IMG/VR virus record: IMGVR_UViG_3300046528_000120
Span: 1 to 64,000 of that record
DNA: 64,000 nt
Source: a virus
Taxonomy: Duplodnaviria; Caudoviricetes
Reading direction: 5' to 3' (one strand)
Of the stretch, positions 1 through 64,000 are shown piece by piece (positions within the stretch are counted from its first letter, which is position 1; each line of letters begins with the position of its first letter). Both the position numbers and the translations under genes were made by a program. The notes beneath the pieces are model-generated. The model made no database searches. It was not told where the DNA came from and saw nothing but the letters and a program-made list of their open reading frames with translations.

Positions 1-365
1 CTGCCACCGCCGCTGACGATGTCCAGGATGTCGACTACCAGGAAGCCCCGCCCGCGCGTGGCGCTCGTCCGGCGTCGTCGCGCCCGGCACCGGCAGCACG
101 CCCCGCCGCCCCGGCTCGCGCCGCCCCTCCGGCCCGCCGTGCGCCAGCCCGCGCACCCGCCCAGGAGACCATCGACCCGGATGATCTGCCGGACGCTGGC
201 GCCGAAGGCGAAGCACCGTGGCAGGACGACGCCCCCGCCGATCCGCCGCAGCGCACCGCCCGACAAGCGCCAGCCCGCCGCACGCCGGCACCTGCGCCGG
301 AACCGGCCGCAGCTCGCCCGGCCAACCCGGCAGCGCGCCGCGCCAACCTGCGCCGGGGCGGTTAA
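1..365 (+). CDS. 3' end of a truncated gene with a Pro/Ala/Arg- and Asp-rich disordered tail (possibly an ssDNA-binding protein)
   Basis: Frame 3 is open from the window start to TAA at 363-365 (…QETIDPDDLPDAGAEGEAPWQDD…RRANLRRGG*) with phage-like codon use. The product is guessed from position before the helicase and recA. Confidence 0.5.
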   Translation, partial: ATAADDVQDVDYQEAPPARGARPASSRPAPAARPAAPARAAPPARRAPARAPAQETIDPDDLPDAGAEGEAPWQDDAPADPPQRTARQAPARRTPAPAPEPAAARPANPAARRANLRRGG

Positions 366-368
366 GCA

Positions 369-2018
369 ATGCGCCCCGCGATTCTGTCCGGGGCGATGGC
401 AATCCCGCTGGAGCATGTCGATGTGCCCAGCATGACCAAGACCCTCACGGCGAAGCACATGCCGCTGGGGGCCGAGGTCGCAACCTTGGTTCAGGCGTAC
501 CAGATCGCCGAGGGCTACATCCGCGTGCCCCGGCAGTTTGGCCTGGACTATTGCCACCGCAAGAACATCCCTTTCGAGAACCACACCTCCGGTGGCTATG
601 AGGTGGCGTTCCCGCGCATCGCCACGCCGCGAGACTATCAGGTCGCGCCGCTGGCCGAGATCGTGGAGAACTTCGACAACTTCTTCGACTTCATCTTCCG
701 CGCCCACACCGGCTGGGGCAAGACCGCTGGTGCCCTCATTGTCGCCGGCCAGCTCGGCACAACCACGCTGGTGATCGTCGACCAGGACAACCTGAAAGAG
801 CAATGGCTGGAAGCGCTCGACAAGCATTGCGGCATGACCCTGGCTAACGGCCATGTCGGCTTGGTGCAGGGCGACCGCTGTGACTACGAAGACAAGAGCG
901 TGGTCATCGCCATGGTGCAGACGCTATCGCAGCGCCAGTACGAACAGGCCTTCTACGACTACTTCGGCTTCGTGATCTTCGACGAGGTTCATACGGTCGG
1001 CGCACCCACGTTTTCCGTGGTATTACTGGACTTCCCGGCGATGTACCGCCTCGGTGTATCCGCTACCCCCAAGCGCAAGGACGCGCTGCAAAAACTGCTG
1101 GATTACAGCCTTGGCAAAGTGCGGGTTGCCGCAGACAAGGAGCACGAATGGTCGGCCGTGTACGTGCGCACCCGCGAGACGGTCTACTCGTGGTACGGCA
1201 ATGTCTCCAAGATGGTCGGTCGCATTGTCAACGAAGTGACCGAAGACCCGATCCATAATCTCGGCGTCGCCCAGGATGCCTTAGACCTGTACGAGACCGG
1301 TCGAGATGGGTTAATATTGTCGGACCGCATCGAGCAGTTGAAGCACCTGATTTCCTTGCTGTACTACCTCGGCGCAGACCCCGAACAGCTCGGCCTGTAT
1401 GCGGGCTACAGTTTGAACTACCGCTATGCGAAAGACGCCAAACCGGCGCGCCGCCCGAACGACTTGGCTATCCATGACGAGACCGGGAAGGCTGAGTACA
1501 CCCCTGTTAAATTGCAATTGATTTCAAAGCGGATGCCGACGAAAGAACTAGCGCGAATCAAGATCAGCGCCGGCATGCTCTTCGGCACCTATGGGAAGTG
1601 CGGCAAAGGCTTCGATGAACCCCGACTCCTGTTCGGCATCGACGCTTCGCCGCGCAGTGAAGTTGAACAAATTCATGGTCGTATTCTGCGAGACCGCACC
1701 GGCAAGATGCCGATCTGGGTGACGACCCGCTTTGTGAACAGCTACCGCTTGCTGCATGGTTTTGCCCAGCGCATCGCCGGCTACCTGAAGAGCAACGGGC
1801 GTATCTACGAATGGACCGAAGATGGAGAATTACTGGAATGCCACGAGAACGAGGTGATAGCCGACGCCCGCGCGCGCAGTCGCGAGCTGAGGGAGTGCCA
1901 GATCGAAACACGATCAGACGGGCTGTATATGCTTCAGACGAAGGCCAGCGCGAGACGCAGCGAGAGGCAGCGCGTGCTAGAAGCCGTCGAGAAAATCCAC
2001 TCCCGCAATCGCGGTTGA
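369..2018 (+). CDS. Superfamily 2 (DExH) DNA helicase
   Basis: Q-motif PRDYQ, Walker A AHTGWGKT, Walker B DEVH, motif III SAT, motif VI EQIHGRILR. Confidence 0.9.
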   Translation: MRPAILSGAMAIPLEHVDVPSMTKTLTAKHMPLGAEVATLVQAYQIAEGYIRVPRQFGLDYCHRKNIPFENHTSGGYEVAFPRIATPRDYQVAPLAEIVENFDNFFDFIFRAHTGWGKTAGALIVAGQLGTTTLVIVDQDNLKEQWLEALDKHCGMTLANGHVGLVQGDRCDYEDKSVVIAMVQTLSQRQYEQAFYDYFGFVIFDEVHTVGAPTFSVVLLDFPAMYRLGVSATPKRKDALQKLLDYSLGKVRVAADKEHEWSAVYVRTRETVYSWYGNVSKMVGRIVNEVTEDPIHNLGVAQDALDLYETGRDGLILSDRIEQLKHLISLLYYLGADPEQLGLYAGYSLNYRYAKDAKPARRPNDLAIHDETGKAEYTPVKLQLISKRMPTKELARIKISAGMLFGTYGKCGKGFDEPRLLFGIDASPRSEVEQIHGRILRDRTGKMPIWVTTRFVNSYRLLHGFAQRIAGYLKSNGRIYEWTEDGELLECHENEVIADARARSRELRECQIETRSDGLYMLQTKASARRSERQRVLEAVEKIHSRNRG

Positions 2019-2380
2019 GCCATGGCGTACTCGCGCGCGGAACTGAACGCGAGCTGGTAGCCCCTGGCCGGAGCCGAGCGCGTACCATGGAAAGCTATAC
2101 AGTCCCGGAAGCCGCGCAGGCCCTGGGGCGGTCGCTTTCCAACTTCCGCCGATGGCTGGAGAACGAGATCATCCCGGCCCCGGTCCTGTCCGATACCGGG
2201 CGCTCGTACGCCTGCTATTGCGCCGGGGAGTTGGAGATCATCGCCGAAGAGCTGCGCGAGCATGAACGCAATTTCGTCAGCCTGTGCGCTTCGCACGTCG
2301 ATACGATCTTGCGCATCAGCCAGCGCATCCACGGCTTCCGTGCTACCGAATTTGAACAAGGACACACGAGGACGAGATGA
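1838..2380 (+). CDS. HTH (MerR/Xis-like) DNA-binding protein; start uncertain (1838 or 2087)
   Basis: YTVPEAAQALGRSLSNFRRWLENEIIPAP is an HTH signature; GGAG precedes ATG 1838. Confidence 0.65.
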   Translation: MPRERGDSRRPRAQSRAEGVPDRNTIRRAVYASDEGQRETQREAARARSRRENPLPQSRLSHGVLARGTERELVAPGRSRARTMESYTVPEAAQALGRSLSNFRRWLENEIIPAPVLSDTGRSYACYCAGELEIIAEELREHERNFVSLCASHVDTILRISQRIHGFRATEFEQGHTRTR

Positions 2381-2823
2381 ACGCACCCCGCCGCATGACC
2401 CCGCGCCCGACGACGCCGGCCGCCACCGCTGGACAGCCACCCCGCCGCGCCCAGCGCGTACCGCTCAGCACGCCCGCTGCCGCCCCTACCCAGGTAGTGA
2501 ACGGCGAGCGTACGATCCGCACCGAGACCCGCCAGGGCCGCAACGTCGTCAGTGAGAGCAGTCGCACCCAGACGATCCCGCGCGAGTACCCTGCCGGCGC
2601 CCTCGGCGAAATCCGCGTGTCGCACGGTCGCACCATCAAGACCGGTGACTTTGAATCTGTGCGCGTCGATGTCTCGGTGACGCTGCCGTGCGACCCGAAC
2701 GCCGTGCAAGAGACTATCGCTGAAGCGCACGATCATGTTGTCGATGCCTTCATCGCAGAAGAAGAGTACCTGATAGGGTACGCCAACCCCACCCCGGCAC
2801 GCCGGGGAAGCCGTCGAGGATAA
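2377..2823 (+). CDS. Conserved phage hypothetical protein
   Basis: ATGA-coupled to the upstream gene; TIKTGDFESVRVDVSVTLP resembles a recurring phage replication-region family. Confidence 0.7.
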   Translation: MNAPRRMTPRPTTPAATAGQPPRRAQRVPLSTPAAAPTQVVNGERTIRTETRQGRNVVSESSRTQTIPREYPAGALGEIRVSHGRTIKTGDFESVRVDVSVTLPCDPNAVQETIAEAHDHVVDAFIAEEEYLIGYANPTPARRGSRRG

Positions 2824-2829
2824 GAACCA

Positions 2830-4017
2830 ATGAACGCACCTGCACGTAAAACCCGAGGGCGCCCGCCCGGCTCTGGCAAGAAAGGCGCCGCTGCCGCTAC
2901 TACCACCGACGCTGCCGCCAGCGGCACAACCGAGATCGCGCAACTGCAAGCCGCCATGCAGAAGCGCTACGGTGCCTCCATCGTCACGCGCGGCTCCGAC
3001 ATCCCGCAGCCGTGGCGTATCCCGCTCAACATCTTCTCGTTCGACCTCGCCACCCTGGGCGGCATCTTCCACAACCGCGTCAACCAGTTCAGCGGCGTGA
3101 AGCATTCCGGCAAGACCACCGCCGCGCTGAAGGCGATCAAGGGCGCGCAGCAGTCCATGCCCGACCAGCAAGTGGCCATGGCTGACATAGAGGGCACCTT
3201 CGACGAGACCTGGGCCGGCAAGAACGGCGTCAACACGGCCGAACTCCTGGTGACCCAGCCCGAGACCGGTGAGCAAGCGGTCGACATCTGCGAGGCCCTG
3301 GTCCGTACGCGCGAGATCAGCCTTGTCGTGGTCGACTCGATTGCAGCCCTGACCCCGACCCAGTTCATCGAGAACTCGGCGGAAGACCCGACCCAGCCCG
3401 GCACGCAGGCGCGCCTGATGTCGAAGTTCATGCTGAAGATCAGTTCGGCCCTGATCGCCGAGCGCCGCCGTGGGCACTACGTCTCCCTCCTGGTCATCAA
3501 CAACCTGACCAGCAAGATAGGCGGCTGGGCACCACCCGGCCAGGAAGCGGTACAGAACGCGGGCGGCAAGAAGCTGGGCTACACCAACTCGCTCGAAGTG
3601 AAGTTCAAGAACAAGGAGAACACTTCCAAGGTGGACGGCATGGAGCTGCTTTCGTTCAACGAGCACAGCTTCAAGATCGAGAAGAACAAGTGCAACGGCG
3701 GCCTGCGCGATGGCGAGTATCAGATGCTGCGCCAGGACTCCGACATCTACCCGTTGTACGAGACCGACATTGACGACGCCCCCGCCATGCTCGCGCACGC
3801 CAAGCGCCGAGGCTTCTATACCGGTGGCGGCAAGTCGTGGAAGCTGTCGATCCCCGAATTCGAGTACACCTTCCAGAACGCCGACGAAGCGATCATGTAC
3901 CTGTACGAGAACCGCGAAATCTATTGGAAGCTCCGCTGCTACCTCATCGCCGACCACGCTGCGCGCCTGGGCATGAAGCAGGACTTCGTCGATTACATCA
4001 TGTCGGGAGCCTACTGA
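2830..4017 (+). CDS. recA: RecA/UvsX-like recombinase
   Basis: Walker A GVKHSGKTT, DIEG, QPETGEQA, LVVVDSIAAL, QARLMS, GGKKL, KNK. Confidence 0.95.
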   Translation: MNAPARKTRGRPPGSGKKGAAAATTTDAAASGTTEIAQLQAAMQKRYGASIVTRGSDIPQPWRIPLNIFSFDLATLGGIFHNRVNQFSGVKHSGKTTAALKAIKGAQQSMPDQQVAMADIEGTFDETWAGKNGVNTAELLVTQPETGEQAVDICEALVRTREISLVVVDSIAALTPTQFIENSAEDPTQPGTQARLMSKFMLKISSALIAERRRGHYVSLLVINNLTSKIGGWAPPGQEAVQNAGGKKLGYTNSLEVKFKNKENTSKVDGMELLSFNEHSFKIEKNKCNGGLRDGEYQMLRQDSDIYPLYETDIDDAPAMLAHAKRRGFYTGGGKSWKLSIPEFEYTFQNADEAIMYLYENREIYWKLRCYLIADHAARLGMKQDFVDYIMSGAY

Positions 4018-4018
4018 A

Positions 4019-4507
4019 GTGAAATTGATTGCAACAGACTTGATCATCGCTGGCACCGGTCACCGGCCTCAGAAGCTGGGTGGGTTCACCCGCGCCGTCG
4101 AGGACCGCCTGTTCAATCTTGCTATGCACCACCTGGGCAATCTCGCGCCTACAACCGTTATTACGGGGATGGCCCTTGGCTGGGATACGGCTATCGCCGA
4201 AGCGGCGTACTGCCTCGACATTCCCTACCGCGCCTACATTCCCTTTGTCGGCCAGGAGTCGCGCTGGTCTGCCCCCGCGCAGAAGCTGTACCATAACATC
4301 CTGAAATATGCCGCAGAGGTAGTCGAGGTAGAGGAACCCGGCTACGCCGCCTGGAAGATGCTCAGCCGCGACCGACGTATGGTTGACGACAGCCATAAGA
4401 TGCTGGCGCTCTGGGATGGCTCCGAGAGCAGCGGCACCGGCAAGACAGTAGAATACGCCCTATCAAGAAACAAGGAAGTAATCAATCTCTGGAGTGAATA
4501 TGCCTGA
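4019..4507 (+). CDS. YspA/DUF1273-like SLOG family protein
   Basis: AGTGHRPQKL, ITGMALGWD, RDRRMVD, LALWDG…SGTGKTVEYA. Confidence 0.85.
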   Translation: MKLIATDLIIAGTGHRPQKLGGFTRAVEDRLFNLAMHHLGNLAPTTVITGMALGWDTAIAEAAYCLDIPYRAYIPFVGQESRWSAPAQKLYHNILKYAAEVVEVEEPGYAAWKMLSRDRRMVDDSHKMLALWDGSESSGTGKTVEYALSRNKEVINLWSEYA

Positions 4508-4700
4508 ACACAAACAGCAGGTTACCCCGGTCAAGGCCAGCTATACCTGCGACAAATGCGGTCTGGGCGAGATGCGACACAACCCGCCCAAGGTCAGCGT
4601 ATGGCCGTGCGAGCCGGGTGCGCCGCACAAGTGCACCAACCCGGATTGCAATCAATTGCAAGACCTGCCAACCGTCTACCCGCACATCCGCTATGAGTGA
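4500..4700 (+). CDS. Small Zn-ribbon protein
   Basis: CDKC…HKCTNPDC; overlaps both neighbours in operon fashion. Confidence 0.6.
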   Translation: MPEHKQQVTPVKASYTCDKCGLGEMRHNPPKVSVWPCEPGAPHKCTNPDCNQLQDLPTVYPHIRYE

Positions 4701-5070
4701 CAGTTCAAACCCGATGCTCCGGCGCCTGGAGCGAACCAAGAACCTGAGCGGGTCGCATCGCCGCGCCCCGAAGCAGGAACGCGAACTCGCCAAGTCGCTT
4801 CGTGGTTCCCTCACCCCGGCCAGCGGCGCGCGCGATACCAAGGGCGACGTGCGCATCAAGGGCATCGCCAGGATCGAGGCCAAGACCACCAAGAACAAGA
4901 GCTATTCGCTGACCGTCGAGACCGTGCACAAGATTGAGGAAGCCGCCACTAAGTCGGCCGAGGTGCCGGTCATCGTGATCGAGTTCAATGACGGCCAGGG
5001 CAAGAAGCTGCACGAGTTGGCGGTCATGCCGATGTACGCCCTGCAAACCTTAATCGACAACCAGAAATGA
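4693..5070 (+). CDS. PD-(D/E)XK nuclease, Holliday junction resolvase-like
   Basis: KQERELAK…TPASGA…KGDV…IEAKTT. Confidence 0.75.
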   Translation: MSDSSNPMLRRLERTKNLSGSHRRAPKQERELAKSLRGSLTPASGARDTKGDVRIKGIARIEAKTTKNKSYSLTVETVHKIEEAATKSAEVPVIVIEFNDGQGKKLHELAVMPMYALQTLIDNQK

Positions 5071-6011
5071 ACGTACGCCGCAACCCACGCACCCCGGTGG
5101 TACGCAAGCTCGCCGCCGCCGTCCAGACCACGGCGCTGCCGCAAATTGCGATCAAAATTCCACGTAACGCCAAGGTTGAATGCCCGACAGACGAGCACCT
5201 GATCGGCGACATCCTGAAGGCAACTCCGCGCCTGCGCCGGCCGCCGCGCCGTGATGGCTACATGCACGTCTCCGACCTGATCGGTAAGGGCAAGTGCTCG
5301 CGCAAGATCGCCATTGCCGCCAAGTACGGCACCCCGGTGCGGCCGAGCCGGCTGTCGATCTTCGACCGCGTCGTCTACGCCATCGGCGACGCCATCCATG
5401 ACACCATCAAGAAGATCGCCACCGAGGGCGCGCCTGATCGTGTCTGGGGTAAATGGAAATGCCAGTGCGGCCACCTCTACCACGAAGAGCCGTGCTTGCA
5501 ATCCGAGATCGACCCAGAGGACATCTGCGAGCTGTGCCACACCGGTTCGGTGTACTACCAGGAAGTCTCCATCTTCAATGATGAATACAACATCGTGGGC
5601 AACCCCGACTTGTTGCTATACCTTTCCGAAGTCGACGCATTCCATGTGACTGAATTGAAATCAATTGCACATGAGGCCTGGGCCGAGTTGGTCCGCCCCT
5701 TACCCGAGCACGTCTTGCAAGTCATCTTCTATTGGTTCCTGATGGCAATGGCCGGCTACCGCCTGACCGACCGCATCTCGGTCGTGTATATCACCAAGGG
5801 CTACCAGTTCAAGGGCGACGCCCATAAGGAATTCATGCTCGACCCGACCAAGGAGCTGCACCGCCTCTTGCCGTACCTGGAAGACGCGCGCGCCGCCAAG
5901 CTCTCGGCCACTGAGGAACGCTACCCGGCCCGCAAGCTGTGCAGCAATGAGTTCTCGACCCTCGCCAAGAAGTGCGAAGTCTGCACAACCTGTTTCGCTC
6001 TCCCAGGATAA
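5067..6011 (+). CDS. Cas4/RecB-like PD-(D/E)XK exonuclease with Fe-S cysteines
   Basis: HVSDL…CSRK, GDAIHD, GNPD, ELKS, HVLQVIFY, C-terminal C…CEVC…C. Confidence 0.8.
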   Translation: MNVRRNPRTPVVRKLAAAVQTTALPQIAIKIPRNAKVECPTDEHLIGDILKATPRLRRPPRRDGYMHVSDLIGKGKCSRKIAIAAKYGTPVRPSRLSIFDRVVYAIGDAIHDTIKKIATEGAPDRVWGKWKCQCGHLYHEEPCLQSEIDPEDICELCHTGSVYYQEVSIFNDEYNIVGNPDLLLYLSEVDAFHVTELKSIAHEAWAELVRPLPEHVLQVIFYWFLMAMAGYRLTDRISVVYITKGYQFKGDAHKEFMLDPTKELHRLLPYLEDARAAKLSATEERYPARKLCSNEFSTLAKKCEVCTTCFALPG

Positions 6012-6013
6012 GC

Positions 6014-6691
6014 ATGCGTGTTCTCCGCACCCCGCCGGCCCCGCGCCGGCCCGCCCGCATCATCCGCGCCGCGCCAGTCGCCCAGGTCCGCGTGCTCGGT
6101 ATTGATGCAAGTCTAAGTTCGACCGGCTACGCCTACCGCTACCGTGGCGCCGTAGTCACAGGCTCGATCCCTACTAAGAAGATGTCGGGAATGGCGCGCC
6201 TGGAGCATGTCCGTTCTATGCTGGAGCAGATTGCCGACCGTTGCCAACCAACCTTTATTGTTTTGGAGGACTACGCCAAGGGTAAAGGCGGCCTGGGGCG
6301 CACGTTCGACATCGGCGAACTAGGCGGCATCATCAAACATTATTTCTTCCTGCGCGGAATTGATGTTATGCTTGTCTCACCGACGACGTTGAAGATGGCA
6401 ATCACAGGGCGTGGCAATGCCGACGCCGCCCAGGCCGTCGCGGGCAGGAAGACCAAAGTAAAAGACAAAACCAAACCGGAGATGCGCGCCGCGCTGCGGA
6501 ACACGTTCGGCATCGTCACCGACCAGGGCGACGAAGCGGACGCCGCTGGCCTCATGCTACTTGGCGAGATACGCCAGAGCGCCGGCACCGTTCCGCGCTC
6601 GGTTCAGTCCAAGCTGCGGCTTCACTCTTTACGCGATTGCGTTATTATTCAGTCGTCGCAACGAACTTTGAAATTGATTGCAGCGAGATAG
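6014..6691 (+). CDS. RuvC-like Holliday junction resolvase
   Basis: VLGIDASLSSTG, VLED, GELGG, PTTLKMAITGRGNA, DEADA. Confidence 0.85.
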   Translation: MRVLRTPPAPRRPARIIRAAPVAQVRVLGIDASLSSTGYAYRYRGAVVTGSIPTKKMSGMARLEHVRSMLEQIADRCQPTFIVLEDYAKGKGGLGRTFDIGELGGIIKHYFFLRGIDVMLVSPTTLKMAITGRGNADAAQAVAGRKTKVKDKTKPEMRAALRNTFGIVTDQGDEADAAGLMLLGEIRQSAGTVPRSVQSKLRLHSLRDCVIIQSSQRTLKLIAAR

Positions 6692-6702
6692 ATTCAACTG
6701 AG

Positions 6703-6732
6703 TTGCAGCAAAACGAGAAATTCAAGTAATAT
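6703..6732 (+). promoter_or_regulatory. Putative sigma70-like promoter
   Basis: TTGCAG-18 bp-TAATAT upstream of the H1-like gene; same geometry as 50548 and 58663. Confidence 0.4.
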
Positions 6733-6793
6733 GCAGTCCTCGGCTAACGAATCACCTGGAACAACTTTTTAAACCTCTACTTGGGATACCACC

Positions 6794-8161
6794 ATGGCAA
6801 CCGCAAACAAAGCAGCCCCGAAAGCAGCAGCAAAGACCACCGCAACCAAGCCGGCCGCAAAAGCTGCACCGGCAGCAAAAACAGCTCCGGCAGCTAAAGC
6901 CGCCCCAGCCGCTAAGCCCGCAGCAAAAGCTGCTCCGGCCCCGGCAGCAAAGCCGGCCGCGAAGCCCGCCGCGAAAGCCGCACCGAAAGCCGCCGCCGAG
7001 CCGGCCGTGCCCGATACCCTGGACGTTGGCGTCGTCGTCCTCTTCAACGGCTACGATGCCGAGACCCCGGAGGCCGAGCGCCTGATCCCGGACGGCCACC
7101 GCGCCGAAATCCTCGAAGTGGTCCCGGACGAGAACCCGGAAAACACCAGCTACGTCATCCGCGTGCCGAACCCCGACTTCAACCCGGGAGTGGCCGAAGA
7201 CGACGCCACCAACCCGGCCGAAATCGAAACCTCGGCATTCGGCTTCGAGCTGACCATCGACGGAGACCAGACCCCGGTCAACGCCGGCGCCGCCCCGGTC
7301 GAGACCCCGGCCGCTGAGCCGGTCAAGAACGGCCGCAAGAAAGTCGCCGCTGCCAAGACCACCGCAGTCGAGACGCAGGAACAGCCGGCCAGCGATGAAC
7401 TGCCGGAACTGGCGCAGGAAGACGAAAACGTCCTCGCCCTCGTCGCCGAAGCCGAGCAAGTCGAAGGCGGTCTGGTCGGTATCGCCCAGGGCCTGGAACT
7501 GGACATCGAAACCAAGAACTTCCAGCTCGGCGGCGTCCTGTACCACATCAAGCGCGACGGCTCCTACAAGGAACTGGACGAGCGCTATGCGGAAGCCAAG
7601 GGCTTCGATGCCTTCGTCGCTGACCACTTCGGCTTCTCGTACCGCAAGGCGATGAACCTGATCGACATCTACGTCGCCTTCAACCAGCTCGGCATCGAAG
7701 ACGCCGGCAACGTGGTCGCCGAGATCGGCTGGACCAAGGCCTCGAAGCTCGCCGTTGCGATGGACGACGAGAACGCCCTGGAACTGATCGAACTGGCCCG
7801 CAACAACACCGTCGAAGGCCTGACCGATGCGATCAAGTCGGCCAGCGTCGAAGTCGGCGGCACGCCGGGCGAGAAGAAAACCCGCGTCACCATGAAGTTC
7901 CGCTTCTGGGAAGACGAAGGCAAGGCCCTGGAAGACACCATCAAGGAAGTCCAGGAAGCCCAGGGCCTCAAGACCCCGGACGAAGCGTTCGCCTTCATCG
8001 TGACCGAGTTCAAGATGGCCCAGGGCGGCGAAGCCCCGGTCACCGAAGCCCCGGCCCAGGTCGCCCCGGCAACCCGCGCTGGCGCCGCCCGCCCGGCAGC
8101 GAAAGCAGCAGCGAAGCCGGCAGCGCGTCCGGCACGTCAAGCCGCGACCGCCGCCGCCTAA
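6794..8161 (+). CDS. DNA-binding protein with histone H1-like PAAK tails and a DUF3102-like helical domain
   Basis: N- and C-terminal (K/P)AAK repeats; central LGGVLYHIK…GFDAFVADHFGFSYRKAMNLIDIY; strongly biased codon use. Confidence 0.75.
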   Translation: MATANKAAPKAAAKTTATKPAAKAAPAAKTAPAAKAAPAAKPAAKAAPAPAAKPAAKPAAKAAPKAAAEPAVPDTLDVGVVVLFNGYDAETPEAERLIPDGHRAEILEVVPDENPENTSYVIRVPNPDFNPGVAEDDATNPAEIETSAFGFELTIDGDQTPVNAGAAPVETPAAEPVKNGRKKVAAAKTTAVETQEQPASDELPELAQEDENVLALVAEAEQVEGGLVGIAQGLELDIETKNFQLGGVLYHIKRDGSYKELDERYAEAKGFDAFVADHFGFSYRKAMNLIDIYVAFNQLGIEDAGNVVAEIGWTKASKLAVAMDDENALELIELARNNTVEGLTDAIKSASVEVGGTPGEKKTRVTMKFRFWEDEGKALEDTIKEVQEAQGLKTPDEAFAFIVTEFKMAQGGEAPVTEAPAQVAPATRAGAARPAAKAAAKPAARPARQAATAAA

Positions 8162-8185
8162 TCGGCCAGTAGTGCAGTAACCAGG

Positions 8186-8221
8186 ATGGGGGCGCTCTTC
8201 GCGGGGCGCTCCCATTTTTTA
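8186..8221 (+). terminator. Rho-independent terminator
   Basis: ATGGGGGCGCTC-loop-GGGCGCTCCCAT followed by a T run. Confidence 0.65.
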
Positions 8222-8239
8222 CGTCTAGGAGATTTCCAC

Positions 8240-9001
8240 ATGGCAACCAGTGCCCGTACCCCACATACCACGCGCGCCCCGGCGCGCTCTGCAATCAATC
8301 GCAACGCTGCTGCCGCTGCGGTCGCATCGACCGTGACCCCGCCAGACTGGGCGCGCCGTCGCCTTGAAATCCAGTATCTCGCCATCGACGACATCGTGCC
8401 GTACGAATGGAACCCGCGCGACAATGCCGAAGCGGTCGCCGCCGTCGCCAACTCGATCCGCCTGACCGAAGGCTTTGGTATGCCTATCGTCGTGGACGCC
8501 GATAACGTCATCATCGCCGGCCATACCCGCGTCGAGGCCGCGAAAGTCCTGGGCCTCCTGGAAGTCCCGGTGGTCCGCCTTGACCACCTCAGCCCCGAAG
8601 CCGTCGCCGCCTTCCGTATCGTCGACAACAAGGTGGCCGAGCAAGCCCGGTGGGACTTCGACATGCTCGCGTCCGAACTCGGCAAGCTGCGCGATAGCGG
8701 CATCGAGTTCACCGATTACGGCTTCAGCCAAGGCGAGCTGGATTGCATGTCGCAGATCGTTGCCGAAGATTGCCTGTCCGTTACCCAGTTGACCCCGGTC
8801 GCTGAGGAAGCCACCGCCGCCCACGTCGCCGCCCAGGGCACGCGCGCCCCGACCCGTACCCGCATTGTGGTCGGTGAGATGGTGCAATTCGTCGACGCCC
8901 CGGTCTACCGGAGCTGGATGAACGGTATCCGTGAGCTGTGCAACTTCGACGAGGCCGCGATCAACGCCGAACTGCGCCGCCGCCTCGGCATTCCAGGGTA
9001 A
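8240..9001 (+). CDS. ParB/Srx N-terminal domain protein
   Basis: IVPYEWNPR…GFGMPIVVD…IIAGHTRVEAA…AFRIVDNK…WDFDML; AGGAG RBS. Confidence 0.88.
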   Translation: MATSARTPHTTRAPARSAINRNAAAAAVASTVTPPDWARRRLEIQYLAIDDIVPYEWNPRDNAEAVAAVANSIRLTEGFGMPIVVDADNVIIAGHTRVEAAKVLGLLEVPVVRLDHLSPEAVAAFRIVDNKVAEQARWDFDMLASELGKLRDSGIEFTDYGFSQGELDCMSQIVAEDCLSVTQLTPVAEEATAAHVAAQGTRAPTRTRIVVGEMVQFVDAPVYRSWMNGIRELCNFDEAAINAELRRRLGIPG

Positions 9002-9005
9002 CTCG

Positions 9006-9230
9006 ATGTTCCGCCTATTCGCCCTCTCGGTGCTGCGCTTGCCCTACCTCTTCCTGCTGTGCCCGATTATCTTCGCGCTCCGCAGGATCGGTGCCATGTG
9101 CATCACCGTCGAGGCCTGGGCGCACCGCACGCATGACAAGGTCCAGTCCCACGCCATGCGCTTCATCGACCGCGCCCAAGCTGATCTCAAACTCCTGAAG
9201 GAAAAGAGCAATGCGCACCGTACGCCGTAA
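9006..9230 (+). CDS. Small hydrophobic hypothetical protein
   Basis: Fills the gap between the ParB genes; hydrophobic N-terminus. Confidence 0.45.
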   Translation: MFRLFALSVLRLPYLFLLCPIIFALRRIGAMCITVEAWAHRTHDKVQSHAMRFIDRAQADLKLLKEKSNAHRTP

Positions 9231-10755
9231 CCCGCGAGCCGCCGCGCCCGCTGCAACCGGTATCCAGATGGTGGATACCTACAGCCTCACCCCGGACAAG
9301 ACCAACCCCCGAAAGCCGGACCCGGCCCGCCTGGGCTTGCTGCGTCTCTCGATTGCAAAGCTAGGCTTCTTAATGCCGGTATTTGCGGCGAAGTCGACCG
9401 GACTTCTGCTGTCAGGTCACCAGCGTCAGACCGTCTCGAAGGAATTGGAATTGCCGCAAATTCCGGTGATGTACGTGGACATCAAGGACGATGACATTGC
9501 CGGCGTCAACATCCTGTTCAACCGCACCACCAACGACTTCGGCGCGTTCGACACTGGCTCGGATGCCAAGAACAAACTCGACATCGAAGCGGTGATCGCA
9601 GCGGCTGAGGAATTGCCGGATGCGGACCCGGACAATCCTTTTGCAATCAATTGCAAGATGGAGACGATTGCACCGATCCTGGCCGCGAACAGCGATGCCT
9701 TCAACGACAAGGCCGCCAGCCAAGCCCAGGCGATCCTGCGGATGGGTATCAAGATTCCGGCCGTGGTCTCGAAGTCAGGCGTGATCGTCAACGGCGTCCA
9801 CCGTTTGTTCGGCGCAGCCGGCGCCGGCATGACCGAGTGGCCTATCGTCCGCGTGCCGGATCAGATCGCCAGCGTCGCGACCAACTTCCTGAACTACCTG
9901 TCGATGGACTTCCACGTCGACGACGACTTCAAGGCGCTGATTCGTCACTCGGCCTACCGCCGCCCGCAGAACAACCGGGGATCGCTCGGTAAGTCGTATC
10001 GGTTCTGGGCGAATGGTGAGCGCACCCTGATGGACCGTGACAGCTACGGCCCCGAGTTCTTCGCCAAGTTCCGTGACATCCACGGCCAGACCATGCTCGA
10101 CTTCGGCGGCGGCCTGTGCCAGTCGGCTCCGTACCTGCGTGAGAAGGGCTTCGACGCCTACGACTTCGAGCCATTCCGCATCGACCCGGATAGCGGCGTG
10201 GGCGTGCCATCGCCGGACTACTCCAAGCGCAAGGCCAGCGAGTTTTTGCAATCAATTGCAAGCCCGAAGCTGAAGTTTGATTCGATCTTCCTGTCCTCGG
10301 TCCTCAACAGCGTGCCGTTCGCGGAAGACCGCCTCGTCGTCCTCGCCATCGTCCACGCGCTGTGCGGCCGGAACACCACGGTGTATGGCACCTGCCGCGA
10401 CATCTCCGACTTCAACTACGAATACGGTGGCATCCGCAAGGCCAACTACTTCACCTTCGATACGGAACCGGGCGTGCGCGTGGGCGACGTGATGCGCAAC
10501 CCGAAGATTCAGAAGTTCCACACCAAGGAAGAGGCCAAGGAGATGTTCCACCGTTTCTGGAAAGAAATTGATTTCTGGGACGGCGGGAATGTATTCTACT
10601 GGCGCCTGCGCGCACCGATGGGATTCCGCCCTGACGTGGTAAGCAAGGCGCTGGAGCTGGAGTTCGACTTGCCGTACGCCGATGGCACCACGATGGGGCT
10701 GGTGGCGGAAGCCAAGAAGGCATTCGGCCGGCGCCTGGGCGTGACCTTGAAATAG
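9211..10755 (+). CDS. Tandem ParB-like domains fused to a class I SAM-dependent methyltransferase-fold domain
   Basis: NPRK…GFLMP…LLSGHQR; a second ParB-like IPAVV…IVNGVHR; MTase motif I MLDFGGG, YDFEPF, FDSIFLSSVLNSVP. Confidence 0.85.
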   Translation: MRTVRRNPRAAAPAATGIQMVDTYSLTPDKTNPRKPDPARLGLLRLSIAKLGFLMPVFAAKSTGLLLSGHQRQTVSKELELPQIPVMYVDIKDDDIAGVNILFNRTTNDFGAFDTGSDAKNKLDIEAVIAAAEELPDADPDNPFAINCKMETIAPILAANSDAFNDKAASQAQAILRMGIKIPAVVSKSGVIVNGVHRLFGAAGAGMTEWPIVRVPDQIASVATNFLNYLSMDFHVDDDFKALIRHSAYRRPQNNRGSLGKSYRFWANGERTLMDRDSYGPEFFAKFRDIHGQTMLDFGGGLCQSAPYLREKGFDAYDFEPFRIDPDSGVGVPSPDYSKRKASEFLQSIASPKLKFDSIFLSSVLNSVPFAEDRLVVLAIVHALCGRNTTVYGTCRDISDFNYEYGGIRKANYFTFDTEPGVRVGDVMRNPKIQKFHTKEEAKEMFHRFWKEIDFWDGGNVFYWRLRAPMGFRPDVVSKALELEFDLPYADGTTMGLVAEAKKAFGRRLGVTLK

Positions 10756-10763
10756 GAGATGCA

Positions 10764-10922
10764 ATGCCTGAGATGAACCCGTACAAAGAAGGCTACGACG
10801 CCTTCAAAGCTGGCAAGAAGCGTAACGACAACCCGCACCACATGGCGTCGAGTGCGCATGATGCGTGGCATGACGGCTACGACGACGCCGAACAGGAGGC
10901 AGCGGAAAGCAACACTAACTGA
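10764..10922 (+). CDS. Small Rmf/CrpP-fold-like protein
   Basis: MPEMNPYKEGYDAFKAGKKRNDNPH…AWHDGYDDA (52 aa, below the ORF-track cutoff); AGGAG RBS. Confidence 0.55.
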   Translation: MPEMNPYKEGYDAFKAGKKRNDNPHHMASSAHDAWHDGYDDAEQEAAESNTN

Positions 10923-11012
10923 AATTGTGTCCACCAATTGTGGACGAGCAACGTTTCCTTGCGGTATTCTGTGGCCTGTCAATCCCCCATCGAATACTGC
11001 AAGGAGACTTCC

Positions 11013-11420
11013 ATGCAAGACCAGCAAAATCAGCAGGCCGGCGCTACCGTAGTCCTCGCTGAAGGCGACCGCATTATCTCTGGCAATATCACCGCCAGCC
11101 AGATAGCGGCCCTATCCCTCCCTACCCTGCCCCCGATGTATCCCATCACTGGCGCACGTACCCTCTCCGAAGAGGAAGTCGCGCTGATGAACGAGATCAA
11201 TCACATGGGAGATCAGGTGCACGCCCTCATCGAGAAAGTGCGCGGCCTGCACATGACCGACATCGCCCGCAGTCACGGCAACCTGGAAGACGGCAGCAAG
11301 ATCAGGGAACTCGCCCGCCTCGTCGAGCAGGGCCAGCACTGGCGCATGCGCGCCGTCGACGATTTGCAAGCCGGCTTCATGAAGCTGAAGCGCGCCGTCG
11401 CGCGTCCGACCAATTTCTGA
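11013..11420 (+). CDS. acb2: Acb2-like nucleotide-signal sponge (anti-CBASS family)
   Basis: ITGARTLSEEEVALMNEI…HW…DLQAGFMKLKRAVARPTNF matches the Acb2 pattern I.GYR.LS.EEI..MN…W……D.Q.G.M…RA.A.P..F; AAGGAG RBS. Confidence 0.78.
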   Translation: MQDQQNQQAGATVVLAEGDRIISGNITASQIAALSLPTLPPMYPITGARTLSEEEVALMNEINHMGDQVHALIEKVRGLHMTDIARSHGNLEDGSKIRELARLVEQGQHWRMRAVDDLQAGFMKLKRAVARPTNF

Positions 11421-11436
11421 TTGCAATCAATTTCAA

Positions 11437-11634
11437 ATGCTAAAAATCTGCATATACACGGTTGACGGCACTGTAGAGGTTCGCGAAGTATGCGATGCCC
11501 AGCAGGTCATCGGTCTGCACATCATCGGCTACTTTCCGGTGCCAGGAGTTGTACCCGATACGCCTCAGAACCGTGAACTGATGCAAACCATTGATCGGCG
11601 CATCGCGTCGCGCAATCCACGTCTGAAAGCCTAA
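11437..11634 (+). CDS. Hypothetical protein
   Basis: Short ORF between the 16-bp motif and the cmoA-like gene. Confidence 0.45.
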   Translation: MLKICIYTVDGTVEVREVCDAQQVIGLHIIGYFPVPGVVPDTPQNRELMQTIDRRIASRNPRLKA

Positions 11635-11637
11635 GAT

Positions 11638-12372
11638 ATGAACGCCCCTGTACACTTCCCGGCTAACCCGGACAAATTCGAGTTCGATGCTGAAGTCGCC
11701 AAGATTTTCCCGAACATGGCGAAGCGCTCGATCCCGAACTATGAGCAGTTCCACGAGCTGCACGCTGGCATCACCGCCCGCCTGTTCCCGAACGATGGCG
11801 CGCGCATGCTCGACGTTGGCGCATCCCATGGCGCGTTCTTCCAGCACCTGTTCCGCCAGTTCTGGCGTGGCAACGATGCAGTGCCGAAGTACGAGCTGAC
11901 TGCCATCGACACCTCGCCGGCCATGTGCGCCACGCTGCGCACCTTCTTCCCGCAAGCAAAGGTGCTCGAAGGCGACATCACCGACGCCCGCGTCCAGGTC
12001 TTGCTGGCCGAAGCCGGCCCGTACGATGTCGTGAATGCCACCTACGTCATCCAGTTCATCCACCCCGATCTGCAAAAGCGCACCCTTCGCTTCCTGGCCA
12101 GCCTCGTGCGCGAGGGCGGTATCCTGATCCTGGGGCAGAAGGACAAGATCAGCACCTCGCCGCTGAGCGCCCTCGTGAACGAGCGCTATATCGACTGGCG
12201 CGTCGACAACGGCTATACCCGCAAGGAGATCGACGCCAAGACCCGCGCGCTCCAGAACGCCATGTGGCCGATGTACCACGATGTCCTGATGGAGACCCTG
12301 ATGCACCTCTTCCGCGACGTGCAGCAGACCACCCGCACCTTCATGTTCAACACCCTGATCGCCTACAAGTAA
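11638..12372 (+). CDS. cmoA: CmoA-like carboxy-S-adenosylmethionine synthase / class I MTase
   Basis: FEFDAEVAKIFPNMAKRSIPNY, LDVGASHG, AIDTSPAM, EGDI, IQF, GGILILGQK, NGYTRKEIDAKTRALQNAM and FMFNTLIAYK are colinear with CmoA over the full length. Confidence 0.82.
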   Translation: MNAPVHFPANPDKFEFDAEVAKIFPNMAKRSIPNYEQFHELHAGITARLFPNDGARMLDVGASHGAFFQHLFRQFWRGNDAVPKYELTAIDTSPAMCATLRTFFPQAKVLEGDITDARVQVLLAEAGPYDVVNATYVIQFIHPDLQKRTLRFLASLVREGGILILGQKDKISTSPLSALVNERYIDWRVDNGYTRKEIDAKTRALQNAMWPMYHDVLMETLMHLFRDVQQTTRTFMFNTLIAYK

Positions 12373-12373
12373 C

Positions 12374-13261
12374 ATGCCGACCGACGACAATATCCAACCA
12401 GGGCCGCAGCGCATCCTGCGAGGCCGGCGCCGTGCGATGGGCGCGGGCAGCTCGACTCGCACCGAATCGCTGCGCACCAGTGCCGAGCCGGATGAGATCG
12501 ACGATGTGATCGACCCGCATCAGGCCCATGATCGCATCGTGCGCGAGGTCCGTACCCGCCCGATCCCGACCAGCAACCCGCCGCAACTGCCGCCGCCGCA
12601 AGCCGCTGCGCGCCCGACCCAGCGCAATGCGCCACGCAACGAAGGCGACATCCGTGATCCGCGCGACCGCATGGAGCAGGTGGCGATGGCCGGCAGCGAA
12701 GCGTATTCGCGCGAGTACCGCCAGACCGTGATCGGCCGCATGCTGATGCGCGGCATCCCGCTGGATCAGATCGCCGTCGAGCTGGGTTGTTCGGTCTCGA
12801 CCATCGAGAAGGACCGCGCCGCCTGGAAGCAGCGCTTGCGCGAGAGCGCCCGCCAACTGGACATCAACGAGATCATCGGCGGCCAGAGCGCGATGTACAG
12901 CGAGCTGTCCAGCATGGCGTTGCGCGTCGCCACCAACGGTGACACTCCGACCCCGATGCGCCTCGCCGCCATGCGCACCACCCTGGCCGCCGAGGCAGAT
13001 CGTACCCGCTTCCTGAATACGGCCGGCGTCTTCGATGTCCTGCGCTACCGCAAGTCGGAAGACGGCACCGATGTGTCCGATGTCCAACTGCTGATGGGCC
13101 GCACCGACGAAATGATTCAACGCCTGTTGGTAGACGAAGCACCACCGGCCCGCCCGGCGCGCGTCAACCGCACCCCGCCCCGCCGCGCTGGCGGCTTCGC
13201 TCCGATGACGATGGACGACCGCGCCGCCAGCAGTGGCGATGCCGAGAACGTCGAGCTGTAA
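12374..13261 (+). CDS. Terminase small subunit (HTH)
   Basis: HTH GIPLDQIAVELGCSVSTIEKD; immediately upstream of the large subunit. Confidence 0.7.
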   Translation: MPTDDNIQPGPQRILRGRRRAMGAGSSTRTESLRTSAEPDEIDDVIDPHQAHDRIVREVRTRPIPTSNPPQLPPPQAAARPTQRNAPRNEGDIRDPRDRMEQVAMAGSEAYSREYRQTVIGRMLMRGIPLDQIAVELGCSVSTIEKDRAAWKQRLRESARQLDINEIIGGQSAMYSELSSMALRVATNGDTPTPMRLAAMRTTLAAEADRTRFLNTAGVFDVLRYRKSEDGTDVSDVQLLMGRTDEMIQRLLVDEAPPARPARVNRTPPRRAGGFAPMTMDDRAASSGDAENVEL

Positions 13262-13282
13262 ATTGAAATTGATTGCAACGAC

Positions 13283-15253
13283 ATGGAAACCTTAGAGAAG
13301 ATCAAGAAGTGGGTCAACAAGAAGCTGACCCAGCGCCAGGAACGGTTCCTCGCCGAGGTGCGCGCCCAGGCCGATGAGCTGCAAAACAAGATGTTCGCCG
13401 ATATGTACTATGCTTCGGTGGAGCAGCGCTTGCGCTACGGCGACGACACCCTGTTCCGCTTCATGAATGACCTGGAGCGCACCCCGGTCGACATCGAGAC
13501 CTTCCTGGATTCGCCCGAGTTCCTGGGAGCGACCGACATCAGCATCTGGCCCGAGGTGCGCCAGACCCTGATCGACATCAACGGCAAGTGGTGGACCGGC
13601 ATCGACCGCGAGCGCTCCGGCGCTGCCTACAACGGCGCTACCCTGATGGGCGCCACCGGTACTGCGAAGTCGACCATCTCCATGATCTCGACCATGTACC
13701 ACTGCTACCTGTGCTCGTGCCTGAAGAACCCGCAAGCATGGTACGGCCTGCCGAAGAACACCTCCATCGTGTTCGCGATCATGGCAGCGAAACCGCACGT
13801 CATGAAGAAGGTTATCTACGTGCCGATGCGCAAGTACATTACGCAGATGCCGTACTTCCAGAAGCACATGATGCCGGACAAGCTGATCGAGTCCGAGATG
13901 TACTTCGTCGAGAAGAACATCCGCATCGTGCCGGCTGGCGGCGACGAAGACGCGATCCTGGGTGAAGCAATCATCGGCGGCATCGTCGATGAAATTAATT
14001 TCATGAACGTGGTCCTGCGCTCGAAGAAGGCCGAAGTGACCAGTGGCCGCGCCGGCATGTACGACCAAGCCGAGCAGGTGCACTCGACCATGACGCGACG
14101 TAAGCGTGGTCGTTTCACACGCCCCGGCCCGATGATCGGCATCGTGTTCGCTTCATCCTCCACCCGCTACAAGGGCGACTTCACCGACAAGCGCAAAGCC
14201 AAGGTGGACGATGGCACCCTGAAGTCCGAGTTCATCTACAACCGCCGTCAGTTCGACGTGGTGCCGCAAGAGCGCTTCAGCGGGGCCAAGTTCCGCTTCA
14301 TGATCGCCAACGATGCCCAGCACGATAGCCGCGTCCTGCGCGACGACGAGACCAGCCCACCGGGCGCCTGGGTCATCGAAGTGCCACGCGAATACCTGGA
14401 CGACTTCCTGACCAAGCCGTACGACGCCATGCGCGACGTGCTCGGCATCTCGAACAATGCGCTGTCGCCGTTCATCAAGACCCGCCACAAGGTCAGCGAG
14501 TGCGTGGAAGCCGGCGAAGCCTACGGCCTCGAATCGTTCCTGACCCGCGACCACGTCATCCTTGGCGAGCATGGCATGCCGCGCGTGAAGCAGGACCACT
14601 ACTGCATGAATCCGTCGCGCCCGCGCTTCGTGCACATCGACTTGTCGCGCAACGGTGACCGCTGCGGTATCGCCATGGTGCGCTTCGAGGGCATGATCGA
14701 AGTGGCGCGCGGCGTCTCCGGCAAGAACGGCCAGCCGCTCCGCGAACTGCTGCCGGTCGGCGTGGTAGAGATGGCTTGCACCATCAGCCCCGATGCCAAC
14801 AACGAGATCGACGTAGCCGAAGTGCGCGCCTTCGTGCGGCACCTGAAAGACAAGTATGGCTACCCGATCAAGGCCGTCACCTACGATAACGTGGACAGCC
14901 GCGAATCCATCCAGCAGTGGCGCAAGTCGGGCATGCGCGCCGGCCAGCTCTCGGTCGACCGTGGCAGCGCTCACTACAAGCAGTTCCGCGATGCCATGTA
15001 TGACGTGCGCGTGTTGCTGCCGGATGACAGCCTGCTGATCACGGAAATCCTCGACCTCGAATACGACGAGGACAAGGACAAGGTCGACCACCCTGTCCAT
15101 GGCACCAAGGACTGCGCCGACGCCGTGTGCGGCGCGTACTGCTCGATGCTTGAACGCAAGTCGACCTGGACCGCAGCCGCCAGCGATGACCAGCATTTCG
15201 TCGAGAACCAGCGCGCTGTCTTCGACGACCGTTTTGATGAACCCCGCCGTTAA
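13283..15253 (+). CDS. terL: Terminase large subunit
   Basis: Walker A GATGTAKS, Walker B GGIVDE, RNase H-like FVHIDLS…D, DHPVHGTKDCADA. Confidence 0.92.
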   Translation: METLEKIKKWVNKKLTQRQERFLAEVRAQADELQNKMFADMYYASVEQRLRYGDDTLFRFMNDLERTPVDIETFLDSPEFLGATDISIWPEVRQTLIDINGKWWTGIDRERSGAAYNGATLMGATGTAKSTISMISTMYHCYLCSCLKNPQAWYGLPKNTSIVFAIMAAKPHVMKKVIYVPMRKYITQMPYFQKHMMPDKLIESEMYFVEKNIRIVPAGGDEDAILGEAIIGGIVDEINFMNVVLRSKKAEVTSGRAGMYDQAEQVHSTMTRRKRGRFTRPGPMIGIVFASSSTRYKGDFTDKRKAKVDDGTLKSEFIYNRRQFDVVPQERFSGAKFRFMIANDAQHDSRVLRDDETSPPGAWVIEVPREYLDDFLTKPYDAMRDVLGISNNALSPFIKTRHKVSECVEAGEAYGLESFLTRDHVILGEHGMPRVKQDHYCMNPSRPRFVHIDLSRNGDRCGIAMVRFEGMIEVARGVSGKNGQPLRELLPVGVVEMACTISPDANNEIDVAEVRAFVRHLKDKYGYPIKAVTYDNVDSRESIQQWRKSGMRAGQLSVDRGSAHYKQFRDAMYDVRVLLPDDSLLITEILDLEYDEDKDKVDHPVHGTKDCADAVCGAYCSMLERKSTWTAAASDDQHFVENQRAVFDDRFDEPRR

Positions 15254-15275
15254 TAACTGAGAACAAGGATTTGAC

Positions 15276-16244
15276 ATGAACATCGAAGACCAATACCTGC
15301 AACTGGCGGAACGCATCCTGATCAGCGGGGAGGTGCGGCCGAACCGTACCTCGACTCCGGTCAAGGGCAGTTTCAGCGCGGTGCTCGAACACGACATGCG
15401 CCGTGGCTTCCCGCTGCTCACCACAAAATCCATCCGTTTCGAGAAGGTCATGGCCGAGCTGTGCGGATTCCTTGCCGGGGCCACCAGCTCTGCGGATTTC
15501 CGCGAATTTGGGACGAAAATCTGGGATGAAAACGCCAATGAGAACGAGGACTGGCTGAAGAATCCGCACCGCATCGGCACTGACCATCTCGGCCCGATCT
15601 ATGGTCACCAGTGGCGCAAGCGCGACTCCATCAAGCTGATCCGCCACAGTGAGCCGAACTTCGCCGAGCGCATCGACGCTTACGTGGCGGTCGGCTACCA
15701 TGTCGAAGGCTCGTACGTGGCCGACGAGAACTCGAAGCGTGGCGCAGGCGGCACCGTTGTGCTGTACAAGCAGATCGACCAGATGCAGGAACTGATCGAC
15801 ACCATCAGGCGCTCGCCGTTCGGTCGCCGGCATATCGTCGACGCCTGGAACCCGAGCGATCTGGCCGAGATGGCGTTGCCGCCATGCCACATGATGTTCC
15901 AGTGCTATGCACGCGGCGAGTTCCTGGACATGCAGATGTACCAGCGCAGCGCCGACCTGTTCCTGGGCGTGCCGTACAACATCGCCAGCTATGCGGCACT
16001 GCTCAGCGCGATCTGCATGGTCACCGGGCGCCGGCCGGGCCGCCTGATCCTGGTCCTCGGCGACGTGCACATCTACTCGAACCATGTGGCGCAGATGAAG
16101 ACGCAGATCGACCGCCAGCCGCGCGCCCTGCCCGAACTGAAGATCAAGTTCGAGGACCACATCGACAAGCTGACCCCGGCGCACTTCATGGTGGAAGGCT
16201 ACAAGCCATGCGGACCGCTGCCGGCGACGATGGCCAACAACTGA
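15276..16244 (+). CDS. thyA: Thymidylate synthase (long form)
   Basis: NRT, GFPLLTTK, LGPIYGHQWR, GRRHIVDAWN, ALPPCH, YQRSADLFLGVPYNIASY, DVHIYSNH. Confidence 0.97.
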   Translation: MNIEDQYLQLAERILISGEVRPNRTSTPVKGSFSAVLEHDMRRGFPLLTTKSIRFEKVMAELCGFLAGATSSADFREFGTKIWDENANENEDWLKNPHRIGTDHLGPIYGHQWRKRDSIKLIRHSEPNFAERIDAYVAVGYHVEGSYVADENSKRGAGGTVVLYKQIDQMQELIDTIRRSPFGRRHIVDAWNPSDLAEMALPPCHMMFQCYARGEFLDMQMYQRSADLFLGVPYNIASYAALLSAICMVTGRRPGRLILVLGDVHIYSNHVAQMKTQIDRQPRALPELKIKFEDHIDKLTPAHFMVEGYKPCGPLPATMANN

Positions 16245-16257
16245 AATTGATTGCAAC

Positions 16258-16602
16258 ATGAACAGCCTGACGCGGGAACAGAAGGACCAGAACTTCGAGC
16301 AGTACCTTGCGGTTCTGGTCGATGACGATGAGTTCAACGACGATGAGATGGAGGCGATTGTCACTGACTTGCGCGCGCACCGCGAGCTGTTCCTATGCGA
16401 GGTAGCAGAGTTCTATCGGGGCGAGAAGCTGGTCGGCACCTTCCCGACCTACGGCCTGTTCTCGCGGGCCGCCCCGAGCTACCCCATAGAGGCCGACGAC
16501 AGCATCGCCGAGCTGACCCTGGGCATGGACCGCATGGGAATCCAGATCAGCTACAACCTGTTCGACCGTCTGCAATCGTGGGCAGGTCGCGCGCGAAACT
16601 GA
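16258..16602 (+). CDS. Hypothetical protein
   Basis: ORF with phage codon use after thyA. Confidence 0.65.
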   Translation: MNSLTREQKDQNFEQYLAVLVDDDEFNDDEMEAIVTDLRAHRELFLCEVAEFYRGEKLVGTFPTYGLFSRAAPSYPIEADDSIAELTLGMDRMGIQISYNLFDRLQSWAGRARN

Positions 16603-16801
16603 TCGTGGGCACAGCGCCATGATAACTGTATAGGTGTTCAGTAAATTGTGTCCATGCCGCTGTTGCTCTGCCGCCTGATAGCTGGCATACTGACGCTGCT
16701 TTTGGACATCTGCTGAGTGGTTGTGGCTTCGGGGCCACAGTGCTGCCGCCTGCGGAACTTGTGCCCTGCCCTGGATTCAAGGTCAAGCTGATGTTTGACT
16801 G

Positions 16802-16825
16802 ATGTCCTCGGCGGGGCATTTTTTT
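16802..16825 (+). terminator. Rho-independent terminator
   Basis: ATGTCCTC-GGC-GGGGCAT followed by a T run. Confidence 0.55.
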
Positions 16826-16947
16826 GATATGCGCATGCGCGCGCCTTCGCCATTAGCCGGACCCTTCCCAGAACTGTCGCACCGCGCCGCTCGTGTCGCC
16901 CTATCATGGATGCTCTTGCAATCAATTTCACCTCGAAAGGGAAAATC

Positions 16948-17241
16948 GTGTACTCCACCAAGACTCTTGGCTTTCGCCTCTCCACTGATGGTCTCAGCGC
17001 TGTCATTGCGGATGACGACCTGAGCGATGTCGGCGAACTGCGCGGTACTGTGCCGGAAAATGTACTCGCGCTGTCGGAAGAAATCCGCTCACGCTACAAT
17101 GCCCCTCTGATCGTCCTCGGACGCCTGGAAGAATTCCGGGGCACTTCGCCGCTGTGGGCCACCATCTACGAGGGCGAGCACCAGAAGCACACCCTGGATG
17201 AGATCACCGACCTGACCCATTCGCTGCAATTCAAGGGGTAA
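16948..17241 (+). CDS. Hypothetical protein
   Basis: GTG start after the leader module. Confidence 0.65.
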   Translation: MYSTKTLGFRLSTDGLSAVIADDDLSDVGELRGTVPENVLALSEEIRSRYNAPLIVLGRLEEFRGTSPLWATIYEGEHQKHTLDEITDLTHSLQFKG

Positions 17242-17245
17242 CACC

Positions 17246-17476
17246 ATGGCACTGAACAAACGTGAAAAGAAAGCCTTCATCCGCGAGCTGATGGGCAACA
17301 TGCAGAAGAGCCTGCTCGCCGAAGTCGAGCGCATGCCACCCGAGTGGGATGGCATCGAGCTGCGCCAGCTCATCGCCGACCGTGCCAACGCCGCCAACTA
17401 CCTGAGCCACCACCTGCGCGGCCAGACCCTGCGCGGCAAGGCGTACAAGCGCGCGAAGATCGAGCGGAGGCTGTAA
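17246..17476 (+). CDS. Hypothetical protein
   Basis: RBS; coupled to the next gene. Confidence 0.65.
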   Translation: MALNKREKKAFIRELMGNMQKSLLAEVERMPPEWDGIELRQLIADRANAANYLSHHLRGQTLRGKAYKRAKIERRL

Positions 17477-17928
17477 TGACTGTCAAACACATGGCCGCGC
17501 CGTGCGGCTCCTGCCCCTTCACCCGCGCCTCGAAGCCGGGCGAACTCGGCGGCTCCCCAGTGGACATCTACATCGGCCAAGCCTACGGCCCGTTCGTGTT
17601 GCCGTGCCACTGTGCCTGCAACTTCGATGACCCGAACTGGAAGGACAAGTCGCTCGACACCCCGCAGTGCGCCGGGGCCGCGATCTTCCGTGCCAACATC
17701 GGGGTAGCACCGAACCTGCCGGATGCGATCCATGCCCTGCCGGCCGACCGCGAGCGCGTGTTCTCGAACGAAGAAGAATTAGTGGCGCACCATGTCGGCA
17801 TTTCCTACGGGCGTGCCGCCGCCCTCCTTACCCAGACTCCACCTGCGACCCTGTTGCGCCGGGAACTGCGCAAATTCCAGGAAATGCAAGCTGAGAATCC
17901 GAACCCTAACCGTATCAAACCTGTCTGA
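17476..17928 (+). CDS. Cys-rich putative metal-binding protein
   Basis: PCGSCPF…PCH…QCAGA; TAATG coupling. Confidence 0.7.
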   Translation: MTVKHMAAPCGSCPFTRASKPGELGGSPVDIYIGQAYGPFVLPCHCACNFDDPNWKDKSLDTPQCAGAAIFRANIGVAPNLPDAIHALPADRERVFSNEEELVAHHVGISYGRAAALLTQTPPATLLRRELRKFQEMQAENPNPNRIKPV

Positions 17929-17938
17929 AGGAACTACC

Positions 17939-18460
17939 ATGGAAGTCACTGACACCCAAGCTGTTCAGCCCGAGCCGAAGCAAGCGTTCTTCGTCCTGCG
18001 CGCCACCCTGCAACAGACCTCGATCATCAACGGCGTCATCGAACTGAAGCTGCTGACGTTCGCGCGCCGCGTCGGCCCGAACGCTGACGATCCCGAGCCG
18101 ATGAAGGCCGCCCTGACCAAGGAGCTGTCCACCAAGTACCCAGGATACGTGGTCTCCAACCTCTCGGCCGTCTCCGTGACCGAGAGCACCTACCACACCG
18201 CCCGCCTGATGCAAGGCGCGAAGCCCGCGATCACCCTGGCGCAGCACGTCACTATGGACGAAGCGCGCAACCTGCATGCTGAGTATAAGATCGTGCCATC
18301 GCCGCTGTCGCCGAACTTCTTCCGCGTCGTGGCGCCGGACGGCAGCGAGTCGGCGCTGTACAGCAAGGCAGAGTGCGAAGAGATCGTGCGCCTTGCCAAG
18401 GACGGCGCCCTGCTCGGCAGCTTTGGTACTGGCGCAGAAGGTAGTACACTGCCAGAGTAA
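17939..18460 (+). CDS. Hypothetical protein
   Basis: AAGGA RBS; codon use. Confidence 0.7.
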   Translation: MEVTDTQAVQPEPKQAFFVLRATLQQTSIINGVIELKLLTFARRVGPNADDPEPMKAALTKELSTKYPGYVVSNLSAVSVTESTYHTARLMQGAKPAITLAQHVTMDEARNLHAEYKIVPSPLSPNFFRVVAPDGSESALYSKAECEEIVRLAKDGALLGSFGTGAEGSTLPE

Positions 18461-18500
18461 GATGGTTGCAATCAATTGCAACGACTCGGAGACACCTGAT

Positions 18501-18788
18501 ATGAAAACCCTGATATTGACCGCGCACTCGATCACCGTACACGCCTCGGCGTTCGGCTGCATCCACGCCATCACCATGTTTCAGCCGGGCGTCGGCACCC
18601 AGGAAACCATCAACAACCTGGAGCGCGATGAAGTGTTCGACCGCGTTGAGCTGCGCGATGCTTTCGACGGCGGCAGTGCCTACGGCATCGACGAGCATGT
18701 GTCGGAGAAGTCGCACCGCTTTCTGCGCCGCTTCATCGGCGATCAGCGCAAGACGCACACGGTCACCCTGATCTTCGAGGTTCTGTAA
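18501..18788 (+). CDS. Hypothetical protein
   Basis: GGAG RBS; TAATG coupling to the next gene. Confidence 0.65.
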   Translation: MKTLILTAHSITVHASAFGCIHAITMFQPGVGTQETINNLERDEVFDRVELRDAFDGGSAYGIDEHVSEKSHRFLRRFIGDQRKTHTVTLIFEVL

Positions 18789-19051
18789 TGGCCGCGCCGC
18801 TGCCAGTACCCAAGCACGTTACCCGCCCGCTGGGCGCGCGCCAGATCACTGCCTCTCACCCTATCCTGGACTTCAGCGCCTGGATCGACCACCGAGGCAA
18901 GGAAGTGCTCGTGCTCAAGGGCCAAGTTGTGGAGGACATGGGTGAGCCGCCACGCAATTCTGTTTTCGGCCTTCGGCGCGTCGCCAACTTGCGCCTGATC
19001 GCCTTCCTGAAATGCTTCTACAAGATCGACCTCACACCTGGGAAGAAATGA
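18788..19051 (+). CDS. Hypothetical protein
   Basis: Coupled ORF. Confidence 0.55.
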   Translation: MAAPLPVPKHVTRPLGARQITASHPILDFSAWIDHRGKEVLVLKGQVVEDMGEPPRNSVFGLRRVANLRLIAFLKCFYKIDLTPGKK

Positions 19052-19365
19052 ACGAGCACAAACCCTACGCTGGCGTGCGCACCAAGCAAGCCGCCGACGT
19101 CCGTGTCGAGCGCACCGGCTCCAGCCTGCAATTGCGCGCAGTCGCCGCCGCCCTCTACGGCATCGCCGGCTGTGACGCCACTAACGAGCAACTGGAGAAG
19201 TCGCGCTTGGCGGTGGAATACTACCGCAAGGGCAAGCCGGTCTCGCTGATCCGCTTGCTGCTGCGCATCCCCTCGAAAGGCAAGATGGCGGACCGCCTGC
19301 CATGCGAACGCCAGCACGATGTGCCGGCTGAGGAACCGGAATACATATCGCTGGAGAAGATGTAG
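19048..19365 (+). CDS. Hypothetical protein
   Basis: ATGA-coupled ORF. Confidence 0.6.
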   Translation: MNEHKPYAGVRTKQAADVRVERTGSSLQLRAVAAALYGIAGCDATNEQLEKSRLAVEYYRKGKPVSLIRLLLRIPSKGKMADRLPCERQHDVPAEEPEYISLEKM

Positions 19366-19452
19366 CCACACTGGGGCGCTTTGCAATCAATCGCAAGGCG
19401 CCCTGTTCGTTTAGAATGGAATCCTCTCAATGACACCTCGAAAGGGTTCCAC

Positions 19453-19779
19453 ATGAATACCACTGTCACCAAAGGCGCGGACGGCTGGCAAGCCCAGACT
19501 GACTTCGACCTCGACACCGTGCAGGGCAAGAAGCGTATCGTGCGCCTCTCTACCCACAAGTCGAACGGCAAGCTTCTGACCGCCGCCACCCTGTTCCACG
19601 TCAACCCAGACGGCCACATCAGCCGCGACCTGACCGGCGATTTCTATGCCGTGATGATGCGCTCGCCCACGCGCTGCACCCAGAAGTCGGTCGAGCACCA
19701 GCACAGCCTGTACACCTGCAAGGAAGCAGAGATCAAAGCGCTGGCCCTGGAGTTCTACGCTAAGAAGAAGGCGGCCTGA
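19453..19779 (+). CDS. Hypothetical protein
   Basis: Follows a leader module. Confidence 0.7.
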   Translation: MNTTVTKGADGWQAQTDFDLDTVQGKKRIVRLSTHKSNGKLLTAATLFHVNPDGHISRDLTGDFYAVMMRSPTRCTQKSVEHQHSLYTCKEAEIKALALEFYAKKKAA

Positions 19780-19781
19780 TC

Positions 19782-20138
19782 ATGTGGCGCGGATGCCCCA
19801 CCTTTCTGGCCATTGCCTACGGCATTGGTCATATCCACGGCAAGACCACTGGCAACGACACCGAGATCACCATCCAGTGGACCGATGCTGACGGCAAGGA
19901 ACAGATCAAGCCTGCGCGCACCCAGCTTGGCGCTAAGCGCATGCTGACCAAGATCGGCGCCGAGGTCGAAGAGGCCCTGATGAACCGCGTGTTCCACCTG
20001 GGCTTCGAGGTGAAGAAGGACGACGAATCGGACTACTACCGCTACAGCGCCCGCAACTGGGTGGAAGACAGCCCGGCAACGTTCGAGACGCCACTGGCCG
20101 CCGCCCGCGCATGCGTGGCGCAACACGGCCAAGACTGA
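19782..20138 (+). CDS. Hypothetical protein
   Basis: Codon use; operon position. Confidence 0.6.
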   Translation: MWRGCPTFLAIAYGIGHIHGKTTGNDTEITIQWTDADGKEQIKPARTQLGAKRMLTKIGAEVEEALMNRVFHLGFEVKKDDESDYYRYSARNWVEDSPATFETPLAAARACVAQHGQD

Positions 20139-20187
20139 AGCAGTATCATAGCTACTCCTACCAACCCACCACCTCGAAGGGGAACAC

Positions 20188-20478
20188 ATGAACACCACTG
20201 CTACCACCACCGCTGCTCGCCGCGTCGGCGCTACCTCCCGCACCACTGCCGCCACCTCCGGCAAGCCGGCCGCTGCGCCGCAAGACCTGGGCGATCTCGG
20301 CAAGAACCTGAACGCCACCATCGAAGGCAACGAGCTGATCATCCGCATCAACCTGGATGAGCGCCTGGGTGAGTCGTCCACCGGCAAGTCGATCACCGTG
20401 GCGACCACCTCCGGCAACCAGAAGGTGGGCGATACCGAAGTCGTGATCGGCATCAACGCCTACGTGAAGAAGAAGTAA
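20188..20478 (+). CDS. Small beta-rich hypothetical protein
   Basis: LIIRINL…GESSTGKSITVATTSGN…IGINAY; leader module upstream. Confidence 0.75.
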   Translation: MNTTATTTAARRVGATSRTTAATSGKPAAAPQDLGDLGKNLNATIEGNELIIRINLDERLGESSTGKSITVATTSGNQKVGDTEVVIGINAYVKKK

Positions 20479-20481
20479 GCG

Positions 20482-20685
20482 ATGATCTGGGACTGGGGAA
20501 TACTCATCTCCGGCGTCGCATGGCTGACCCTGTACATCTTCGCGCCAGCAGCAACGGCGCACGGTGTACCAGGGTACGCCCTGACGCTATGGCTCGCCGG
20601 CATGTTCCTTGCGATCCGCCTCGTGTACACCTTCGTCGGCCTCGACTGCATGGTGAACTTCTTCCCCGAGGGGAAGCGCTGGTGA
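20482..20685 (+). CDS. Small membrane protein
   Basis: Two hydrophobic segments. Confidence 0.55.
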   Translation: MIWDWGILISGVAWLTLYIFAPAATAHGVPGYALTLWLAGMFLAIRLVYTFVGLDCMVNFFPEGKRW

Positions 20686-20825
20686 CATTTGCCGGTACAG
20701 TTGTTGTCGCTGGCGTTCTTCGCCTTCGTCGTGTTGCGCCATCCGTTTCATTGACTGGCCGGGGCCGCGCGCCCCTGTCATGCTATCCTATAGGCTCATA
20801 ACGTTACCTTGAAAGGAACCCCACC

Positions 20826-21461
20826 GTGAGCGAAAACAAAGGCTTTCTGTTCGACGTGAAACTGAACGGTGCCGTGCGCATCAATGCCCCGAACGCCGAA
20901 GCTGCCGCGCAGTGGCTGAAGGACAACGTCGATTGCGTGCGTGCCCGGCTCGGCATCGAGAGCACCGGCCGTGAAGTCGACATGGAGATCAGCCTGGACG
21001 ACACCACCAACGCCGTGACCCTCGCCATGGACGACGCCGAGACCCGCGTCAACTGCCTGGACGAGTTCACGCGGCACTACCTCATCGCCGCCCTGTTCTT
21101 CGAGCGCGACGAGGACTACGGTGAAGACGACGTGCAGCTCTCTGCCAACTACTACTTGACCGACATCTCCGAGAGCTTGATCGAAAGTGCCATGGCCGAC
21201 TGTCGCCAGTTCCAGCGCGACCACGCCAAGCTGCTCGAAGCGGCGTATGCCTTCTACAACGAGAGCGGCAGGGCCAACCACCCCGATGCTGGCTCGCCCG
21301 AGGCCTGCGCCGGCCATGACTTCTGGCTGACCCGCAACCACCATGGCGTCGGCTTCTGGGATCGTGGTATGGGCCGCGTGGGCGATGCGCTCACCCAGGC
21401 ATGCAATGGCTACCGCGAGATCGACCTGTACGCCCGCGAGGGTATGGTGTACGCCGACTGA
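20826..21461 (+). CDS. Conserved phage hypothetical protein
   Basis: AGHDFWLTRNHHGVGFWDRG motif; leader module upstream. Confidence 0.75.
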   Translation: MSENKGFLFDVKLNGAVRINAPNAEAAAQWLKDNVDCVRARLGIESTGREVDMEISLDDTTNAVTLAMDDAETRVNCLDEFTRHYLIAALFFERDEDYGEDDVQLSANYYLTDISESLIESAMADCRQFQRDHAKLLEAAYAFYNESGRANHPDAGSPEACAGHDFWLTRNHHGVGFWDRGMGRVGDALTQACNGYREIDLYAREGMVYAD

Positions 21462-21551
21462 TGAGAACCCTTGTAACCCTCGTTAAACTCGCAGCGGTCG
21501 GCGCCCTGGTATTCATGCTGTTCCGCTGCGACACGCACCTGAAAGAGAAGT

Positions 21552-21875
21552 ATGAGCCACCCCGATACCACGTTCCCCAATCCTGAATGGCCGCTCCTGC
21601 CGGACTACGAGACGCGCTTCTACGCCAACGTGGACAACCGCGTGGAGCGCCACTACCCGAACGGCCGTGTGAAGCACGTCCCGATCCAAGTGCCGACCGC
21701 GATGTTTACCTTCCTGAAGGATGTCCTGCACGTCGACCCGAGCGAAGAGGTGACGATGTACGTGGTCCAGGACGGCAAGTATTACATCTTCGGCCTCGCC
21801 TGGGGATCGGCAGACACCAACGTCGCCGACCTCTGGTTCTACAGCCCAGCCTCGCTGCCAGCGATCTTCAAATAG
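21552..21875 (+). CDS. Hypothetical protein
   Basis: Codon use. Confidence 0.65.
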   Translation: MSHPDTTFPNPEWPLLPDYETRFYANVDNRVERHYPNGRVKHVPIQVPTAMFTFLKDVLHVDPSEEVTMYVVQDGKYYIFGLAWGSADTNVADLWFYSPASLPAIFK

Positions 21876-21883
21876 GACTGACC

Positions 21884-22150
21884 ATGATCCATAGCCATAT
21901 CCACAACAAGGAAGGTTCCTTCGTGCTGATCCACAAGCGCGACTTCAAGTTCGCCTGCATGGAGCGCATCGCGCGCGGCCAGGGATATACCACCTTCGGC
22001 ACCGTGGTCCGCCACCTGTACGACGCGGATGACGGCCGCCCGCTGTATGAAATCATCTGGCGCACCGTAGTCGGAGGTGGATCGACTCGTGAGGTAGAAG
22101 ACGCTGAACGCATCGAGCGGACGCACATATCAGTGGGTCAGGGCGGTTGA
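21884..22150 (+). CDS. Hypothetical protein
   Basis: AGGA RBS before ATG 21884. Confidence 0.6.
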   Translation: MIHSHIHNKEGSFVLIHKRDFKFACMERIARGQGYTTFGTVVRHLYDADDGRPLYEIIWRTVVGGGSTREVEDAERIERTHISVGQGG

Positions 22151-22354
22151 AATCAATTGCAAGCTGAGGGTAGCCGGGCGCCAGTGCTCGGCTATCATAG
22201 CTACTCCATCAACGTTACCTCGAAAGGAACGCCCATGCTGCACTACTACGAAAACGACCCGAACAGTGAACCGATCCTGCTCATCCACCTAGAGAGTGCG
22301 TAAGCTATAATACGGTCTTGCAATCAATTTCAACTACCTCGACTGGAGCAAAGC

Positions 22355-22777
22355 ATGACTGCTGTAATCGTCGCCGCCGGCATCGCCAACCACCTGCGCG
22401 GCAAGCGTGAATTCTCCCGCATGTCCGACATCGCGAGCGCACACAAGACCGGCCTGGACTTCCTGCTTACCCACTTCATGCCGGGCGGCAAGCAGTACGG
22501 CCACGTCTGGCTGGATGAACTGAACTCGACCCCGTACGAGCTGATCTTTAACGTCGGCTACAACCTCATGAATACAGATCGCGAGATCGTGGATTCGGTG
22601 TCGCTCCGCGTGATCGCACGTCCGACTTTCGGCGGCTGGATCGACATCGAGATTCCAGGCAGCTCCCTGCCGGCCGGCACCTTCGACCGCACCCGCGTGC
22701 GCGACGCCTTCCACATTGCGCTGTGCACCCCGGTCGAATGGAACGGCTCGCTGCACAACTACAAGCGCATTCAGTGA
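22355..22777 (+). CDS. Hypothetical protein
   Basis: Leader module and GGAG RBS. Confidence 0.7.
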   Translation: MTAVIVAAGIANHLRGKREFSRMSDIASAHKTGLDFLLTHFMPGGKQYGHVWLDELNSTPYELIFNVGYNLMNTDREIVDSVSLRVIARPTFGGWIDIEIPGSSLPAGTFDRTRVRDAFHIALCTPVEWNGSLHNYKRIQ

Positions 22778-22930
22778 TAGCAAGGCTCCGCCGTGGGGTA
22801 GGGAAATGCAACTAACCAACCTGCGGGGCGCGCCCCGCATCGCCCTAGTACCCGCGCGCTGTCCGCTTCGCTCCCAGACTGCGCGGGTACAATGGCAACT
22901 CGGACCAACACCACCTAGAAAGGGGATACC

Positions 22931-23458
22931 GTGAGTCTCGGAAACGGCAACCTGTATTACATGGACGCGGACAAGTGCCGCGCCACCCTCGCACGCAGCG
23001 CCCTGCTCGAACGCGAGTACGCCAACCTGTACCAGATCATGTGCCAGGGCCTGGAGCGCTGGAATGGCAAGGACATCACTGCGCGCATCCGCAACGATCT
23101 GCACGGCAAGCTGCCACCAGGGATGAGCATCAACCTGACCGGCCGCACCCTGACCCTGTGGCGCCAGGGCGGCGACGTGGAACCCTCGTACGAGCATCGC
23201 TTCCGCGTCGAGCTGGAGCAGAACTCGGACACGCTGAAGTTCGACTACGCCGCCACCCTGGGGAGCCACGGCATGCAGCACTACGCCGGCAGTGCCGCGC
23301 GCCTGACCGAAGCCGCCTTGCTGGCCGAGGGCATCGACGCCAAGGTCGCGCGCTACAACGCTGCCCTCAAGGAGCTGAAGGAGTCCTACGACGCCCTGGG
23401 CTACTTCCGCCACGACATCATCGACCAGAAGAACCGCAGCACCTGGAGCGGACTGTGA
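22931..23458 (+). CDS. Hypothetical protein
   Basis: Leader module upstream. Confidence 0.7.
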   Translation: MSLGNGNLYYMDADKCRATLARSALLEREYANLYQIMCQGLERWNGKDITARIRNDLHGKLPPGMSINLTGRTLTLWRQGGDVEPSYEHRFRVELEQNSDTLKFDYAATLGSHGMQHYAGSAARLTEAALLAEGIDAKVARYNAALKELKESYDALGYFRHDIIDQKNRSTWSGL

Positions 23459-23691
23459 GTAGGGCCAGCAGGGAAGCGCAGCGTGCGCGCGGGATCGAAC
23501 CGAACTACACCAAGCGCGCCCGCAGCTACTACAACTGGGTGATCGCTGGCACCCGCATGATCGTGCACATGACCCGCTACGTCACTGACGACTTCGGCAA
23601 CGCCGTGCGCTGTGACGACAGGCAGATCGAATGGAGCCAGCGGCAGGCGCACGACTGCTCCAGCTTCGCCCCTCCTGGCGCGGTACGATAG
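23455..23691 (+). CDS. Small DDFGN-motif protein
   Basis: GTGA-coupled; contains YVTDDFGNAV. Confidence 0.55.
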   Translation: MSRASREAQRARGIEPNYTKRARSYYNWVIAGTRMIVHMTRYVTDDFGNAVRCDDRQIEWSQRQAHDCSSFAPPGAVR

Positions 23692-23797
23692 CATCTCTCC
23701 CATGTTACCTAGAAAGGAACGCCATGAACCTGTTTCAATCCAACCGCGTGCGCATCGCCGACGCCGTCCTCGCCGAGCTCGCCGTGAAGGAGCCAGC

Positions 23798-24670
23798 ATG
23801 AACCGCATCCTGCGCAGTGACACCCGCGAACAGGTCGCGGTCGGCGATACCCTGGTCGTCGGTAACGGCTGGGAGTACAAGATCGAGCGCCTGCCGTACC
23901 GCCCCGGCTACGGATTGCTGGGCTACCGCAATGAAGAAGGGCAGTACCGTGAGATCGCCCTGGACAAGGTCGGCCTCGAATTCGAGCACCCGCACCGCGT
24001 CCACCTCAGCGAGTACGGTGGCAGCGTCCTGGTCTACGAAGGACTCACCGTGCAAGTGCAGTTCATGGATGACGATGACAGCACGCCGCCGTGGAAGCGC
24101 GGCGACGGCTACGGCATCATCTCCGACTACACCGACCGTGCCAAGCGCCCCGGCGAGCGTGTCCTGGTCGAAGAAGAACGTGGTTCGCGCAAGCGCTACT
24201 ACGACTGGGCCGGCAGCATCCAGCGCGCCAAGGATGAAGGCTGGGACGCGCCGCCGTACCGGACTGGTACCAAGGGCCAGCAAGCCGTGCGCGCGGTCGA
24301 GTCCGACTTCGCCTACCTCCAGGGATGGTGCAAGGACGAGTGGCGCTTCGTCACGATCCGCGTCGAGTGTGAAGGCGAGGAAGACGATTGCGGCGGCTAC
24401 GAGACCTACAAGGACTACCACGTCGAAGCGGCCTGGGAGATGATCGAGGCCATCGTGGAGAAGGTGAAGGAAAAGCAAGCGGCCGCCGCCGCAGCCGAGG
24501 CCGCTGCCGCGCAGGAACGCGCCGCACTGCAAGAAATCGCCAATAACCTGTGGGTGGAAATCAGCAGCTACTGCGGTGGAACAGCCGACCCGCAGGATAA
24601 CCGTGAACGCTCGCGCGCCGATTTCAACCGCATCCTGGAGAAGGCCGGTTTGCAACCGATTGCAAAGTAA
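23798..24670 (+). CDS. Hypothetical protein
   Basis: AAGGAG RBS; 290-aa ORF with phage codon use. Confidence 0.75.
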   Translation: MNRILRSDTREQVAVGDTLVVGNGWEYKIERLPYRPGYGLLGYRNEEGQYREIALDKVGLEFEHPHRVHLSEYGGSVLVYEGLTVQVQFMDDDDSTPPWKRGDGYGIISDYTDRAKRPGERVLVEEERGSRKRYYDWAGSIQRAKDEGWDAPPYRTGTKGQQAVRAVESDFAYLQGWCKDEWRFVTIRVECEGEEDDCGGYETYKDYHVEAAWEMIEAIVEKVKEKQAAAAAAEAAAAQERAALQEIANNLWVEISSYCGGTADPQDNRERSRADFNRILEKAGLQPIAK

Positions 24671-24748
24671 TGCAGTGGGGCGCCGCGCGCGCCCTGTTGC
24701 GCTATCATGGCTTTTCTTCCAACCGCGCTACCTCGAAAGGAGCTGAAC

Positions 24749-24931
24749 ATGGCAACTGATTACATCCACGGCCTCGGTGTCTACATGCCCAAGATGCAGG
24801 GCCTGCACGTACAGGATGACTTCGGCAATCTGGTCTACCTGTCGCCCGGTCCTGGCGGCATCATGAACCAATGGGCCTGCTCCCTCGTGGAGTACGGCGG
24901 CGTCGGCATCGACTGGAGCAAGATGCCCTAA
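24749..24931 (+). CDS. Small DDFGN-motif protein
   Basis: Has its own leader module; contains HVQDDFGNLV. Confidence 0.65.
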   Translation: MATDYIHGLGVYMPKMQGLHVQDDFGNLVYLSPGPGGIMNQWACSLVEYGGVGIDWSKMP

Positions 24932-25010
24932 ATACCTGGGGCGCCACGCGCGCCCTGTTCGACTACAATAGAACCTCTTCCACCCACGCTACCTAGAAAG
25001 GAGCACTGCA

Positions 25011-25589
25011 ATGCTTACCGTAACTGTGCCGCAAGGCGAGGCAGTCCTGGTCACCCTGGCCGAGACCGATGGCCAATTCACCATCTCCTACGGCGCCCCG
25101 CACCTGGGCGTTGATACCCTGCTGATCCACGCCGACATGCCCGACAGCACCGGCCGTGAAGGCATCATCTACGAAGAGAAGTACAACCTGCCGAATCACG
25201 GCGACGACGTGGCCGAGTGGGTGTTCGACGAAGCCGACAACACCCACTCGCGTGTCGAGCATGTCGGCCCTAACATGAAGATTCTGCACAGTGAGACTAG
25301 CCCGCGCTTCGCCGGCAAGCCGTGGCCAGAGGACACCATCGTGCCAGTTCCCATGGTCGCTGCCGGCCAACTGACCCCGGAGGCCAAGCGCTTGCTGGAG
25401 CAGGCCATCGCAGGGCGTAGCCGCGCGCCGCTGGTCCTGGTCGCGGGCGATCAAACCGACTACCGCGCCATGGCCGAGGAACTGTGGGATATGCTGGATG
25501 AGGTTCGTAGCATTCTCCCGCGCGGCGACACCGAGCGGAACGTCTGCGAACTGCTCGACCGCCACGAAGCCACCCTGAAGGACAAGTGA
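25011..25589 (+). CDS. Hypothetical protein
   Basis: Leader module upstream. Confidence 0.7.
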   Translation: MLTVTVPQGEAVLVTLAETDGQFTISYGAPHLGVDTLLIHADMPDSTGREGIIYEEKYNLPNHGDDVAEWVFDEADNTHSRVEHVGPNMKILHSETSPRFAGKPWPEDTIVPVPMVAAGQLTPEAKRLLEQAIAGRSRAPLVLVAGDQTDYRAMAEELWDMLDEVRSILPRGDTERNVCELLDRHEATLKDK

Positions 25590-25957
25590 TCATGCCAGTC
25601 GTCGAACCCACCCGCGTCTTCACCAGGGAAGACCCCTGCACCAAGGTGCATATCTGGAACTGCTTCATCGGCCCGAAGGGGCTGGCGACGAGCGTGCCCG
25701 TAGTCACCTCGCGCAGCAAGATCGGCCTGAACACCCCGAAGTACCTGCTCCGCGAGGGCTACATCGACCGCTTCACCGAAGCCGGCGTGGAGTACTACAT
25801 TGTCACGCCCAGCGGCGAAGAGTGGCTGCGCAAGGGCCTGAAACGGCACCTGGAACTGCACCCGGACGAGCGCGCCGAGGTCGTGCAAATCGCGCAATTG
25901 GAGGGATCGCCGAAGCCCGCGCGTGTCGTCCGCGCTACGCGCCGCGCCGCCACCTGA
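25586..25957 (+). CDS. Hypothetical protein, possible winged helix
   Basis: YLLREGYI…YYIVTPSGEEWL resembles a wHTH wing. Confidence 0.6.
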   Translation: MIMPVVEPTRVFTREDPCTKVHIWNCFIGPKGLATSVPVVTSRSKIGLNTPKYLLREGYIDRFTEAGVEYYIVTPSGEEWLRKGLKRHLELHPDERAEVVQIAQLEGSPKPARVVRATRRAAT

Positions 25958-25973
25958 ACGCCTGGATAATCCT

Positions 25974-26450
25974 ATGCTGAGCAAGGCAGAATACGCCCGC
26001 GTGATGTTGCGCACTACCAAGTCCGGCGAATGCCTGATGTGGGAGGGCGCGACCAGGGAAGGATACCCTGTGTACAGCCCGCGCGCCGGAAGCTACGCAG
26101 GTACTACTGTGCAGCTTACCAGACTGATCCTGGAGCACAAGTTAGGTCGCGAACTGGCCCACGGTATGCAGGCATGCCATACCTGCGACAACCCGACTTG
26201 CTGCCGGCCATCGCATCTGTTTGAGGGTTCGCATCAGGCCAACATGGACGACATGAAGGCCAAGGGGCGTGCAAACAAGCGCGCAGGCAGTGCACATGGG
26301 ATGGCTATCTTCACCGAAGTAACAGCGCGCGAAGCTCTGGATAAGTGGCAATCCGGGCAGTTTCGCAAAGTAGATTTGTGTCGAGAATACGGGGTAACAA
26401 TGGGCGCCCTGGATGCGCTAATATCCAGTATAACTTGGAAGAATGTTTAA
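25974..26450 (+). CDS. HNH homing endonuclease
   Basis: CLMWEG…GY…ACHTCDNPTCCRPSHLFEGSHQANMDD…KGR; lower-GC codon use. Confidence 0.88.
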   Translation: MLSKAEYARVMLRTTKSGECLMWEGATREGYPVYSPRAGSYAGTTVQLTRLILEHKLGRELAHGMQACHTCDNPTCCRPSHLFEGSHQANMDDMKAKGRANKRAGSAHGMAIFTEVTAREALDKWQSGQFRKVDLCREYGVTMGALDALISSITWKNV

Positions 26451-26540
26451 GCCTAAAGGCAATATACCCTGAAACCCCTGCCGACCTACCAAAACCTGCA
26501 AGAAATCGGCATGTTTGCAACCAATTGCAAAGGAACTGAA

Positions 26541-26921
26541 ATGAACAATCGTACCGAAAACGGCCAAGTCCTGGCCGGCACCGAAGTCGTCGCCGCTGAC
26601 GCTATCGCCCGCATGGCTGGCGTCGATCTGAAGTCCGTCTCGAAAGTCCTCCTGGCCATCGAAGCACTGCGCGTCGCCACCGGCCGCGAGACCCCGGAGC
26701 TGTGCAACGTCGACGCCGTACCTACCAGCGCCATGAGCTGCGCCCGCTTCGCGCGCTCGGTGGAATTCGTCGAGGGCGTCGTCCACGCCCTGCAAAAGAG
26801 CAAGCCGGGCCTGTCGCTGCTCGACCAGCTCGCGGTGCACCGCCGCTTCGGCAAGCAGCGCCGCAACGTGATCCGCAGCACCCACACGGCGCTGGGCGCG
26901 CCGCTGGCCCTCGTCGGCTGA
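26541..26921 (+). CDS. Hypothetical protein
   Basis: AAGGA RBS after a 16-bp motif copy. Confidence 0.7.
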   Translation: MNNRTENGQVLAGTEVVAADAIARMAGVDLKSVSKVLLAIEALRVATGRETPELCNVDAVPTSAMSCARFARSVEFVEGVVHALQKSKPGLSLLDQLAVHRRFGKQRRNVIRSTHTALGAPLALVG

Positions 26922-27008
26922 AGTAGCACCGCAGCACAGTGGGGCGCCGCGCACGCCCCTGTCGTCGTACCATGAGCATTCCTTAACGCTACCTCGAATG
27001 GAGCACTG

Positions 27009-27689
27009 ATGATCTACCGCGATTTCGTCTGGACCTACCCCACCACTGAGCCGAACGGACGCCCTGGCTTCCGCCCGCGCCACATGCTGAACTTCGACCC
27101 GAGCTATGAAGCGTTCGCGGCCGTGCATGACATCCTCGAACACATCTCCGACCGTGACGAAAGCGTCGAAGCCGAGTTCCTGGCGTTCGGCAGTATGCTC
27201 TACTGGCGCGCCGAGACAGATTACTGGGGCATGATCTCCGCGCGCACGTCGTACCCCGGCGACGTTATGTGGAACGACGTGTTCCGCTTCGTGCTCGACT
27301 CCGAAGGAGATGGCGGCATCGCCGACCCAGGCCGCACCCACCGCCTGAACGACGAGCTGGAGGACATCATCACCGACATCCGCGCCAACACCATCCGTGA
27401 GGCCCACGACTACACTGTAGACAACATGACCTACTTCACGCGCAACCTCGACCGGGCCATCGGCTGGATGCGCAAGGGCTACCGCAAGAACGTGCGGCGC
27501 TGGGGCAAGCTCGACCTGATCGAACGCCTGGACTTCTTCTACTCGATGGAGCTGGCCATCGGTCCCATGCTCAACCGCGAGCCGGAGTACACCGAAATGC
27601 TGCGGGTTGAAATTGATCGCAAGGAGCTGAAGTTCCGCATCTACATCACCGACGACCCCGACGCCGTGGCCGCCATGCGCACCCACTGA
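27009..27689 (+). CDS. Hypothetical protein
   Basis: Leader module; HDILEH may be metal-binding. Confidence 0.75.
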   Translation: MIYRDFVWTYPTTEPNGRPGFRPRHMLNFDPSYEAFAAVHDILEHISDRDESVEAEFLAFGSMLYWRAETDYWGMISARTSYPGDVMWNDVFRFVLDSEGDGGIADPGRTHRLNDELEDIITDIRANTIREAHDYTVDNMTYFTRNLDRAIGWMRKGYRKNVRRWGKLDLIERLDFFYSMELAIGPMLNREPEYTEMLRVEIDRKELKFRIYITDDPDAVAAMRTH

Positions 27690-27696
27690 TCACCCC

Positions 27697-27727
27697 GCCC
27701 GGCATCGTGACCGGGCTTTCTTTTTTT
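27697..27727 (+). terminator. Rho-independent terminator
   Basis: GCCCGG-8 nt-CCGGGC followed by TTTCTTTTTTT. Confidence 0.75.
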
Positions 27728-27962
27728 CACCGTAAATTGCGCTAAAGCAAGCCTGAATGGATGAGCGGCGTAACATCCGGCAACAAATGTGGTACAATCG
27801 GGGCATATAACGAAATTGTGGTAAATAAATACCACACACATAACGCGCAGTGCCCCGATTCTGCGCGATTCCAACCGAGAGATGTAGTTCGATACAGGGA
27901 GCGCCGCTGAAACCGGCGTAAAATTGTCCTGTAACCACCGTCACTTACAAGGAGCCAAAAGC

Positions 27963-28283
27963 ATGAGCACCAACCACAACACTGTAGAGCTACCCCTGAC
28001 CCTGGCTGACATCGCGCGCGTGCAGCGCTGGTATCGCAGCTACGCCCTCAAGAATGCCACCATCGACGCGCATGACGTGGTCCTGAACGCGCACCTGGAC
28101 ACCGTGCGTGTCGCCATGGAAGACCGTCTCGTGGTCCGCGCCGATGCCATCCGTCACCGCAGCGACAGCGTGCGCTTCCAGCACACCGGAGCTGAGCGCC
28201 GTTCGCGCCTGACCGTGCCCGGCATCGCCCATAGCGTGCGCCCGCAGCGCATCATCCGACCAGCGCTTGCCGTTACCCACTGA
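27963..28283 (+). CDS. Hypothetical protein
   Basis: AAGGAG RBS. Confidence 0.65.
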   Translation: MSTNHNTVELPLTLADIARVQRWYRSYALKNATIDAHDVVLNAHLDTVRVAMEDRLVVRADAIRHRSDSVRFQHTGAERRSRLTVPGIAHSVRPQRIIRPALAVTH

Positions 28284-28355
28284 GTTGCAATCAATTGCAA
28301 CTGAAGGGGTAGACTATGCTTTTAGGGGCCTCGCGCCCCTGCATAGGGGATTGGA

Positions 28356-29030
28356 ATGCCACGCATCAAACGCACAAGTTACCTGGAGTTCTGGCCAAAG
28401 CCGGCCGAACCCGCGCCGCCAGAGCCGGCCGCTGAGCCGTCGATAGCAATCCTGGTCGACTCGCTGAGCCAGCTTGAGACGCAACCGCTGACCGCCGAGG
28501 ACATGGAGAGGTGGGCGCGCCAGTTCGGCGGCATCACTGGCCTCGTGACCGGCCGCATGTCGTCGGGCCGCAGGAACCAAGAGCAGCCTGAGATTCAGCG
28601 CATTCCGATCAACGAGCTGCGCGGCGCGATTGCGGCCAACCCGCGTGCGGACGATCCCATGTTTCGCGCCATGCGGCACGGCCTGCTCTACGGTGTCTTG
28701 CCCCCGCTGCGCGTTAGCCTAGAACGGGATCAAGCCCGCGAGGCCGACGACATCCGTGCACGGATCAACGGCCAGATGCGACGGTATGTGGAGATGGACC
28801 TGGAAGCCGCCGACCTGCGCTGGCTTGGCAACCTGCACGATACCGCAATGTACGAAGCTGTACTGCTAGAAGATGCGCCTGTACCGACGCAAGAAGCTGA
28901 ACCCGAACAGCCGCGCACTGACCCGAAGCAGAGGCGCTATAACTATTACGAAGAGCGCCAACGGCACGGACGTGCACCGCCGCAGCCCTCATCGCTCTTG
29001 TCCAAACTGACGAGGCGTATCAATGGTTGA
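28356..29030 (+). CDS. Hypothetical protein
   Basis: 224-aa ORF. Confidence 0.6.
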   Translation: MPRIKRTSYLEFWPKPAEPAPPEPAAEPSIAILVDSLSQLETQPLTAEDMERWARQFGGITGLVTGRMSSGRRNQEQPEIQRIPINELRGAIAANPRADDPMFRAMRHGLLYGVLPPLRVSLERDQAREADDIRARINGQMRRYVEMDLEAADLRWLGNLHDTAMYEAVLLEDAPVPTQEAEPEQPRTDPKQRRYNYYEERQRHGRAPPQPSSLLSKLTRRING

Positions 29031-29230
29031 TCGCAATATCCCGGCGCACAAGCTGGACCTCTGGCTGCACTCAGCCACCTCCCCTGCACAGCGTAAGGCA
29101 CGCATGCGCTGGATTATTGCGTACTGCCACGGCGCGTCGTACCAGACCATGACTGCGATGGCGGCCTGCCCCACCACCCCGGCCGTGGCCGAAGAACAGA
29201 TCACCACCAACTTTGACCGAAGGAGACTGC

Positions 29231-29683
29231 ATGGAACCCACTGAACGCATCTACATACACGCTGTCCGACTCCAGGCTGTAGCAGAGCCGGCCCGCGCCC
29301 ACAACCCACGCAAGCCTGGACATGCCCGCATCCAGAAGAAGTGGAACAAACGCTTCGGCTACAAGAAGGTGCAGCGCGTCGCCCAGCCCGCAGACGGCAG
29401 CAGCCCGATCATGACCATGAGCATGAGCCGGCGCACGCTGCAAAAGCTGGAGACCGCCGCGCGCATCGCTAACGCGCCGACCCCCGAGCAGGCCCACGCC
29501 GCCTGGGAAGACGGGCTGGTCAAGCTGTGCGACGAGATGATCGAGCAGACTGACCACCACGGCCACGACAACTGTGAGTTCCGCTGCGCGGATCAGACCG
29601 AGGTGGATTACATCAAGTACTACATGGGCGAACGCCGGCCAAAACTGCGCTTGTGGTTTCTGGTCAACGGTCAGCCGGTATAG
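29231..29683 (+). CDS. Hypothetical protein
   Basis: AAGGAG RBS; RIQKKWNKRFG motif common in phage proteins. Confidence 0.7.
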   Translation: MEPTERIYIHAVRLQAVAEPARAHNPRKPGHARIQKKWNKRFGYKKVQRVAQPADGSSPIMTMSMSRRTLQKLETAARIANAPTPEQAHAAWEDGLVKLCDEMIEQTDHHGHDNCEFRCADQTEVDYIKYYMGERRPKLRLWFLVNGQPV

Positions 29684-29755
29684 CTGTAGGCCCCGGCCCG
29701 CGCTGGGGCGCTATAGTTGCAATCAATTTCAACCGTACCTCGAAAGGACGACAAC

Positions 29756-29980
29756 ATGACCACCGTGGCCAACATCGACAGCTTCATCGGCACCCTGGAA
29801 GCGCGCGAAGAAGTCGCCGGCATCACCGCCCGCGACCTGAAGGACCAGATCAGCTACTTGCGTGACAAGAAGCATGCGCACCTCGCCGCCGCTCTGGAGC
29901 GCGCCGCCTTCCACAACGACCGCGAGCTGGAGTTGATCCAAGCGATCCTGGCTGACGCCCGCAAGCTGCTCCGCGACTGA
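29756..29980 (+). CDS. Hypothetical protein
   Basis: Leader module. Confidence 0.65.
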   Translation: MTTVANIDSFIGTLEAREEVAGITARDLKDQISYLRDKKHAHLAAALERAAFHNDRELELIQAILADARKLLRD

Positions 29981-30049
29981 TCCGTACCCGTCCCGCGTGA
30001 GGCCCTATCATGGGGCTTCACCAACTCGTACCTAGAAAGGACGCCTGCC

Positions 30050-30253
30050 ATGCCCTACTTCCAGCTCCTGAATTGCTTCATCAACGCCGTGGCCTACGCC
30101 TACCACGCAGCGCACGGCCGCCCACTGGTCGATGAAGACCTCTCGATGGCATTCGACGCTGCGGACGTAGCGGCGCGCGGCAACCCTGGCGCGTCCATCC
30201 AGCAGATGCACGACCTCGGTGACGCCTACTTCGCGCGCGTCTACCACGACTGA
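30050..30253 (+). CDS. Hypothetical protein
   Basis: Leader module. Confidence 0.6.
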   Translation: MPYFQLLNCFINAVAYAYHAAHGRPLVDEDLSMAFDAADVAARGNPGASIQQMHDLGDAYFARVYHD

Positions 30254-30274
30254 TTGAAATCAATTGCAACGACC

Positions 30275-30586
30275 ATGCCCAAGCAACCTGTAAAGAACCC
30301 CAAGCTGCCGATCACTACCGCGTACTTCAAGCGTGACGGCAGCACCTTCCGCACCTACAGCAGCAACGCGGTGCGCGCCCTCATGCTGGCCACTGGCCAC
30401 ATGACCATGGATCACTACACGGCCGATACCGTGCACATCTATGATTCGCACAATGCTGACCTCTACTTCGAGCTGGCCCGCGCGCCGGGCGGCGTCGAAA
30501 TCCTGGACAAGTGCGACCTCAGTAAGCTGGACGATCCGTTGCGCAAGCGCCGCAAGTCGGTCGACTACCTGATGGCCGGGATATGA
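30275..30586 (+). CDS. Hypothetical protein
   Basis: Codon use. Confidence 0.65.
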   Translation: MPKQPVKNPKLPITTAYFKRDGSTFRTYSSNAVRALMLATGHMTMDHYTADTVHIYDSHNADLYFELARAPGGVEILDKCDLSKLDDPLRKRRKSVDYLMAGI

Positions 30587-30918
30587 TGAGTGAGATAGAC
30601 CTGAGCCGGCACATAAAATCGGACGGCACCGTTACCGGCATCAACTACGTGCGCCCGCGTGGCTTCAACACCAGGAACCGTGGCGCTGTCATCCGCGTCC
30701 AGGGCCTGGGCGGCAAGGAGACCATGCTGGGCTTCGGCACCACTCCTGCCGAGTTCGACGCCAACTACGCCCTGGCCGTCGACCGCTGGGCGGAAATGCG
30801 CGGTATCGCCCTCAGCGAGGAACAGCGAGCGGCCCTGCTCGTCACCCGCTTTGCCCTGATCTATAAGAATAAGATCAGCACCAAAACCATAACTGTTTTC
30901 GACTTCTACCAATCATGA
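30583..30918 (+). CDS. Hypothetical protein
   Basis: ATGA coupling. Confidence 0.65.
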   Translation: MMSEIDLSRHIKSDGTVTGINYVRPRGFNTRNRGAVIRVQGLGGKETMLGFGTTPAEFDANYALAVDRWAEMRGIALSEEQRAALLVTRFALIYKNKISTKTITVFDFYQS

Positions 30919-31190
30919 AATACATCGTTCTTGCTGTTCCAATTGGTGGCATGCAGCGCATGATGCCGATCATTTTCCCTAACCTGCTCGCGCACGCTAG
31001 TGTAGCCGAGACCATGTTAGCTTCGCCGGAGTTCAAGGGCGCCACGGTGCGCTCCGCTGGCCACTTCAGCAGCATGGACCTGGAAGACGTGCAAATCGCA
31101 GATGAGGGTAGCACCTCGCTCGGCGTCGGCCCGCACCCTGACGATAGCCTGTTGATCCGCCTGCACGACTATCGACATGGCATCGAATAG
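30915..31190 (+). CDS. Conserved phage hypothetical protein
   Basis: MKYIV…PIIFP…H…SAG…G.STSLG pattern. Confidence 0.7.
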   Translation: MKYIVLAVPIGGMQRMMPIIFPNLLAHASVAETMLASPEFKGATVRSAGHFSSMDLEDVQIADEGSTSLGVGPHPDDSLLIRLHDYRHGIE

Positions 31191-31191
31191 C

Positions 31192-31386
31192 ATGCGCCCC
31201 AAGTTCCGCCTGCTCTACGCCAGCAAGCCGCGTGGCCGCCACCACCACTGGGCCAACAGCGAGTTCACCAAGTTCAGCTATCCCTGCGTGATGGATGACT
31301 TCGGGAATAGCGTGCCGGTCGCAGGGCCGCGCGGTGGCATAAGCCGGTATCACCAGCGCCCGTACTATATCTACTGGCGCACCTGA
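31192..31386 (+). CDS. Small DDFGN-motif protein
   Basis: Contains CVMDDFGNSV. Confidence 0.55.
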   Translation: MRPKFRLLYASKPRGRHHHWANSEFTKFSYPCVMDDFGNSVPVAGPRGGISRYHQRPYYIYWRT

Positions 31387-31407
31387 CCATTTCAACCTGG
31401 AGACACC

Positions 31408-31887
31408 ATGCAACTTGAAGTTCGCAGCACCAAGCTGTTCTATGACGGCAATGAAGGTGAGGCCCCTGCGGGCAGCACGCGCACGGTCAACCTGCTGGAA
31501 AATGCCGAGTTCCTGGCCAAGTACGGGCATTGCCCGATCAACCGCCTGCCCGAGTACGCCGCCGAGATGGTCGCGCGCTGGAACCGCCTTCAGCCCAAGA
31601 ATTGGCGCTACGAGCTGATCCTGACCGATGTAACGCCGGGCCGTGTCATCACGCTCCCGCTCACCGTGCACGACTTGCTGCCCGGCTTCCGCTACACCTA
31701 CCACTACCTCCACCAGGACAGGATCGTGTACAGCTCTGTAACCATCCTCAGCATTGGTGACGGCGTCGTCCGCTACCGGCCGAACCTCGAAGGACGCGAG
31801 AACGAAGTCCTGCGCATGGACACCGACAAGTTCCTGAGCATCATCGACCTGCATACGATGCCGACCCACGAAGGCGCCCCTGAATAA
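31408..31887 (+). CDS. Hypothetical protein
   Basis: GGAG RBS. Confidence 0.7.
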   Translation: MQLEVRSTKLFYDGNEGEAPAGSTRTVNLLENAEFLAKYGHCPINRLPEYAAEMVARWNRLQPKNWRYELILTDVTPGRVITLPLTVHDLLPGFRYTYHYLHQDRIVYSSVTILSIGDGVVRYRPNLEGRENEVLRMDTDKFLSIIDLHTMPTHEGAPE

Positions 31888-31917
31888 CGTTGCAATCAAT
31901 TTCAACCTGGAGGATAT

Positions 31918-32205
31918 ATGCAAGTTCTCAGCGCAACCGCCGCGCACCACGCCGGCATTAAGCTGGTCATCATCAAGAGCCTTGAGACTCGTGGGATCAT
32001 CGTCGTCACCGACCCACGCACCGGCACCGACTATTCGCTGTACCTCAGCAAGGTCACAACGGTAAAGCTGTATCGGTTCGCGGAGCGCCAGGGCTACACC
32101 AAAGACCACCAACTTGTGGGGGCCGAGCTGACCACGGAACCTCTGCATACGGCAGGTGGTAAAGCGATAGGCACGTATTTCTGGGAGCCGCGCCTGCCCG
32201 CCTAA
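31918..32205 (+). CDS. Hypothetical protein
   Basis: GGAGG RBS. Confidence 0.65.
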   Translation: MQVLSATAAHHAGIKLVIIKSLETRGIIVVTDPRTGTDYSLYLSKVTTVKLYRFAERQGYTKDHQLVGAELTTEPLHTAGGKAIGTYFWEPRLPA

Positions 32206-32245
32206 TTCGTGCACCCTGCCTACTTCACCATAAAGGAATAAATAT

Positions 32246-32434
32246 ATGCGACTGTCTGATCTACTCGCGCACCTGGAGAATGTCAGGGAACAGCACGGTG
32301 ACCCCGAAGTCATGACGGCTGACTGGGAGCACATGCGGTTGCAGCCGGTAGAGAACGCTGCCATCGTGATGCACCATGACCGTGAAGTCTTGGTGATCAC
32401 CGACATTGATCCAACCGAAGTTGGCTGGGGATAA
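32246..32434 (+). CDS. Hypothetical protein
   Basis: AAGGA RBS; MRLSDLLAHLENVREQHGDPEV resembles a small phage family. Confidence 0.65.
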   Translation: MRLSDLLAHLENVREQHGDPEVMTADWEHMRLQPVENAAIVMHHDREVLVITDIDPTEVGWG

Positions 32435-32609
32435 TTCGCGCGCCCTGCCTACTCACATATAGGAATATCCATGAGACAGAAAATACTCCTGGCCCTCTTC
32501 ACCCTGTTCTACACCCTGGCCTGGATCAGCGGCGGAATGTTCCTGCATGCGTCCCTGTTTTGCGCGCCCGCTAACCACCATATATCCCACAAATAGAGAG
32601 GACTGAATT

Positions 32610-32987
32610 ATGAAAGCCAGTATCACCGCCCGCGCTGTATTCGCCATCCCGCAATTCACTTCGGAACAGATTGCCATGCTGATCAAGCTCTCGGAGTTGC
32701 ACTACGATGCAACCTGCCGCGCCGCCAGCCGCGAAGCAGTACCACGCGGGTTCCTGCGTATCTGGGAGAAGCTGTCGGATCGCACCGAACACTTCTTCAT
32801 CGAGACCCCGATCCTGGCGGAATGGAGCGAGCTGGATTTGTCCCTGAAGATGATGGAGGGTCGCTTCGGTTTGTCCGAGGAAGAACTGAAGCTGAAGGAT
32901 ACGCTGTCGCTGGATTTCAGTATCCTCCTGCTTAACGCGCGCCGCGCCATTGACCTGTGGAAGGTAGAAGTGGACACCGACAAATAA
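32610..32987 (+). CDS. Hypothetical protein
   Basis: GAGGA RBS. Confidence 0.65.
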   Translation: MKASITARAVFAIPQFTSEQIAMLIKLSELHYDATCRAASREAVPRGFLRIWEKLSDRTEHFFIETPILAEWSELDLSLKMMEGRFGLSEEELKLKDTLSLDFSILLLNARRAIDLWKVEVDTDK

Positions 32988-33030
32988 TTCGCGCGCCATG
33001 TCTACCCCTGTATAAAGGACATTCCTGTAT

Positions 33031-33201
33031 ATGCTGAAACTCCCTTACGTCACCTACGAAGAAAACGGTAAATGGTATGTCGGTGTCGAGCGCGATACCG
33101 GCCCTGGCCACGAGCAGCACGCCGGCCCGTACGGCACCGAGGATGAAGCAGACGAGCACCGCTACGAACTGGACTACGCCCAGGAACATCCTGACCAATA
33201 A
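33031..33201 (+). CDS. Small acidic hypothetical protein
   Basis: MLKLPYVTYEENGKWYV…AGPYGTEDEA (56 aa); AAGGA RBS. Confidence 0.55.
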   Translation: MLKLPYVTYEENGKWYVGVERDTGPGHEQHAGPYGTEDEADEHRYELDYAQEHPDQ

Positions 33202-34098
33202 TCGCGCCCGGTAGCACCTATATACTGCACAAATAGAAGGGAATAATTAATCTGCGGGCCGTCCCTGTAAATTCGCGCGCCCCGTAATAACCATATACAA
33301 ATAATCCATATAATTAATCATATAAATAGACTGTCCTACTCCTACTCTTGTGTTTCCAATTCTTTCATCTGACAGCACATTTTTTGCCGCTGAACAGAAT
33401 TTGAAATCAATTTCAGGATTATTGTGTCTATACGGGTAGGCTTGTGTCTATCTATAGGGGGAATATGTGTAGTGCCGGGGCGCCGAACGCGCGGATCGCC
33501 CTACTTCCATGTGTGGTACGCTGGAGGCGTACCCAGTGAAATCGCCTGCAACGAATTAATTAATTAAATCCCTTATATATAGGAATAATTAATTAAATTA
33601 ATTCTGGGGCGCACAAATTCCCTCGTGATCCCCTACCCTATCCCTTTGCAATCAATTTCAAGGAGCCTTTGTGTTCATCGACGACGACATCTACCTGCAT
33701 GAGATGCACCGCTATTTCATCGACGCGGCCCGCTATGACTATGTGCAGTTCTTCCGCGCAGGCGTGCACGCTGGCGAGTTCATTCGCTTGTACTGCTGCA
33801 TTTGAATCCTGGGCACTGCGCCTTCATAATCTCCCGCCTGACTCCCATCGTGGTGCTGTCATGATCCTGGCTGCTGCCTGGGCATGGTGCGCTCATAACT
33901 ATCCTGCTGCTGTCGATGCTGCTGCTGCCAGATCGTGGGCTGGTGTCACGCAATACTGGTGCTGGTGGTGGTGCTGCTGGTGCTGTCATGCGTGGCTCAT
34001 GAAACATCGTGGTGCTGCTGGTGACCGGGTCACAACTGGAGCGCACGCACATTCGTGATGAGTCACAATGCAATCAATTTCAACGACCGGAGGATATT

Positions 34099-34299
34099 GT
34101 GGCTAATGTGATGGTAGTCGTGACGGAGACCCGCGAGGTGGCGCACACCTGCACCAGCGTGGAGAGCGCTGAATCTTTCATCGCTGGTATTGTGTTCGCC
34201 GCCAAGCTCAGCGGTGATACCGATCTGGTGGCGTTCGTCGAGGCAGGGGGCTATGAGATCGACGCGCCGGAGGAACTGGTCAACCCGACCAAGCGCTGA
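34099..34299 (+). CDS. Hypothetical protein
   Basis: GGAGG RBS before GTG. Confidence 0.55.
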   Translation: MANVMVVVTETREVAHTCTSVESAESFIAGIVFAAKLSGDTDLVAFVEAGGYEIDAPEELVNPTKR

Positions 34300-34344
34300 G
34301 CGCCGACAATACTCATTCCTCAACCAGACCTCGAAAGGCTGAAC

Positions 34345-34599
34345 ATGAACCTGTTTGAAACGCTGCAAAAGGCCAACGCCGACCTGACCAACGATGTGAA
34401 CGAACTGCGCGCCAGCACGAATAACCCGAATCCGTGCTATCCCTGCGACGACAAAGCTGCGACAATTTTCGAGGACGTGCGCGACAATTGCATCTACCTG
34501 ATGATCGGGCACCACCACATCACCGTGATGGCCGATGGCACCATCCTGCACAACGCGCCGGAACTGAACGGCCCGCAGCGCGTGGACCCGTTCAACTGA
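34345..34599 (+). CDS. Hypothetical protein
   Basis: Leader module. Confidence 0.65.
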   Translation: MNLFETLQKANADLTNDVNELRASTNNPNPCYPCDDKAATIFEDVRDNCIYLMIGHHHITVMADGTILHNAPELNGPQRVDPFN

Positions 34600-34820
34600 T
34601 TGCAATCAATTGCAGGGTGCTCGCGGCAAATCGTGGGCACCCTAATACTATACTGCTGATCCTCCCTCCAACGTGGTGCTGCTGCCGGCGTGCTGCTGCG
34701 CCGTGACGCCCTGGTGCTGCTGCTGGTGGGGATTGCAACTGATTGCAAACTGGTCGGCGCGCGCCCTTGTGCACCCCCATAATGGAATCTCTTTCACCGC
34801 TACCTAGATTGGAGCTGAAC

Positions 34821-35015
34821 ATGGCAAATGCTGCATTTGACGCTGGATACGACGCCTGCTACGACGGCGTGCGCGCCACCCAAAATCCCCACACTGTTTC
34901 GCAAGCCGCCTACTGGGACTGGCAGCGCGGCTGGGACACCGCCAACGGTGAGATGCTGACCGAGCGTGATTGCGCTGAAGTGGACGACGAGGAATACGCT
35001 GCCACCTATTACTGA
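34821..35015 (+). CDS. Small Rmf/CrpP-fold-like protein
   Basis: AFDAGYDACYDG…NPH…WQRGW; leader module. Confidence 0.6.
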   Translation: MANAAFDAGYDACYDGVRATQNPHTVSQAAYWDWQRGWDTANGEMLTERDCAEVDDEEYAATYY

Positions 35016-35090
35016 CCCAACTGGGGCGCATTGCGCAGCGCGTGCCGCCCCATAATGGAACCTTACCAACCGACCTTGAAAGGCGACCCT

Positions 35091-35333
35091 GTGAAAACCA
35101 CCACCCACCTGCAATTCTCCTACACCAGTGACACCCTGAACTTGATGGTCCGCGCCGTGTCGTTCACCGAGCGTGCCGGCGGCGTCCCTGACCTCCACCG
35201 CGTCCGTGTCATCAAGGACGAGAGTGATTACTTCCTGTCGTTCAACGAGCCGGCTGACGCTGTGGCGGAGGCGAACAAGGTGGCGCGCGATTTCGCGACC
35301 CTGATGCTGGACGACATGCACGCCAAGCTCTGA
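35091..35333 (+). CDS. Hypothetical protein
   Basis: Leader module before GTG. Confidence 0.6.
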   Translation: MKTTTHLQFSYTSDTLNLMVRAVSFTERAGGVPDLHRVRVIKDESDYFLSFNEPADAVAEANKVARDFATLMLDDMHAKL

Positions 35334-35412
35334 TCTTGCAACTGATTGCAACGCCGGGGCCGTGAGGCCCCATACTAACAACTCATCAACGACACCTAGA
35401 AAGGGTACTGAC

Positions 35413-35688
35413 ATGGCAACTGCAATTGGCTTCTACGCGGGTGAAGGCAGCAACCCGGCCGAACTGGCGGAACCGGGTAACAAGGAACTGATCGTCATCC
35501 GCGTTCCGGAATGGACTGCGCCGGCCGTGGTGCGCGAGAACCTGACCGAACAATTCCTGGCGCAGCGCTTCCCCACGACGCCGAGTGCGATCATCGACTA
35601 CCTGGACGACATCGTGCTCGTGAGCGTGATCGACGACGATGGCACCGTGCGCAGCGGCGAGCAGTACGACCGTGATTCCGCCGAATAA
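35413..35688 (+). CDS. Hypothetical protein
   Basis: Leader module. Confidence 0.65.
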   Translation: MATAIGFYAGEGSNPAELAEPGNKELIVIRVPEWTAPAVVRENLTEQFLAQRFPTTPSAIIDYLDDIVLVSVIDDDGTVRSGEQYDRDSAE

Positions 35689-35761
35689 CTGTTGCACACC
35701 GGGGCGCGCTGGCGCCCCATAATGAAGTCTCTACCAACCGCTACCTCGAAGGAGCACTGCA

Positions 35762-36196
35762 ATGTCCGAAGCCCTGAAGAAAATCCTGACCGCCGCCGTG
35801 CGCGCTATCCATACCGATTCGTGCGAGTGCGGTATGCAAACCGTGCACCTGACCAAAGTCGCCCAGTTCGGTGACGAGGATCGCGGTGCCGGCGTGTACC
35901 GTGACAGCGACTGGAACGAGTACCGCGTGCTGACGGTCGGCGATGGTGTACACCTGAAGGGCGCTGATTATCATACGGGTGACAAACAGGACGCCCTCGA
36001 CACCGCTGAACTGATCACCAAGCCGAACCAGCGGGAAGAGCCGGTGGCGGCTGAGACCGAGGAAGCGCGCCCCCTGCCTACTCGCCCTCGTGGCTTCTAC
36101 GCGCAGCCGTCCAGCCTGTTGGATAAACTCCTGGGGCGCCTGGACCCGCCGAAGCGTGAGACGTACGCCGACGTCCTGTTGCGCGGCGCTGACTAA
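35762..36196 (+). CDS. Hypothetical protein
   Basis: Leader module; VYRDSDWNEYRV…ADYHT.DK.DA..TA. Confidence 0.7.
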   Translation: MSEALKKILTAAVRAIHTDSCECGMQTVHLTKVAQFGDEDRGAGVYRDSDWNEYRVLTVGDGVHLKGADYHTGDKQDALDTAELITKPNQREEPVAAETEEARPLPTRPRGFYAQPSSLLDKLLGRLDPPKRETYADVLLRGAD

Positions 36197-36219
36197 TCCC
36201 CTCCCTGGTTAATCCGGTT

Positions 36220-36256
36220 GCCGTGTACTACGTTGAATCGTGGGCACGGCTTTTTT
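36220..36256 (+). terminator. Rho-independent terminator
   Basis: GCCGTG…CACGGC stem followed by T6. Confidence 0.7.
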
Positions 36257-36692
36257 ATAACCGGAGCGCTGCTGTCCTACTCGTGGTGCTGCGGCCCTGG
36301 TGAGTGGCCCCTGGCTGCTGCCTGACTGCTGCTGGTGCTGCTGCCTGGGTGGACTGGCTGCTGGCTGGCTGGTGCTGGACCGTGGGCACTGCCTGATAAC
36401 TACTGGTGCTGCCAGCCTAGTGGTCCTGGCCGTGCCACCAAACCTGGACCAGCCAGGATGTCTGGAGCGGGCGCACGCGCCCAGCGCATCCGCGCAAATA
36501 GCGCAAGATTCCAGAAGCCGTCAAGCGGAATGTAGAAAGTCACGTAAAAACAACATCGAAAAATATTTTGTCTTTTTTGCGCTCGATTCGTTTAACTCGA
36601 CAAAATAGCTTTATAATTCGTCTCAGGTTGCAGCGAAACGCGCAGCCCCGGCCAGATGGCCCTAACCTAAACTACCTAGAACGGAGTCTTAA

Positions 36693-37259
36693 ATGAAAAA
36701 CGCAATCGCTCAAATCGTCGCTCAAAATGATGTCGCTCAGAACATCGCCGCAGAAGACAAGAAAGCCGCCGCAGCAAAGCCGGCCCGCACCCAGCGCCCC
36801 GCAGTCAAGAAAGAAGAGAAAGCCGCCCAGACCACCGCGCCGGCCGCATCGGTAGCAGCCGCCGCCGTCGCAGTCTTCCCGGTCTCCTTCATGCTCAACC
36901 CTTCGATTCGTCCGGGTTCGGGCGCGCCCCTCTTCAGCCATACCGAAGCCGCCTTGCAAGTTCTCGGAATGTACGAGGGCAAAGCGTATGCGTATGAGGT
37001 TCTCGCCGCCATCATGGGCGATACCGCCATCAAGTATCACACCAAGATGAAGCGCTTCACGGAAGGCAAGAAAGGCTTGTCCCTCACCTCGGACGGCAAA
37101 GCGCATTTCCAGAAACGCGGCATCGCAGGCAACAAAGAGCGTTTCGTTGCGCAGGATGTCGAATCGTACAAAGAGATTTTCAAGGCCGGAAAAGCCGATG
37201 GCCGCATGGTCAAGAATCAAGCCATGATTAAGCCGTTCGCACCGAACGCGGTTAAGTAA
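36693..37259 (+). CDS. Basic hypothetical protein with an Ala/Lys-rich N-terminus
   Basis: GGAG RBS; TATAAT at 36612 in the AT-rich upstream region. Confidence 0.75.
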   Translation: MKNAIAQIVAQNDVAQNIAAEDKKAAAAKPARTQRPAVKKEEKAAQTTAPAASVAAAAVAVFPVSFMLNPSIRPGSGAPLFSHTEAALQVLGMYEGKAYAYEVLAAIMGDTAIKYHTKMKRFTEGKKGLSLTSDGKAHFQKRGIAGNKERFVAQDVESYKEIFKAGKADGRMVKNQAMIKPFAPNAVK

Positions 37260-37327
37260 TCCGCAAGGGGGCGCGCGCCGCCCCCTCTCATCCGCCCTTG
37301 CAATCAATTTCAACATCGGAGTAAATC

Positions 37328-37825
37328 ATGACCCGCAACACTCGCGCCGCCGCTTACGTTATCGCCCTCGCCTTGATCGTTCTCGCGTTCGCCATCCTCA
37401 ACAGCCGCCCGCAATGGCCCGACTTCGTATTATTCGCGATCACCGCAGCGACAGCGGGCGCATGTTTCGCCTTTATCCGTAGCGACGATAAACGCGCCCT
37501 CAGCAACATTGACGCATGGCGCGCCCGCGCATCCTATCAAGCCATGTTAGTTGATTGCGGCGCAGAGTACGCCAGCGTCCGCGTCATTAACTACACGTCG
37601 CGCGACAGCCGCGCCCACCTCCGCGCCTATATCAACGCACGTCATCCAGGCTTGAGCAAAGATGAGCGCGCCACCCTCCAGCGCGACGCCATCGCCTACG
37701 CTATGCAATGGCTCATCGTTGATACCGCTACCGAACTCAAGGATGTCAACGCGCGCCCGCTCCAGGCGCATGAGCCAGTTGCGGATTACATCGACCGCAT
37801 GCAGCGCGCCGCCCGTCTCGCCTAA
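37328..37825 (+). CDS. Hypothetical membrane protein
   Basis: Two N-terminal TM segments; GGAG RBS. Confidence 0.7.
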   Translation: MTRNTRAAAYVIALALIVLAFAILNSRPQWPDFVLFAITAATAGACFAFIRSDDKRALSNIDAWRARASYQAMLVDCGAEYASVRVINYTSRDSRAHLRAYINARHPGLSKDERATLQRDAIAYAMQWLIVDTATELKDVNARPLQAHEPVADYIDRMQRAARLA

Positions 37826-38136
37826 ACCCAGGAGCGAACATCATGCGCCTACAAGTACCGAATGCAATCGCACGTCGCTTCCCTCCGTTCCTCATGCTCA
37901 AGATGTTGAATCGGATTGGTTTGTATCAGGTCGCGCGCCCAGAAGGCTAAACGGTGCGATACAGGGTAGGAATTAATCCCTCCTACCCTACCCATAAAAA
38001 TCGTTAATAGCTTCTGACATTTTCCCGAACGACCGTGGCGCTGCATATTTCTCCTACATACAAGTTTTGAATTATACCTACTCATCTTTTTCGTACCATC
38101 ATCAGGCCCAGGGAGGCTCATGATCTAGTCATGGAA

Positions 38137-38244
38137 AGAACATGAGAGAGGTCATGAGAGAGATCACAGATGAGATCATGAGGGAGATAGCAAGGGAGAT
38201 CACAATGGAGAACATGAGGGAGAACACAAGGGAGAACACAACAT
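38137..38244 (+). repeat. Nine degenerate tandem 12-bp repeats (consensus AGAWCAYRAGGG)
   Basis: agaacatgagag/aggtcatgagag/agatcacagatg/agatcatgaggg/agatagcaaggg/agatcacaatgg/agaacatgaggg/agaacacaaggg/agaacacaacat. Confidence 0.85.
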
Positions 38245-38775
38245 CTTGCAATCAATTGCAAAGATCATGCAGAAAAAGGGGGTTTTCACAGGTTTTTCAT
38301 AGGAAAACGGGCGAGAAATGACGTTTTCATGCAGAAATCGGCGGATATATGGGAAATTTTTGAAGATATATTGTGTCTAAAACAGGGAAATCAGACCTAA
38401 AAACAGGCCTAGATTGGCTCATGAGAGAGTCACAGAGAGGTCGGTGATGGAGATCATGATGGAGATCACAGGGAACACACATACGCGAACATGCGGAGAA
38501 CACAAACGCGATCACAAAAAAAGGGTGGGCTTCGCCTACAGGGCACACCAGGGGTCGGGGCAGGAGGGTTCACAGGGGAGTCGTGGGGGTATCGTGCGAG
38601 GGGTCACAGATGGTCACGAGAAAAAAGGGGGGAGCAATGCCAAGGCACTCGCGCGAAAAAGGGGTTGGCGCGGCGCGCCATTGATAGCAGTGGGAGTAGC
38701 GCCGGCCGCCCTGGTCGTCTACCATAGCGATAGCCTCATCCATCCGCACCTACCACCACAGAAAAGGATAACACC

Positions 38776-39153
38776 ATGAGTGACACCGTTCGCTCCATCG
38801 GCTACATAGCCATCCTGGCCGCACCGCTCACCGATGTCGATGCGCTCGAAGCCATCCAGGAATCGCTGTACGACATCAGAAGCATCATTGGCGTCAACGA
38901 CGAAGGCACGCTGGTCTACAGCGACGTGAACCGCGCCAAGAAACTGAGCGAGCGCACCGAGCTGTATGGCTTGCACCTGGGGCGCGACAGCACCATTGGC
39001 ACGCGCAACGACTTTGCGACCCTGGTTCGCACACTCGGCCTTACCGTGGTCGAAAATAGCATCGAGCCGTATAGCTGCATCTGGTACAACGGCACGGATA
39101 GCGACATGGCGACGCTGACCATCGAAGAATTCCGCGCGCGGGTCCAAGCATGA
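38776..39153 (+). CDS. Hypothetical protein
   Basis: AAGGA RBS. Confidence 0.7.
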   Translation: MSDTVRSIGYIAILAAPLTDVDALEAIQESLYDIRSIIGVNDEGTLVYSDVNRAKKLSERTELYGLHLGRDSTIGTRNDFATLVRTLGLTVVENSIEPYSCIWYNGTDSDMATLTIEEFRARVQA

Positions 39154-39908
39154 GCACGTCTATCCACCTCGGCGACAACATCCTGTTGCGCGTCAAGTAC
39201 GTGGCCAAGCGTGCGTACGCCTTCGTCACCCAGAATGGCAAGGGCGTCGCCCGTATCACCCCGATCAACTGGGCGGCGCTGCATGACCCGGATCGCACCC
39301 CGTACGATGATCGCGTCGGCTATCACATCATCCGCCAGACCATCACCAAGGAATACCGTGACAGCCCGGTGCACACGGAAAGCCGGTTGATCCTGGCCCG
39401 GTTCGATGGCGAGAAGTTCTTCTACGTCAGCCCGAATCAGGTAGGACGTGAGAGCGGCGCCACCGTCGACTTCGACAGGGCCAACACCAAGTATGAGCGC
39501 CCGATCCTGCCGGCCGGCATCAAGCGCTTCCTGCTCAGCTATCCGAACGAGCCGGAGCACCAGCGCATCCTGGCGACCCTCAAACTGGATGAGAACCTGA
39601 CCATGCGCCTGCTCGGCGTCAGCCATGACTTCACGGTCACCATCGACGATGTGCGTGGCCAGGGTCATCGCCCGATGCACTGCAAGATCACGAAATGGCA
39701 TCCGCTCTATCCACAGCCGGCGCTCGATGGCGTCTACCTCGTGCGCATTCACCACGATGGTTCCACCACCTACACCACGGTGCGCTTCGCGGGCGGCACC
39801 TACGAATGGCCGGAGCAAATACCGGCGCTGCAATGGCCGGGGGCGCTGATCAAATGGGCTGGAATCACGGAGGAATGCAGCAAGTTGCTGAGCGACATTG
39901 TCGCTTGA
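39150..39908 (+). CDS. Hypothetical protein
   Basis: ATGA coupling; 252 aa. Confidence 0.7.
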   Translation: MSTSIHLGDNILLRVKYVAKRAYAFVTQNGKGVARITPINWAALHDPDRTPYDDRVGYHIIRQTITKEYRDSPVHTESRLILARFDGEKFFYVSPNQVGRESGATVDFDRANTKYERPILPAGIKRFLLSYPNEPEHQRILATLKLDENLTMRLLGVSHDFTVTIDDVRGQGHRPMHCKITKWHPLYPQPALDGVYLVRIHHDGSTTYTTVRFAGGTYEWPEQIPALQWPGALIKWAGITEECSKLLSDIVA

Positions 39909-40192
39909 TAGTACAACATAATGGAGTTATAATAGCCGTACCCTTTGATATTTCCTCGCGGCCTTCGGGCCGCTGATTGGATTGATATGAAACATTTCCT
40001 GCACAGTATCACCCTAGACCCATGGACGGGGCTCACCATCCTCTACGCCGCCGTCCTGGTCGGCTGGGCCGGACCCGAATGGTTCGCCATCCCGTGCGAT
40101 ACCGCCGCACCCCTTTCCGCCGCTCTGTCCTGCACGGCCGGCATCAACGCCATGCTGGCGCTGTACTTTCAATTCAATAACGGAATCTCGAA

Positions 40193-40648
40193 ATGATCCT
40201 GCCCCTCTGGAACCAGGACTGCATCGTCACGCTCGACGGCGACGATCAGCAAATCCTCGGTCACGCCCGCGCGCCGTACGTCGACATTAACGGCCGTTAC
40301 CGCATCAACGTGTACTCGTCCCGCTGGGGCTATGAGCGCCTGTTCGCGCCGAGCGAGATCACCCTGTTGCCGGTCACGTTGCCGGGCGGTGTCCTGTATG
40401 ACGCCCACATCGCTTTCAACAAGCGCTACACCCAAGAGCAAGCCGACGCCTTCCTGGCCGCCGAGCAGGAGCCGGTGAAGACCCAGGTACTGCCAGCCGC
40501 ACCGAAGTCGCCGATGCAGCGCGCCCGCCCGCTGGTCAAGCCGATGCGGTTCGAGACCGAAAGCGAGGCATTGCAATCAATTGCAAAGACGGTTCAACCA
40601 GTAGCAGCAGTGAGGCGGCGGCGGGTCGTGCGGAAGCCGAATGGTTAG
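40193..40648 (+). CDS. Hypothetical protein
   Basis: Coupled ORF. Confidence 0.65.
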   Translation: MILPLWNQDCIVTLDGDDQQILGHARAPYVDINGRYRINVYSSRWGYERLFAPSEITLLPVTLPGGVLYDAHIAFNKRYTQEQADAFLAAEQEPVKTQVLPAAPKSPMQRARPLVKPMRFETESEALQSIAKTVQPVAAVRRRRVVRKPNG

Positions 40649-41549
40649 CCGGCCGACGCCGGAGCGCCGCTTCGTCCTGTTGCCGGGTCCAGTGCTAAGC
40701 GCGCATGACGGACAGGCGCATATCATCGACGCCTCTCGGCTTGGCATGCTGTACCGTCTCCGGCCGAACGAGTATTACATCCTGAATCCGGTCGATTACA
40801 GGCGCGCCACCGCCACCCAGGTCGGCGACCACCAGCTAAGGATGAGCGGGTTCCTGCTTCAGGGCATCATGCCGCTGAGGCCGCGCGAGACCGGCGACTA
40901 CGATGCCTACCGCCAATGGGTCGAAACAAACTGGCGCGAGGCGATCCGCCGTGAGATGGAGCAGTTCGACATCGAGATGAGCCGGCCGCCATCGGCCGAA
41001 CAGAGAATCAACAACCAGAGAGAACAACGACGTGAACAAGACGCACACAACTGGCGCGGAGTACGAAACTTCGGCGGCCTCCCCCTCGACGCCCGCATCC
41101 GCATCCCACGACCGCGCGTGCAGCCCAGCGACAACGGCTACGGCTTCCGCTTCCAGCTCGACGCGACCGAGTGGGAACAGCTCGTCAACGACGAAGGCGG
41201 GCAAGGTCTCAGCCGGGAAGAAGTCGCGCGGCGGCTCGACGAAAGTGGGCGCGCCCGCCCAAGCAACCGGCAAGACGAGTGGGAACAGGCCATTGCCTTT
41301 CTACTCGCTGGAGGCGCCGACACCGACCAGTTCACGCCGGGCGTCGTCGAAAGCGTCCGCCGCCTCGACGCTGAAGAACTCAGCGCCCTCGCGCGAAGTG
41401 ACAGTGATCAAGGGCAACCGGGCGGGCCTGCGCAGCAAGATGCTGGCAGCGTTCCACCAGGACACGATCAGCGCAGTGCAGAGAGCGCAGCAGATGATCG
41501 CGCAGCACGACTTCTGGCCGGTCGCGCTCCCCGGCGGCTCAAGCGGTAA
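40641..41549 (+). CDS. Hypothetical protein
   Basis: PGPVLSAHDGQAHIIDASRLGMLY pattern; 3' end overlaps the next gene. Confidence 0.65.
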   Translation: MVSRPTPERRFVLLPGPVLSAHDGQAHIIDASRLGMLYRLRPNEYYILNPVDYRRATATQVGDHQLRMSGFLLQGIMPLRPRETGDYDAYRQWVETNWREAIRREMEQFDIEMSRPPSAEQRINNQREQRREQDAHNWRGVRNFGGLPLDARIRIPRPRVQPSDNGYGFRFQLDATEWEQLVNDEGGQGLSREEVARRLDESGRARPSNRQDEWEQAIAFLLAGGADTDQFTPGVVESVRRLDAEELSALARSDSDQGQPGGPAQQDAGSVPPGHDQRSAESAADDRAARLLAGRAPRRLKR

Positions 41550-42156
41550 ATGGACGGTGTATCAGGCCACGGTGTCGCCGGAGAAAGCCATGATGGACAG
41601 CCTCAAGCACTGCATGGCGGGCTTCCCAGAGATGAGCGTCAGCCCTGGCACCTACACGGTCCTGGCGCGCGCCACCACGCACGGCCCCGAGGTGATGATG
41701 TCCAACACCCAGTTCGAGTACCGCACCAACATCGAGTTCGTCGGGCGCGCCCACGGCCAAGTCTTGGTGAACGGGCTGGGCATCGGCATGCTGCTCCGGC
41801 CGCTCGCGGCGCGCGCCGAGGTCGAGCGAATCACCGTGGTCGAGAAGGACCGCGACATCTTGCAATTGATTGCACCGCACTACCAGGACTTGATCGACGC
41901 CGGGAAATTGCGCATCATCCATGGCGACGCCTTTAAGTACGTGCCGGATCAATACTACGATTGCATCATGCACGACATCTGGCCGACCACCAGCACCTAC
42001 AACCTGACCGAGATGATCGCGCTCAAGCGCCGCTACCAGCACCTGATGGCGGGCCGCATCATCTCCCAGCATTGCTGGGCTGAAGAAATTTGCTGGCGCA
42101 TGGCCGGCACCGTCACCACCTTGAAGCAACTGAAACGGAGTATGAAGAATGACTGA
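41398..42156 (+). CDS. Class I SAM-dependent methyltransferase (spermidine-synthase-like fold); start uncertain
   Basis: MMSNTQFE…VLVNGLGIG…ITVVEKD…IIHGDAF…YDCIMHDIW. Confidence 0.8.
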   Translation: MTVIKGNRAGLRSKMLAAFHQDTISAVQRAQQMIAQHDFWPVALPGGSSGKWTVYQATVSPEKAMMDSLKHCMAGFPEMSVSPGTYTVLARATTHGPEVMMSNTQFEYRTNIEFVGRAHGQVLVNGLGIGMLLRPLAARAEVERITVVEKDRDILQLIAPHYQDLIDAGKLRIIHGDAFKYVPDQYYDCIMHDIWPTTSTYNLTEMIALKRRYQHLMAGRIISQHCWAEEICWRMAGTVTTLKQLKRSMKND

Positions 42157-42526
42157 TCCCTGCTACACCCAGAGCCTGTACCACATGGGCGGCGCTGGCG
42201 GCCTCGAAGTGCGCGCCGGCTCGCGCTGGTCGCCAAGCCAGACGAAGCTGGGCGAGATGATCGCGGACCCGAAAGGGTTCTACGTCAACAATCTGGTCCT
42301 GCGCGAGGCCAACCGCCGCATCCTCGACTTGCACGCCGCCAAGGGGCCGATGGTCGAGCGCATCCGCGAGCTGGAAGAGGAAGTAAAGCGCTTGCAGAAC
42401 ATCGTCGCGACGCAGCCGGTCATGGCCCGCGCCGTCCTGGAGCGCCTGAAGGCCGACCCGCACGCTGCCGAGTTGTTCGGCTTCGTCCGCCAGCTCGCCA
42501 CCCTCTTGAGCGTGGAGACCGCGTGA
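42149..42526 (+). CDS. Hypothetical coiled-coil protein
   Basis: RIRELEEEVKRLQ. Confidence 0.65.
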   Translation: MTDPCYTQSLYHMGGAGGLEVRAGSRWSPSQTKLGEMIADPKGFYVNNLVLREANRRILDLHAAKGPMVERIRELEEEVKRLQNIVATQPVMARAVLERLKADPHAAELFGFVRQLATLLSVETA

Positions 42527-42765
42527 GCGATTACGGATGCCACAACCGCGAGCCGTTCACCACGCGCGTGCTCGTCCAGGACGGCGTGGAAGAGCCGCCG
42601 GTAGACGAGGGCTGGGGCTGGTACTCGGCGAAGCCGCGCTACCGCTTCATCGAGCTGCGCACTGACCACTTCGATTGCTGCTACACCCGTAGCGAGAAGA
42701 CCAACGGCGACCCGCAATGCGAGGGTTGCAAGTGGAAATCAACTAACCCCGACCTGGAGTATTAA
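42523..42765 (+). CDS. Small Cys-containing hypothetical protein
   Basis: YGCHNR…CCYT…DPQCEGCKW. Confidence 0.65.
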   Translation: MSDYGCHNREPFTTRVLVQDGVEEPPVDEGWGWYSAKPRYRFIELRTDHFDCCYTRSEKTNGDPQCEGCKWKSTNPDLEY

Positions 42766-42766
42766 G

Positions 42767-43051
42767 ATGGAATGGAAAGAATGGTATCTGGCGATTGTCA
42801 TCCTATGCATCTTCGGCTATCTCGTCGAGGAATGGCTGAAGGCCAAGTACAAGAAGACGCGGCGCCCGCGCTATGTTCACGTCAAGAGCCAGGACCGCTA
42901 TGAAGTCCTGGAGGTCGGCCGACGCGAGGCGGATTGCAGCATGGTCGTCATCTATCGTAGCCTGGAAACCCGCGCAGTATGGGTTCGGGATTACAATGAA
43001 TTCTTCGATGGGCGTTTCGTCCTCGATACCCCCAAGAACGAAAGGAAGTAA
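42767..43051 (+). CDS. DUF1653-like protein with an N-terminal TM helix
   Basis: RYVHVK…YEV…VVIYRSL…VWVR…EFFDGRF. Confidence 0.7.
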   Translation: MEWKEWYLAIVILCIFGYLVEEWLKAKYKKTRRPRYVHVKSQDRYEVLEVGRREADCSMVVIYRSLETRAVWVRDYNEFFDGRFVLDTPKNERK

Positions 43052-43054
43052 GAC

Positions 43055-43423
43055 ATGGCCGACGCCGCATCCGTGAAATTTGCGCAGGCGTATAAAGCAC
43101 TCCGTAAGGCGGCTGACGCCAACCCGGAATATTTCGATCTCGCCCGCGAAGTGTTGCGCCGCCATGATGACGGCTCGGTCTTGCTCATGCACGCATTGAT
43201 GATGGGTCTGCAACAGGCGTACGACGCCGGGCGCGCCGGCAAGCCGGTGCCGCTGCCGACCTTGGTTCAGACCAGCGCCGAATTGAAATCAATTGCAAAC
43301 CGTGGCGACGAAGCAGAAGAGGAACCGGCCGCAGCGCCGGCCCGCCCGCAGCGCGTCTCCCGGACTCCCCAGAAACCCGTAACCCCTACCTTGAAAAGAA
43401 TTGTGCGGAGGGCACCGAAATGA
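43055..43423 (+). CDS. Hypothetical protein
   Basis: RBS; codon use. Confidence 0.65.
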   Translation: MADAASVKFAQAYKALRKAADANPEYFDLAREVLRRHDDGSVLLMHALMMGLQQAYDAGRAGKPVPLPTLVQTSAELKSIANRGDEAEEEPAAAPARPQRVSRTPQKPVTPTLKRIVRRAPK

Positions 43424-43899
43424 ATACCACTGTCATACCCAAGTCCGTCTTCATGTACCACGTCGCACGCGGCGACCAGCGCGAAGTCTTCGAGCACGAA
43501 GAGCTGGGCCTGTTCGATGTCACCGCGATGCGCGAGCGCGCCAAGTTCCGTGGCGAAGCGGTCGAGATCGCCATTGATCAGGTCGAGCCGTTCGTGCGCG
43601 CCAACCGCGTGTTCGAGCAGGATCGCGTCGACCAGCTCGACAGCTACTCATGGCAGTTCGATCCGGTCCTGTATGTGCTCCTGGATGAAGGCCCGCCACA
43701 CGGCACCAGCTACTTGCTGATCGACGGCGCGCACCGCGTCATCCGCCGCCACCAGGAAGGCCGCGATACCGCCCTGGCCGTGATCCTGACCGAAGCCGAC
43801 ATCCTCCGGCCCGACCTCAGCAAATGGGGCAGGGTCCAGGAAACGCTCGGCCTCGACTGGGGCGCCCCGCTCAGCAGCCTGAAGGAGAAGCAAGGATGA
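43420..43899 (+). CDS. ParB/Srx-like domain protein
   Basis: DPVLYV…YLLIDGAHRVIR…G. Confidence 0.6.
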   Translation: MNTTVIPKSVFMYHVARGDQREVFEHEELGLFDVTAMRERAKFRGEAVEIAIDQVEPFVRANRVFEQDRVDQLDSYSWQFDPVLYVLLDEGPPHGTSYLLIDGAHRVIRRHQEGRDTALAVILTEADILRPDLSKWGRVQETLGLDWGAPLSSLKEKQG

Positions 43900-44279
43900 A
43901 CGGCCGGCTCCCGAACACGCCGGCCGGCTGGCATGCCTTCATCGACGCCTGGGCACAGTACCATAACGTCCAGATGAGCGAGCAGGCGCGCGGCGCGCTG
44001 TGCAACGCCTTCGGCAACCTCACCGAGGCCGAGATGGACGCAATCCAGGCGCACCCGAACTACGAGCGCATCACCGTCGAACTGCCGGCGCACGGCACCG
44101 TCCTGGCGTCTACGGTCACCTACCGCCCGCAGCCAGCCGCCGAGCCGTTGCAATCAACTGCAAAGCCGGTCGCCGCCCGACCGACCAGGACGCCGCCACG
44201 CACCGCGCCGAGCGTTCCCGCCCCTACGGGAACCCGGCCACCTGCTCGCATCGTCCGTCGCACTGTCCCGATAAAATAA
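43896..44279 (+). CDS. Hypothetical protein
   Basis: ATGA coupling. Confidence 0.6.
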   Translation: MNGRLPNTPAGWHAFIDAWAQYHNVQMSEQARGALCNAFGNLTEAEMDAIQAHPNYERITVELPAHGTVLASTVTYRPQPAAEPLQSTAKPVAARPTRTPPRTAPSVPAPTGTRPPARIVRRTVPIK

Positions 44280-44315
44280 GCGTAATCGCACACTTGATAC
44301 CCGAGGATAACAATA

Positions 44316-44828
44316 ATGGCTCGCCTCACTTATGACGCTTTGCTCTTGCTCGCAAACGTCGCCGCCAATGAAGAGCACAGCATCACCCGGATCGCCTATG
44401 ACGTGTTCAATGGCTACAACCCGGCCACGCCCGGCGTCCCGACCCCGGTCTCACTCGCCAGGGCCAAGCGCGCTGCCCTCAGCTTGGTCGCTGCCAAGCG
44501 CGCCGGCTGTAAGCCGAACCGGAAAGACATTCAAGTCATCTGGTTCCACGACATGACGAATGGTTCAGTCCAGGCGCAGTACCTGATGAACCTCATGGTA
44601 CGGGGCGGGGCGGAGCGACGCGCGGATGACCGCCGCCAGCACGACGAGCCGCACGTAGGTGAGCGCCGCGAAGGCCCGCGCCGTACCGAGACCGAAGTAT
44701 TTCAACGCCCCAAACGGATCGTGCGCCCGGTCGTCCGGCCGGCGCCCCAAGAAAAACCCACCAGCGCATTCTGGCCTTGCATGGGTCAGCGCACTTCCAG
44801 CCTATTCGATAAAGAGGACAAATCATGA
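44316..44828 (+). CDS. Hypothetical protein
   Basis: GAGGA RBS. Confidence 0.65.
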   Translation: MARLTYDALLLLANVAANEEHSITRIAYDVFNGYNPATPGVPTPVSLARAKRAALSLVAAKRAGCKPNRKDIQVIWFHDMTNGSVQAQYLMNLMVRGGAERRADDRRQHDEPHVGERREGPRRTETEVFQRPKRIVRPVVRPAPQEKPTSAFWPCMGQRTSSLFDKEDKS

Positions 44829-45217
44829 TGAACCAACGTGTAGCCAGGACTTCCCCCGCCCAGCGCCGGATCAACGCGGCTTTCCAGCAAATTGCGACCC
44901 GCCTGCGGGGAGAAACGCACACCGACGCCAGCCTGTTCGGCATGATCGCGCACATCATCCCGCAGCAGCCGGAGTTCGCCGCCGCGCTCTGCGCCAACAT
45001 CGGCCACGTCATGGAAGAGCAGACCGGCGAAATCGACTATGTCGAAATCCACGTCGAGGCATGGCGCCGGACCCTGTTCGCCCCGCAGTCTGAGCACGGC
45101 GGCCCGACCATCGACCTGTTCGCGGGCGACCCCGAGAAGGCCGAGCAGTTCGCTGCCAACCTCGCCCTGGTCCATGGCTCGATGAACATCGGCGTGACCA
45201 GCACCTGGATGAACTAG
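44825..45217 (+). CDS. Hypothetical protein
   Basis: ATGA coupling. Confidence 0.65.
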   Translation: MMNQRVARTSPAQRRINAAFQQIATRLRGETHTDASLFGMIAHIIPQQPEFAAALCANIGHVMEEQTGEIDYVEIHVEAWRRTLFAPQSEHGGPTIDLFAGDPEKAEQFAANLALVHGSMNIGVTSTWMN

Positions 45218-45218
45218 C

Positions 45219-46268
45219 ATGATCGACCCGAGCACCGTCCGGCTCAGTAAGCACTTCTTGCTGTCGGATTTCATGAGCAATCATAGCGTGCAGACGCGCG
45301 GTTACCGGAACCTGTTTCCCGAGCCGCGCGACAGCGGGTACGGCATCAGGATCGCTAACGGCATCGCCCTTTGTGAGAACGCCCTGGAGCCGATCCTGGC
45401 GCAGCACGGCCCGCTCTCCATCAGCTACGGCTACATCTCGCCAGAACTCTCGCGTGAGATCGTGCACTACCAAGACCCCGACAAACCCTCACACCACCGC
45501 TGGGACTTGGGCGCTGCCGCCGACATTTGCGTCCACAGCTGGGTGAACGGAGACCCCGACGATGATACTCTCACAACAGCGCCAATCGCACTGGCACATC
45601 AACTGGATGGGGAAGGTATCCCGTATTCCCGCCTCATCTCCTACAGTGAATCGCCCTATCTCTGTCTCGCCGTCAGCGCTAAGGAGCTGGCAAACGCGCG
45701 CCCGCGTAAGGCGTTCTACGAGAACCGCTTTGCTGGCCAAAGTAAAACGAAGCCAAGCTATTTCTCTCGTTCGACTGAAGCAGCGCGTGCGCGCTCGTTG
45801 GCTGACCTCCAGGCAGGCGCGCTAACCCACGGATGGCGCGGCGCAGGCTACCCGACCTACCACGGCGGCGGTCGCCGGCAGGCGCAGCATATCCGCATCT
45901 CGAAGTACACCATGCTCTGTGATTGGCTCATCGACTTGCAATCAATTGCAACGGGCGCAAAGAACATTCCGAACCTGAGCGATCAGCGCCTCGTCGACAC
46001 CTTCTATGCAGTCGGCGACGCCTACGATGACATCATCGACCTCTGCAAGGTGCCGCGCATGTCGATCATCGCCGGCTACGTCAGCCCAGCCAGCCCGTAC
46101 TTCACCAGGGCCAATGACTGGCGTAGCGGCAAGGCCACCTTCAGCCTTGTTCCGCCCGAGGGCCTGACGGCAGATGACGTGCGCATGGAGATGCTGTTCC
46201 AGCGAAATGATAAAATAACGGGGTTCGGTAGTGACCCCAACATCCTCGATATTACGGTAGAGTTATGA
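45219..46268 (+). CDS. Peptidase M15-like protein with a partly duplicated domain
   Basis: RLSKHFLLSDF…LEPI…ISYGY…SHH…GAAADI; second repeat RISKY…IIAGY. Confidence 0.65.
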   Translation: MIDPSTVRLSKHFLLSDFMSNHSVQTRGYRNLFPEPRDSGYGIRIANGIALCENALEPILAQHGPLSISYGYISPELSREIVHYQDPDKPSHHRWDLGAAADICVHSWVNGDPDDDTLTTAPIALAHQLDGEGIPYSRLISYSESPYLCLAVSAKELANARPRKAFYENRFAGQSKTKPSYFSRSTEAARARSLADLQAGALTHGWRGAGYPTYHGGGRRQAQHIRISKYTMLCDWLIDLQSIATGAKNIPNLSDQRLVDTFYAVGDAYDDIIDLCKVPRMSIIAGYVSPASPYFTRANDWRSGKATFSLVPPEGLTADDVRMEMLFQRNDKITGFGSDPNILDITVEL

Positions 46269-47608
46269 CTGATAAGCCCCGCGAGCAACGCCGCAAGACC
46301 CGCGCGCCAACCGTCTCGGATAAGCCGGTGGAAGTGCAGCGCGCCCCGCACGTCGAAGCCGAACTAAAGAAACGCCAGCAGGAGCAGGAGGCCGCCCGCC
46401 TTGCCAAGGAGCGCCGCGACCAACTGGAGCACGAGCGTAAGCAGAAGGTCCAGGAAGAGCAGCGCAAGCGCGCCGAGGCCGCCGCTGCCCAGATGCAGCA
46501 GACCAGCAACACCCTAGCCCAGACCTTCGGCGCTGTCGCGCGCAGCATGGCCCCACTCAGCCGCGCGATCTCCGACGCTGCCCGCGCCCTGGCCCCGCGC
46601 AGCGCCGGCACTACCCTATCACCGGAATCCGTCGCTGCCATCCGTATCCAGGAGCTGTCGTCGGAGCCTACCGACTTCGCGAACGTGCGCCTGGACAACC
46701 AGGACCGGATTAACGCTGCCCCGCAGGTCGACAATCGCAGTATGGCGAGCGGCCTGAACCTGCAACAGATTCCGCGCCAGCGCTTCCACGATGGCGGCTT
46801 CGTCAGCGACGGCCGACCGGTGCTTCTAGGGATGGATTTCTCCAATGGTGAGAGCACCACCATCGTGACACACGTCGAGCCGAACCGCGAGCAGGCCGCT
46901 GTCCTCGGCGCCGTCAGGGACGTGTTCCGCCCCGGTCAACTCGCCGAATGGGGCGGGGTGCGCGTGAACTACAACATGATCCAGGGCAACTCCGGCATGC
47001 GCATGGTCAACGTCCCGCTGATAAGTCAGCAAAGCAATGTCGGCGATGACCGCACACCGATGATAGAGTGGAGCGCCAGTTACGAGATGGTGCACGATAC
47101 CCACCTCGATGAATTGGCCGGGCGCACCCATGGCATCGTGGCGCAGCGCTACAGCGACTTCCTGGGCGAGGTGACCAACATCAGCGTCTACCAGGGGCCG
47201 TGCCGCGTCGAGCATATCCCCGACATCCGCACGCGCTCGGTGAACTTCGTCGCTACCCTCCCGCTTCAGCATGTCATCGTTACCGGCTTCGGCGGGCCGC
47301 AGAAGATTCTGAATCGCGCCGTGCACATGAAGCAGTTCTCGATCCGCACCGCTGTCACCGACTTGGTGAACCGCGAGATGCCGATGGGTGGCGTAATTCA
47401 GTGCGTCGAGTCGGTCACCACCAGCAGCGAGATCGCGTATCTGGTCAAGGTCAGCGCGGGCATGTCAGAGGCCGGCGCGTGGGTCGTCGTGCAGGAAGTC
47501 AACGGCGAGTTGCGCATTACCAACAGGGAGACGTATAGCGGCGAAAATCAATCAGCGCGGCGCGCCCTGGGTGAGATAATGGAACGATTACTTGAGCGAG
47601 CGGAGTAG
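46265..47608 (+). CDS. Hypothetical protein with an N-terminal coiled coil
   Basis: 447-aa ORF; ATGA coupling. Confidence 0.7.
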   Translation: MTDKPREQRRKTRAPTVSDKPVEVQRAPHVEAELKKRQQEQEAARLAKERRDQLEHERKQKVQEEQRKRAEAAAAQMQQTSNTLAQTFGAVARSMAPLSRAISDAARALAPRSAGTTLSPESVAAIRIQELSSEPTDFANVRLDNQDRINAAPQVDNRSMASGLNLQQIPRQRFHDGGFVSDGRPVLLGMDFSNGESTTIVTHVEPNREQAAVLGAVRDVFRPGQLAEWGGVRVNYNMIQGNSGMRMVNVPLISQQSNVGDDRTPMIEWSASYEMVHDTHLDELAGRTHGIVAQRYSDFLGEVTNISVYQGPCRVEHIPDIRTRSVNFVATLPLQHVIVTGFGGPQKILNRAVHMKQFSIRTAVTDLVNREMPMGGVIQCVESVTTSSEIAYLVKVSAGMSEAGAWVVVQEVNGELRITNRETYSGENQSARRALGEIMERLLERAE

Positions 47609-47662
47609 CGCAATTTGCGGTGATTCCCGTATAATCCAGTCATCCAATTGACGAGGTCGACT

Positions 47663-48055
47663 ATGATTACTGGGGAAAGAAAGAAGTTCGGTTTGCGCCC
47701 GGCGCGCAAGCCCGCCCTGATCGAGGGTCTGAGCAATACCGTCATCGTCTATGTGGATGGCTGCGCCTACGAATGCTACATCTCGTTCTCGCCGGACTTC
47801 CCCGCTGCGGTCGGCGCGCAGTTGCCGCAGGGTCTGGCGCGCGATGACGTGACGTTCTTGCAGGTGGCCTTCGACGCGGGCAAATGGATAGTGAGTGTCT
47901 GCACGCTCTCGACCTGGGAGCCGCGCACATTCTGGGAGTCGGCCGAGCGGCCGGCATGGCTAAAAGAACTTAAACCAATCAGGCACACCAATGACACCAC
48001 CGAAGCGCATCGTGCGTTCCGCTCTTCGCGCCGCACCGTCCAGCTCGCCGCCTAG
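47663..48055 (+). CDS. Hypothetical protein
   Basis: TATAAT at 47630 and GAGG RBS. Confidence 0.6.
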   Translation: MITGERKKFGLRPARKPALIEGLSNTVIVYVDGCAYECYISFSPDFPAAVGAQLPQGLARDDVTFLQVAFDAGKWIVSVCTLSTWEPRTFWESAERPAWLKELKPIRHTNDTTEAHRAFRSSRRTVQLAA

Positions 48056-48437
48056 CACGCCGGCACCAACCCCGGCCCCGGCCGCCAAGGCATCGCCACC
48101 GCGTCCTGCACGCCGCGTGATCCCGATCAAGGCCCAGGCCCCGGCGAAGCCCGCCGCAGCCCCGGTCGAGGTCAAGGAGAAGCTGGAGGGCGGCAACGCG
48201 GTCAACTACAAGGCCGTGGTCGAGCGGTACAAGGGCAAGATCACCAACCGCGCCAGCGCCATCCGCGCCCACTGCATCGAATGTTGCTGCGGGGTCGTTT
48301 CCGAAGTTCGCGCGTGCACCGTTAAGAAGTGCGCGCTGTTCCCATTCCGTATGGGCGACGACCCGTACCGAAAAAAGCGCAACGACGGTTTCGTCGGTGC
48401 CAACAAAAACGAAGAGTCCAACGAGGGAGACGAATAA
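47991..48437 (+). CDS. Cys-cluster hypothetical protein
   Basis: AIRAHCIECCCG…EVRAC…CALFPFRMG. Confidence 0.7.
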   Translation: MTPPKRIVRSALRAAPSSSPPSTPAPTPAPAAKASPPRPARRVIPIKAQAPAKPAAAPVEVKEKLEGGNAVNYKAVVERYKGKITNRASAIRAHCIECCCGVVSEVRACTVKKCALFPFRMGDDPYRKKRNDGFVGANKNEESNEGDE

Positions 48438-48497
48438 ATGCTGGGAGGGATCACAGGCCTGAAATTGCAAGTGATTGCAAAATGCCAGCGGCACTAG
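48438..48497 (+). pseudogene. Orphaned original 5' end of the dNMP kinase gene (MLGGITGLK…)
   Basis: ATG directly follows the upstream TAA; the first 9 codons parallel the kinase start MLVALTGLK at 49126. Confidence 0.6.
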
Positions 48498-49132
48498 ACC
48501 TCCGTGGCCAGCGCTTTTCTAGACTGGTGGCGCAATCCATTGCCTCATCTGGTAGAGAGGGCATTGTCTGGGTCTGCCGCTGCGATTGTGGTAATACAAC
48601 CCAGGCTGCGGCCAAGAGCTTGCGAAGTGGAAATACTAAGTCGTGCGGATGCCTTGATCGCGAATTGGTAGTACAGCGTAACCAGAGCAGGACTAAGCAT
48701 GGCATGTCGAATACGGATACATATCGTATCTGGCAGTCCATGATCGCGAGGTGTGAGAACCAGAAAAGCCGTGCGTACCCAAACTATGGTGGTCACGGCA
48801 TTACCGTATGCGCACGTTGGCATAGGTTCGAGAACTTCCTGGAAGACATGGGGGAGAAGCCCGAAGGGCTCAGCCTGGAGCTAGAGAATAACGAGCAAGG
48901 CTACTGCAAATCAAATTGCAAATGGGCTACAGCTACAGAACAGAGCAATAATCGAAGAAGCAATGTCTTGCTAGAGCATGAAGGCCAGAAGCTCACAATT
49001 GCCGAGTGGGCGCGAATTACTGGAATCCCGGCTAAGACGCTGGGTTACAGAATCAGGCAGGGATGGGCCGTATGCGATGCACTATCGCTCGGTGCTGAAG
49101 GAAATAACCACTATAAGAGGAAAAAATGTTAG
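48482..49132 (+). CDS. HNH-type homing endonuclease
   Basis: DLRGQRFSRL…WVCRCDCG…TKSCGC…YRIWQSMIARC…YGGHGITVC.RW..FENFLEDMG…NCKWAT; AT-richer codons. Confidence 0.88.
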   Translation: MPAALDLRGQRFSRLVAQSIASSGREGIVWVCRCDCGNTTQAAAKSLRSGNTKSCGCLDRELVVQRNQSRTKHGMSNTDTYRIWQSMIARCENQKSRAYPNYGGHGITVCARWHRFENFLEDMGEKPEGLSLELENNEQGYCKSNCKWATATEQSNNRRSNVLLEHEGQKLTIAEWARITGIPAKTLGYRIRQGWAVCDALSLGAEGNNHYKRKKC

Positions 49133-49818
49133 TTGCTTTGACAGGATTAAAGGGAGTAGGCAAGGATGAAGCGGTGAACCATCTGGTATCGCTCGGCTTC
49201 ACCAAACTCGCGTTCGGGGACGCGATTTACAAGGAACTTGCAATCAATTTCAAGGTGCCGGAAGAATTCCTGCGCATGCGCGAGGTCAAGGAGACGCCGC
49301 ACCCCCGGCTCGCCTTGGCCTACTGCCAAGACCATGAATTCGTGCGCTATATTGTCGCCAGCGCCATGACACTGCCGGCCGGCTGCGACCACGGCATCCG
49401 CGCGCTGTCACGCGACGAGCTGACCAAACCGCGCACCAGTACCTGGCTCACCCAGCAATGGGCTACCCAGTACCGCCGCCGGCACTTCAGCGACGACTAC
49501 TGGACCCGCATCGTGGTCGACCAGATCAGGGCGCTGCCGCGCGGCACCAACGTCGTCTTGAGCGACTTGCGCCACTTCCCGGTTGAAATGGCAGCGTTCG
49601 ACGCTTACCGCGACACCCACACGCACCGCGCCGGTAGCCTGACCATCGCGCCGGCCATGGGCATCCTGGAGCTGACCCGCGACGGCAGCATCAATACCGG
49701 GCATGACTCGGATCGCGGCCTGCCGCGCGATCTCATCGACAAGACGTACGTCAACAACGGCACCCTGACCCAGCTCTACGCTGCCCTCGAACTGTTCATC
49801 ACCCTGGAGATCAAGTAA
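49126..49818 (+). CDS. Deoxynucleoside monophosphate kinase
   Basis: P-loop TGLKGVGKD, AFGDAIY, VVLSDLRH, H.SD.GL, YVNNGT. Confidence 0.85.
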   Translation: MLVALTGLKGVGKDEAVNHLVSLGFTKLAFGDAIYKELAINFKVPEEFLRMREVKETPHPRLALAYCQDHEFVRYIVASAMTLPAGCDHGIRALSRDELTKPRTSTWLTQQWATQYRRRHFSDDYWTRIVVDQIRALPRGTNVVLSDLRHFPVEMAAFDAYRDTHTHRAGSLTIAPAMGILELTRDGSINTGHDSDRGLPRDLIDKTYVNNGTLTQLYAALELFITLEIK

Positions 49819-50498
49819 TGTCCAAAGTAGCACTCTGCATCAAGACCGTCGACGCCCCCGCCTCCGTGCGCTGCATCATCACCGGCACCCACCTGATCGA
49901 ACTCACCGAAGAGTTCTTCTACACCCCGGCCCAACTGGAGCCGCGCGCCACCTGCGAGACCGACAACAAGCTGCTCCAACTACTGCCGTACATCGTCGTC
50001 CAGGATGAGCATGACCGCGTGTTCCGCTATTTCCGTGGCGCGGCCGGCACCGAGAACCGCCTGCACGGCGCGATCAGCATCGGTCTCGGCGGCCACGTCG
50101 AAACCATGCCAGGACAGCAGCAGCCGGGCGCAGCCTACTCGGCCGATTCGCTGTTCGCCCACTTGAAGGAAGACGCGGTGCGCGAGATCGACGAAGAGAT
50201 CGGCATCAAGGTCGACCCGAAGAGCATCGAGTTCGTGCATCTGGTCTACAACCCGACCGGCGTCAATGAAGTGCACCTCGGCATCCTCGGCATCGCCCGC
50301 GTCAACATGGGCGGCCGGACGGAGCTGGCCCAGGAAGAGGGCGTCATCACCCAGGGCGGGTTCATCAACCCCGAGACCGAGCTGTACGATCACCCGGAGC
50401 TGTACGCACGTTGCGAGGAATGGACCAAGGCCGCGCTCTGGTATCTGACCAATCAAGCAGCCCGCAAACGAGTCCAGACCGCGCGTGCCACCGCATAA
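49818..50498 (+). CDS. NUDIX-fold phosphoesterase
   Basis: ETD…QLLPY…R…ENRLHG..SIGLGGHV…REIDEEIG…VHLG. Confidence 0.82.
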   Translation: MSKVALCIKTVDAPASVRCIITGTHLIELTEEFFYTPAQLEPRATCETDNKLLQLLPYIVVQDEHDRVFRYFRGAAGTENRLHGAISIGLGGHVETMPGQQQPGAAYSADSLFAHLKEDAVREIDEEIGIKVDPKSIEFVHLVYNPTGVNEVHLGILGIARVNMGGRTELAQEEGVITQGGFINPETELYDHPELYARCEEWTKAALWYLTNQAARKRVQTARATA

Positions 50499-50521
50499 CC
50501 TGGATTGCAATTGATTGCAAC

Positions 50522-50547
50522 AAGCCGCCTTCGGGCGGCTTTTTTTA
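50522..50547 (+). terminator. Rho-independent terminator
   Basis: AAGCCGCC-TTCG-GGCGGCTT followed by a T run. Confidence 0.88.
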
Positions 50548-50577
50548 TTGCCCCCTGGAATCTCGCTGCGGTATGAT
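50548..50577 (+). promoter_or_regulatory. Putative sigma70-like promoter of the head operon
   Basis: TTGCCC-18 bp-TATGAT immediately after the terminator. Confidence 0.5.
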
Positions 50578-50606
50578 CCTGCCCATCATTACGGGAGAAC
50601 GGGAAC

Positions 50607-50960
50607 ATGGAACAACGCACCGAATTTCGCGCGGAAGTGCGCGATGTCTACTCAGGGGATGACCTCATCATCTGGGTTGACCTGGGCGTCGATAGCCTGT
50701 GGAAGAAAGTACGCTTCCGCTTGCATGGCGTCGACACACCGAAGGCCGTAGGTTGTGGGCCGGATACCGAGGCCGGGAGGATTCGCAGCGAAGTCTACGA
50801 GCTGGTACGCCGGCATCCGCTGCGCATCGAAGTCGTGGGCCGCCCTGGGACGACCTGGACCGGCAACGTCACTATCGAGCGCCCGGTCGGCGATCTCAAC
50901 CTGAACCAATATCTGATCGACAAGGGTTATCCATTCAATCGCAACAAGGGGCTTTCATGA
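50607..50960 (+). CDS. Thermonuclease (SNase)-like protein with degenerate catalytic motifs
   Basis: VRDVYSGDD…VDLG…RFRLHGVDTPK…LNQYLIDKG. Confidence 0.7.
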   Translation: MEQRTEFRAEVRDVYSGDDLIIWVDLGVDSLWKKVRFRLHGVDTPKAVGCGPDTEAGRIRSEVYELVRRHPLRIEVVGRPGTTWTGNVTIERPVGDLNLNQYLIDKGYPFNRNKGLS

Positions 50961-52618
50961 CAACTAGCAATCGGCCGACGCGTATTCGCCGGGCCGCACA
51001 ACAGCGTGGAGTAGCCGTGCAACAGCAGCTCGCCGCGCATACGACCGTCATCCAGGTCGAGCGTGCCAGCGCCAGTGCCAGCCGCCAGATCGAGTACCTG
51101 GATGAATTCCAGCTCGGCGGCGGCTTCGGCCAACTCATCATTCCGCCACCGTACAACGTCGAGGGCCTGTTCCGGTATATCTCCGAATCGAACATGCTCA
51201 AGCAGTGCATCCGCTCGTACGTGGTCAACACGGCCGGCACCGGCTGGGAAGTGGTCCCGCTCAACAAGAAGGTTACGGTAGACGAGGACGAGCGCGACGA
51301 GCTGGAAGCCATCTGCGATCTGGCCAACTCCGAAGAGAGCCTGTCTACCGTGGTCAAGAAGGCCATCGCTCACCGCGAAGCAGTCGGCTTCGGCTTCATC
51401 GAAGTCATCCGTGACATCAGCGGCCGTCCGACCCTGCTGCGCCACGCATCCTCGCTCCACATGCGCCTCGGCCACAAGAGCCAGACCGAAGTCCTGGTCA
51501 AGTTCGATCTGCCGCGCGGCGCCCGCTCCGCTACCGTGAAGGAGTTCCGCAAGTTCCGCCGCTTCTTGCAATTGATTGCAGGCCGCATGCGCTACTTCAA
51601 GGAGTTCGGCGACCCGCGCGACCTCAACGCCGATACCGGCCTGTTCGAGGATGAGCAGGGCTACCAGCCGGGCAACTCGGCGACCGAGATCATCCACCTG
51701 AAGCGCGACTCCAACGAGCCGTATGGCGAACCGCAGTGGATCAACCAACTGCCGAACATCATCGGTTCGCGCGAGGCCGAAGAAGTGAACATGCGCTACT
51801 TCGAGGACAACACGGTGCCGGCCGGTATGCTGACGGTAGCCGGTGGCCGCCTGACGGCGCAGTCGCACCAGAACCTGACCAACCTCCTTGCGGGCGGCAT
51901 CGGCAACAAGAACCAGTCGAAGATCGTCCTGATCGAAGCGGTCGGTGAGCAGGATAGCCTGGACGCCAAGGGCACCCCGATCCAGATGAAGGTCGAGCGT
52001 CTGGCCGACCAGCGCCCCAGCGACGGCCTGTTCAAAGATTACGACGAAGCCAATCAGGCCAAGGTCCGTTCCAGCTTCCGCCTGCCGTCGGTCGCGGTCG
52101 GCATGGCGAACGAGCACAACTTCGCCACCGCCAACGTCGCCATGTTTGCTGCCGAGTCGCAGGTATTCGCCCCCGAGCGCAACGAGACCGATGAGCTGCT
52201 GAACAACACCCTGGTACGGTCTCGCGCCGGCATGCGAATGCGCACGGTGAAGCTGGCCAGCCGCACGCCGCCGATCACCTCGCCCGAAGGCCAGATCAAG
52301 ACCATGACCGCGCTGAACGTGATGGGCGCCCTGACCCCGCGTAAGGCCCAGAAGCTGGCCAACACCCTGCTGCAAATCGAGATCGAGGAATACCCGAAGA
52401 AGGGCGAGGCAGACTACGAGGACTGGATGGACAAGCCGATGGCGCTGAACATGAGCAAAGGCGCTGCCGCCGACGAAGGCGTCGACGCCGGCAACCCACC
52501 CCCGGCCGATGGTAGCGCGCCTGCAACGCACGCTGGGCAGTCCGTGAAAGACCCTGCGACCAAGGCGCTCGAAGCCAGCGGCAATATCAACACTCAACCG
52601 AAGCATGGGACGGAATAA
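50957..52618 (+). CDS. Portal protein (PBSX-like)
   Basis: GFGFIEVIRD, EIIHLK…YGEP.W, RYFEDNTVPAGMLTVAGG, DGLF..Y…VRSSFRLP…NFATA. Confidence 0.9.
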   Translation: MTTSNRPTRIRRAAQQRGVAVQQQLAAHTTVIQVERASASASRQIEYLDEFQLGGGFGQLIIPPPYNVEGLFRYISESNMLKQCIRSYVVNTAGTGWEVVPLNKKVTVDEDERDELEAICDLANSEESLSTVVKKAIAHREAVGFGFIEVIRDISGRPTLLRHASSLHMRLGHKSQTEVLVKFDLPRGARSATVKEFRKFRRFLQLIAGRMRYFKEFGDPRDLNADTGLFEDEQGYQPGNSATEIIHLKRDSNEPYGEPQWINQLPNIIGSREAEEVNMRYFEDNTVPAGMLTVAGGRLTAQSHQNLTNLLAGGIGNKNQSKIVLIEAVGEQDSLDAKGTPIQMKVERLADQRPSDGLFKDYDEANQAKVRSSFRLPSVAVGMANEHNFATANVAMFAAESQVFAPERNETDELLNNTLVRSRAGMRMRTVKLASRTPPITSPEGQIKTMTALNVMGALTPRKAQKLANTLLQIEIEEYPKKGEADYEDWMDKPMALNMSKGAAADEGVDAGNPPPADGSAPATHAGQSVKDPATKALEASGNINTQPKHGTE

Positions 52619-53223
52619 TGAGCACTGCTACCAAGTTCGTGCGCCGCGCTGACCAGGGCTGGGAACAGATCGTCATGGGTGAGGTCTTGATCCCGGATAC
52701 CCCGAACGTGTACGGCGACATCTACACCAAGGGCAGCATCCGCCAGTTCGCTACCGAGTTCATGAAGACCGGCCTGAACTCCGAAGTGATCCTCGACATC
52801 GCCCACGATAACGTCGACATCACCGGGCAGGCCTACGTGGTGGAATCGTTCATTGCCCGCGACGGCGACCAGGACTTCATCCCCGGCTCGTGGGTGATCG
52901 CGGTCTGGATCGTCGACCCCACCATCTGGCAGATGGTCCTGGACGGCAAGATCAACGGTTTCAGCTACGAGGCCCTGGTCGGCATGCAGCCAGTCATGAT
53001 CGAAAACTTGCAGTCAGGAATCGTTACGGGTATAACAGCGCCTGACCCGCTGGACGGCCACACGCACACCTATGCGGTCGTGGTGAATCAGTTGAACGTG
53101 CCCATCAGTGGCGAGACCGGGGTGACTGACGGCCACAGTCACACCATCTCGTACCACACCAAGACTGACAAGACCAACGGCCACACCCACCGCTTTGACG
53201 TAATCAACCAAGGAGAAAACTGA
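52618..53223 (+). CDS. XkdF-like prohead protease with a His-repeat C-terminus
   Basis: QIVMGEVLIPD…GD, H, VVESFIA, GSWV, W..V.DGKINGFS. Confidence 0.82.
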   Translation: MSTATKFVRRADQGWEQIVMGEVLIPDTPNVYGDIYTKGSIRQFATEFMKTGLNSEVILDIAHDNVDITGQAYVVESFIARDGDQDFIPGSWVIAVWIVDPTIWQMVLDGKINGFSYEALVGMQPVMIENLQSGIVTGITAPDPLDGHTHTYAVVVNQLNVPISGETGVTDGHSHTISYHTKTDKTNGHTHRFDVINQGEN

Positions 53224-53224
53224 A

Positions 53225-54655
53225 ATGACCTTTGACCAAACCAAACACGTTCGCGTGCGCCGAAGCGCCGGTCAAGCCGCTGCCGGCAATCTGGTGACCA
53301 TCGGCACCCCGAAGGCACTGACCCTGTGCGACGTGCCGGCCAACCAGCGCCCGTTCCCGGTGATCCGTAGCGATGAAGGTGCGCCGGCCGCCAAGCCGCC
53401 TCGCATCGTCCGCGCCAAGCGTAGCGTGAACCCGGTCCTGGGCCTGACTTTCCCGGCCGGCACCACCGAAGACGACGCCGTCGCCCTACTGGCCACCTTC
53501 GAGATGTCCGACTACACCCTGATGGTCGACGAGCAAGGCGCCTACACCGCTATCCGCTCCGACTTGCAATCAATTGCAACCGAGACCACCGACATCAAGA
53601 TCAACAAGGAAGGTGTCGTGGCCCGCGTCGATGCCAGCCAGTACAAGATCACCCGCGCCGACTCGACCGACAACCTGCGGCTGGTTGCGCTCGAATTCGA
53701 TGCCAAACGTTTCGACGCCGACGCAATTTCTTCGTGGATTGCTGAAAATAAAGTTGACAGCGCGCAAGATGCTGTCGAAAATGCGGACAGCTCATCGCTG
53801 ACGGTCAAACGTCACGATGTCGCAGAAGGAACCGAGGTACGAAAGGTGCAGTTGGAAGACGGCGTGACCGCAGTCATCGCCCGTTCCGATGTCGCAGATG
53901 TTCCGGCCGGCTTCGCCGTTGCCGTGAACGAAACGATGTACGGCAACTGGGGCTGGGGCCATCTGGACTTCAACGCCAGTATGGCCGATGTCGAGTTCTG
54001 CCGCGTAATGGACGACGCTAACTATCGTCTGATGCGCGTGCTGAACAGCATCATGCTGGATAGCCAACTGCCCTTGGAGCAGCGCAAGGCCCTGGTGGAC
54101 CGCGCACTGTCCCAGTACGGTGACTTTGTGAAAAACGTAATCGACGCACTTCCGCGTCAAGTGACACTGCTGGTGACCCGCGCCGCAGTCAACAAGGAGA
54201 ATGAAACGATGGCAGGTAAAGACGAAAACGGCGGCGCGCAAGTTCAACAGCCGCTGACCCGCGAAGACGTGGCCCAGATTGTGCAAGACGGTATCACCGC
54301 CGCCTTCGCCGCCCGTTCCGAAGCCCAAGCCGCCGCGCCGGCCGCTGCTGCCGCTACCACGGCTGCTACCACCGAAGCCGCCCGCGACGACGCTGCTTCA
54401 TCCGCTGCTACCGCCGCTGCTCCGGCCGCGACCGAGACCGTGACCCGCGCCGACATCGGTGCCGCCGTCGCGGAAGCCCTGAAGCCGTTCGGCGAGCAAC
54501 TGGCTGCTATCCAGAACACCGTGGTCGTGCGCAGCGATTCCGGCGACCGCACCGTGGCTGTGACCGAACAGAAGGAAGTGAAGCGCGGCGATACCGCAGT
54601 CTTCGGCGGCCTGCTGGCTGGCGCCCGCGCCATGCGCAGCGGCGGCGTCCAGTAA
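53225..54655 (+). CDS. Capsid scaffold / head assembly protein
   Basis: Lies between protease and capsid; N-terminal LTLCDVPAN; Ala-rich helical C-terminus. Confidence 0.65.
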   Translation: MTFDQTKHVRVRRSAGQAAAGNLVTIGTPKALTLCDVPANQRPFPVIRSDEGAPAAKPPRIVRAKRSVNPVLGLTFPAGTTEDDAVALLATFEMSDYTLMVDEQGAYTAIRSDLQSIATETTDIKINKEGVVARVDASQYKITRADSTDNLRLVALEFDAKRFDADAISSWIAENKVDSAQDAVENADSSSLTVKRHDVAEGTEVRKVQLEDGVTAVIARSDVADVPAGFAVAVNETMYGNWGWGHLDFNASMADVEFCRVMDDANYRLMRVLNSIMLDSQLPLEQRKALVDRALSQYGDFVKNVIDALPRQVTLLVTRAAVNKENETMAGKDENGGAQVQQPLTREDVAQIVQDGITAAFAARSEAQAAAPAAAAATTAATTEAARDDAASSAATAAAPAATETVTRADIGAAVAEALKPFGEQLAAIQNTVVVRSDSGDRTVAVTEQKEVKRGDTAVFGGLLAGARAMRSGGVQ

Positions 54656-54722
54656 CACAGCCGTACCCCAGATTTATTGCAATCAATTTCAATAGCAGCA
54701 AACCCTTAACACTGGAGAGTAA

Positions 54723-55676
54723 ATGACTACCGCAAACGAAAACCTGCGCCGTGCCGACGTTACCCTGGCCCAGCTCGCCTCCAACGGCGGCCTGCTGTCG
54801 CCGGAACAAACCAGCACCTTCTTCGATCTGGTCGTCGACGAGCCGACCATCCTGAACCAGATTCGCCGCGTCGACATGGCGACCTCGGAACAGCGCATCA
54901 ACAAGATCGGCCTGGGCGGTCGCCTGCTTCACGGCGCTACCCAGTCGGGCGGCCAGGAAGACAACGGCACCAACGGCCGTTATCTGGCGAAGAACAAGCG
55001 CGCTGCGCCGACCACCTCGCAGATCACCATGAACACCCGCGAGGTGATCGCTGAGATGCGCATCCCGTACGAAGTTCTGGAAGACAACATCGAAGGCCAG
55101 AACTACGAGCAGCACATGATGCGCCTGATGGCCCAGCGTGGTGCACTCGACCTGGAAGAGCTGTGCCTGTTTGGCGACAAGACCATCGACCCGGCCGTGG
55201 ACGATTTCCTGTGCCTGCAAGACGGCTTCATCAAGCGCGCTACCGCCCACCAAGTCGACAACGCCGCTGCCGGCCCGGACGACGACATGATCACCCAGGC
55301 TCTGCTGGCAATGCCGCAACAGTACCTGCGCTACCTGCCGCAGATGCGCGCCTGGATTTCGCAAGCGAACAAGATCAAGTTCCAGGCTTCGCGTATCTCG
55401 CGCAATACCGCGCTGGGTGACGCTTCGGTCGTGGGCAACCTGTCGCTGGTGTCGCAAGGCCTCCAGATCGAACCGGCGCCGTCGATGGCTGCTGACGGTA
55501 CGGGCGCCAAGGGCCTGATCACCTTCCCGCAGAACCTGATCATCGGCTTCCAGCGCCAGATCACCCTGGAATACGACAAAGACATCCGCAGCCGTGAATA
55601 CATCATCGTCCTGACGATGCGTATCGCGCTCCAGGTCGAAGACAGCAACGCCCTGGTCCTGCTGAAGAACATCTAA
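54723..55676 (+). CDS. Major capsid protein (HK97 fold)
   Basis: GGLLSPEQ..TF…IPYEVLEDNIEG…DLEELCLFGD…DGFIK…NLIIG. Confidence 0.92.
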   Translation: MTTANENLRRADVTLAQLASNGGLLSPEQTSTFFDLVVDEPTILNQIRRVDMATSEQRINKIGLGGRLLHGATQSGGQEDNGTNGRYLAKNKRAAPTTSQITMNTREVIAEMRIPYEVLEDNIEGQNYEQHMMRLMAQRGALDLEELCLFGDKTIDPAVDDFLCLQDGFIKRATAHQVDNAAAGPDDDMITQALLAMPQQYLRYLPQMRAWISQANKIKFQASRISRNTALGDASVVGNLSLVSQGLQIEPAPSMAADGTGAKGLITFPQNLIIGFQRQITLEYDKDIRSREYIIVLTMRIALQVEDSNALVLLKNI

Positions 55677-55702
55677 GCAGCGGCCACACCGTAGCGCCCA
55701 AG

Positions 55703-55734
55703 AAGAGGGGTAGGGGCGACCTTATCCCTCTTTT
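55703..55734 (+). terminator. Hairpin terminator after the capsid gene
   Basis: AAGAGGGGTAGGG-GCGA-CCTTATCCCTCTT-TT. Confidence 0.65.
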
Positions 55735-55772
55735 CACATTGCAATCAATTTCAAAATAACTTAGGAAGCATC

Positions 55773-56147
55773 ATGGCAAAAATTCTGATCGTCGCAGCAC
55801 TGGCAACCTTCTCTCGTCGCGGCCTGACCACCGCTGCCGGCGTCCCGGCCATCATCAAGAAGGGCGAAGCCTTCAAGGTCTCCGATGAACTGGGCGACGA
55901 GCTGACCAGCGGCGACTACTGCAACTACGACGCGGACGGCAACCCGATCCCGCACTTCAAGGAAGCCGACGAAGGCACCAAGCTGGCCTACGACTTCACC
56001 GCCGACAAGGTCGTGAACCCGCCCGCCGACCGCCCGACCACCACCGTCGAGAAAAGCCTGGAAGGCCTGGACGAAGTGACCATCGCCGAGAAGGTGCAGG
56101 CCGCTACCCCGAAGGCAGTTCGCAGCCAGCGCGTCCGCGCCAAGTAA
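55773..56147 (+). CDS. Virion-associated hypothetical protein
   Basis: Position after the capsid gene. Confidence 0.65.
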   Translation: MAKILIVAALATFSRRGLTTAAGVPAIIKKGEAFKVSDELGDELTSGDYCNYDADGNPIPHFKEADEGTKLAYDFTADKVVNPPADRPTTTVEKSLEGLDEVTIAEKVQAATPKAVRSQRVRAK

Positions 56148-56167
56148 TCACCTGAAAGGAGCATCGC

Positions 56168-56779
56168 ATGACTATTCTCCGTAACCCGGAGGAAGTCGCC
56201 CAGCGGATCGGTCTGAACGCAAATGGTAGAAGTCCTGCCCCGAGCGAACCGAAGTTCCGTGCGATGCTCGAAAACGCCACGACCCGGATTTGCAATAGCC
56301 TGAGCACCCCGCTTGAGCTGGCAAACCGGGTCGACTTTTTCGAGCTGGGCGAAGACCTTCGTCGCAATAACGAAACTTTCCGACTGGGCGCCGGCTTCGT
56401 GCAGCGGGACAGCGTGGTAGTCACCGATCCGCGCGGCAATCCCGTAAATAGCGACCGTTACCGAGTGAATTACGAGCTTGGCAGCGTCACCGTTACCCGA
56501 CCTTGCCGTGGCGAGTGGAAAGTGGCCTACACTTCGGGCTTCGCCGCCAGTACCGACGACCCTGCGGTGTACCAGGACGTACCGGGCTGGGTAGTGGAGC
56601 TGCTGGATACGGTCTCGCTGGGCTGGGCGCGCATCATGTTCGCCGACAAGCTGCCGGACTCGGTCTCCTACAACGCCCTGATGAACGCAATCTATCGCGA
56701 CATCGCCGGCCGCGTGTACAGCCGTTACGACCGCCCCCGCTCTCCCGCGCACTTCCCGGTGCATAGCGAGACGGTCTAA
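56168..56779 (+). CDS. Head-tail adaptor
   Basis: Position; KVAYTSGF…VPGWV resembles gp6-like adaptors. Confidence 0.7.
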   Translation: MTILRNPEEVAQRIGLNANGRSPAPSEPKFRAMLENATTRICNSLSTPLELANRVDFFELGEDLRRNNETFRLGAGFVQRDSVVVTDPRGNPVNSDRYRVNYELGSVTVTRPCRGEWKVAYTSGFAASTDDPAVYQDVPGWVVELLDTVSLGWARIMFADKLPDSVSYNALMNAIYRDIAGRVYSRYDRPRSPAHFPVHSETV

Positions 56780-57282
56780 TGGTAGCCGATACCCGCTTCG
56801 TGAACGGGGCGCAGAAACTGGCGCAGCGTATCCGCACCATCCGTGGCCGCCTTCAAATTGGTCCGTTGACCGAAGAGATCGGCGAGCTGCTGTTGGCGCG
56901 GACGCTGCGCCGGTTCGATGCCGAGATCGACCCCGATGGCAAGCGCTGGCCGGAGCTGTCCCACGGTCACCAGGAACGGCGTGCCCGCGACGGCCATAGC
57001 GGCAAGATGCTGAACGTGTCCGGCGCCCTGCGCGGCTCCATCCAACTCATCCGGGGTGCAGTGGACTTCGGCACGGTCTACACCAATACCGGTGCCGGCG
57101 TCCGTATCGGCGTCGAGCCGGGTGAGCAAGCAATGAAGGCCTACGTGCACAACTATGGCTGGAAGCGCAAACCCGGTGGCCCCATCCAGCAGCGCCGCTT
57201 CCTCGGTATCGGCCAGCTTGACGTGAAATCGGTCGACTCCTTCCTGCGCCGCCGCGCTCAATCAGTGGTAGACGAATCATGA
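56779..57282 (+). CDS. Virion morphogenesis / tail completion protein
   Basis: RRFDAEIDPDGKRWPELS…L..SG.LRGSI…YVHNYG…QRRFLGI. Confidence 0.82.
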   Translation: MVADTRFVNGAQKLAQRIRTIRGRLQIGPLTEEIGELLLARTLRRFDAEIDPDGKRWPELSHGHQERRARDGHSGKMLNVSGALRGSIQLIRGAVDFGTVYTNTGAGVRIGVEPGEQAMKAYVHNYGWKRKPGGPIQQRRFLGIGQLDVKSVDSFLRRRAQSVVDES

Positions 57283-57770
57283 TGCTCAACCAAGACCCAG
57301 ATCAGATCACGCGCATGGAAGATGACCTGCGCGACAAGATTCAAGTTGCAATCAATTTCAAACCCGAACTGAATGCCGGCGTGTACGGCGTCTTCAGCAT
57401 CGACGACCTCGAATCCAAGATGCAAGACGATCTCGGCGGTGGCATCGGTGTCGGCGTCCAGTTCGTCTACACCCAGGCGGCCGACCTCCAGGCCCGCCCC
57501 GGCGCACAGAATGCCCGCTACCTGCAATTCATGTTCCAGGTCATCCTCGCGGTGCCGTGTGGCATGGAGGCGGTCGAACGCGGGCTGGCAACCAAGCTGC
57601 TCGGCGTCACGCGCCAAGCCATCTTCGGCGAACCACTGAAGGACGACAAGGTGAACCGGGCATGGGACTTCGTGCGTGAGCAAGCAGAACCTAGTGCGTC
57701 AACCGCGACGATGCTGTACTATTCGCAACTCTGGCAAGTTGCCCTGCCGCAAGTAGCGCAGCGCGCCTAA
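57279..57770 (+). CDS. Tail terminator-like protein
   Basis: Position before the tail tube; beta-rich C-terminus. Confidence 0.6.
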   Translation: MMLNQDPDQITRMEDDLRDKIQVAINFKPELNAGVYGVFSIDDLESKMQDDLGGGIGVGVQFVYTQAADLQARPGAQNARYLQFMFQVILAVPCGMEAVERGLATKLLGVTRQAIFGEPLKDDKVNRAWDFVREQAEPSASTATMLYYSQLWQVALPQVAQRA

Positions 57771-57794
57771 TTTTTCAACCTGAAGGAGTTAAAC

Positions 57795-58589
57795 ATGCGT
57801 GAAGTAATCAATGAATACTACTCGGGCCAGGGCCGCATCCTGATTGGCAAGCGTGACAACGCCACCGGCCGGGCTTACGGCTTCCGCCATGTCGGCAACT
57901 GCTCGGCCCTCTCGGTCGACATCGCCGTGGAGAAGTTCGCCCACAAGGAATCGACCTCGGGCCTGCGCGCCCAAGACCTGTCGGTGGTCAAGTCGCAGAC
58001 CGCGACCATGAAGACCACCTGCGAGTCGCTGTCGAACGAAAACCTGGCCCTGGGCCTGTACGGCAAGTCGACCAAGGTGGCTGGCGCCGCTGTCGTCGAC
58101 GAGTTCCACCCGTTCGATACCGTCGATGCCGGCGTCATCGCGCTGGACTTCCCGAACGTGTCGCTGGTCACGGTGAAGACCGGCGCCGACAAGGCCACCG
58201 CCACCGCCGTCGCCAACGTGCAGAACGCGGCGTACGAGGTGGACCCGACCTTCGGCACCATCTACGTCAAGGACAAGACCAAGTTCACTGGCGCCAACGT
58301 CTATGTGTCGTACACCTACGGCGCGTCGACCAAGCTGGACGTGTTCACCAACCCGGTGCCGGCTGAAGTGGCGGTGCGCTTCGAGGGCCTGAACACCATC
58401 AACGGTGAAGCCGTCCTGATCACCATCCCGCGCGTCACCTTCGACCCGCTGACCGGCCTGCAATTCATCAACGACGAGCTGTCGAACGCCGAGTTCACCG
58501 GCAACGTGCTGCTCGACCCGAAGATCGACGCCAGCACCGGCTCGCAGTTCATGTCGAAGTTCACCATCCCGGCCTCGGCCGTGGTGTAA
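57795..58589 (+). CDS. Major tail tube protein
   Basis: YYSGQGRILIG…VGNCSALS…HKESTSGLR…RFEGLNT. Confidence 0.85.
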   Translation: MREVINEYYSGQGRILIGKRDNATGRAYGFRHVGNCSALSVDIAVEKFAHKESTSGLRAQDLSVVKSQTATMKTTCESLSNENLALGLYGKSTKVAGAAVVDEFHPFDTVDAGVIALDFPNVSLVTVKTGADKATATAVANVQNAAYEVDPTFGTIYVKDKTKFTGANVYVSYTYGASTKLDVFTNPVPAEVAVRFEGLNTINGEAVLITIPRVTFDPLTGLQFINDELSNAEFTGNVLLDPKIDASTGSQFMSKFTIPASAVV

Positions 58590-58612
58590 GCCGTCCACCC
58601 GGACATCCCTGC

Positions 58613-58638
58613 AAAGCCCGCTTCGGCGGGCTTTTTTT
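58613..58638 (+). terminator. Rho-independent terminator
   Basis: AAAGCCCGC-TTCG-GCGGGCTTT followed by a T run. Confidence 0.88.
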
Positions 58639-58662
58639 ATTGCAATTGATTTCAATAAGGTA

Positions 58663-58692
58663 TTGCTTCCCGGAATTAAGCTGGTGTAGAGT
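58663..58692 (+). promoter_or_regulatory. Putative promoter of the chaperone/tape measure operon
   Basis: TTGCTT-18 bp-TAGAGT after the terminator and a motif copy. Confidence 0.4.
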
Positions 58693-58833
58693 ACGTTCCG
58701 TGGCGCCGAACACCGGCAACAGCAGCGCAGATGGTCATACCCTAACTCGCCTCGTGCACCCTGGGACCGGATGCTGCTACGCAAGGATCGGCGCCACACC
58801 CTTATCTGGCGTAGGCACAACTTCGAGAACATC

Positions 58834-59385
58834 ATGGACCAACCAAACAACATCATTGCTTCGATTGACGCCCTGTTCGGCGGAAGCTCCAGTAGCTTCA
58901 CCCTGCGCAGTGGCGCCAACGTCGAATTCCAGAAGGTGAACCTGCCGCGCATCGCGGTCGTGACCACCATGCTCGACAAGCTGGCGACGACGCCGCTGGC
59001 CGACAAGTTCCGCGCATTCTTGCAATCAATTGCAAAGGAACAGGGTGCACTGCTGGCCGGCGGCCAGTCGCCCGATGCAATTGATTTCAACAAGGGCGTG
59101 GCCCTGGAGAAGGCCTTCGCGAATCACTCGCTGCTACTCCAGGTGTTCAGCACCGTCGCCGAGACCATCCCCGAATTCGTCGCTGCCCTGTCGACCATCG
59201 GCGTGAAGGACTACGAAGCGCTGGAGCTGGATGAACAACTGATACTGGCCGCTGGCGTCGTCGCGGTGAACTACGCTTTTTTTACCCAGAGCTTGCCCCC
59301 CATTATCGCGACCGTGATGAAAAACGTCGGCGCCAAGAAACAGGCAAGCCTGGGAAGCACGGCAAAGAATCAAAGCAAAACCTAG
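58834..59385 (+). CDS. Tail assembly chaperone (gpG-like)
   Basis: Lies between tail tube and tape measure; contains the slippery T TTT TTT. Confidence 0.8.
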   Translation: MDQPNNIIASIDALFGGSSSSFTLRSGANVEFQKVNLPRIAVVTTMLDKLATTPLADKFRAFLQSIAKEQGALLAGGQSPDAIDFNKGVALEKAFANHSLLLQVFSTVAETIPEFVAALSTIGVKDYEALELDEQLILAAGVVAVNYAFFTQSLPPIIATVMKNVGAKKQASLGSTAKNQSKT

Positions 59386-59624
59386 CGCAGTGGATCGAGG
59401 ATAGCGTCCAGAAGCTGCTGCAACATGGGCACCGACTGAGCGCGATCCGCGACTACAACCTGGACCAGCTTTTGATTTTTCTTGATGCCGTAGAGAGGCA
59501 GGAAGCGGTATCAAGAATGTGCTTCGTTACTGACATGGGCGTGGTAGTTGGCTCTGTGTTCAGTAAAGAGAATCCCCTTGGTGCCCATCTCGACTCTCTG
59601 CGGAAAACTGCAAATGGAGAGTAA
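58834..59624 (+). CDS. Tail assembly chaperone -1 frameshift product (gpGT-like)
   Basis: Slip at 59277-59283; the -1 frame is open to TAA 59622-59624 and encodes VQKLLQHGHRLSAIRDYNLDQLLIFLDA. Confidence 0.8.
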
Positions 59625-59627
59625 CCT

Positions 59628-62600
59628 GTGGCGGATTCCACTCTTGGCGTAAATGTAATCGGGCGTGACGATCTCACGCCCCTCCTGAACAACCTCGAAT
59701 CCCGCATCATTCGCTTTGTGGGATTCGTTTCTTCCGCAATCGCCGGGGTCAAGGTCGCGGCCTTCCCGGTCTCCGCTACGGCCGACTTCCAGCGCGAGCT
59801 GGCGAACGTCCAGAAAACCACCAACTTCCTCGACGACCAGATGCGCGGCCTCGCCGGCAGTCTGAAAGAGCTGTCGTTGCGCATGAACGTGTCGGTGGTC
59901 GACCTCACCAAGATCGCTGCCGCTGCCGGCCAACAGGGTCTGGGTGGCGCTGGCGTGGCGGGCGTCGTCAAGTTCACCGAGTCCGTCGCCCGTATGGCCT
60001 CGGTCCTGGACATCAGCGCCGAAGACGCCGGCACCAACATCGGCAAGCTGCTGAACATCTTCCACCTCAGCGTGAACGAGACCGAGAAGATTTCGTCGGC
60101 CTTCAACGAGGTCTCCAACAACTCGACCGCGAGCGGTGCGCAACTGCTGGACATCGTGCGCCGCATCGGCGACGCCGCAGGTACGATCAACCTCCAGAAA
60201 TCGCTGGGCCTCGCTGCTACCGGTATCGACCTCGGCCTGTCGCCTGAAGTGGTCGGCACCTCGTTCCAGTCGATCTTCATCCAGATGCGCTCGAAGGCGT
60301 CGCAGTTCTCCAAGCTGCTCGGGGTCGACGTTAAGACCTGGATGGACACGCTGAAGAACGATGGCATCACGGCGCTGACCCAGTACCTGTCGGCGCTGCG
60401 CAAGCTGGATAGTCAGAGCCAAGCCGAGACCATCAACAAGCTGTCGGGCCAGGGCCGTATCGCCGGCCTGATGAACAAGCTGATACAGGATACGACCAAC
60501 TCGGTCCTGAACAAGAACCTGGGCAACGCCGATGCCGGCTTCGGCTCAGGCACCTCGGCACTGAAGGAGCAGCAGCGCGTGCTGGGCACCTTCAACGAGC
60601 AGGCCAAGATTCTGAAGAACTCCATCTTCACCCTGGCCACCGAGACCGGCGATCAACTGGTGCCGCAGCTCACCGCCTACACCGCGAAGCTCTCCGAAGC
60701 CCTGCAAGCGCCGGGCCTGAAGTCGTTCATGCAGGCCATCGGCCAGTCCTTCCTCGACCTTGTGAAATCAATTGCAAGCGTCACGAGCTGGGTAGCGGGA
60801 CTGAACATCAACTGGGAAAACTTCATCGGCACCGCCAAGGTTCTCGTGAGCCTGCGTCTGGTCGAGATGTTCGGCGGCCTCGCCACGCGCCTGCCCGGCG
60901 TCTCCGCGTTATTCGCCACCATGGCGACCTCGGCCAATGCCGCCGCTGGCGCGATGGGTCAAGCCGCTACCGCCCAGGTCAACGGTCTGACCCGCATGAC
61001 CACGGCCGTGCGCGAGTACGCCGCTGCTCGCGCCCAGCAAGCTGCCGCTGACGATGCCGCCGCGCGTGCACAACGGGTCGCGCAGTCGCGGGAAGCCGAC
61101 TATTTGCGACAAGCCCGCGTGGATGTCGCTGCCAACCGCCTCGCCCAAACGGCCGGGGCCAACACCGCCGCCGCTGCCACAAATAACGCGAATGTCCGCG
61201 CCCAGGCCGCCGCCGCTGAAGCCAACGTGGTCAACACCCTGGCCCAGCGCCGCGCCCAGGCCGAAGCAGCCAGCCAAGCGCAGATCACGCAGATTCAGGC
61301 GAACTACCGTGGCCAGCGCCGGGTAGCACAGATCGCCGCGCGCGACGCTGAGATCGCCCAGGAAGAAGCCGCGCTGCGCCGCCGCCTCGCCGGCTACGAT
61401 GGCTACTACAACCGGCTCCTGGCCCAGACCCAGGCCAGCAACTTGCAATTGATTGCAGCGGCCGAAGCGAACGAACTGCGCCTGACCCAGGTTCAGCAGA
61501 CCGCAGAGCAACAGCGCCTCGCCTCCGCGCGCGGGGCCAGTGTGCGCCGCATCCAGATGGAAGAGTCGGATGGTGCCGTTCGCGCCGCTCAGGCCCGCGC
61601 ACGCGCCGCCGCAGCCGCTACGGAAGAGGCACGCGCCCGCGTGTTCAACCTCGGGGCCGTCCTCGGTGCGGTTGCCGCTGGTCTCGGCCGCCTGCTCAGC
61701 CTCGCGTCGGGCGTAGTCCTGTGGGGCACCCTGATCTACACCGCCCTGGATGCGCTCGGCATCGTCGACAAGCTCGGCCCGATGTTCCAGAACTTCACCG
61801 ACAAGCTGGGCCTGACCTCGGCCAAGTCTCGAGAAGCCGCTGAGAAGACCAAGCTGCTCAACGAAGAGCTGGAGAAGCAGAAGAATCACGTTGCCGCCCT
61901 CGCCGCAGAATATGACAAGCTGAAGGACAAGCAGACCGGTGGCCTGTCGACGGCCGGCGTCAAGGCACTCCAGGGCAACCTGACCAGCCAGAACTTCGAG
62001 CAACGCCAGCGCGCCGTGGGTGACCTCGGTGGCGCCCTGGTCGCGTCCGACAACGAAGTGGCGACGGCGAAGAAGCCGATCCCCTCGGCGCAGTTCACCA
62101 AGCTGAAGAAAGACCTGGACGAGGCCACCGCCTCCTACAAGAAGCTGAACGACGCCTTCCGCGATAATCAGACCATCGAAGGCAAGCGCGTCTACAGCGG
62201 CGAGGTGCGCGCGGCTAAGGACAAGGTAGACGAGCTGACCAAGGCCTACGCCCAGGCCCAGCAGACCGCCGAGAACTTCAGCAAGACGACTGCCGCCAGC
62301 GGTGCCGTGGTCGCGGAGCAGGCCGCCCAGCGTCAGAAGGAACTCGCCGAACAAGTTGCCGGCCTGTTCACTGACAAGTCGGCTGACCTCTTCCAGCAAT
62401 TCGTGGTGCCGATCAGCAACGCGCAGAAGGCAGTCGACGTGCTGAACAAGTCGCGCTCCGATCTGATGCAGAAGCAGATCACGCTGACCGACCCGGCTGA
62501 CATCAAGAAGTCAAACGCAACCCTCGATCAGCTCAACCTGGACATCGCGGCGGCGCAGAAGAACCTGACCGACCTCCAGAACAAGTTTAAAGAGACTCAG

Positions 62601-64000
62601 GCTACTCTGCTCGGCGATAAGAACCTGCCGCAAGCCGATACCAATGCAATCTTTGGACTGAATTCATTCAGCGGCCAGACCAACGAGTTTATCACTGCAT
62701 TCCAGAAGACCCTGGCGCAGCAGCGCGCGGCCGGCGCCAAGCTGACCGGCTCCCTCAACGCCAAGGTGGACGACACCAAGCCGGACGGTGACGGCAAGTT
62801 CGAGACCAACACCGAGAGCGAAGCGCGCAAGATGGCGAAGGTCCAGTACGAGCTGGCCAAAGCCAAGAACGACGCCCTGGCACAACTGGAGCGTGAGAAG
62901 AACGACCAGATTCAGCGCATCAACCAGGAGGCGTACGACCGTGGCATGCTCGACATGCGCACCTTCTACGAAGAGCGCAAGCGCTTGCAACTGAAGAGCA
63001 ACGCCGACGAGATCAAGGCGCTGCAAGCCGATGCCGGCGAAGCCCGCCGCCAGCGCGACGCCCGCAAAGCCGATGGTGCCAAGCCCTCGGAACTGGCCGG
63101 CTTCGACGTGAACATCGCCCGCCTGAATGGTCAGATCGCCGTCCTGAAAGAAAAGCAGAAGGGTATCCGCGCCGACGCGGAGCGTGACCTGAGCAACGCC
63201 CAGAAAGCATTCGAGGCGTCGATCAGCAGCGCCCAGCTCAACCTCGCAAGCACCCTGGGCGTGGAGAACTTCGACGAATTCTTCGGCCAGACCCTGGAAG
63301 CGGCGCACCAGCAGAACGCGGACTTCTGGGCCAAGATCGTGCAGGAGGGCGGCGAAGGTAGCAGTGAGCTGGTCAACAAGCTGCAACAGGCTGCTAAGCT
63401 GGAAGCCCTGGCCAAGGTGTTCGACAAGATCGGCGAGTCGATCCAGCGCTCCTACTCGTCGCTCGATCTGTGGATTGGCCGCCTGGGAACCCTGCAAGAG
63501 CGTGGCGAGATCACCACGGCTCAGTACGAGAAGCAGGCCCAGCGCTACCGTGCAAAAGCTGCTGAGATGATCGCGTCTGACATCGCGGTACAGCAAGCCC
63601 AGCTCCAGGCCCTGACCGATGCCGGCGATCAGCAGACGCAGAAGTACAAAGACCTCAACCTGCAACTTGACCAGAACAAGCTGCGGCTGGAGCAGTTGCG
63701 CGCCCAGGGCAACCAAGTAGCGCGCGAGATCAACCAGAGCATCCAGCAGGGCATCCAGGCCGCGCTGAATTCGCTCCTGGACGGCCGGCAGGCACAGCAG
63801 CTCTCCAGCATTCAGCAGCAGGTTCTGGAAGACAATGCCTCCAGCGTGCGCCGCCTGGAAGACAACCTCGCGTTCCTCCAGCGCGCCCGCGATGGCGTCA
63901 TCGGTGGCTACTCTGCGGACAACGCCAACATCGACGCCCAGATCGCTAAGACCAAGGGCCAGATCGAGGATATGCGCAAGCAGTCCGCTGCGATCCGCAA
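59628..64000 (+). CDS. Tape measure protein (TP901-like N-terminal core), truncated by the window end
   Basis: GTG after GGAG; ADFQRELANVQKTTNF…IAAAAGQQG; long Ala/Gln-rich helical ORF with no stop seen (absent from the ORF track). Confidence 0.92.
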   Translation, partial: MADSTLGVNVIGRDDLTPLLNNLESRIIRFVGFVSSAIAGVKVAAFPVSATADFQRELANVQKTTNFLDDQMRGLAGSLKELSLRMNVSVVDLTKIAAAAGQQGLGGAGVAGVVKFTESVARMASVLDISAEDAGTNIGKLLNIFHLSVNETEKISSAFNEVSNNSTASGAQLLDIVRRIGDAAGTINLQKSLGLAATGIDLGLSPEVVGTSFQSIFIQMRSKASQFSKLLGVDVKTWMDTLKNDGITALTQYLSALRKLDSQSQAETINKLSGQGRIAGLMNKLIQDTTNSVLNKNLGNADAGFGSGTSALKEQQRVLGTFNEQAKILKNSIFTLATETGDQLVPQLTAYTAKLSEALQAPGLKSFMQAIGQSFLDLVKSIASVTSWVAGLNINWENFIGTAKVLVSLRLVEMFGGLATRLPGVSALFATMATSANAAAGAMGQAATAQVNGLTRMTTAVREYAAARAQQAAADDAAARAQRVAQSREADYLRQARVDVAANRLAQTAGANTAAAATNNANVRAQAAAAEANVVNTLAQRRAQAEAASQAQITQIQANYRGQRRVAQIAARDAEIAQEEAALRRRLAGYDGYYNRLLAQTQASNLQLIAAAEANELRLTQVQQTAEQQRLASARGASVRRIQMEESDGAVRAAQARARAAAAATEEARARVFNLGAVLGAVAAGLGRLLSLASGVVLWGTLIYTALDALGIVDKLGPMFQNFTDKLGLTSAKSREAAEKTKLLNEELEKQKNHVAALAAEYDKLKDKQTGGLSTAGVKALQGNLTSQNFEQRQRAVGDLGGALVASDNEVATAKKPIPSAQFTKLKKDLDEATASYKKLNDAFRDNQTIEGKRVYSGEVRAAKDKVDELTKAYAQAQQTAENFSKTTAASGAVVAEQAAQRQKELAEQVAGLFTDKSADLFQQFVVPISNAQKAVDVLNKSRSDLMQKQITLTDPADIKKSNATLDQLNLDIAAAQKNLTDLQNKFKETQATLLGDKNLPQADTNAIFGLNSFSGQTNEFITAFQKTLAQQRAAGAKLTGSLNAKVDDTKPDGDGKFETNTESEARKMAKVQYELAKAKNDALAQLEREKNDQIQRINQEAYDRGMLDMRTFYEERKRLQLKSNADEIKALQADAGEARRQRDARKADGAKPSELAGFDVNIARLNGQIAVLKEKQKGIRADAERDLSNAQKAFEASISSAQLNLASTLGVENFDEFFGQTLEAAHQQNADFWAKIVQEGGEGSSELVNKLQQAAKLEALAKVFDKIGESIQRSYSSLDLWIGRLGTLQERGEITTAQYEKQAQRYRAKAAEMIASDIAVQQAQLQALTDAGDQQTQKYKDLNLQLDQNKLRLEQLRAQGNQVAREINQSIQQGIQAALNSLLDGRQAQQLSSIQQQVLEDNASSVRRLEDNLAFLQRARDGVIGGYSADNANIDAQIAKTKGQIEDMRKQSAAIR

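Follow-up and report, generated by a model that had tools for sequence, protein, structure and literature searches.

Noc acts on about 70 sites, which are scattered over the chromosome and build a nucleoprotein array, and Noc and parS sites are palindromes of 14-16 bp read by HTH dimers. KorB binds 12 OB sites on the IncP plasmid RK2, has its own CTPase N-domain and works together with KorA and with IncC, a ParA. In phages, the stoperators of Cluster A mycobacteriophages lack symmetry, have a strict orientation relative to transcription and belong to an immunity repressor (PMC4351075). From Cluster O mycobacteriophages a 17-bp repeat was described, which consists of a 7-bp inverted repeat with a 3-bp spacer and is present in 34 copies in Corndog; its authors predicted that a dimer binds it and assigned no function, and these phages possess a ParB-like domain protein without a ParA (Cresawn et al. 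2015, PMC4351075). Certain ParB-fold proteins of phages that lack a DNA-binding domain were found to activate DNA-modifying enzymes, in that case thymine dioxygenases, and sequence-specific loading sites were not reported (bioRxiv 10.1101/2025.08.14.668559).

Here, a window of 64,000 nt, which is the whole stretch of DNA analysed, and the phage genome of 103,099 bp to which it belongs were investigated for a dispersed, AT-rich 16-bp word in an otherwise GC-rich genome (Table 1). The original prediction, made from the letters of the window, had described two hexamers around an asymmetric 4-bp core; the repeated site was recovered, and is more simply described as a 7-bp inverted repeat (TTGCAAT / ATTGCAA) flanking a 2-bp centre, CA or, reversed, TG. 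The degenerate pattern of that prediction matched exactly 27 times in the window versus 0.00 expected from dinucleotide shuffles. With up to three mismatches to the consensus 50 distinct window sites were counted, 34 with the CA core on the + strand and 16 reversed, close to the 49 (33 and 16) predicted, and with up to two mismatches 48 (33 and 15). The whole genome holds 73 copies, and at up to two mismatches 68 sites were observed versus 2.1 on average and at most 6 in codon-preserving shuffles, in which synonymous codons were permuted inside each gene. Orientation was 47:21 among these 68 sites and 182:106 across seven genomes, and was only weakly tied to transcription. Beyond the 16 bp the flanks showed no conservation, half of the copies lie in frame in genes and positions are kept in relatives, on which grounds mobile repeats of the REP/MITE type were rejected.

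Table 1. Copies of the 16-bp word and genes of candidate reader proteins in the window (strand of a site: orientation of the CA core).
Positions	Strand	Feature	Context
1512..1527	-	site	1 mismatch; within SF2 helicase gene 396-2018; position common to relative L152
4019..4034	-	site	2 mismatches; start of gene 4019-4507
4646..4661	+	perfect site	within small ORF 4500-4700
5655..5670	+	site	2 mismatches; within exonuclease-like gene 5067-6011
6668..6683	-	site	2 mismatches; 3' end of RuvC-like gene 6014-6691; also in L152
8289..8304	+	site	2 mismatches; within ParB_N gene 8240-9001
9641..9656	+	perfect site	within ParB-methyltransferase gene; frame 1, AINC
10246..10261	+	perfect site	within ParB-methyltransferase gene
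11421..11436	+	site	immediately 3' of stop of 11013-11420
13263..13278	-	site	occupies gap between 12437-13261 and terminase large subunit start at 13283
16241..16256	-	site	overlaps thymidylate synthase gene stop; next ATG 1 nt on
16916..16931	+	site	2 mismatches; 10 nt inside ORF 16906-17241; also in L152
18466..18481	+	perfect site	intergenic; start codon 19 nt on
19381..19396	+	site	intergenic; in loop of GC-rich stem, followed by T-rich run
22147..22162	+	site	overlaps stop of 21884-22150
22318..22333	+	site	intergenic; just 3' of TATAAT hexamer; start 21 nt on
24650..24665	+	site	2 mismatches, CG centre; end of gene 23798-24670
26515..26530	+	site	intergenic; adjoins ribosome-binding site; start 10 nt on
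27607..27622	-	site	2 mismatches; within gene 27009-27689
28285..28300	+	perfect site	intergenic; stop 1 nt earlier
29717..29732	+	site	intergenic; TATAGT hexamer overlaps; start 23 nt on
30254..30269	+	site	occupies stop-to-start gap (0 and 5 nt)
31890..31905	+	site	intergenic; stop 2 nt earlier, start 12 nt on
33401..33416	+	weak site	3 mismatches; non-coding stretch
33646..33661	+	site	intergenic; adjoins ribosome-binding site; start 9 nt on
34068..34083	+	site	2 mismatches; intergenic; start 15 nt on
34590..34605	-	weak site	3 mismatches; one hexamer in common with 34600 site
34600..34615	+	site	immediately 3' of stop of 34345-34599
34733..34748	-	site	intergenic; start 72 nt on
35336..35351	-	site	intergenic; followed by GC hairpin; start 61 nt on
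37298..37313	+	site	intergenic; start 14 nt on
38246..38261	+	perfect site	adjoins 12-bp-period iteron-like array; 0.8-kb non-coding region
40571..40586	+	perfect site	within gene 40193-40648, frame 0
41860..41875	-	site	within gene 41404-42156
43283..43298	+	site	within gene 43055-43423
44148..44163	+	site	within gene 43896-44279
45936..45951	+	perfect site	within gene 45219-46268
48465..48480	-	site	intergenic by own gene calls
49238..49253	+	site	within gene 49174-49818, frame 1
50505..50520	-	perfect site	followed by terminator hairpin (27 bp), then sigma-70-like promoter at 50548
51566..51581	-	site	within portal gene 51017-52618
53564..53579	+	perfect site	within gene 53225-54655
54677..54692	+	site	intergenic; major capsid gene 30 nt on
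55739..55754	+	site	intergenic; 3' of terminator-like hairpin; start 18 nt on
57346..57361	+	site	within gene 57279-57770, frame 1
58640..58655	-	site	immediately 3' of terminator; -35-like hexamer 7 bp downstream
59020..59035	+	perfect site	within gene 58771-59385
59075..59090	-	site	2 mismatches; within gene 58771-59385
60762..60777	+	site	2 mismatches; within tape measure gene
61443..61458	-	site	within tape measure gene
6794..8161	+	best candidate reader, 455 aa	phrog_17202, no Pfam family; Lys/Ala/Pro-rich tails
8240..9001	+	second candidate or possible partner	ParB N-terminal (CTPase-fold), methyltransferase-associated subfamily; no full DNA-binding domain evident
9211..10755	+	ParB_N-methyltransferase fusion	phrog_5475; conserved beside 6794-8161 and 8240-9001 genes in SM1-like clade
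2087..2380	+	third candidate reader, small protein	weak MerR/HTH_17-type match

Our own crude gene calls place 24 window sites within CDSs, three across a gene end and 23 between genes (about 23 and 26 at junctions had been predicted), and the largest site-free gap, 2,978 bp from 13263 to 16241, agrees with the stated limit of about 3 kb. Among the genes named as carrying sites, portal (51017-52618) and tape measure (59628 onwards) were matched by Pfam, as was the capsid, and the identity of the helicase was likewise confirmed; the three in-phase hexamers noticed at 34590-34615 are a genuine overlapping pair of sites. All three reading frames are indeed used, if unevenly, with 25 in-gene sites in frame 0, nine in frame 1 and one in frame 2 genome-wide. 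Sites occur on average about once per 1.5 kb and are spaced more evenly than random (CV 0.67 versus about 0.97-0.98, p about 2e-4). Intergenic DNA makes up about 11% of the genome and holds 49% of the sites, many of which just occupy the gap from a stop codon to the next ribosome-binding site, and the in-gene copies occupy the gaps left between intergenic ones, evening out the spacing in six genomes.

The frame TGCAA-N4-TTGCA was found to be common to a superfamily of siphoviruses of 80-110 kb and 38-62% GC, comprising Pseudomonas phage SM1, Stenotrophomonas DLP5, Aeromonas HJ05, Rhizobium L338C and uncultured phages. Identical or sister words occur in related phages from many hosts, and the range in GC implies that these hosts are very different. 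The word differs between close relatives. Positions are kept as well: besides those listed for L152, this relative shows a flipped centre at the place equivalent to the 11421 site, and two in-gene positions are common to SM1, each with SM1's own core, namely 9641, where FAINCK stands versus YANACK (core ANAC) in SM1, and 53564, where the orthologous place holds an SM1-type site in a different frame. In L338C the arms are kept and the two centre bases vary freely; most lineages have a flexible pyrimidine-purine step (CA, TG or CG) there without exception. In bacterial genomes the word shows no clustering, and the exact 16-mer yielded scattered single matches only in 185,579 species genomes. Selection on the DNA word, not on the protein, as originally proposed, is supported by the shuffle excess, by the LQSIA and LQLIA peptides which in-gene copies force onto unrelated proteins, by the filling of gaps and by the own-core sites of SM1 at shared positions.

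Since the word is placed so evenly and recurs, identical or as a sister word, in related phages of many hosts, the array is almost certainly where a conserved DNA-binding protein of these phages docks. Its most probable reader is the candidate encoded at 6794-8161, which was found in 8/8 genomes compared and is a predicted homodimer, whose conserved core (aa 195-410) was modelled as a ParB/KorB-like HTH domain with a ribbon-helix-helix-like C-terminus. In fold searches the DNA-binding domains of ParB, Spo0J and Noc rank top, the protein has no ParB_N match, and one of its residues (GWxK) tracks the inner half-site base. The 8240-9001 protein was modelled as a ParB N-domain accompanied by short helices, and the HTH-like domain belongs to the separate 6794-8161 protein; a ParB_N protein was present in 5/5 genomes tested. 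The gene of the third candidate is syntenic with the MerR-like regulators of relatives, between the helicase and RecA genes.

We consider it probable that the words are double-stranded docking sites for a phage-encoded, two-fold symmetric protein, likely that of 6794-8161, which would nucleate a chromosome-wide array. Selection would keep the words evenly spread for coverage of the whole chromosome and, where no intergenic gap is available, write them into coding sequence, mostly in the LQSIA frame. The dimeric reader, in this clade with histone-H1-like tails, would bind each site and start a nucleoprotein array comparable to those of Noc or KorB on dispersed sites, possibly helped by the neighbouring ParB_N proteins poor in DNA-binding domains; where a site lies 7 or 27 bp ahead of a late promoter or overlaps an early one, it would also modulate transcription. 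The even spacing in six genomes and a universal candidate reader of ParB/KorB-like predicted fold are consistent with sites at which a protein that coats or organises the genome would load.

It is rather doubtful that the sites serve mainly as operators through which a global regulator controls transcription, like KorB on RK2 or temperate phage repressor sites, with an even spread that follows gene density and in-gene copies as roadblocks or low-cost extras. Such a role would suit the intergenic enrichment, the five late promoters with sites 7, 10 or 27 bp upstream of their -35 hexamers (7 and 27 bp being on the same helix face), the -10-like hexamers touching sites 22318 and 29717 and a class of sites 55-95 bp ahead of start codons in several genomes. 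However, half of the sites lie in genes, far from promoters, many intergenic ones merely fill a gap, orientation follows transcription weakly, and a per-promoter operator does not predict that in-gene sites even out the spacing. The original rejection of a simple operator or polar stoperator is supported by the dyad symmetry, the 2:1 bias and the half of the sites inside genes, but underplayed a subset clearly tied to late promoters.

An unlikely elaboration of the docking-site reading is a 'split ParB' machine in which the dimer of 6794-8161, bearing only a DNA-binding domain, would mark the sites as loading stations and recruit the adjacent ParB CTPase-fold proteins, one of them fused to a methyltransferase; these would then slide a limited distance, the spacing of about 1.5 kb reflecting how far the clamp can travel, and would coat or modify the DNA, marking it as self or shielding it from host defences. 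Even spacing would then ensure coverage of the whole phage chromosome.

That the word works in mRNA, as a small hairpin for processing, stability or translation, is very improbable. All genes lie on the + strand, so that every copy is transcribed, many copies adjoin ribosome-binding sites, a group of sites ends 9-20 nt ahead of start codons in all genomes, and the perfect word can fold into a 6-bp stem with a 4-nt loop. Yet the central stem pair is changed one-sidedly in 31/68 sites (C with T in 22, A with G in 9) and by a compensating double change in 1/68; a single such change destabilised test folds, made with artificially added GC clamps, by about 6 kcal/mol, about a third of the copies are reversed and would form a different loop, Rfam gave no match, and the free centre of L338C is as expected of a protein dimer. 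A structured RNA element was therefore rejected.

Equally slight is the chance that the sites are parS-like centromeres bound by phage ParB-like proteins for inheritance of a plasmid prophage. For DLP5 and DLP3, lysogeny in phagemid form and two ParB-domain proteins were reported (PMC7326821), an Alcaligenes faecalis assembly contains a member of the family as a 100.5-kb contig, and ParB_N proteins are present throughout the genomes tested. But these belong to the methyltransferase-associated subfamily, the Samunavirus member UF_RH6 was described as lytic (PMC10281142), and partition would need far fewer than the thirty to seventy evenly spread sites. A ParA-type ATPase (PF13614, PF01656) was not found in G000, G001, G003, G005 and DLP5, with 14/14 control genomes matching, which argues against a canonical partition system. 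Membership in ParABS was rejected, as 73 sites are spread evenly over 103 kb instead of a few parS clustered near the origin or par operon; the parS analogy originally drawn stands for form only. Binding by a conserved host protein, or a restriction, nicking or packaging signal, for which the AT-rich word and its flexible centre might speak, is extremely unlikely, since phages of 38-62% GC share the word and close relatives differ in it, bacterial genomes hold only scattered single matches, nicks in both strands of a palindrome would sever the genome, and the sites have no tie to ends or terminase.

Compared with the known systems, the sites resemble those of Noc and ParB in being 16-bp palindromes with a candidate reader of similar predicted fold, but sequence similarity is undetectable, the candidate lacks a fused CTPase domain, site density per kb exceeds that of Noc about 40-fold, and nothing points to a role in membrane targeting or segregation. 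Like KorB operators they are palindromic and dispersed over the replicon, some beside promoters, here five late ones at distances of 7-27 bp, and others remote, inside genes; but about 70 sites occur here, on a phage, with an HTH-like protein without ParB N-domain and no ParA in the five genomes searched. Cluster A stoperators, too, are a short site repeated dozens of times across the genome of a phage and recognised by a single protein of that phage; membership was rejected because of the dyad symmetry (7-bp inverted repeat) and the merely 2:1 orientation bias here and over seven genomes. As regards ParB-fold activators, a short ParB_N protein and a ParB_N-methyltransferase fusion adjoin the candidate reader. 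The closest published analogue appears to be the unexplained repeat of Cluster O, which differs in word and spacer length and belongs to unrelated phages (actinobacterial host, about 70 kb), and whose description mentions no even spacing, no conservation in distant hosts, no change of word and protein together and no candidate for the reader (PMC4351075). The likeness, which is one in kind only, lies in a short dyad-symmetric inverted repeat with more than 30 copies per genome, situated between genes, near starts and inside genes, mostly off promoters, with a slight orientation preference of the centre and with positions kept among relatives.

The 16-bp dyad word repeated throughout this phage genome is genuine and under strong selection; its copies form an array of putative protein-docking sites, evenly spaced and conserved across a superfamily of large siphoviruses. 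The degenerate pattern of the original prediction, which had counted 49 copies, matched exactly 27 times in the window, where none was expected; at up to three mismatches 50 sites were found there (CA centre on the + strand in 34, reversed in 16) and 73 in the whole genome. As predicted, the window sites lie both inside and between genes, 24 in predicted CDSs, 23 in intergenic DNA and three straddling gene ends. Permutation of synonymous codons within each gene left a mean of 2.1 and a maximum of 6 sites at up to two mismatches in the whole genome, compared with 68 observed. The best description of the word is an inverted repeat of two 7-bp arms (TTGCAAT and ATTGCAA) flanking a two-base CA centre; it is 85-100% conserved at positions 1-16 except for the fourth base of each arm, which is C or, in 24% of arms, A. 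No conservation was found outside the 16 bp, and isolated half-sites did not exceed chance frequency. The asymmetric CA centre is almost invariant in the present phage and symmetric CG in close relatives, so that in the present phage and these CG-type relatives it is always a pyrimidine-purine step, which may be important for DNA bending. Of 288 sites pooled from seven genomes, 63% have the CA form on the coding strand, a bias not seen in the relative G005.

The phage record, of which the window covers the first 64 kb, comprises 103,099 bp with 127-bp direct terminal repeats, 61% GC and about 146 genes predicted with a simple gene caller of our own, all except one on the + strand. Judged by the terminase protein, its nearest isolates are the Pseudomonas Samunavirus phages (SM1, PaMx31, PA_L9 and others; 57% identity), followed at greater distance by Aeromonas phage HJ05, Rhizobium phage L338C and the Vibrio SIO-2-like phages; megablast with the terminase gene retrieved no close DNA relatives from the phage collection. 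One family member, L280, makes up the entire 100.5-kb contig JQCV01000009.1 of the Alcaligenes faecalis assembly GCA_000770015.1, a finding that fits a phage-plasmid or carrier state and suggests that one lineage has its hosts among the Alcaligenaceae. Stenotrophomonas phages DLP5 and DLP3 were reported to persist as phagemids (PMC7326821). In the relative L282 (48% GC) intein-type insertions were observed within positions 1-5787, in the DNA polymerase (Intein_splicing) and the SF2 helicase (Hom_end_hint), the latter being 866 aa long compared with about 540 aa.

That selection acts on the DNA word rather than on the protein, as had been proposed, was borne out by the peptides it imposes and by positions shared with the relatives L152 and SM1. 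Within genes the word is read in frame 0 in 25 of 35 cases, and LQSIA (nine times) and LQLIA (five times) recur in unrelated proteins, where fewer than 0.1 would be expected. L152, with about 72% nucleotide identity, matches the present genome at seven of 11 sites, including those in the helicase and ParB-methyltransferase genes, and two of the 11 in-gene sites mappable onto SM1 coincide with SM1 sites (calculated chance expectation about 0.1), both with SM1's own centre. At the site starting at 9641 the protein reads FAINCK in the present phage and YANACK in SM1, and the two middle residues therefore track the DNA word; the site at 53564 is retained in SM1 in a different reading frame.

Spacing proved more regular than random placement, for which a coefficient of variation (CV) of about 1 is expected: the CV of inter-site distances was 0.67 for the present phage, and five other genomes gave 0.46-0.63. 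When in-gene sites were re-dealt over coding DNA with the intergenic ones fixed, the CV rose to about 0.95 (p ≤ 0.003 in each of six genomes); in-gene copies therefore occupy the gaps between intergenic copies. Half of the sites fall into intergenic DNA, itself about 11% of the genome, and many intergenic gaps are hardly longer than a site plus the ribosome-binding site of the next gene, the site then lying 0-3 nt past the stop and 9-20 nt ahead of the start.

The word frame is conserved across the superfamily. An IMG/VR scan for the perfect 16-mer yielded many contigs of 90-103 kb with multiple copies; four of them, ranging from 38% to 62% GC and sharing 25-40% protein identity with the present phage only in a few replication, recombination and head genes, contain 13-50 copies of the same 14-mer, and the isolate DLP5 carries it 26 times. 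SM1 has 28 copies with the same outer TGCAA and TTGCA arms and spacing around an (A/G)CGC middle, TGCAAC-NN-GTTGCA occurs 23 times in HJ05 and 52 times in L338C, and the frame is found 30 times in RHph_Y1_11. Among closer uncultured relatives, CG replaces the CA centre in L280 and L283, and the arms are TGAAAT in L282 and L284 and TGCAGG in L285; copies in the Vibrio members are few or degenerate. Neither the 14-mer nor the repeat was described in the literature searched, including papers on DLP3/DLP5, Samunavirus and L338C.

A plausible reader of the word is the phrog_17202 protein, whose predicted core suggests a ParB/KorB fold. Its family is one of seven universal among eight genomes compared, the other six being primase, RecA/UvsX, SF2 helicase, exonuclease, AAA+ ATPase and DnaB. 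The protein had no Pfam match, an ESM-Atlas feature search returned only sub-threshold leads (DUF3102, 'ParB HTH'; scores 0.83-0.88), and a Foldseek search of the core against the PDB gave nothing at E 0.001, the top rows, Noc and ParB, being non-significant. The conserved core (aa 195-410) was modelled from 32 homologues with pLDDT 92.5, and the predicted homodimer passed its controls (ipSAE 0.81 versus 0.01 for the best control; contact agreement at least 94%; pLDDT at least 82), a mark that 20 of 30 pair-solved proteins attained, compared with one of 23 solved as single chains. One of its helices opens with an invariant GWxK motif. In eleven genomes the x is T and in one it is A, all with T as the inner arm base of their words; HJ05, L338C and L286, with inner base C, have S, as does SM1 with A/G, and L285 with G has W. 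SIO-2 is an exception to this correspondence, which involves few independent changes. The close homologue P0009 is of the GWSK type. Recognition-helix covariation gave no clean pattern of residues tracking C/A at half-site position 4 or the CA/CG centre. The protein shares a small N-terminal domain with its counterparts in SM1, HJ05 and L338C, with three tandem copies in HJ05, and the tails found in this clade should bind DNA non-specifically.

The ParB_N-domain protein, detected in five of five genomes searched and encoded in the SM1-like clade directly downstream of the phrog_17202 gene, is another possible reader given this presence. As sole reader it is disfavoured by its model, a ParB N-domain with short helices and no clear full DNA-binding domain, and by relatives that include ParB-methyltransferase fusions; phage ParB-fold proteins without a DNA-binding domain can activate DNA-modifying enzymes (bioRxiv 10.1101/2025.08.14.668559). 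The pre-terminase block to which it belongs, in conserved order in L152, L280, L282, L283 and L284, looks like a DNA-modification module. A ParA-type ATPase was absent from all five genomes searched, and the array and its candidate reader thus do not represent a canonical partition system, despite the DLP5/DLP3 phagemids and the L280 contig.

Docking of a protein such as the phrog_17202 product would bear on transcription at a subset of sites. At the late operon boundaries 58640 and 77948 a terminator is followed by the site, 7 bp and the -35 hexamer, and at 50505 and 73604 the site is followed by 27 bp with the terminator inside and then the -35 hexamer of the promoters at 50548 and 73647, respectively; with gaps of 7 and 27 bp the site faces the same side of the helix in both layouts. 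A weak site lies 10 bp upstream of a fifth promoter, and in the early region the sites at 22318 and 29717 touch -10-like hexamers. Part of the array is therefore very likely to modulate promoters in the manner of KorB, while the majority of sites lie far from promoters.

Coordinates of features in and around the array
Position	Feature	Observation
2087-2380	Small MerR-type HTH protein	Syntenic in most genomes, between helicase and RecA genes
4019-4507	YpsA/SLOG (DprA-like) family protein	In recombination module; start codon overlaps a motif copy
6794-8161 (+)	Candidate reader, phrog_17202	455 aa
6794-7370, 8030-8161	Tails of candidate reader	Long, Lys/Ala/Pro-rich, histone H1- or AlgP-like
8240-13261	Pre-terminase block	ParB_N protein, small ORF, ParB_N-methyltransferase fusion, class I SAM methyltransferase
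8240-9001	ParB_N protein	
9211-10755	ParB_N-methyltransferase fusion	phrog_5475
11013-11420	Candidate anti-CBASS/Thoeris nucleotide sponge	L152 homologue: weak Acb2_Tad1_hairpin (PF24729) match; L283: clear match at another location
11638-12372	Class I SAM methyltransferase	
19370-19420	Terminator-like hairpin with embedded site	GC-rich stem with site 19381 as its loop, then a T-rich run
38100-38520	Possible replication origin or regulatory array	Non-coding; lowest GC of window
38137-38243	Iteron-like cluster	About ten copies of a unit of 12-bp period, abutting site 38246
38439-38517	Second iteron-like cluster	

Action of the word as an RNA hairpin is unlikely: the central stem pair shows a one-sided change in 31 of 68 sites and a compensating double change in one, test folds with added GC clamps put the cost of such a change on one side at about 6 kcal/mol, one third of the sites are in reverse orientation, the centre bases vary freely in L338C, and an Rfam scan of the window, like a tRNA scan, gave no match. 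A host regulator site, considered along with the original prediction, did not hold either, as the 16-mer appears in bacterial genomes only in scattered single matches and is therefore not a host regulon element. Readings as a host-factor, Chi-like, nicking, primase or RuvC-consensus site were rejected, the word being palindromic, different between close relatives and unenriched in bacteria.

New in the present analysis are a word frame spanning a superfamily with cultivable members that infect Pseudomonas, Stenotrophomonas, Aeromonas and Rhizobium, certain of which are under consideration for therapy; a spacing more even than chance in each genome examined, with coding sequences adapted to carry the sites; a word that shifts between lineages, in step with a single residue of the universal phrog_17202 protein; and a concrete, testable candidate reader from phages amenable to laboratory culture. 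If true, this reading would provide a function for a conserved orphan family, might account for many orphan phage ParB-fold proteins and would reveal a chromosome-wide organising layer in phage genomes. Dispersed dyad repeats of lytic or phagemid phages have appeared in print essentially once before, without an explanation; this closest published analogue is the 17-bp repeat of the Cluster O phages.

Follow-up and report, generated by a model that had tools for sequence, protein, structure and literature searches.

A phage genome encodes a 455-residue protein, H455, immediately ahead of two proteins with ParB N-terminal domains (ParB253 and ParBMT514), and copies of a 16-bp palindrome lie inside and just upstream of these genes. 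Do they form one system, in which H455 finds the sites and the ParB proteins act from them, or two systems that happen to be neighbors? A first-pass annotation of the window, the whole stretch of 64,000 nucleotides of viral DNA that was analyzed, had favored the former, proposing a split ParB that loads a DNA-modifying enzyme at the sites. The answer depends on what the sites look like, what H455 is predicted to be, and which of these elements keep company in other phages.

The dispersed sites and the H455 gene

The motif is a duplex with TGCA half-sites (TTGCAATCAATTGCAA). Allowing up to three mismatches, 73 sites are present in 103 kb, where chance would give ~0.2 per 64 kb. They lie ~1.4 kb apart and, as the first-pass annotation had remarked, are spaced more evenly than random (CV 0.615 vs 0.98, p = 5e-5), with an orientation bias of 51:22. 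Non-coding DNA is touched by 31 of the 73, vs 17.5% expected (p = 5e-7), an enrichment at gene boundaries. About half of the sites are found deep within ORFs, tape-measure-sized genes included, and force LQSIA or AINCK peptides there. Each half-site decays on its own, with no compensating change in the other, and this speaks against an RNA hairpin. The four copies originally reported around H455 and the ParB genes are all present, and the features of this region are as follows.

6668..6683, minus strand: motif copy CTGCAATCAATTTCAA, 2 mismatches, within the RuvC gene (3' end) and ~110-125 nt upstream of the H455 start codon; candidate autoregulatory operator
6713..6742, plus strand: weak sigma-70-like promoter candidate, TTGCAG-18 nt-TAATAT (TATAAT-like), read from sequence
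6794..8161, plus strand: H455 gene, ORF of 455 aa, judged real
8177..8222, plus strand: intrinsic terminator after H455, hairpin then U-run, -26 kcal/mol, z = -5.1
8289: motif copy, 2 mismatches, inside the ParB253 gene
9641 and 10246: motif copies, both exact, inside the ParBMT514 gene

H455 had been described as a strongly codon-biased gene with its own promoter and terminator. Its codon-usage score per codon ranks fifth of the 99 genes of at least 100 aa, alongside the capsid genes; this bears out the codon bias and suggests that the protein is made in abundance. The terminator likewise stands, as a strong hairpin with a U-run, and was not picked up by a consensus terminator scan. The promoter stands only in part, since the TTGCAG/TAATAT candidate is present but weak, falling below the threshold of a consensus sigma-70 scan.

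The site ahead of H455 recurs in related phages. Of 66 related loci, 41 have a motif copy at -200 to -20 of the H455 gene (4.4 expected); when they are collapsed into lineages at 50% identity, 13 of 25 have one. The same interval holds a copy in 0-6 loci for nine neighboring genes, and ahead of ParB253, ParBMT514 or the large terminase gene it holds none in 44-46 loci. In one relative (L051), 8 nt separate the site from a consensus TTGACA box. An upstream site implies that the motif's reader regulates H455; it does not identify H455 as that reader.

Across a very large phage family, the motif takes the general form TGCA-N6-TGCA, which, exactly or nearly so, is the leading palindrome in most related loci and genomes, with inner bases that vary by lineage. 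Searching by motif alone turned up four motif-rich contigs of 60 kb or more, and all four encode H455. H455 is also the only non-enzyme among the eight proteins common to five distant genomes with the motif (G000, G002, G003, G004 and G005), the others being two helicases, RecA, an exonuclease, an AAA ATPase, PolA and a DnaG-like primase. Hosts of the related phages include Pseudomonas, Stenotrophomonas, Vibrio and Aeromonas, and this diversity, together with the phage-specific inner bases, argues against a host reader. H455 is thus probably the phage's own reader of the ~70 dispersed palindromic sites. The first-pass annotation had cast it in this role, and the co-occurrence, the upstream site and the predicted ParB/KorB-like and ribbon-helix-helix (RHH) folds described below support it. 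The co-occurrence of H455 and motif is partly phylogenetic.

H455 could instead be a site-specific global transcription regulator, KorB-like or like a stoperator repressor, that acts at promoters and as a roadblock and builds no structural coat. Such a role fits the gene-boundary enrichment, the conserved site by the H455 promoter, the layout of all genes of the phage on one strand, and the temperate lifestyle of the relatives DLP5 and DLP3 (PMC5834331, PMC7326821). We consider it unlikely, since the many sites deep in ORFs constrain the peptides encoded there, the spacing is regular rather than promoter-tied, the codon score suggests stoichiometric rather than regulatory abundance, and Samunaviruses are reported to be lytic (PMC10281142). 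This reading overlaps the explanation we prefer and is not exclusive of it.

Predicted domains of H455

Composition and structural models divide the protein as follows.

Residues 1-72: histone H1-like Ala/Lys/Pro (AKP) tail; Ala 53%, Lys 18%, Pro 17%, net charge +12
Residues 75-160: SH3/Tudor/KOW-like barrel, then a disordered linker
Residues ~205-350: predicted ParB/KorB-like helical DNA-binding domain
Residues ~362-413: predicted ribbon-helix-helix
Residues 416-455: basic tail, net charge +5

Both the Ala/Lys/Pro-rich (PAAK-repeat) tails and the acidic middle noted at first pass are confirmed by composition and charge, the folded parts carrying net -18 over residues 73-164 and -20 over 201-360. 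The latter value is unusual for a DNA binder. H455 has the long, net-positive Ala/Lys/Pro segments that define histone H1-like AKP repeats, a likeness of composition and not homology; Pfam HC2 matches 4 of 129 and 2 of 45 members of the H455 family, which comprises >5,000 representative clusters.

For the helical domain (domain model pLDDT 92.9), ParB-family DNA-binding domains are 5 of the 12 chains with Z of at least 5. The matches are ParB-parS 6s6h (Z 7.8, 101 residues aligned), KorB 8qa8 (Z 6.7) and 1r71 (Z 6.4), SopB 3mkw (Z 5.2), VirB 3vwb (Z 5.1) and P1 ParB (Z 4.7), and Noc and ParB top an independent Foldseek ranking; every structural match of H455 falls below the level that the tool itself treats as noise (Z < 8; Foldseek E 0.4-3), and the RuBisCO factor Raf1 scores equal to ParB. 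R284 (in YRKA) and W313/K315 (in GWTK) of this domain are invariant among homologues, and L062 and L075 keep both motifs although their top palindromes differ. Residues 362-413 resemble the RHH proteins ArtA (Z 5.2), MazE9 (Z 5.1), Rv0298, NikR, SvtR, AmrZ and TacA, with Z 4.2-5.2 over 43-54 residues and with the RHH strand not formed in the monomer model.

A profile search found no ParB_N (PF02195) in H455, whose N-terminal domain is the SH3/Tudor/KOW-like barrel, and searches for a sequence-level link to ParB HTH, KorB or DUF3102 found none. The helical segment had initially been called DUF3102-like. That label finds no support in sequence: PF11300 gave no match at E <= 1 in 45 H455 homologues and none at E <= 10 in a six-frame genome search, and DUF3102 proteins are ESM Atlas structural neighbors at TM 0.45-0.47, a structural lead only. 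The models suggest a ParB/KorB-type DNA-binding fold combined with an RHH dimer fold.

A different reading takes the sites away from H455 altogether, making it a recombination or replication accessory and leaving the sites to another phage or host factor, or to priming, nicking or modification signals. In keeping with this, the H455 gene always closes a RecA-resolvase-exonuclease-RuvC block, the folded parts of the protein are acidic, the annotation "putative single-stranded DNA binding protein" (SSB) appears in some records, and the ~1.4 kb spacing resembles Okazaki fragment length in phages whose core proteins include a DnaG-like primase. However, H455 has no OB fold, its predicted pairing of HTH and RHH is the layout of a protein that binds double-stranded DNA at specific sequences, primases read ~3 nt rather than 14-bp palindromes, and the upstream-site enrichment is specific to the H455 gene. 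With the diverse hosts and phage-specific inner bases speaking against a host reader and the half-site decay against a hairpin, we regard an accessory role as improbable.

The ParB genes beside the terminase

The genes downstream of H455 lead into the terminase region.

8240..9001, plus strand: ParB253, 253 aa; ParB_N E 1.6e-5; NPRDN, GHTR and DNK boxes invariant
9211..10755, plus strand: ParBMT514, 514 aa; ParB_N E 2.4e-4 with GHQR box; class I SAM methyltransferase, Methyltransf_23 E 7.7e-6
11638..12372, plus strand: MT244, CmoA-like methyltransferase, third member of the ParB module; homologue of Gordonia phage Evaa gp5, E 5e-10
12374..13261, plus strand: HTH-containing 295-aa protein directly before TerL, weak HTH matches, position conserved; possible small terminase subunit
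13283..15253, plus strand: large terminase subunit (TerL); 307 phage records match, annotated terminase large subunit

The genome has only two ParB_N matches (8366-8629 and 9262-9522), and HTH_ParB (PF17762) has no match genome-wide at E <= 10, which agrees with the original description of neighboring ParB proteins that keep G(H/V)xR boxes but show no obvious HTH. A search of the 103-kb genome with PF13614 found no ParA-type ATPase. Beyond ParB_N, ParB253 consists of a Cys-containing linker and a conserved C-terminal beta-alpha-alpha segment, and it is homologous across its full length to Evaa gp1; it matched no HTH family. ParBMT514 joins PF02195 and PF13489 in one polypeptide, with bit scores of 21.5 for ParB_N (below the cutoff of 26.3) and 26.2-27.8 for Methyltransf_23 (cutoff 27). 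It matches phrog_5475 (E 8e-125) and Evaa gp2 (32.6% identity, E 5e-71), and both families are represented together in Atlas clusters. Phages are enriched for ParB-Methyltransf_23 fusions, and ParBMT514 has exactly the ParB_N + PF13489 architecture of the ParB-CTPase-Methyltransf_23 fusions (PMC12704722). An HTH-less phage ParB is known to activate a DNA-modifying enzyme (PMC13229309). ParB253 resembles the 5mYOX-associated ParB of that work in having ParB_N, a conserved C-terminal domain and no DNA-binding domain, and in lying beside a DNA-modification-type enzyme, but the putative partners here are a SAM methyltransferase and a CmoA-like enzyme rather than a dioxygenase.

In a split ParB, H455 would give the DNA-binding and dimerization half and ParB253 and ParBMT514 the NTP-clamp half, loading at the sites and methylating the DNA between them. 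The contents are complementary, H455 having a predicted ParB-like DNA-binding domain without ParB_N and its neighbors the reverse, and all close relatives keep the three genes side by side and in one orientation. An ESM Atlas DUF3102 cluster (TM 0.47) has ParB_N in 39% of its members, and KorB-KorA and 5mYOX-ParB show ParB folds working with separate partners (PMC13229309). Yet the motif and the ParB cluster, which were expected to occur together, are decoupled in both directions, the very observation that the first-pass annotation had named as counting against its model. In three complete relatives (G002, G005 and Vibrio phage SIO-2), the motif and H455 are present and ParB_N is nowhere to be found, while Gordonia phage Evaa has the trio of ParB, ParB-methyltransferase and CmoA-like methyltransferase with no motif sites and no H455 homologue at E <= 1e-8. 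The ParB genes adjoin the terminase, apart from H455, in DLP5, G003, L053, L056 and L063; DLP5 carries the identical motif 38 times, with H455 after RuvC and a ParB gene beside TerL 22 kb off. None of 129 family representatives is a fused ParB_N-H455 form, and the ParB genes have no motif site upstream. We therefore think it very unlikely that a split ParB loads the modifier between sites. ParB253 adjoins ParBMT514 in 44 of 44 loci having both, and in conserved gene neighborhoods H455 goes with RuvC and the ParB genes with the terminase. The ParB genes are part of a methyltransferase module of their own, located by the terminase genes, with no tie to the sites. The heavy DNA modification of DLP5 occurs without ParBMT514.

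Two proposed modules, known site systems and phage biology

On balance, we favor two independent modules that are neighbors here by chance, an H455 site reader and a ParB methyltransferase module. The modeled domain folds, motif statistics, phyletic patterns and conserved upstream site are observed; DNA binding by H455, the head that reads TGCA, the coating and the target of the methyltransferase are inferred. H455 would be a DNA-binding protein of the ParB/KorB type whose CTPase domain was lost or was never there, and its RHH domain would make it a dimer. The two HTH heads of the dimer would read the outer TGCA half-sites, one helical turn apart, leaving the inner 6 bp to drift between phage lineages, and the Ala/Lys/Pro-rich H1-like tails would grip flanking DNA non-specifically. 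The site ~100 nt ahead of the H455 start codon would let the protein control its own promoter. Made in large amounts, it may nucleate a nucleoprotein coat or scaffold at sites ~1.4 kb apart over the whole genome, likely for genome organization, shielding or global transcription control; where relatives are temperate, as with the phagemid DLP5, it may also aid episome maintenance. ParB253, ParBMT514 and MT244 would be a self-contained module by the terminase genes, independent of H455 and the sites, in which the ParB_N proteins, lacking an HTH, serve the fused methyltransferase as NTP-binding partners or as activators.

KorB of the IncP plasmid RK2 is a ParB-family, autoregulated global repressor with 12 dispersed OB palindromes. 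H455 is like it in its predicted ParB-type helical fold and in having many dispersed short palindromes in a mobile genome, one of them by its own promoter. Unlike KorB, it lacks ParB_N/CTPase and a ParA/IncC partner (by the PF13614 search of the 103-kb genome), is predicted to dimerize by an RHH fold rather than a C-domain, has H1-like tails, and would serve ~70 sites in a phage genome, regularly spaced and about half of them intragenic. Chromosomal ParB/Spo0J binds the 16-bp parS and Noc ~70 dispersed 14-bp sites; these proteins give the best structural matches of the helical domain, and here too the sites are 14-16-bp palindromes. H455 differs from them in having no sequence-level homology and no CTP-binding domain, so CTP-gated sliding is impossible within a single polypeptide. 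Stoperators of Cluster A mycobacteriophages are asymmetric 13-14-bp, mostly intergenic sites, 20-30 of them dispersed, bound by the immunity repressor of temperate phages. Shared with them are a phage-encoded putative reader, dozens of dispersed sites, the orientation bias and the gene-boundary enrichment, whereas the sites here are palindromic, regularly spaced, often in ORFs and present also in phages reported lytic. Bacterial H1-like proteins (Chlamydia Hc2, Pseudomonas AlgP/PhaF-type AKP repeats) have Ala/Lys/Pro repeat tails as well, but those of H455 flank acidic folded domains with a predicted site-specific DNA-binding architecture.

Setting the trio apart keeps the ParB-Methyltransf_23 question from being confused with the motif, and as a mobile module by the terminase it offers a concrete model system for the function of these fusions. 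The H455 family is very large and extends to culturable phages with therapeutic use, actual or contemplated (Pseudomonas SM1, PaMx31 and UF_RH6; Stenotrophomonas DLP3 and DLP5; Vibrio SIO-2), which makes the site-reader hypothesis directly testable. If H455 reads the sites, they are a dense, regular array of docking sites for the phage's own protein, kept at a coding-sequence cost; we know of no described phage example. Such a reader would also extend the ParB/KorB story by a branch free of the CTPase and give phages a possible analogue of chromatin. More tentatively, and short of calling it probable, we propose that the family is an unrecognized class of phage 'chromatin': a CTPase-less hybrid of ParB DNA-binding domain and RHH with H1-like tails, autoregulated via a conserved operator, that nucleates at parS-like TGCA-N6-TGCA sites which selection keeps ~1.4 kb apart even in genes, and that organizes or shields siphovirus genomes of Pseudomonas, Stenotrophomonas, Vibrio and Aeromonas.

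The H455 gene and its surroundings

The record that holds the window, as its first 64 kb, is complete (103,099 bp, with direct terminal repeats), and all but one of its ~125 called genes lie on the plus strand. Its closest cultured relatives are the Pseudomonas Samunavirus phages SM1 and PaMx31 (~93 kb), with ~65% DNA identity across parts of the region; the gene order around H455, the 455-aa protein of interest, is identical in SM1. Neither a ParA-type ATPase nor a tyrosine integrase was found in this genome. Of the related phages, DLP5 is temperate and maintained as a phagemid, its heavily modified DNA being cut by only 4 of 36 restriction enzymes (PMC5834331). Lysogeny in DLP3 is stable (PMC7326821), while a lytic lifestyle is reported for the Samunavirus UF_RH6 (PMC10281142).

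Gene order around H455 (window coordinates)
RecA-like protein
Holliday-junction resolvase
Cas4-like exonuclease
RuvC
6794-8161, plus strand: H455
8240-9001: ParB253, a ParB protein
9211-10755: ParBMT514, a ParB-methyltransferase fusion (ParB_N plus Methyltransf_23)
52-aa ORF
10938-11420: 160-aa Acb2-like protein
11638-12372: MT244, a CmoA-like methyltransferase
295-aa HTH protein
Large terminase (TerL)
Thymidylate synthase

The first-pass annotation had described H455 as a strongly codon-biased protein with PAAK-repeat tails, an acidic middle and its own expression signals. The N-terminal 72 residues are indeed 53% Ala, 18% Lys and 17% Pro (net +12), the C-terminal 40 carry a net charge of +5, and the folded parts between these tails are acidic. 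By codon score its gene is 5th of 99, in the company of capsid genes. The terminator was missed by a consensus scan and confirmed by folding (a hairpin of -26 kcal/mol, z = -5.1, with a U-run, 3' of the gene). A promoter candidate is present, albeit weak and unflagged by a sigma-70 consensus scan. The label 'DUF3102-like' fails by sequence and survives as a structural lead only (ESM Atlas neighbours at TM 0.45-0.47).

Predicted fold of H455

We modelled full-length H455 with AlphaFold and, separately, residues 195-415 (pLDDT 92.9).

Features of H455 in the AlphaFold models
Disordered tails, and an SH3/Tudor/KOW-like barrel (residues 75-160)
Disordered linker, with a conserved LPxLExED motif as its end
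Residues ~205-350: helical domain
Residues ~362-413: beta-alpha-alpha unit

The linker end (residues 199-212) is a near-invariant short linear motif, D-x-LP-x-L-x-x-ED-x-x-VLALV, which looks like a partner-docking peptide.

In a search of all of PDB, where as in all structural comparisons of H455 the scores lay under the tools' noise marks and Raf1 scored comparably to ParB, the top match of the helical domain was the Caulobacter ParB DNA-binding domain on parS (Z 7.8), with KorB (Z 6.7 and 6.4), SopB, VirB and P1 ParB among the further top matches, and the C-terminal unit matched ribbon-helix-helix (RHH) proteins such as ArtA, MazE9, NikR, SvtR and AmrZ (Z 4.2-5.2). Noc and ParB also stood at the top of the Foldseek list, in which neither model had a match at E <= 0.001. 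We therefore base the fold assignment on the concordance between hit lists, no single hit carrying it. Neither the sequence nor the family profile gave a genuine match in PDB, and Pfam and NCBIfam searches assigned no family.

At E <= 0.001 the H455 family comprises 5,111 representative clusters. ParB_N was present in 0 of 129 representatives, among which the only other Pfam domain was the H1-like HC2, in 4. Invariant in the family are R284 (in YRKA) and W313 and K315 (in GWTK), which stand at the beginning of two helices in the model and presumably face DNA, judging from ParB structures. Covariation of the GWTK and YRKA helices or the RHH strand residues with motif variants, assessed by eye, gave no clean pattern. 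In these models H455 most likely lacks a CTPase domain and combines a DNA-binding domain like that of ParB and KorB with an RHH fold for dimerisation and H1-like tails.

The dispersed motif and its probable link to H455

The 16-bp palindrome TTGCAATCAATTGCAA, generalised as TGCA-N6-TGCA, has 73 copies at <=3 mismatches in 103 kb, and the four that had been reported near H455 and the ParB genes lie where they had been placed. The even spacing remarked on earlier was borne out (CV 0.615 vs 0.98 for random placement, p = 5e-5), the widest interval being 3.6 kb, and orientation is skewed 51:22 (p = 0.0009). Non-coding DNA is touched by 31 of the 73 copies against 17.5% expected, and intragenic copies translate to LQSIA or AINCK. 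One copy, at 41860, falls within another methyltransferase gene (41032-42156; phrog_15480, E 3.7e-35), distant from the ParB genes.

The half-sites decay independently of each other (TTTCAA, TTGAAA), so the motif fits a protein site on DNA and not an RNA hairpin. We rejected the hairpin because these changes break pairs without compensation and because, across phages, the stem is conserved and the 'loop' varies. Among relatives the two outer TGCA, spaced by one helical turn, are conserved and the inner bases depend on lineage; DLP5 carries the identical motif in 38 copies. Such a pattern, with fixed outer and free inner bases, is typical of sites for a dimeric HTH protein. The consensus sequences of the host factors IHF, CRP/FNR, sigma-54 and NtrC appear to mismatch the motif in spacing or half-sites, and these readings were dropped.

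Motif variants in related phages and loci
SM1: TGCAAGCGTTTGCA
L048: TGCAGGTACCTGCA
L053: TGCAACCCGTTGCA
L020 group: TGAAATCGATTTCA
G005: TGCAGA-N2-TCTGCA
G002 (complete 77.5-kb relative, L198-L201): TGCAAC-N-GTTGCA, spacer shorter by one base, 30 copies

When IMG/VR was queried with the exact 16-mer, without use of the protein, several multi-copy contigs were recovered. A homologue of H455 is encoded by all four that are 60 kb or longer; the multi-copy contigs lacking one are fragments with an estimated completeness of 13-56%. We also compared this genome with four distant, complete or near-complete genomes, G002 to G005 (GC 40-63%), in which motif sites are numerous (G002, G003, G005) or weakly present (G004). 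Just eight proteins are common to all five genomes. H455 is the one non-enzyme among them; the seven others are two helicases, RecA, an exonuclease, an AAA ATPase, PolA and a DnaG-like primase. The shared polymerase, of family A (94499-97384 of this genome, outside the window), carries at its N-terminus a domain of the uracil-DNA-glycosylase superfamily (PF03167, E 2.2e-11).

Of 66 related loci, 41 have a motif copy at -200 to -20 from the start codon of H455, against 4.4 expected from the site density of each locus itself. The same interval holds a copy in 0 to 6 loci for each of nine conserved neighbour genes, among them ParB253 (0/45), ParBMT514 (0/44) and TerL (0/46). With loci collapsed at 50% identity, the H455 copy is present in 13 of 25 lineages, and it is kept despite a changed motif in SM1, DLP5, HJ05, L048 and L053; in G002 a TTGACA box stands 8 nt away from it. 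In having a conserved site at its promoter, H455 resembles autoregulated site-specific binders such as KorB and ParB. Strictly, the upstream copy proves only that H455 is controlled by the reader of the motif.

The ParB genes and the reader of the motif

As first described, the two ParB proteins keep their ParB boxes (ParB_N domains with GHTR in ParB253 and GHQR in ParBMT514) and show no obvious HTH, with no genome-wide match to PF17762 at E <= 10. Residues 130-290 of ParBMT514 were scanned and contain no second ParB_N. Fusions of a ParB-CTPase fold to Methyltransf_23 are reported to be enriched in phages (PMC12704722), and a phage thymine dioxygenase is activated on double-stranded DNA by its cognate ParB, which has no DNA-binding domain (PMC13229309).

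ParB253 has invariant Cys residues in a DC...DDCL motif (residues ~160-180) and a conserved beta-alpha-alpha segment at 200-253 (RRAP.TARFV.GE..FF...YR.W..G.R....E..I...LKRRLG), which could be an RHH-like or dimerisation domain. MT244 (TIGR00740, E 1.7e-23, below cutoff) is conserved alongside the ParB and ParB-methyltransferase genes, Gordonia phage Evaa included, which suggests carboxy-SAM-type chemistry for the module that these genes form. The 160-aa protein has a match to PF24729, the Acb2/Tad1 hairpin domain (E 1.1e-6), and is possibly an anti-CBASS/Thoeris nucleotide sponge inserted in the ParB-methyltransferase-terminase block.

The first-pass annotation had proposed a split ParB system in which H455 reads the sites and the neighbouring ParB proteins load there and modify the DNA between them. 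For the ParB genes, both patterns that it had named as refuting this model occur: motif and H455 are present in relatives without ParB genes, and Evaa has the ParB genes with no H455 at E <= 1e-8 and no sites.

Occurrence of H455, sites and ParB proteins
G002 (77.5 kb, DTR): H455; 36 TGCA-N5-TGCA; no ParB_N
G005 (108 kb): H455; 30 TGCA-N6-TGCA; no ParB_N
Vibrio phage SIO-2: H455; 9 sites (control 1); no ParB_N
Gordonia phage Evaa: no H455 at E <= 1e-8; 0 sites in 61 kb; ParB gp1 and ParB-methyltransferase gp2

The Evaa genes for gp1, gp2 and gp5, counterparts of ParB253 (E 8e-11), ParBMT514 (E 5e-71) and MT244 (E 5e-10), adjoin its terminase. An IMG/VR search with the single ParBMT514 protein returned close relatives only, and the distant distribution comes from a GenBank phage search. 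H455 always follows RuvC and the ParB genes always accompany the terminase block, at a distance of 3-22 kb from H455 in L053, L056, L063, G003 and DLP5; the adjacency in the window is therefore a junction of two modules. Complex predictions of H455 (75-415) with ParB253 (alignments A1 and A3) gave an ipSAE of 0.00 in both runs, which is evidence neither way. That H455 loads a ParB-borne modifier at the sites seems to us unlikely. By occurrence and gene neighbourhood, ParB253, ParBMT514 and MT244 make up a separate module next to the terminase, of a kind described recently.

The reader half of the proposal is supported by the fold, the co-occurrence and the upstream copy, and the loader half is not supported, given G002, G005, SIO-2 and Evaa. 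The main weaknesses of the reader assignment are that the structural scores are sub-threshold and that the putative DNA-binding domain is acidic. On balance we favour H455 as a probable dimeric, autoregulated reader of the TGCA-N6-TGCA sites, and its abundance and the regular site spacing suggest that it would dock on or coat the genome as a whole rather than control single promoters. The short-spacer palindrome of G002 offers a natural variant for how such a reader measures the distance between half-sites.

Follow-up and report, generated by a model that had tools for sequence, protein, structure and literature searches.

Organization of the locus

The window analyzed here, a 64-kb stretch (64,000 nucleotides), is the first part of a complete 103,099-bp phage genome from rhizosphere (soil) metagenomes. 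Between positions 8186 and 15253, it carries, in order, genes for a stand-alone ParB protein and for a fusion of two ParB domains to a class I methyltransferase (below, the fusion). Next come genes for a CmoA-family protein, for an HTH protein, and, probably, for the large terminase (Table 1). The stand-alone ParB gene, which has a second possible start at 8240, lies upstream of the fusion gene, as a preliminary description of this DNA had proposed, and was found there in all related loci that reach that far. Its product scored 25.1 bits against Pfam ParB_N, slightly below the cut-off, and had no HTH domain detectable with Pfam or PHROGs. The Acb2/Tad1-hairpin-like gene between the two enzyme genes is an accessory insertion outside the conserved module; related loci lack it at that position, where the spacing of the enzyme genes varies.

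The preliminary description had also placed a small and a large terminase gene (TerS and TerL) directly downstream. The TerL assignment is probable, based on a weak PHROG match and synteny: the protein shares 55 to 76% identity with the product of the corresponding neighbor gene of related loci, and it has no sequence match in Pfam or PDB. The TerS candidate is a possible small terminase, whose matches to HTH_7, HTH_23, and Sigma70 region 4 (residues 110 to 155) were all below threshold; its gene is kept between the cmoA-like gene and TerL in related loci. A link of the module to packaging would follow from gene position only.

Five copies of a 16-bp site lie within or beside the module, and those not listed in Table 1 begin at 8289, 10246, 11421, and 13263. 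Genome-wide, 73 copies of TTGCAATCAATTGCAA with up to 3 mismatches were found in 103 kb, compared with 0.1 expected from shuffled sequences. The phage also encodes ThyA, a dNMP kinase, and, at 41032 to 42156, a third, unrelated methyltransferase-like protein. The complete 103,099-bp genome contains no CmoB (PF08003), no C5 methyltransferase (PF00145), and no tRNA gene. The earlier statement that cmoB and C5 methyltransferase genes are missing from the window thus extends to the whole genome, and no such partner, which that description had named as a finding that would refute its proposal, was found elsewhere in the genome.

Table 1. Features of the module and its surroundings
Feature	Position	Strand	Evidence
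Stand-alone ParB/Srx-type protein, 271 aa	8186..9001	+	phrog_620, E 2.6e-43
ParB-ParB-class I methyltransferase fusion, 514 aa, candidate carboxymethyl transferase	9211..10755	+	phrog_5475, E 8e-125
Fusion ParB/Srx domain 1, residues ~18-125, NPR and SGHQR motifs	9262..9585	+	
Fusion ParB/Srx-like domain 2, residues ~140-228, VNGxxR motif	9628..9894	+	hhalign vs domain 1
16-bp site TTGCAATCAATTGCAA, one of five copies within or beside the module	9641..9656	.	
Fusion Rossmann class I methyltransferase domain and conserved C-terminal EFEFDLPY segment, residues ~234-514	9910..10755	+	
Acb2/Tad1-hairpin-like gene between the two enzyme genes	10938..11420	+	PF24729, 29.2 bits
CmoA-family protein, 244 aa, candidate carboxy-SAM synthase	11638..12372	+	
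HTH-containing protein, 295 aa, possible small terminase	12374..13261	+	Sub-threshold HTH matches and synteny
Probable large terminase, 656 aa	13283..15253	+	phrog_9, E 1.6e-5 (residues 446-586), and synteny

The fusion joins two ParB domains to a class I methyltransferase domain

Clustered at 50% identity, the family of the fusion comprises 283 clusters, almost all with a length of about 500 aa. The full-length structure of the fusion was modeled by AF2 with a pLDDT of 93 and a pTM of 0.90. Both of the ParB-like domains that had been read from the sequence were borne out. The first was detected with Pfam and PHROGs (residues 12 to 117 matched PHROG ParB families with E values of 1e-18 to 1e-15; the Pfam ParB_N score of 21.5 bits lay below the cut-off), and a profile-profile comparison by hhalign of residues 12 to 125 with residues 140 to 228 identified the second (probability 98%, E 1.6e-13). 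The ParB_N fold, with its NPR and G-x-x-R motifs, thus occurs twice in the fusion, and N32, P33, R34, G69, R72, G195, and R198 are invariant in the family.

The remainder is a class I SAM-dependent methyltransferase, in which the glycine loop, D297-F-G-G-G301, and the acidic residue after strand 2, E320, are fully or almost fully conserved. Pfam gave a weak Methyltransf_23 match at residues 289 to 393, and residues 236 to 472 aligned by VIA-align with many class I methyltransferases at Z scores of 10 to 13.7. The best matches, 7bgg (Z 13.7) and METTL6 (Z 13.6), were generic small-molecule methyltransferases, and overall the catalytic domain looks like methyltransferases that act on small molecules or tRNA (METTL6, Trm9). 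DNA methyltransferases were absent from the high ranks, and no C5 methyltransferase was among the fold matches listed. A sequence scan agreed with the earlier reading of a Rossmann methyltransferase with LDFGGG (residue 296) and SSVLNSVP (residue 362), with neither a PC dipeptide nor the [DNS]PP[YFW] motif IV of exocyclic-amine methyltransferases. Nor was there a match to the amino-methyltransferase Pfam families PF01555, PF02384, and PF02086. The invariant S-V-P-F at residues 367 to 370, four residues past strand 4, fits only a relaxed (D/N/S)-x-P-(Y/F/W) pattern. The fusion does not belong to a known DNA methyltransferase type.

Similar in architecture are the ParB-fused phage DNA methyltransferases (phrog_498; cd16402 ParB_N_like_MT). 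They, too, are SAM-fold enzymes that carry a ParB/Srx domain at the N terminus, with the motifs NPR and G-H-x-R, and their genes are often close to those of terminases. Unlike them, the fusion has two ParB domains, lacks (D/N/S)PP(Y/F/W), and is tied to a CmoA gene. Similarity to CmoB, also a Rossmann class I enzyme, was weak: hhalign gave a probability of 26% over 70 columns, placing the invariant Asn366 on CmoB Tyr200 in a stretch that excludes Lys91 and Arg315 of the CmoB triad, and BLASTP aligned the G-loop only. The fusion has no counterpart of the N-terminal Lys91 region.

A CmoA homologue is known to work with a C5-type transferase in the CmoA-CmoX-CmoY system of Synechococcus phage S-B43 (Yang et al., Nat Commun 2025; PMC12783734), and this system also occurs in phage PaBG, a Staphylococcus SPbeta-like phage, and Streptomyces phage TurkishDelight. 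CmoX is recognized by the C5 methyltransferase fold (PF00145) together with an SPPC motif and Arg350. In contrast to CmoX, the fusion has no PF00145 match, PC/SPPC motif, or catalytic Cys loop, and its transferase is of the small-molecule class I type joined to two ParB domains.

These folds raise the question of the substrate. Nucleotide binding is a property of ParB/Srx domains, and the G-x-x-R phosphate motif is retained in both copies; the two domains might bind a nucleotide (CTP, dNTP, or dNMP) or RNA, so that a free nucleotide before replication, host RNA, or protein would be carboxymethylated instead of DNA. Neither ParB protein has an HTH or other sequence-reading domain detected by Pfam or PHROGs, the nearest folds act on small molecules or tRNA, and genes for ThyA and a dNMP kinase are present in the genome. 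However, canonical CmoX systems, which modify DNA, have the same kind of ParB genes alongside (1660 ParBc proteins in CmoX contigs; PMC12783734), and the phage has no tRNA genes. Furthermore, ThyA and the dNMP kinase are outside the conserved module, because Pseudomonas phage SM1 carries a dCTP deaminase where the window phage has ThyA. We consider a substrate other than DNA quite improbable.

The CmoA-family protein keeps the CmoA fold and SAM contacts

The proposal that the product of 11638 to 12372 is colinear with CmoA over its whole length was upheld. Residues 12 to 244 aligned with positions 13 to 239 of the 239-position TIGR00740 profile (E 1.7e-23), and CmoA structures ranked first in the structure searches. 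The score of 83.5 bits fell short of the curated cut-off of 193.3 bits; since the validated S-B43 CmoA also falls short (115.6 bits), this cut-off is too strict for phage CmoA members. Among PDB sequences, the protein matched E. coli CmoA (4gek, E 3e-17). The top six Foldseek matches of its AlphaFold (AF2) model (pLDDT 94.9) were all CmoA/YecO structures (4gek, 1im8, 4iwn; E 4e-17 to 1e-15), with TM scores of 0.78 to 0.86; for the first-ranked CmoA structures, these were 0.79 to 0.86 over about 238 columns. The window protein has every SAM-contact residue of CmoA, namely Tyr39, Asp62, Gly64, Ser66, Asp89, Asp117, and Phe137 (PMC3663124), and its lineage retains almost all of them.

Two further positions differ. 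Arg199 forms a salt bridge to the carboxylate (PMC3663124, PMC4482062) and is the only side chain of E. coli CmoA that contacts it (PMC4482062), and only Glu or Asp has been reported at position 164 of the CmoA family (Byrne et al.; PMC3663124). The window protein has Thr in place of Arg199 and Gln in place of Glu164. Across its lineage, essentially every member has Thr or Ser at position 199, with Thr near-invariant, and most have Gln or His at position 164; this difference was absent from the preliminary description. Glu or Asp occupies position 164 in S-B43, TurkishDelight, Gordonia phage Evaa, Aeromonas phage HJ05, and other clades paired with ParB-methyltransferases.

The preliminary description had instead taken two changes from the E. 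coli sequence, LNFTLQF to ATYVIQF and KRSML to KTRAL, as a sign of a different cofactor. This argument is weak: Asn132 and Arg199 are missing from the validated S-B43 CmoA too, which has Glu-Lys at Arg199 and the next position, so Arg199 is neither universal nor required in CmoA. The Arg in KTRAL occupies the position after Arg199, which varies within the window's lineage.

The lineage could nevertheless have changed its chemistry. Its CmoA, found in phages of about 100 kb including Samunavirus, might make another S-substituted SAM analogue or itself be a methyltransferase, and the group transferred would then not be carboxymethyl. The substitutions (Arg199 to Thr/Ser, Glu164 to Gln/His, and also Phe133 to Tyr) are conserved lineage-wide, the Glu/Asp rule at 164 is broken, and the clade stands on a branch of its own in the CmoA tree, with strong support (100/97). 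Against this stand the retained fold and SAM contacts, the S-B43 precedent, and the conserved residues of the fusion, which are the same as with canonical CmoA, the differences being mostly hydrophobic swaps. The core residues D297, G299, G301, E320, N366, S367, P369, F370, D373, R374, E419, K432, Q434, K435, E484, and F485 are identical regardless of the CmoA type of the partner, which suggests a single cofactor across the whole fusion family. We assign changed chemistry a correspondingly low probability.

The fusion and CmoA-family genes are paired across phages and bacteria

In the survey of co-occurrence that had been suggested, fusion and CmoA-family genes were neighbors in 186 of 191 loci from sampled viral contigs and bacterial genomes. 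The pair occurred in 58/60 and 60/60 distinct viral loci of two distant branches and in 68/71 loci of bacterial genomes from many phyla, as well as in the cultured phages SM1 (Pseudomonas; Samunavirus), HJ05 (Aeromonas), and Evaa (Gordonia). The CmoA-family gene is almost always directly downstream of the fusion on the same strand, mostly within less than 1 kb. Many partners are canonical CmoAs with Glu164 and Arg199 (about 43/60 in the second viral branch and 38/68 in bacterial genomes). Judging from this conservation, the two genes are a real functional pair. No cmoA-like gene lay near the fusion in five of the 191 loci, nor in a separately fetched ENA contig (L107). An AsnB-type (CmoY-type) ligase, which would hint at a carboxylate handle, was absent from all of the approximately 230 fusion loci and from this genome region.

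CmoAs that accompany the fusion and CmoAs that accompany CmoX are intermixed in the CmoA tree, where the partner label switches at least four times. The CmoA of PaBG, a CmoX partner, clusters with fusion-partner CmoAs (support 99/99). The CmoA of TurkishDelight is the sister of that of Evaa (100/99), and the genome end of TurkishDelight carries two ParB genes, a C5 methyltransferase gene (PF00145, 183 bits), an AsnB-type ligase gene, and cmoA. Because of this interleaving, the fusion looks like an alternative user of carboxy-SAM.

The pairing bears on another view, namely, that the fusion is an ordinary SAM-dependent DNA methyltransferase and the CmoA-like protein acts separately, for instance by depleting the SAM of the host or by supplying its tRNA modification, with the two linked by co-expression only. 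ParB-fused methyltransferases are common among phages (phrog_498), the class I SAM fold of the fusion is generic and offers no demonstrated pocket for a carboxylate, a few fusion loci lack cmoA, and phage CmoA has been proposed to deplete SAM as a possible secondary function (Yang et al.; PMC12783734). Adjacency in 186/191 loci, from phage lineages far apart and from different host phyla, argues against this view, and the repeated swapping of the fusion and CmoX as partners of close CmoAs would be difficult to account for if they did not share a cofactor; hosts making their own carboxy-SAM could cover the few cmoA-less loci. We regard an ordinary methyltransferase as unlikely.

Discussion

Together, our analysis points to a two-enzyme module in which the CmoA-family protein would convert SAM and prephenate to the rare cofactor carboxy-SAM and the fusion would transfer the carboxymethyl group from it to phage DNA, to which the two ParB/Srx domains of the fusion and the stand-alone ParB would guide the enzyme. 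Modification at cytosine C5 is improbable, as the catalytic domain of the fusion is unrelated to CmoX and lacks the C5-cysteine mechanism; N6-adenine or N4-cytosine as the target, examples given in the preliminary description, would be pure speculation. The gene content, the folds, the conserved pairing, the partner switching along the CmoA tree, and the absence of CmoB and CmoX are direct observations.

Several findings count against this reading: the resemblance of the fusion to small-molecule and tRNA methyltransferases with weak similarity to CmoB, the replacement of Arg199 and Glu164 in the window lineage, the few loci lacking a cmoA-like gene, the absence of the AsnB-type ligase, and the ability of ParB/Srx domains to bind nucleotides besides DNA. 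In its favor are the lack of any other carboxy-SAM user (CmoB, C5 methyltransferase, or tRNA) in the whole genome, the retained CmoA fold and SAM contacts with a TIGR00740 score comparable to that of S-B43, the many canonical CmoAs among the partners, and the occupation of the same slot as in the canonical CmoX system.

As in S-B43, a phage CmoA homologue adjoins a transferase gene and ParB-domain genes in the absence of CmoB; unlike S-B43, the window region and the approximately 230 related loci lack a CmoY-type ligase. The E. coli CmoA/CmoB pathway (4gek, 4qnv; PMC3663124, PMC4482062) shares the CmoA fold and SAM contacts and differs in having no ParB domains and in keeping Arg199 and Glu164 of CmoA. 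The proposed system also recalls TglE/TglF (3-thiaglutamate) and Bacillus MccS/MccB (carboxymethyl-cytidine microcin C), in which a CmoA homologue and a dedicated class I transferase act outside tRNA modification (PMC10491745). Those systems, as described, are set apart by acting on a peptide or peptidyl-nucleotide in bacterial natural-product clusters (PMC10491745).

Yang et al. report that their analysis yielded no candidate for a non-C5 carboxymethyltransferase associated with CmoA (PMC12783734), and our literature search found no paper that describes the fusion-CmoA module. We put the probability at roughly 0.5 that the CmoA-like protein and the fusion form a module that marks phage DNA with a carboxymethyl-type group through a pathway unrelated to that of CmoX. 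The fusion would then fill the place held by ParB and CmoX in the published system, and the mark may serve a protective, anti-restriction role.

Genomic setting of the fusion and CmoA-like genes

The virus record is complete, spanning 103,099 bp with direct terminal repeats, and the window comprises its first 64 kb. It carries about 140 ORFs, all on the plus strand, and its DNA is present in five DNA datasets, four of which are rhizosphere metagenomes, with no RNA dataset among those listed. The module, consisting of the gene for the ParB-ParB-class I methyltransferase fusion protein (here, the fusion) and the gene for its CmoA-like partner, forms the end of a DNA-metabolism block. In the record of Pseudomonas phage SM1, some 40 kb separate the terminase gene from the portal gene, and the link between the module and packaging is positional only. 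A PDB sequence search with the large terminase (TerL) gave no match, and promoter- and terminator-like sites in 6500-16500 were no commoner than in shuffled sequence.

The gene inserted between the fusion and CmoA-like genes, which resembles Acb2/Tad1-hairpin proteins and is probably an anti-defence accessory gene, is not found there in related loci. The thymidylate synthase homologue directly follows the terminase gene; at that place SM1 carries a dCTP deaminase. Just upstream of the structural genes, 48329-50498 holds an HNH endonuclease gene (phrog_374), a dNMP kinase gene (phrog_139) and one unassigned gene.

Genes of the module region, domains of the fusion protein and a third methyltransferase-like gene
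Feature	Position	Strand	Evidence and remarks
Exonuclease	5067-6011	+	profile searches
RuvC-like resolvase	5972-6691	+	profile searches
455-aa protein without assigned function	6794-8161	+	phrog_17202
Stand-alone ParB	8186-9001	+	profile searches
ParB-ParB-methyltransferase fusion, 514 aa	9211-10755	+	phrog_5475, E 8e-125
Fusion domain: ParB/Srx	residues about 18-125		profile searches
Fusion domain: second, diverged ParB/Srx copy	residues about 140-228		hhalign probability 98%
Fusion domain: class I Rossmann methyltransferase	residues about 234-514
Acb2/Tad1-hairpin-like gene	10938-11420	+	PF24729, 29 bits; phrog_717
65-aa ORF			after the Acb2/Tad1-hairpin-like gene, before the CmoA-like gene
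CmoA-like gene	11638-12372	+	TIGR00740
HTH protein	12374-13261	+	profile searches
Probable large terminase	13283-15253	+	phrog_9, E 1.6e-5
Thymidylate synthase homologue	15276-16244	+	PF00303, 283 bits; 322 aa, above usual length
Third Rossmann methyltransferase/spermidine-synthase-like gene	41032-42156	+	phrog_15480, E 4e-35; weak Spermine_synth match

The fusion is a widespread protein of fixed architecture

An AlphaFold model of the fusion was obtained with high confidence (pLDDT 93, pTM 0.90). Searches with Foldseek and VIA-align placed its catalytic domain closest to small-molecule and tRNA enzymes, namely, 7bgg (Z 13.7) and METTL6 (Z 13.6), along with CcbJ, ToxA and Trm9, and neither a DNA methyltransferase nor the tRNA carboxymethyltransferase CmoB was among the top matches listed. 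The sequence contains neither a PC motif nor a (D/N/S)PP(Y/F/W) motif, in line with the preliminary description, which named the PC and NPPY/DPPY motifs as lacking. An ESM Atlas search returned generic Methyltransf_23 clusters only.

When 1.84 billion representative proteins were searched with the catalytic domain, 283 clusters (50% identity) were recovered; nearly all of these proteins measure about 500 aa and have the domain at a constant place, and the architecture is thus fixed. The family is also represented on more than 400 IMG/VR contigs, and relatives occur in the genomes of 162 bacterial species. Invariant or near-invariant residues include some in the ParB part (NPR at 32-34, S68-G-H-Q-R72, N194-G195 and R198) and others in the catalytic part (D297, G299, G301, E320, N366-S367, P369-F370, D373-R374, K432, Q434-K435, E484-F485 and L487-P488). 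When the profile is matched to that of E. coli CmoB, the alignment is weak (probability 26%) and places Asn366 on Tyr200, one of three carboxylate contacts in CmoB (PMC4482062); this correspondence is to be taken as a hint.

The partner is a full-length CmoA homologue with lineage-typical changes

From end to end, the CmoA-like protein can be aligned both with TIGR00740 (83.5 bits) and, at 30% identity, with E. coli CmoA, and these full-length alignments bear out the colinearity with CmoA noted at the outset. The first fold matches of its AlphaFold model (pLDDT 94.9) are the CmoA structures 4gek, 1im8 and 4iwn (TM 0.79 to 0.86, E 4e-17). Its TIGR00740 score is below the NCBI cut-off of 193 bits, as is that of the CmoA of phage S-B43 (115.6 bits), which Yang et al. 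(PMC12783734) demonstrated to be a highly active carboxy-SAM synthase. The protein retains every SAM contact given by Byrne et al. in PMC3663124 (Y39, D62, G64, S66, D89, D117 and F137).

Two altered CmoA residues had been read as a sign that the cofactor made may differ. We found that these changes are not diagnostic: the validated S-B43 CmoA itself has Leu in place of Asn132 and Glu-Lys in place of Arg199-Ser200 (E. coli positions), and the Arg of “KTRAL” occupies a position that varies freely in the window's lineage (R, K, Q, H, A, E or N). Other changes are typical of this lineage of roughly 100-kb phages, which includes Samunavirus. Among its CmoA-like proteins (P0122-P0189), Thr is near-invariant at Arg199, position 164 has Gln or His instead of Glu, and Phe133 is changed to Tyr, with the rest of the CmoA scaffold intact. 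According to Byrne et al. (PMC3663124), position 164 is only Glu or Asp in the CmoA family.

A CmoA-family gene accompanies the fusion in distant branches

The pairing of the two genes was counted over distinct loci whose sequence extends at least 1.5 kb past the fusion gene. A CmoA-family gene stands beside the fusion in 58 of the 60 loci nearest the window, in all 60 loci of a second, distant viral branch and in 68 of 71 loci in bacterial genomes, nearly always immediately downstream and in the same orientation. The bacterial genomes of the last group include those of Alphaproteobacteria, Verrucomicrobiota (Akkermansia among them), Chloroflexi, Cyanobacteria, Lachnospiraceae, Vibrio and others. 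Within the window's lineage, the order exonuclease, RuvC, unknown, ParB, fusion, CmoA-like, HTH protein and TerL is conserved except for variable insertions that separate the two enzyme genes. Across the lineage comparison, identity to the window's proteins is 55 to 77% for the fusion (mostly 57 to 63%) and mostly 55 to 65% for TerL but only 34 to 43% for the CmoA-like protein. A GenBank phage nucleotide search with the module gave no match, and relatives are detectable at the protein level only.

Both genes are carried by cultured phages: twelve Samunavirus records, among them Pseudomonas phage SM1, as well as Aeromonas phage HJ05 and Gordonia phage Evaa. In Evaa, ParB and the fusion come first, then two genes on the reverse strand, and after these the CmoA-like gene and the terminase. 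For every one of these phages, CmoA is the top NCBIfam match of the partner. The third methyltransferase-like gene of the window was also considered as partner of CmoA and was ruled out, since homologues are lacking in Samunavirus and Evaa and its family, with members in Caulobacter, Gordonia and Microbacterium phages, occurs in phages without cmoA.

Six loci have no cmoA nearby (L062, L091, L107, L192, L205 and L225). Hosts with their own CmoA could provide the cofactor in such cases; E. coli supplies carboxy-SAM to CmoX, the C5 carboxymethyltransferase of S-B43 (PMC12783734). On one of these contigs (L107:6001-9197, a 115-kb ENA contig), a ThyX (Thy1) gene comes after a distant fusion-family member, and there is no CmoA-family gene within 6 kb.

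Carboxy-SAM as the likely link

CmoA also neighbors C5 enzymes in phages. At its genome end, Streptomyces phage TurkishDelight has two ParB genes, then a true C5 methyltransferase, an AsnB-type amidoligase and CmoA, and in PaBG and a Staphylococcus phage CmoA adjoins a C5 enzyme. In a maximum-likelihood tree of 40 CmoA-family proteins, which is long-branched and of which only the starred nodes were used, fusion partners fall in at least four clades interleaved with CmoX partners; the Evaa protein is sister to that of TurkishDelight (100/99), and the CmoA clade of loci L092 and L147 joins the PaBG protein (99/99). Many fusion partners are canonical throughout, retaining Glu164 and Arg199, and the fusion shows identical conserved residues with a canonical, a window-type or a third type of CmoA partner. 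The simplest reading of the tree and of this conservation would be one cofactor used by two interchangeable transferases, and carboxy-SAM is likely to be what links the fusion to its CmoA-family partner.

The window had been described as lacking cmoB and any C5 methyltransferase, and a partner of either kind elsewhere in the genome was named as another explanation of the CmoA-like gene; the complete 103,099-bp genome contains neither, and it has no tRNA genes. In a preliminary search, Yang et al. saw no candidate carboxymethyltransferase for adenine N6 or cytosine N4 in association with CmoA (PMC12783734). No ligase of the AsnB/CmoY type was found near the fusion in about 230 loci, and C5-methyltransferase-like ORFs lie 2 to 3 kb upstream of the fusion gene in only seven of these (L100:23-1003; L115 and L119:3730-4731; L188, L189, L197 and L241 at about 1400-2700), suggesting that some phages may possess both kinds of transferase. 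In Erwinia jumbo phages, such as Alexandra (L031:5753-7670), the genes after CmoA encode a DUF1611 P-loop protein and then an AsnB-like ligase, and no C5 methyltransferase is directly adjacent; this arrangement may be yet another form of the carboxy-SAM pathway.

A dense 16-bp site belongs to the phage lineage

The whole genome contains 73 copies of the 16-bp quasi-palindrome TTGCAATCAATTGCAA at up to three mismatches, against 0.1 expected. The site is built of two palindromic TTGCAA hexamers 10 bp apart (TTGCAA-N4-TTGCAA) and recurs about every 1.4 kb, often within genes (for example, at 4646, 9641, 10246, 18466 and 28285 in the window), with two perfect copies inside the fusion gene. HJ05 has TTGCAA-N4-TTGCAA with a different centre, the SM1 site is TGCAAACGCTTGCA, and both variants share the TGCAA/TTGCA arms of the window's site. 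No dense 16-bp site was found in Evaa or the other two branches of ParB-methyltransferase fusions. The site is confined to HJ05 and the window's lineage. We therefore rejected the idea that it generally accompanies the module and regard it as a property of the phage lineage. The sites may be loading places of the lineage's ParB proteins.

A candidate second route to carboxymethylated DNA

The first description of DNA modification dependent on carboxy-SAM dates from December 2025 and comprised one transferase type only, CmoX, which acts on C5 of cytosine (PMC12783734). We found no description of the module in the literature and no report of DNA modification in PaMx31/Samunavirus. The fusion family is a widespread candidate for a second, non-CmoX route. 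Tentatively, at a probability of roughly 35%, we propose that it is a second, independently evolved class of DNA-modifying enzymes that depend on carboxy-SAM, occurring in phages of many bacterial phyla and placing a carboxymethyl group at a position other than C5 of cytosine and so producing an undescribed natural DNA base; in the window's lineage, the enzyme may load via ParB proteins at the 73 sites and may draw on a variant cofactor that the Thr199/Gln164 CmoA makes. DNA as the substrate, the modified atom and carboxy-SAM as the product of window-type CmoA are candidate assignments.

Because cultured phages carry the fusion family (the Pseudomonas Samunavirus phages, Aeromonas HJ05 and Gordonia Evaa), it is directly testable. 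If the proposal is true, these phages would hold a new natural DNA base and a new enzyme for the site- or context-specific placing of a reactive carboxyl handle on DNA, and ParB/Srx domains fused to modification enzymes would gain a defined role.
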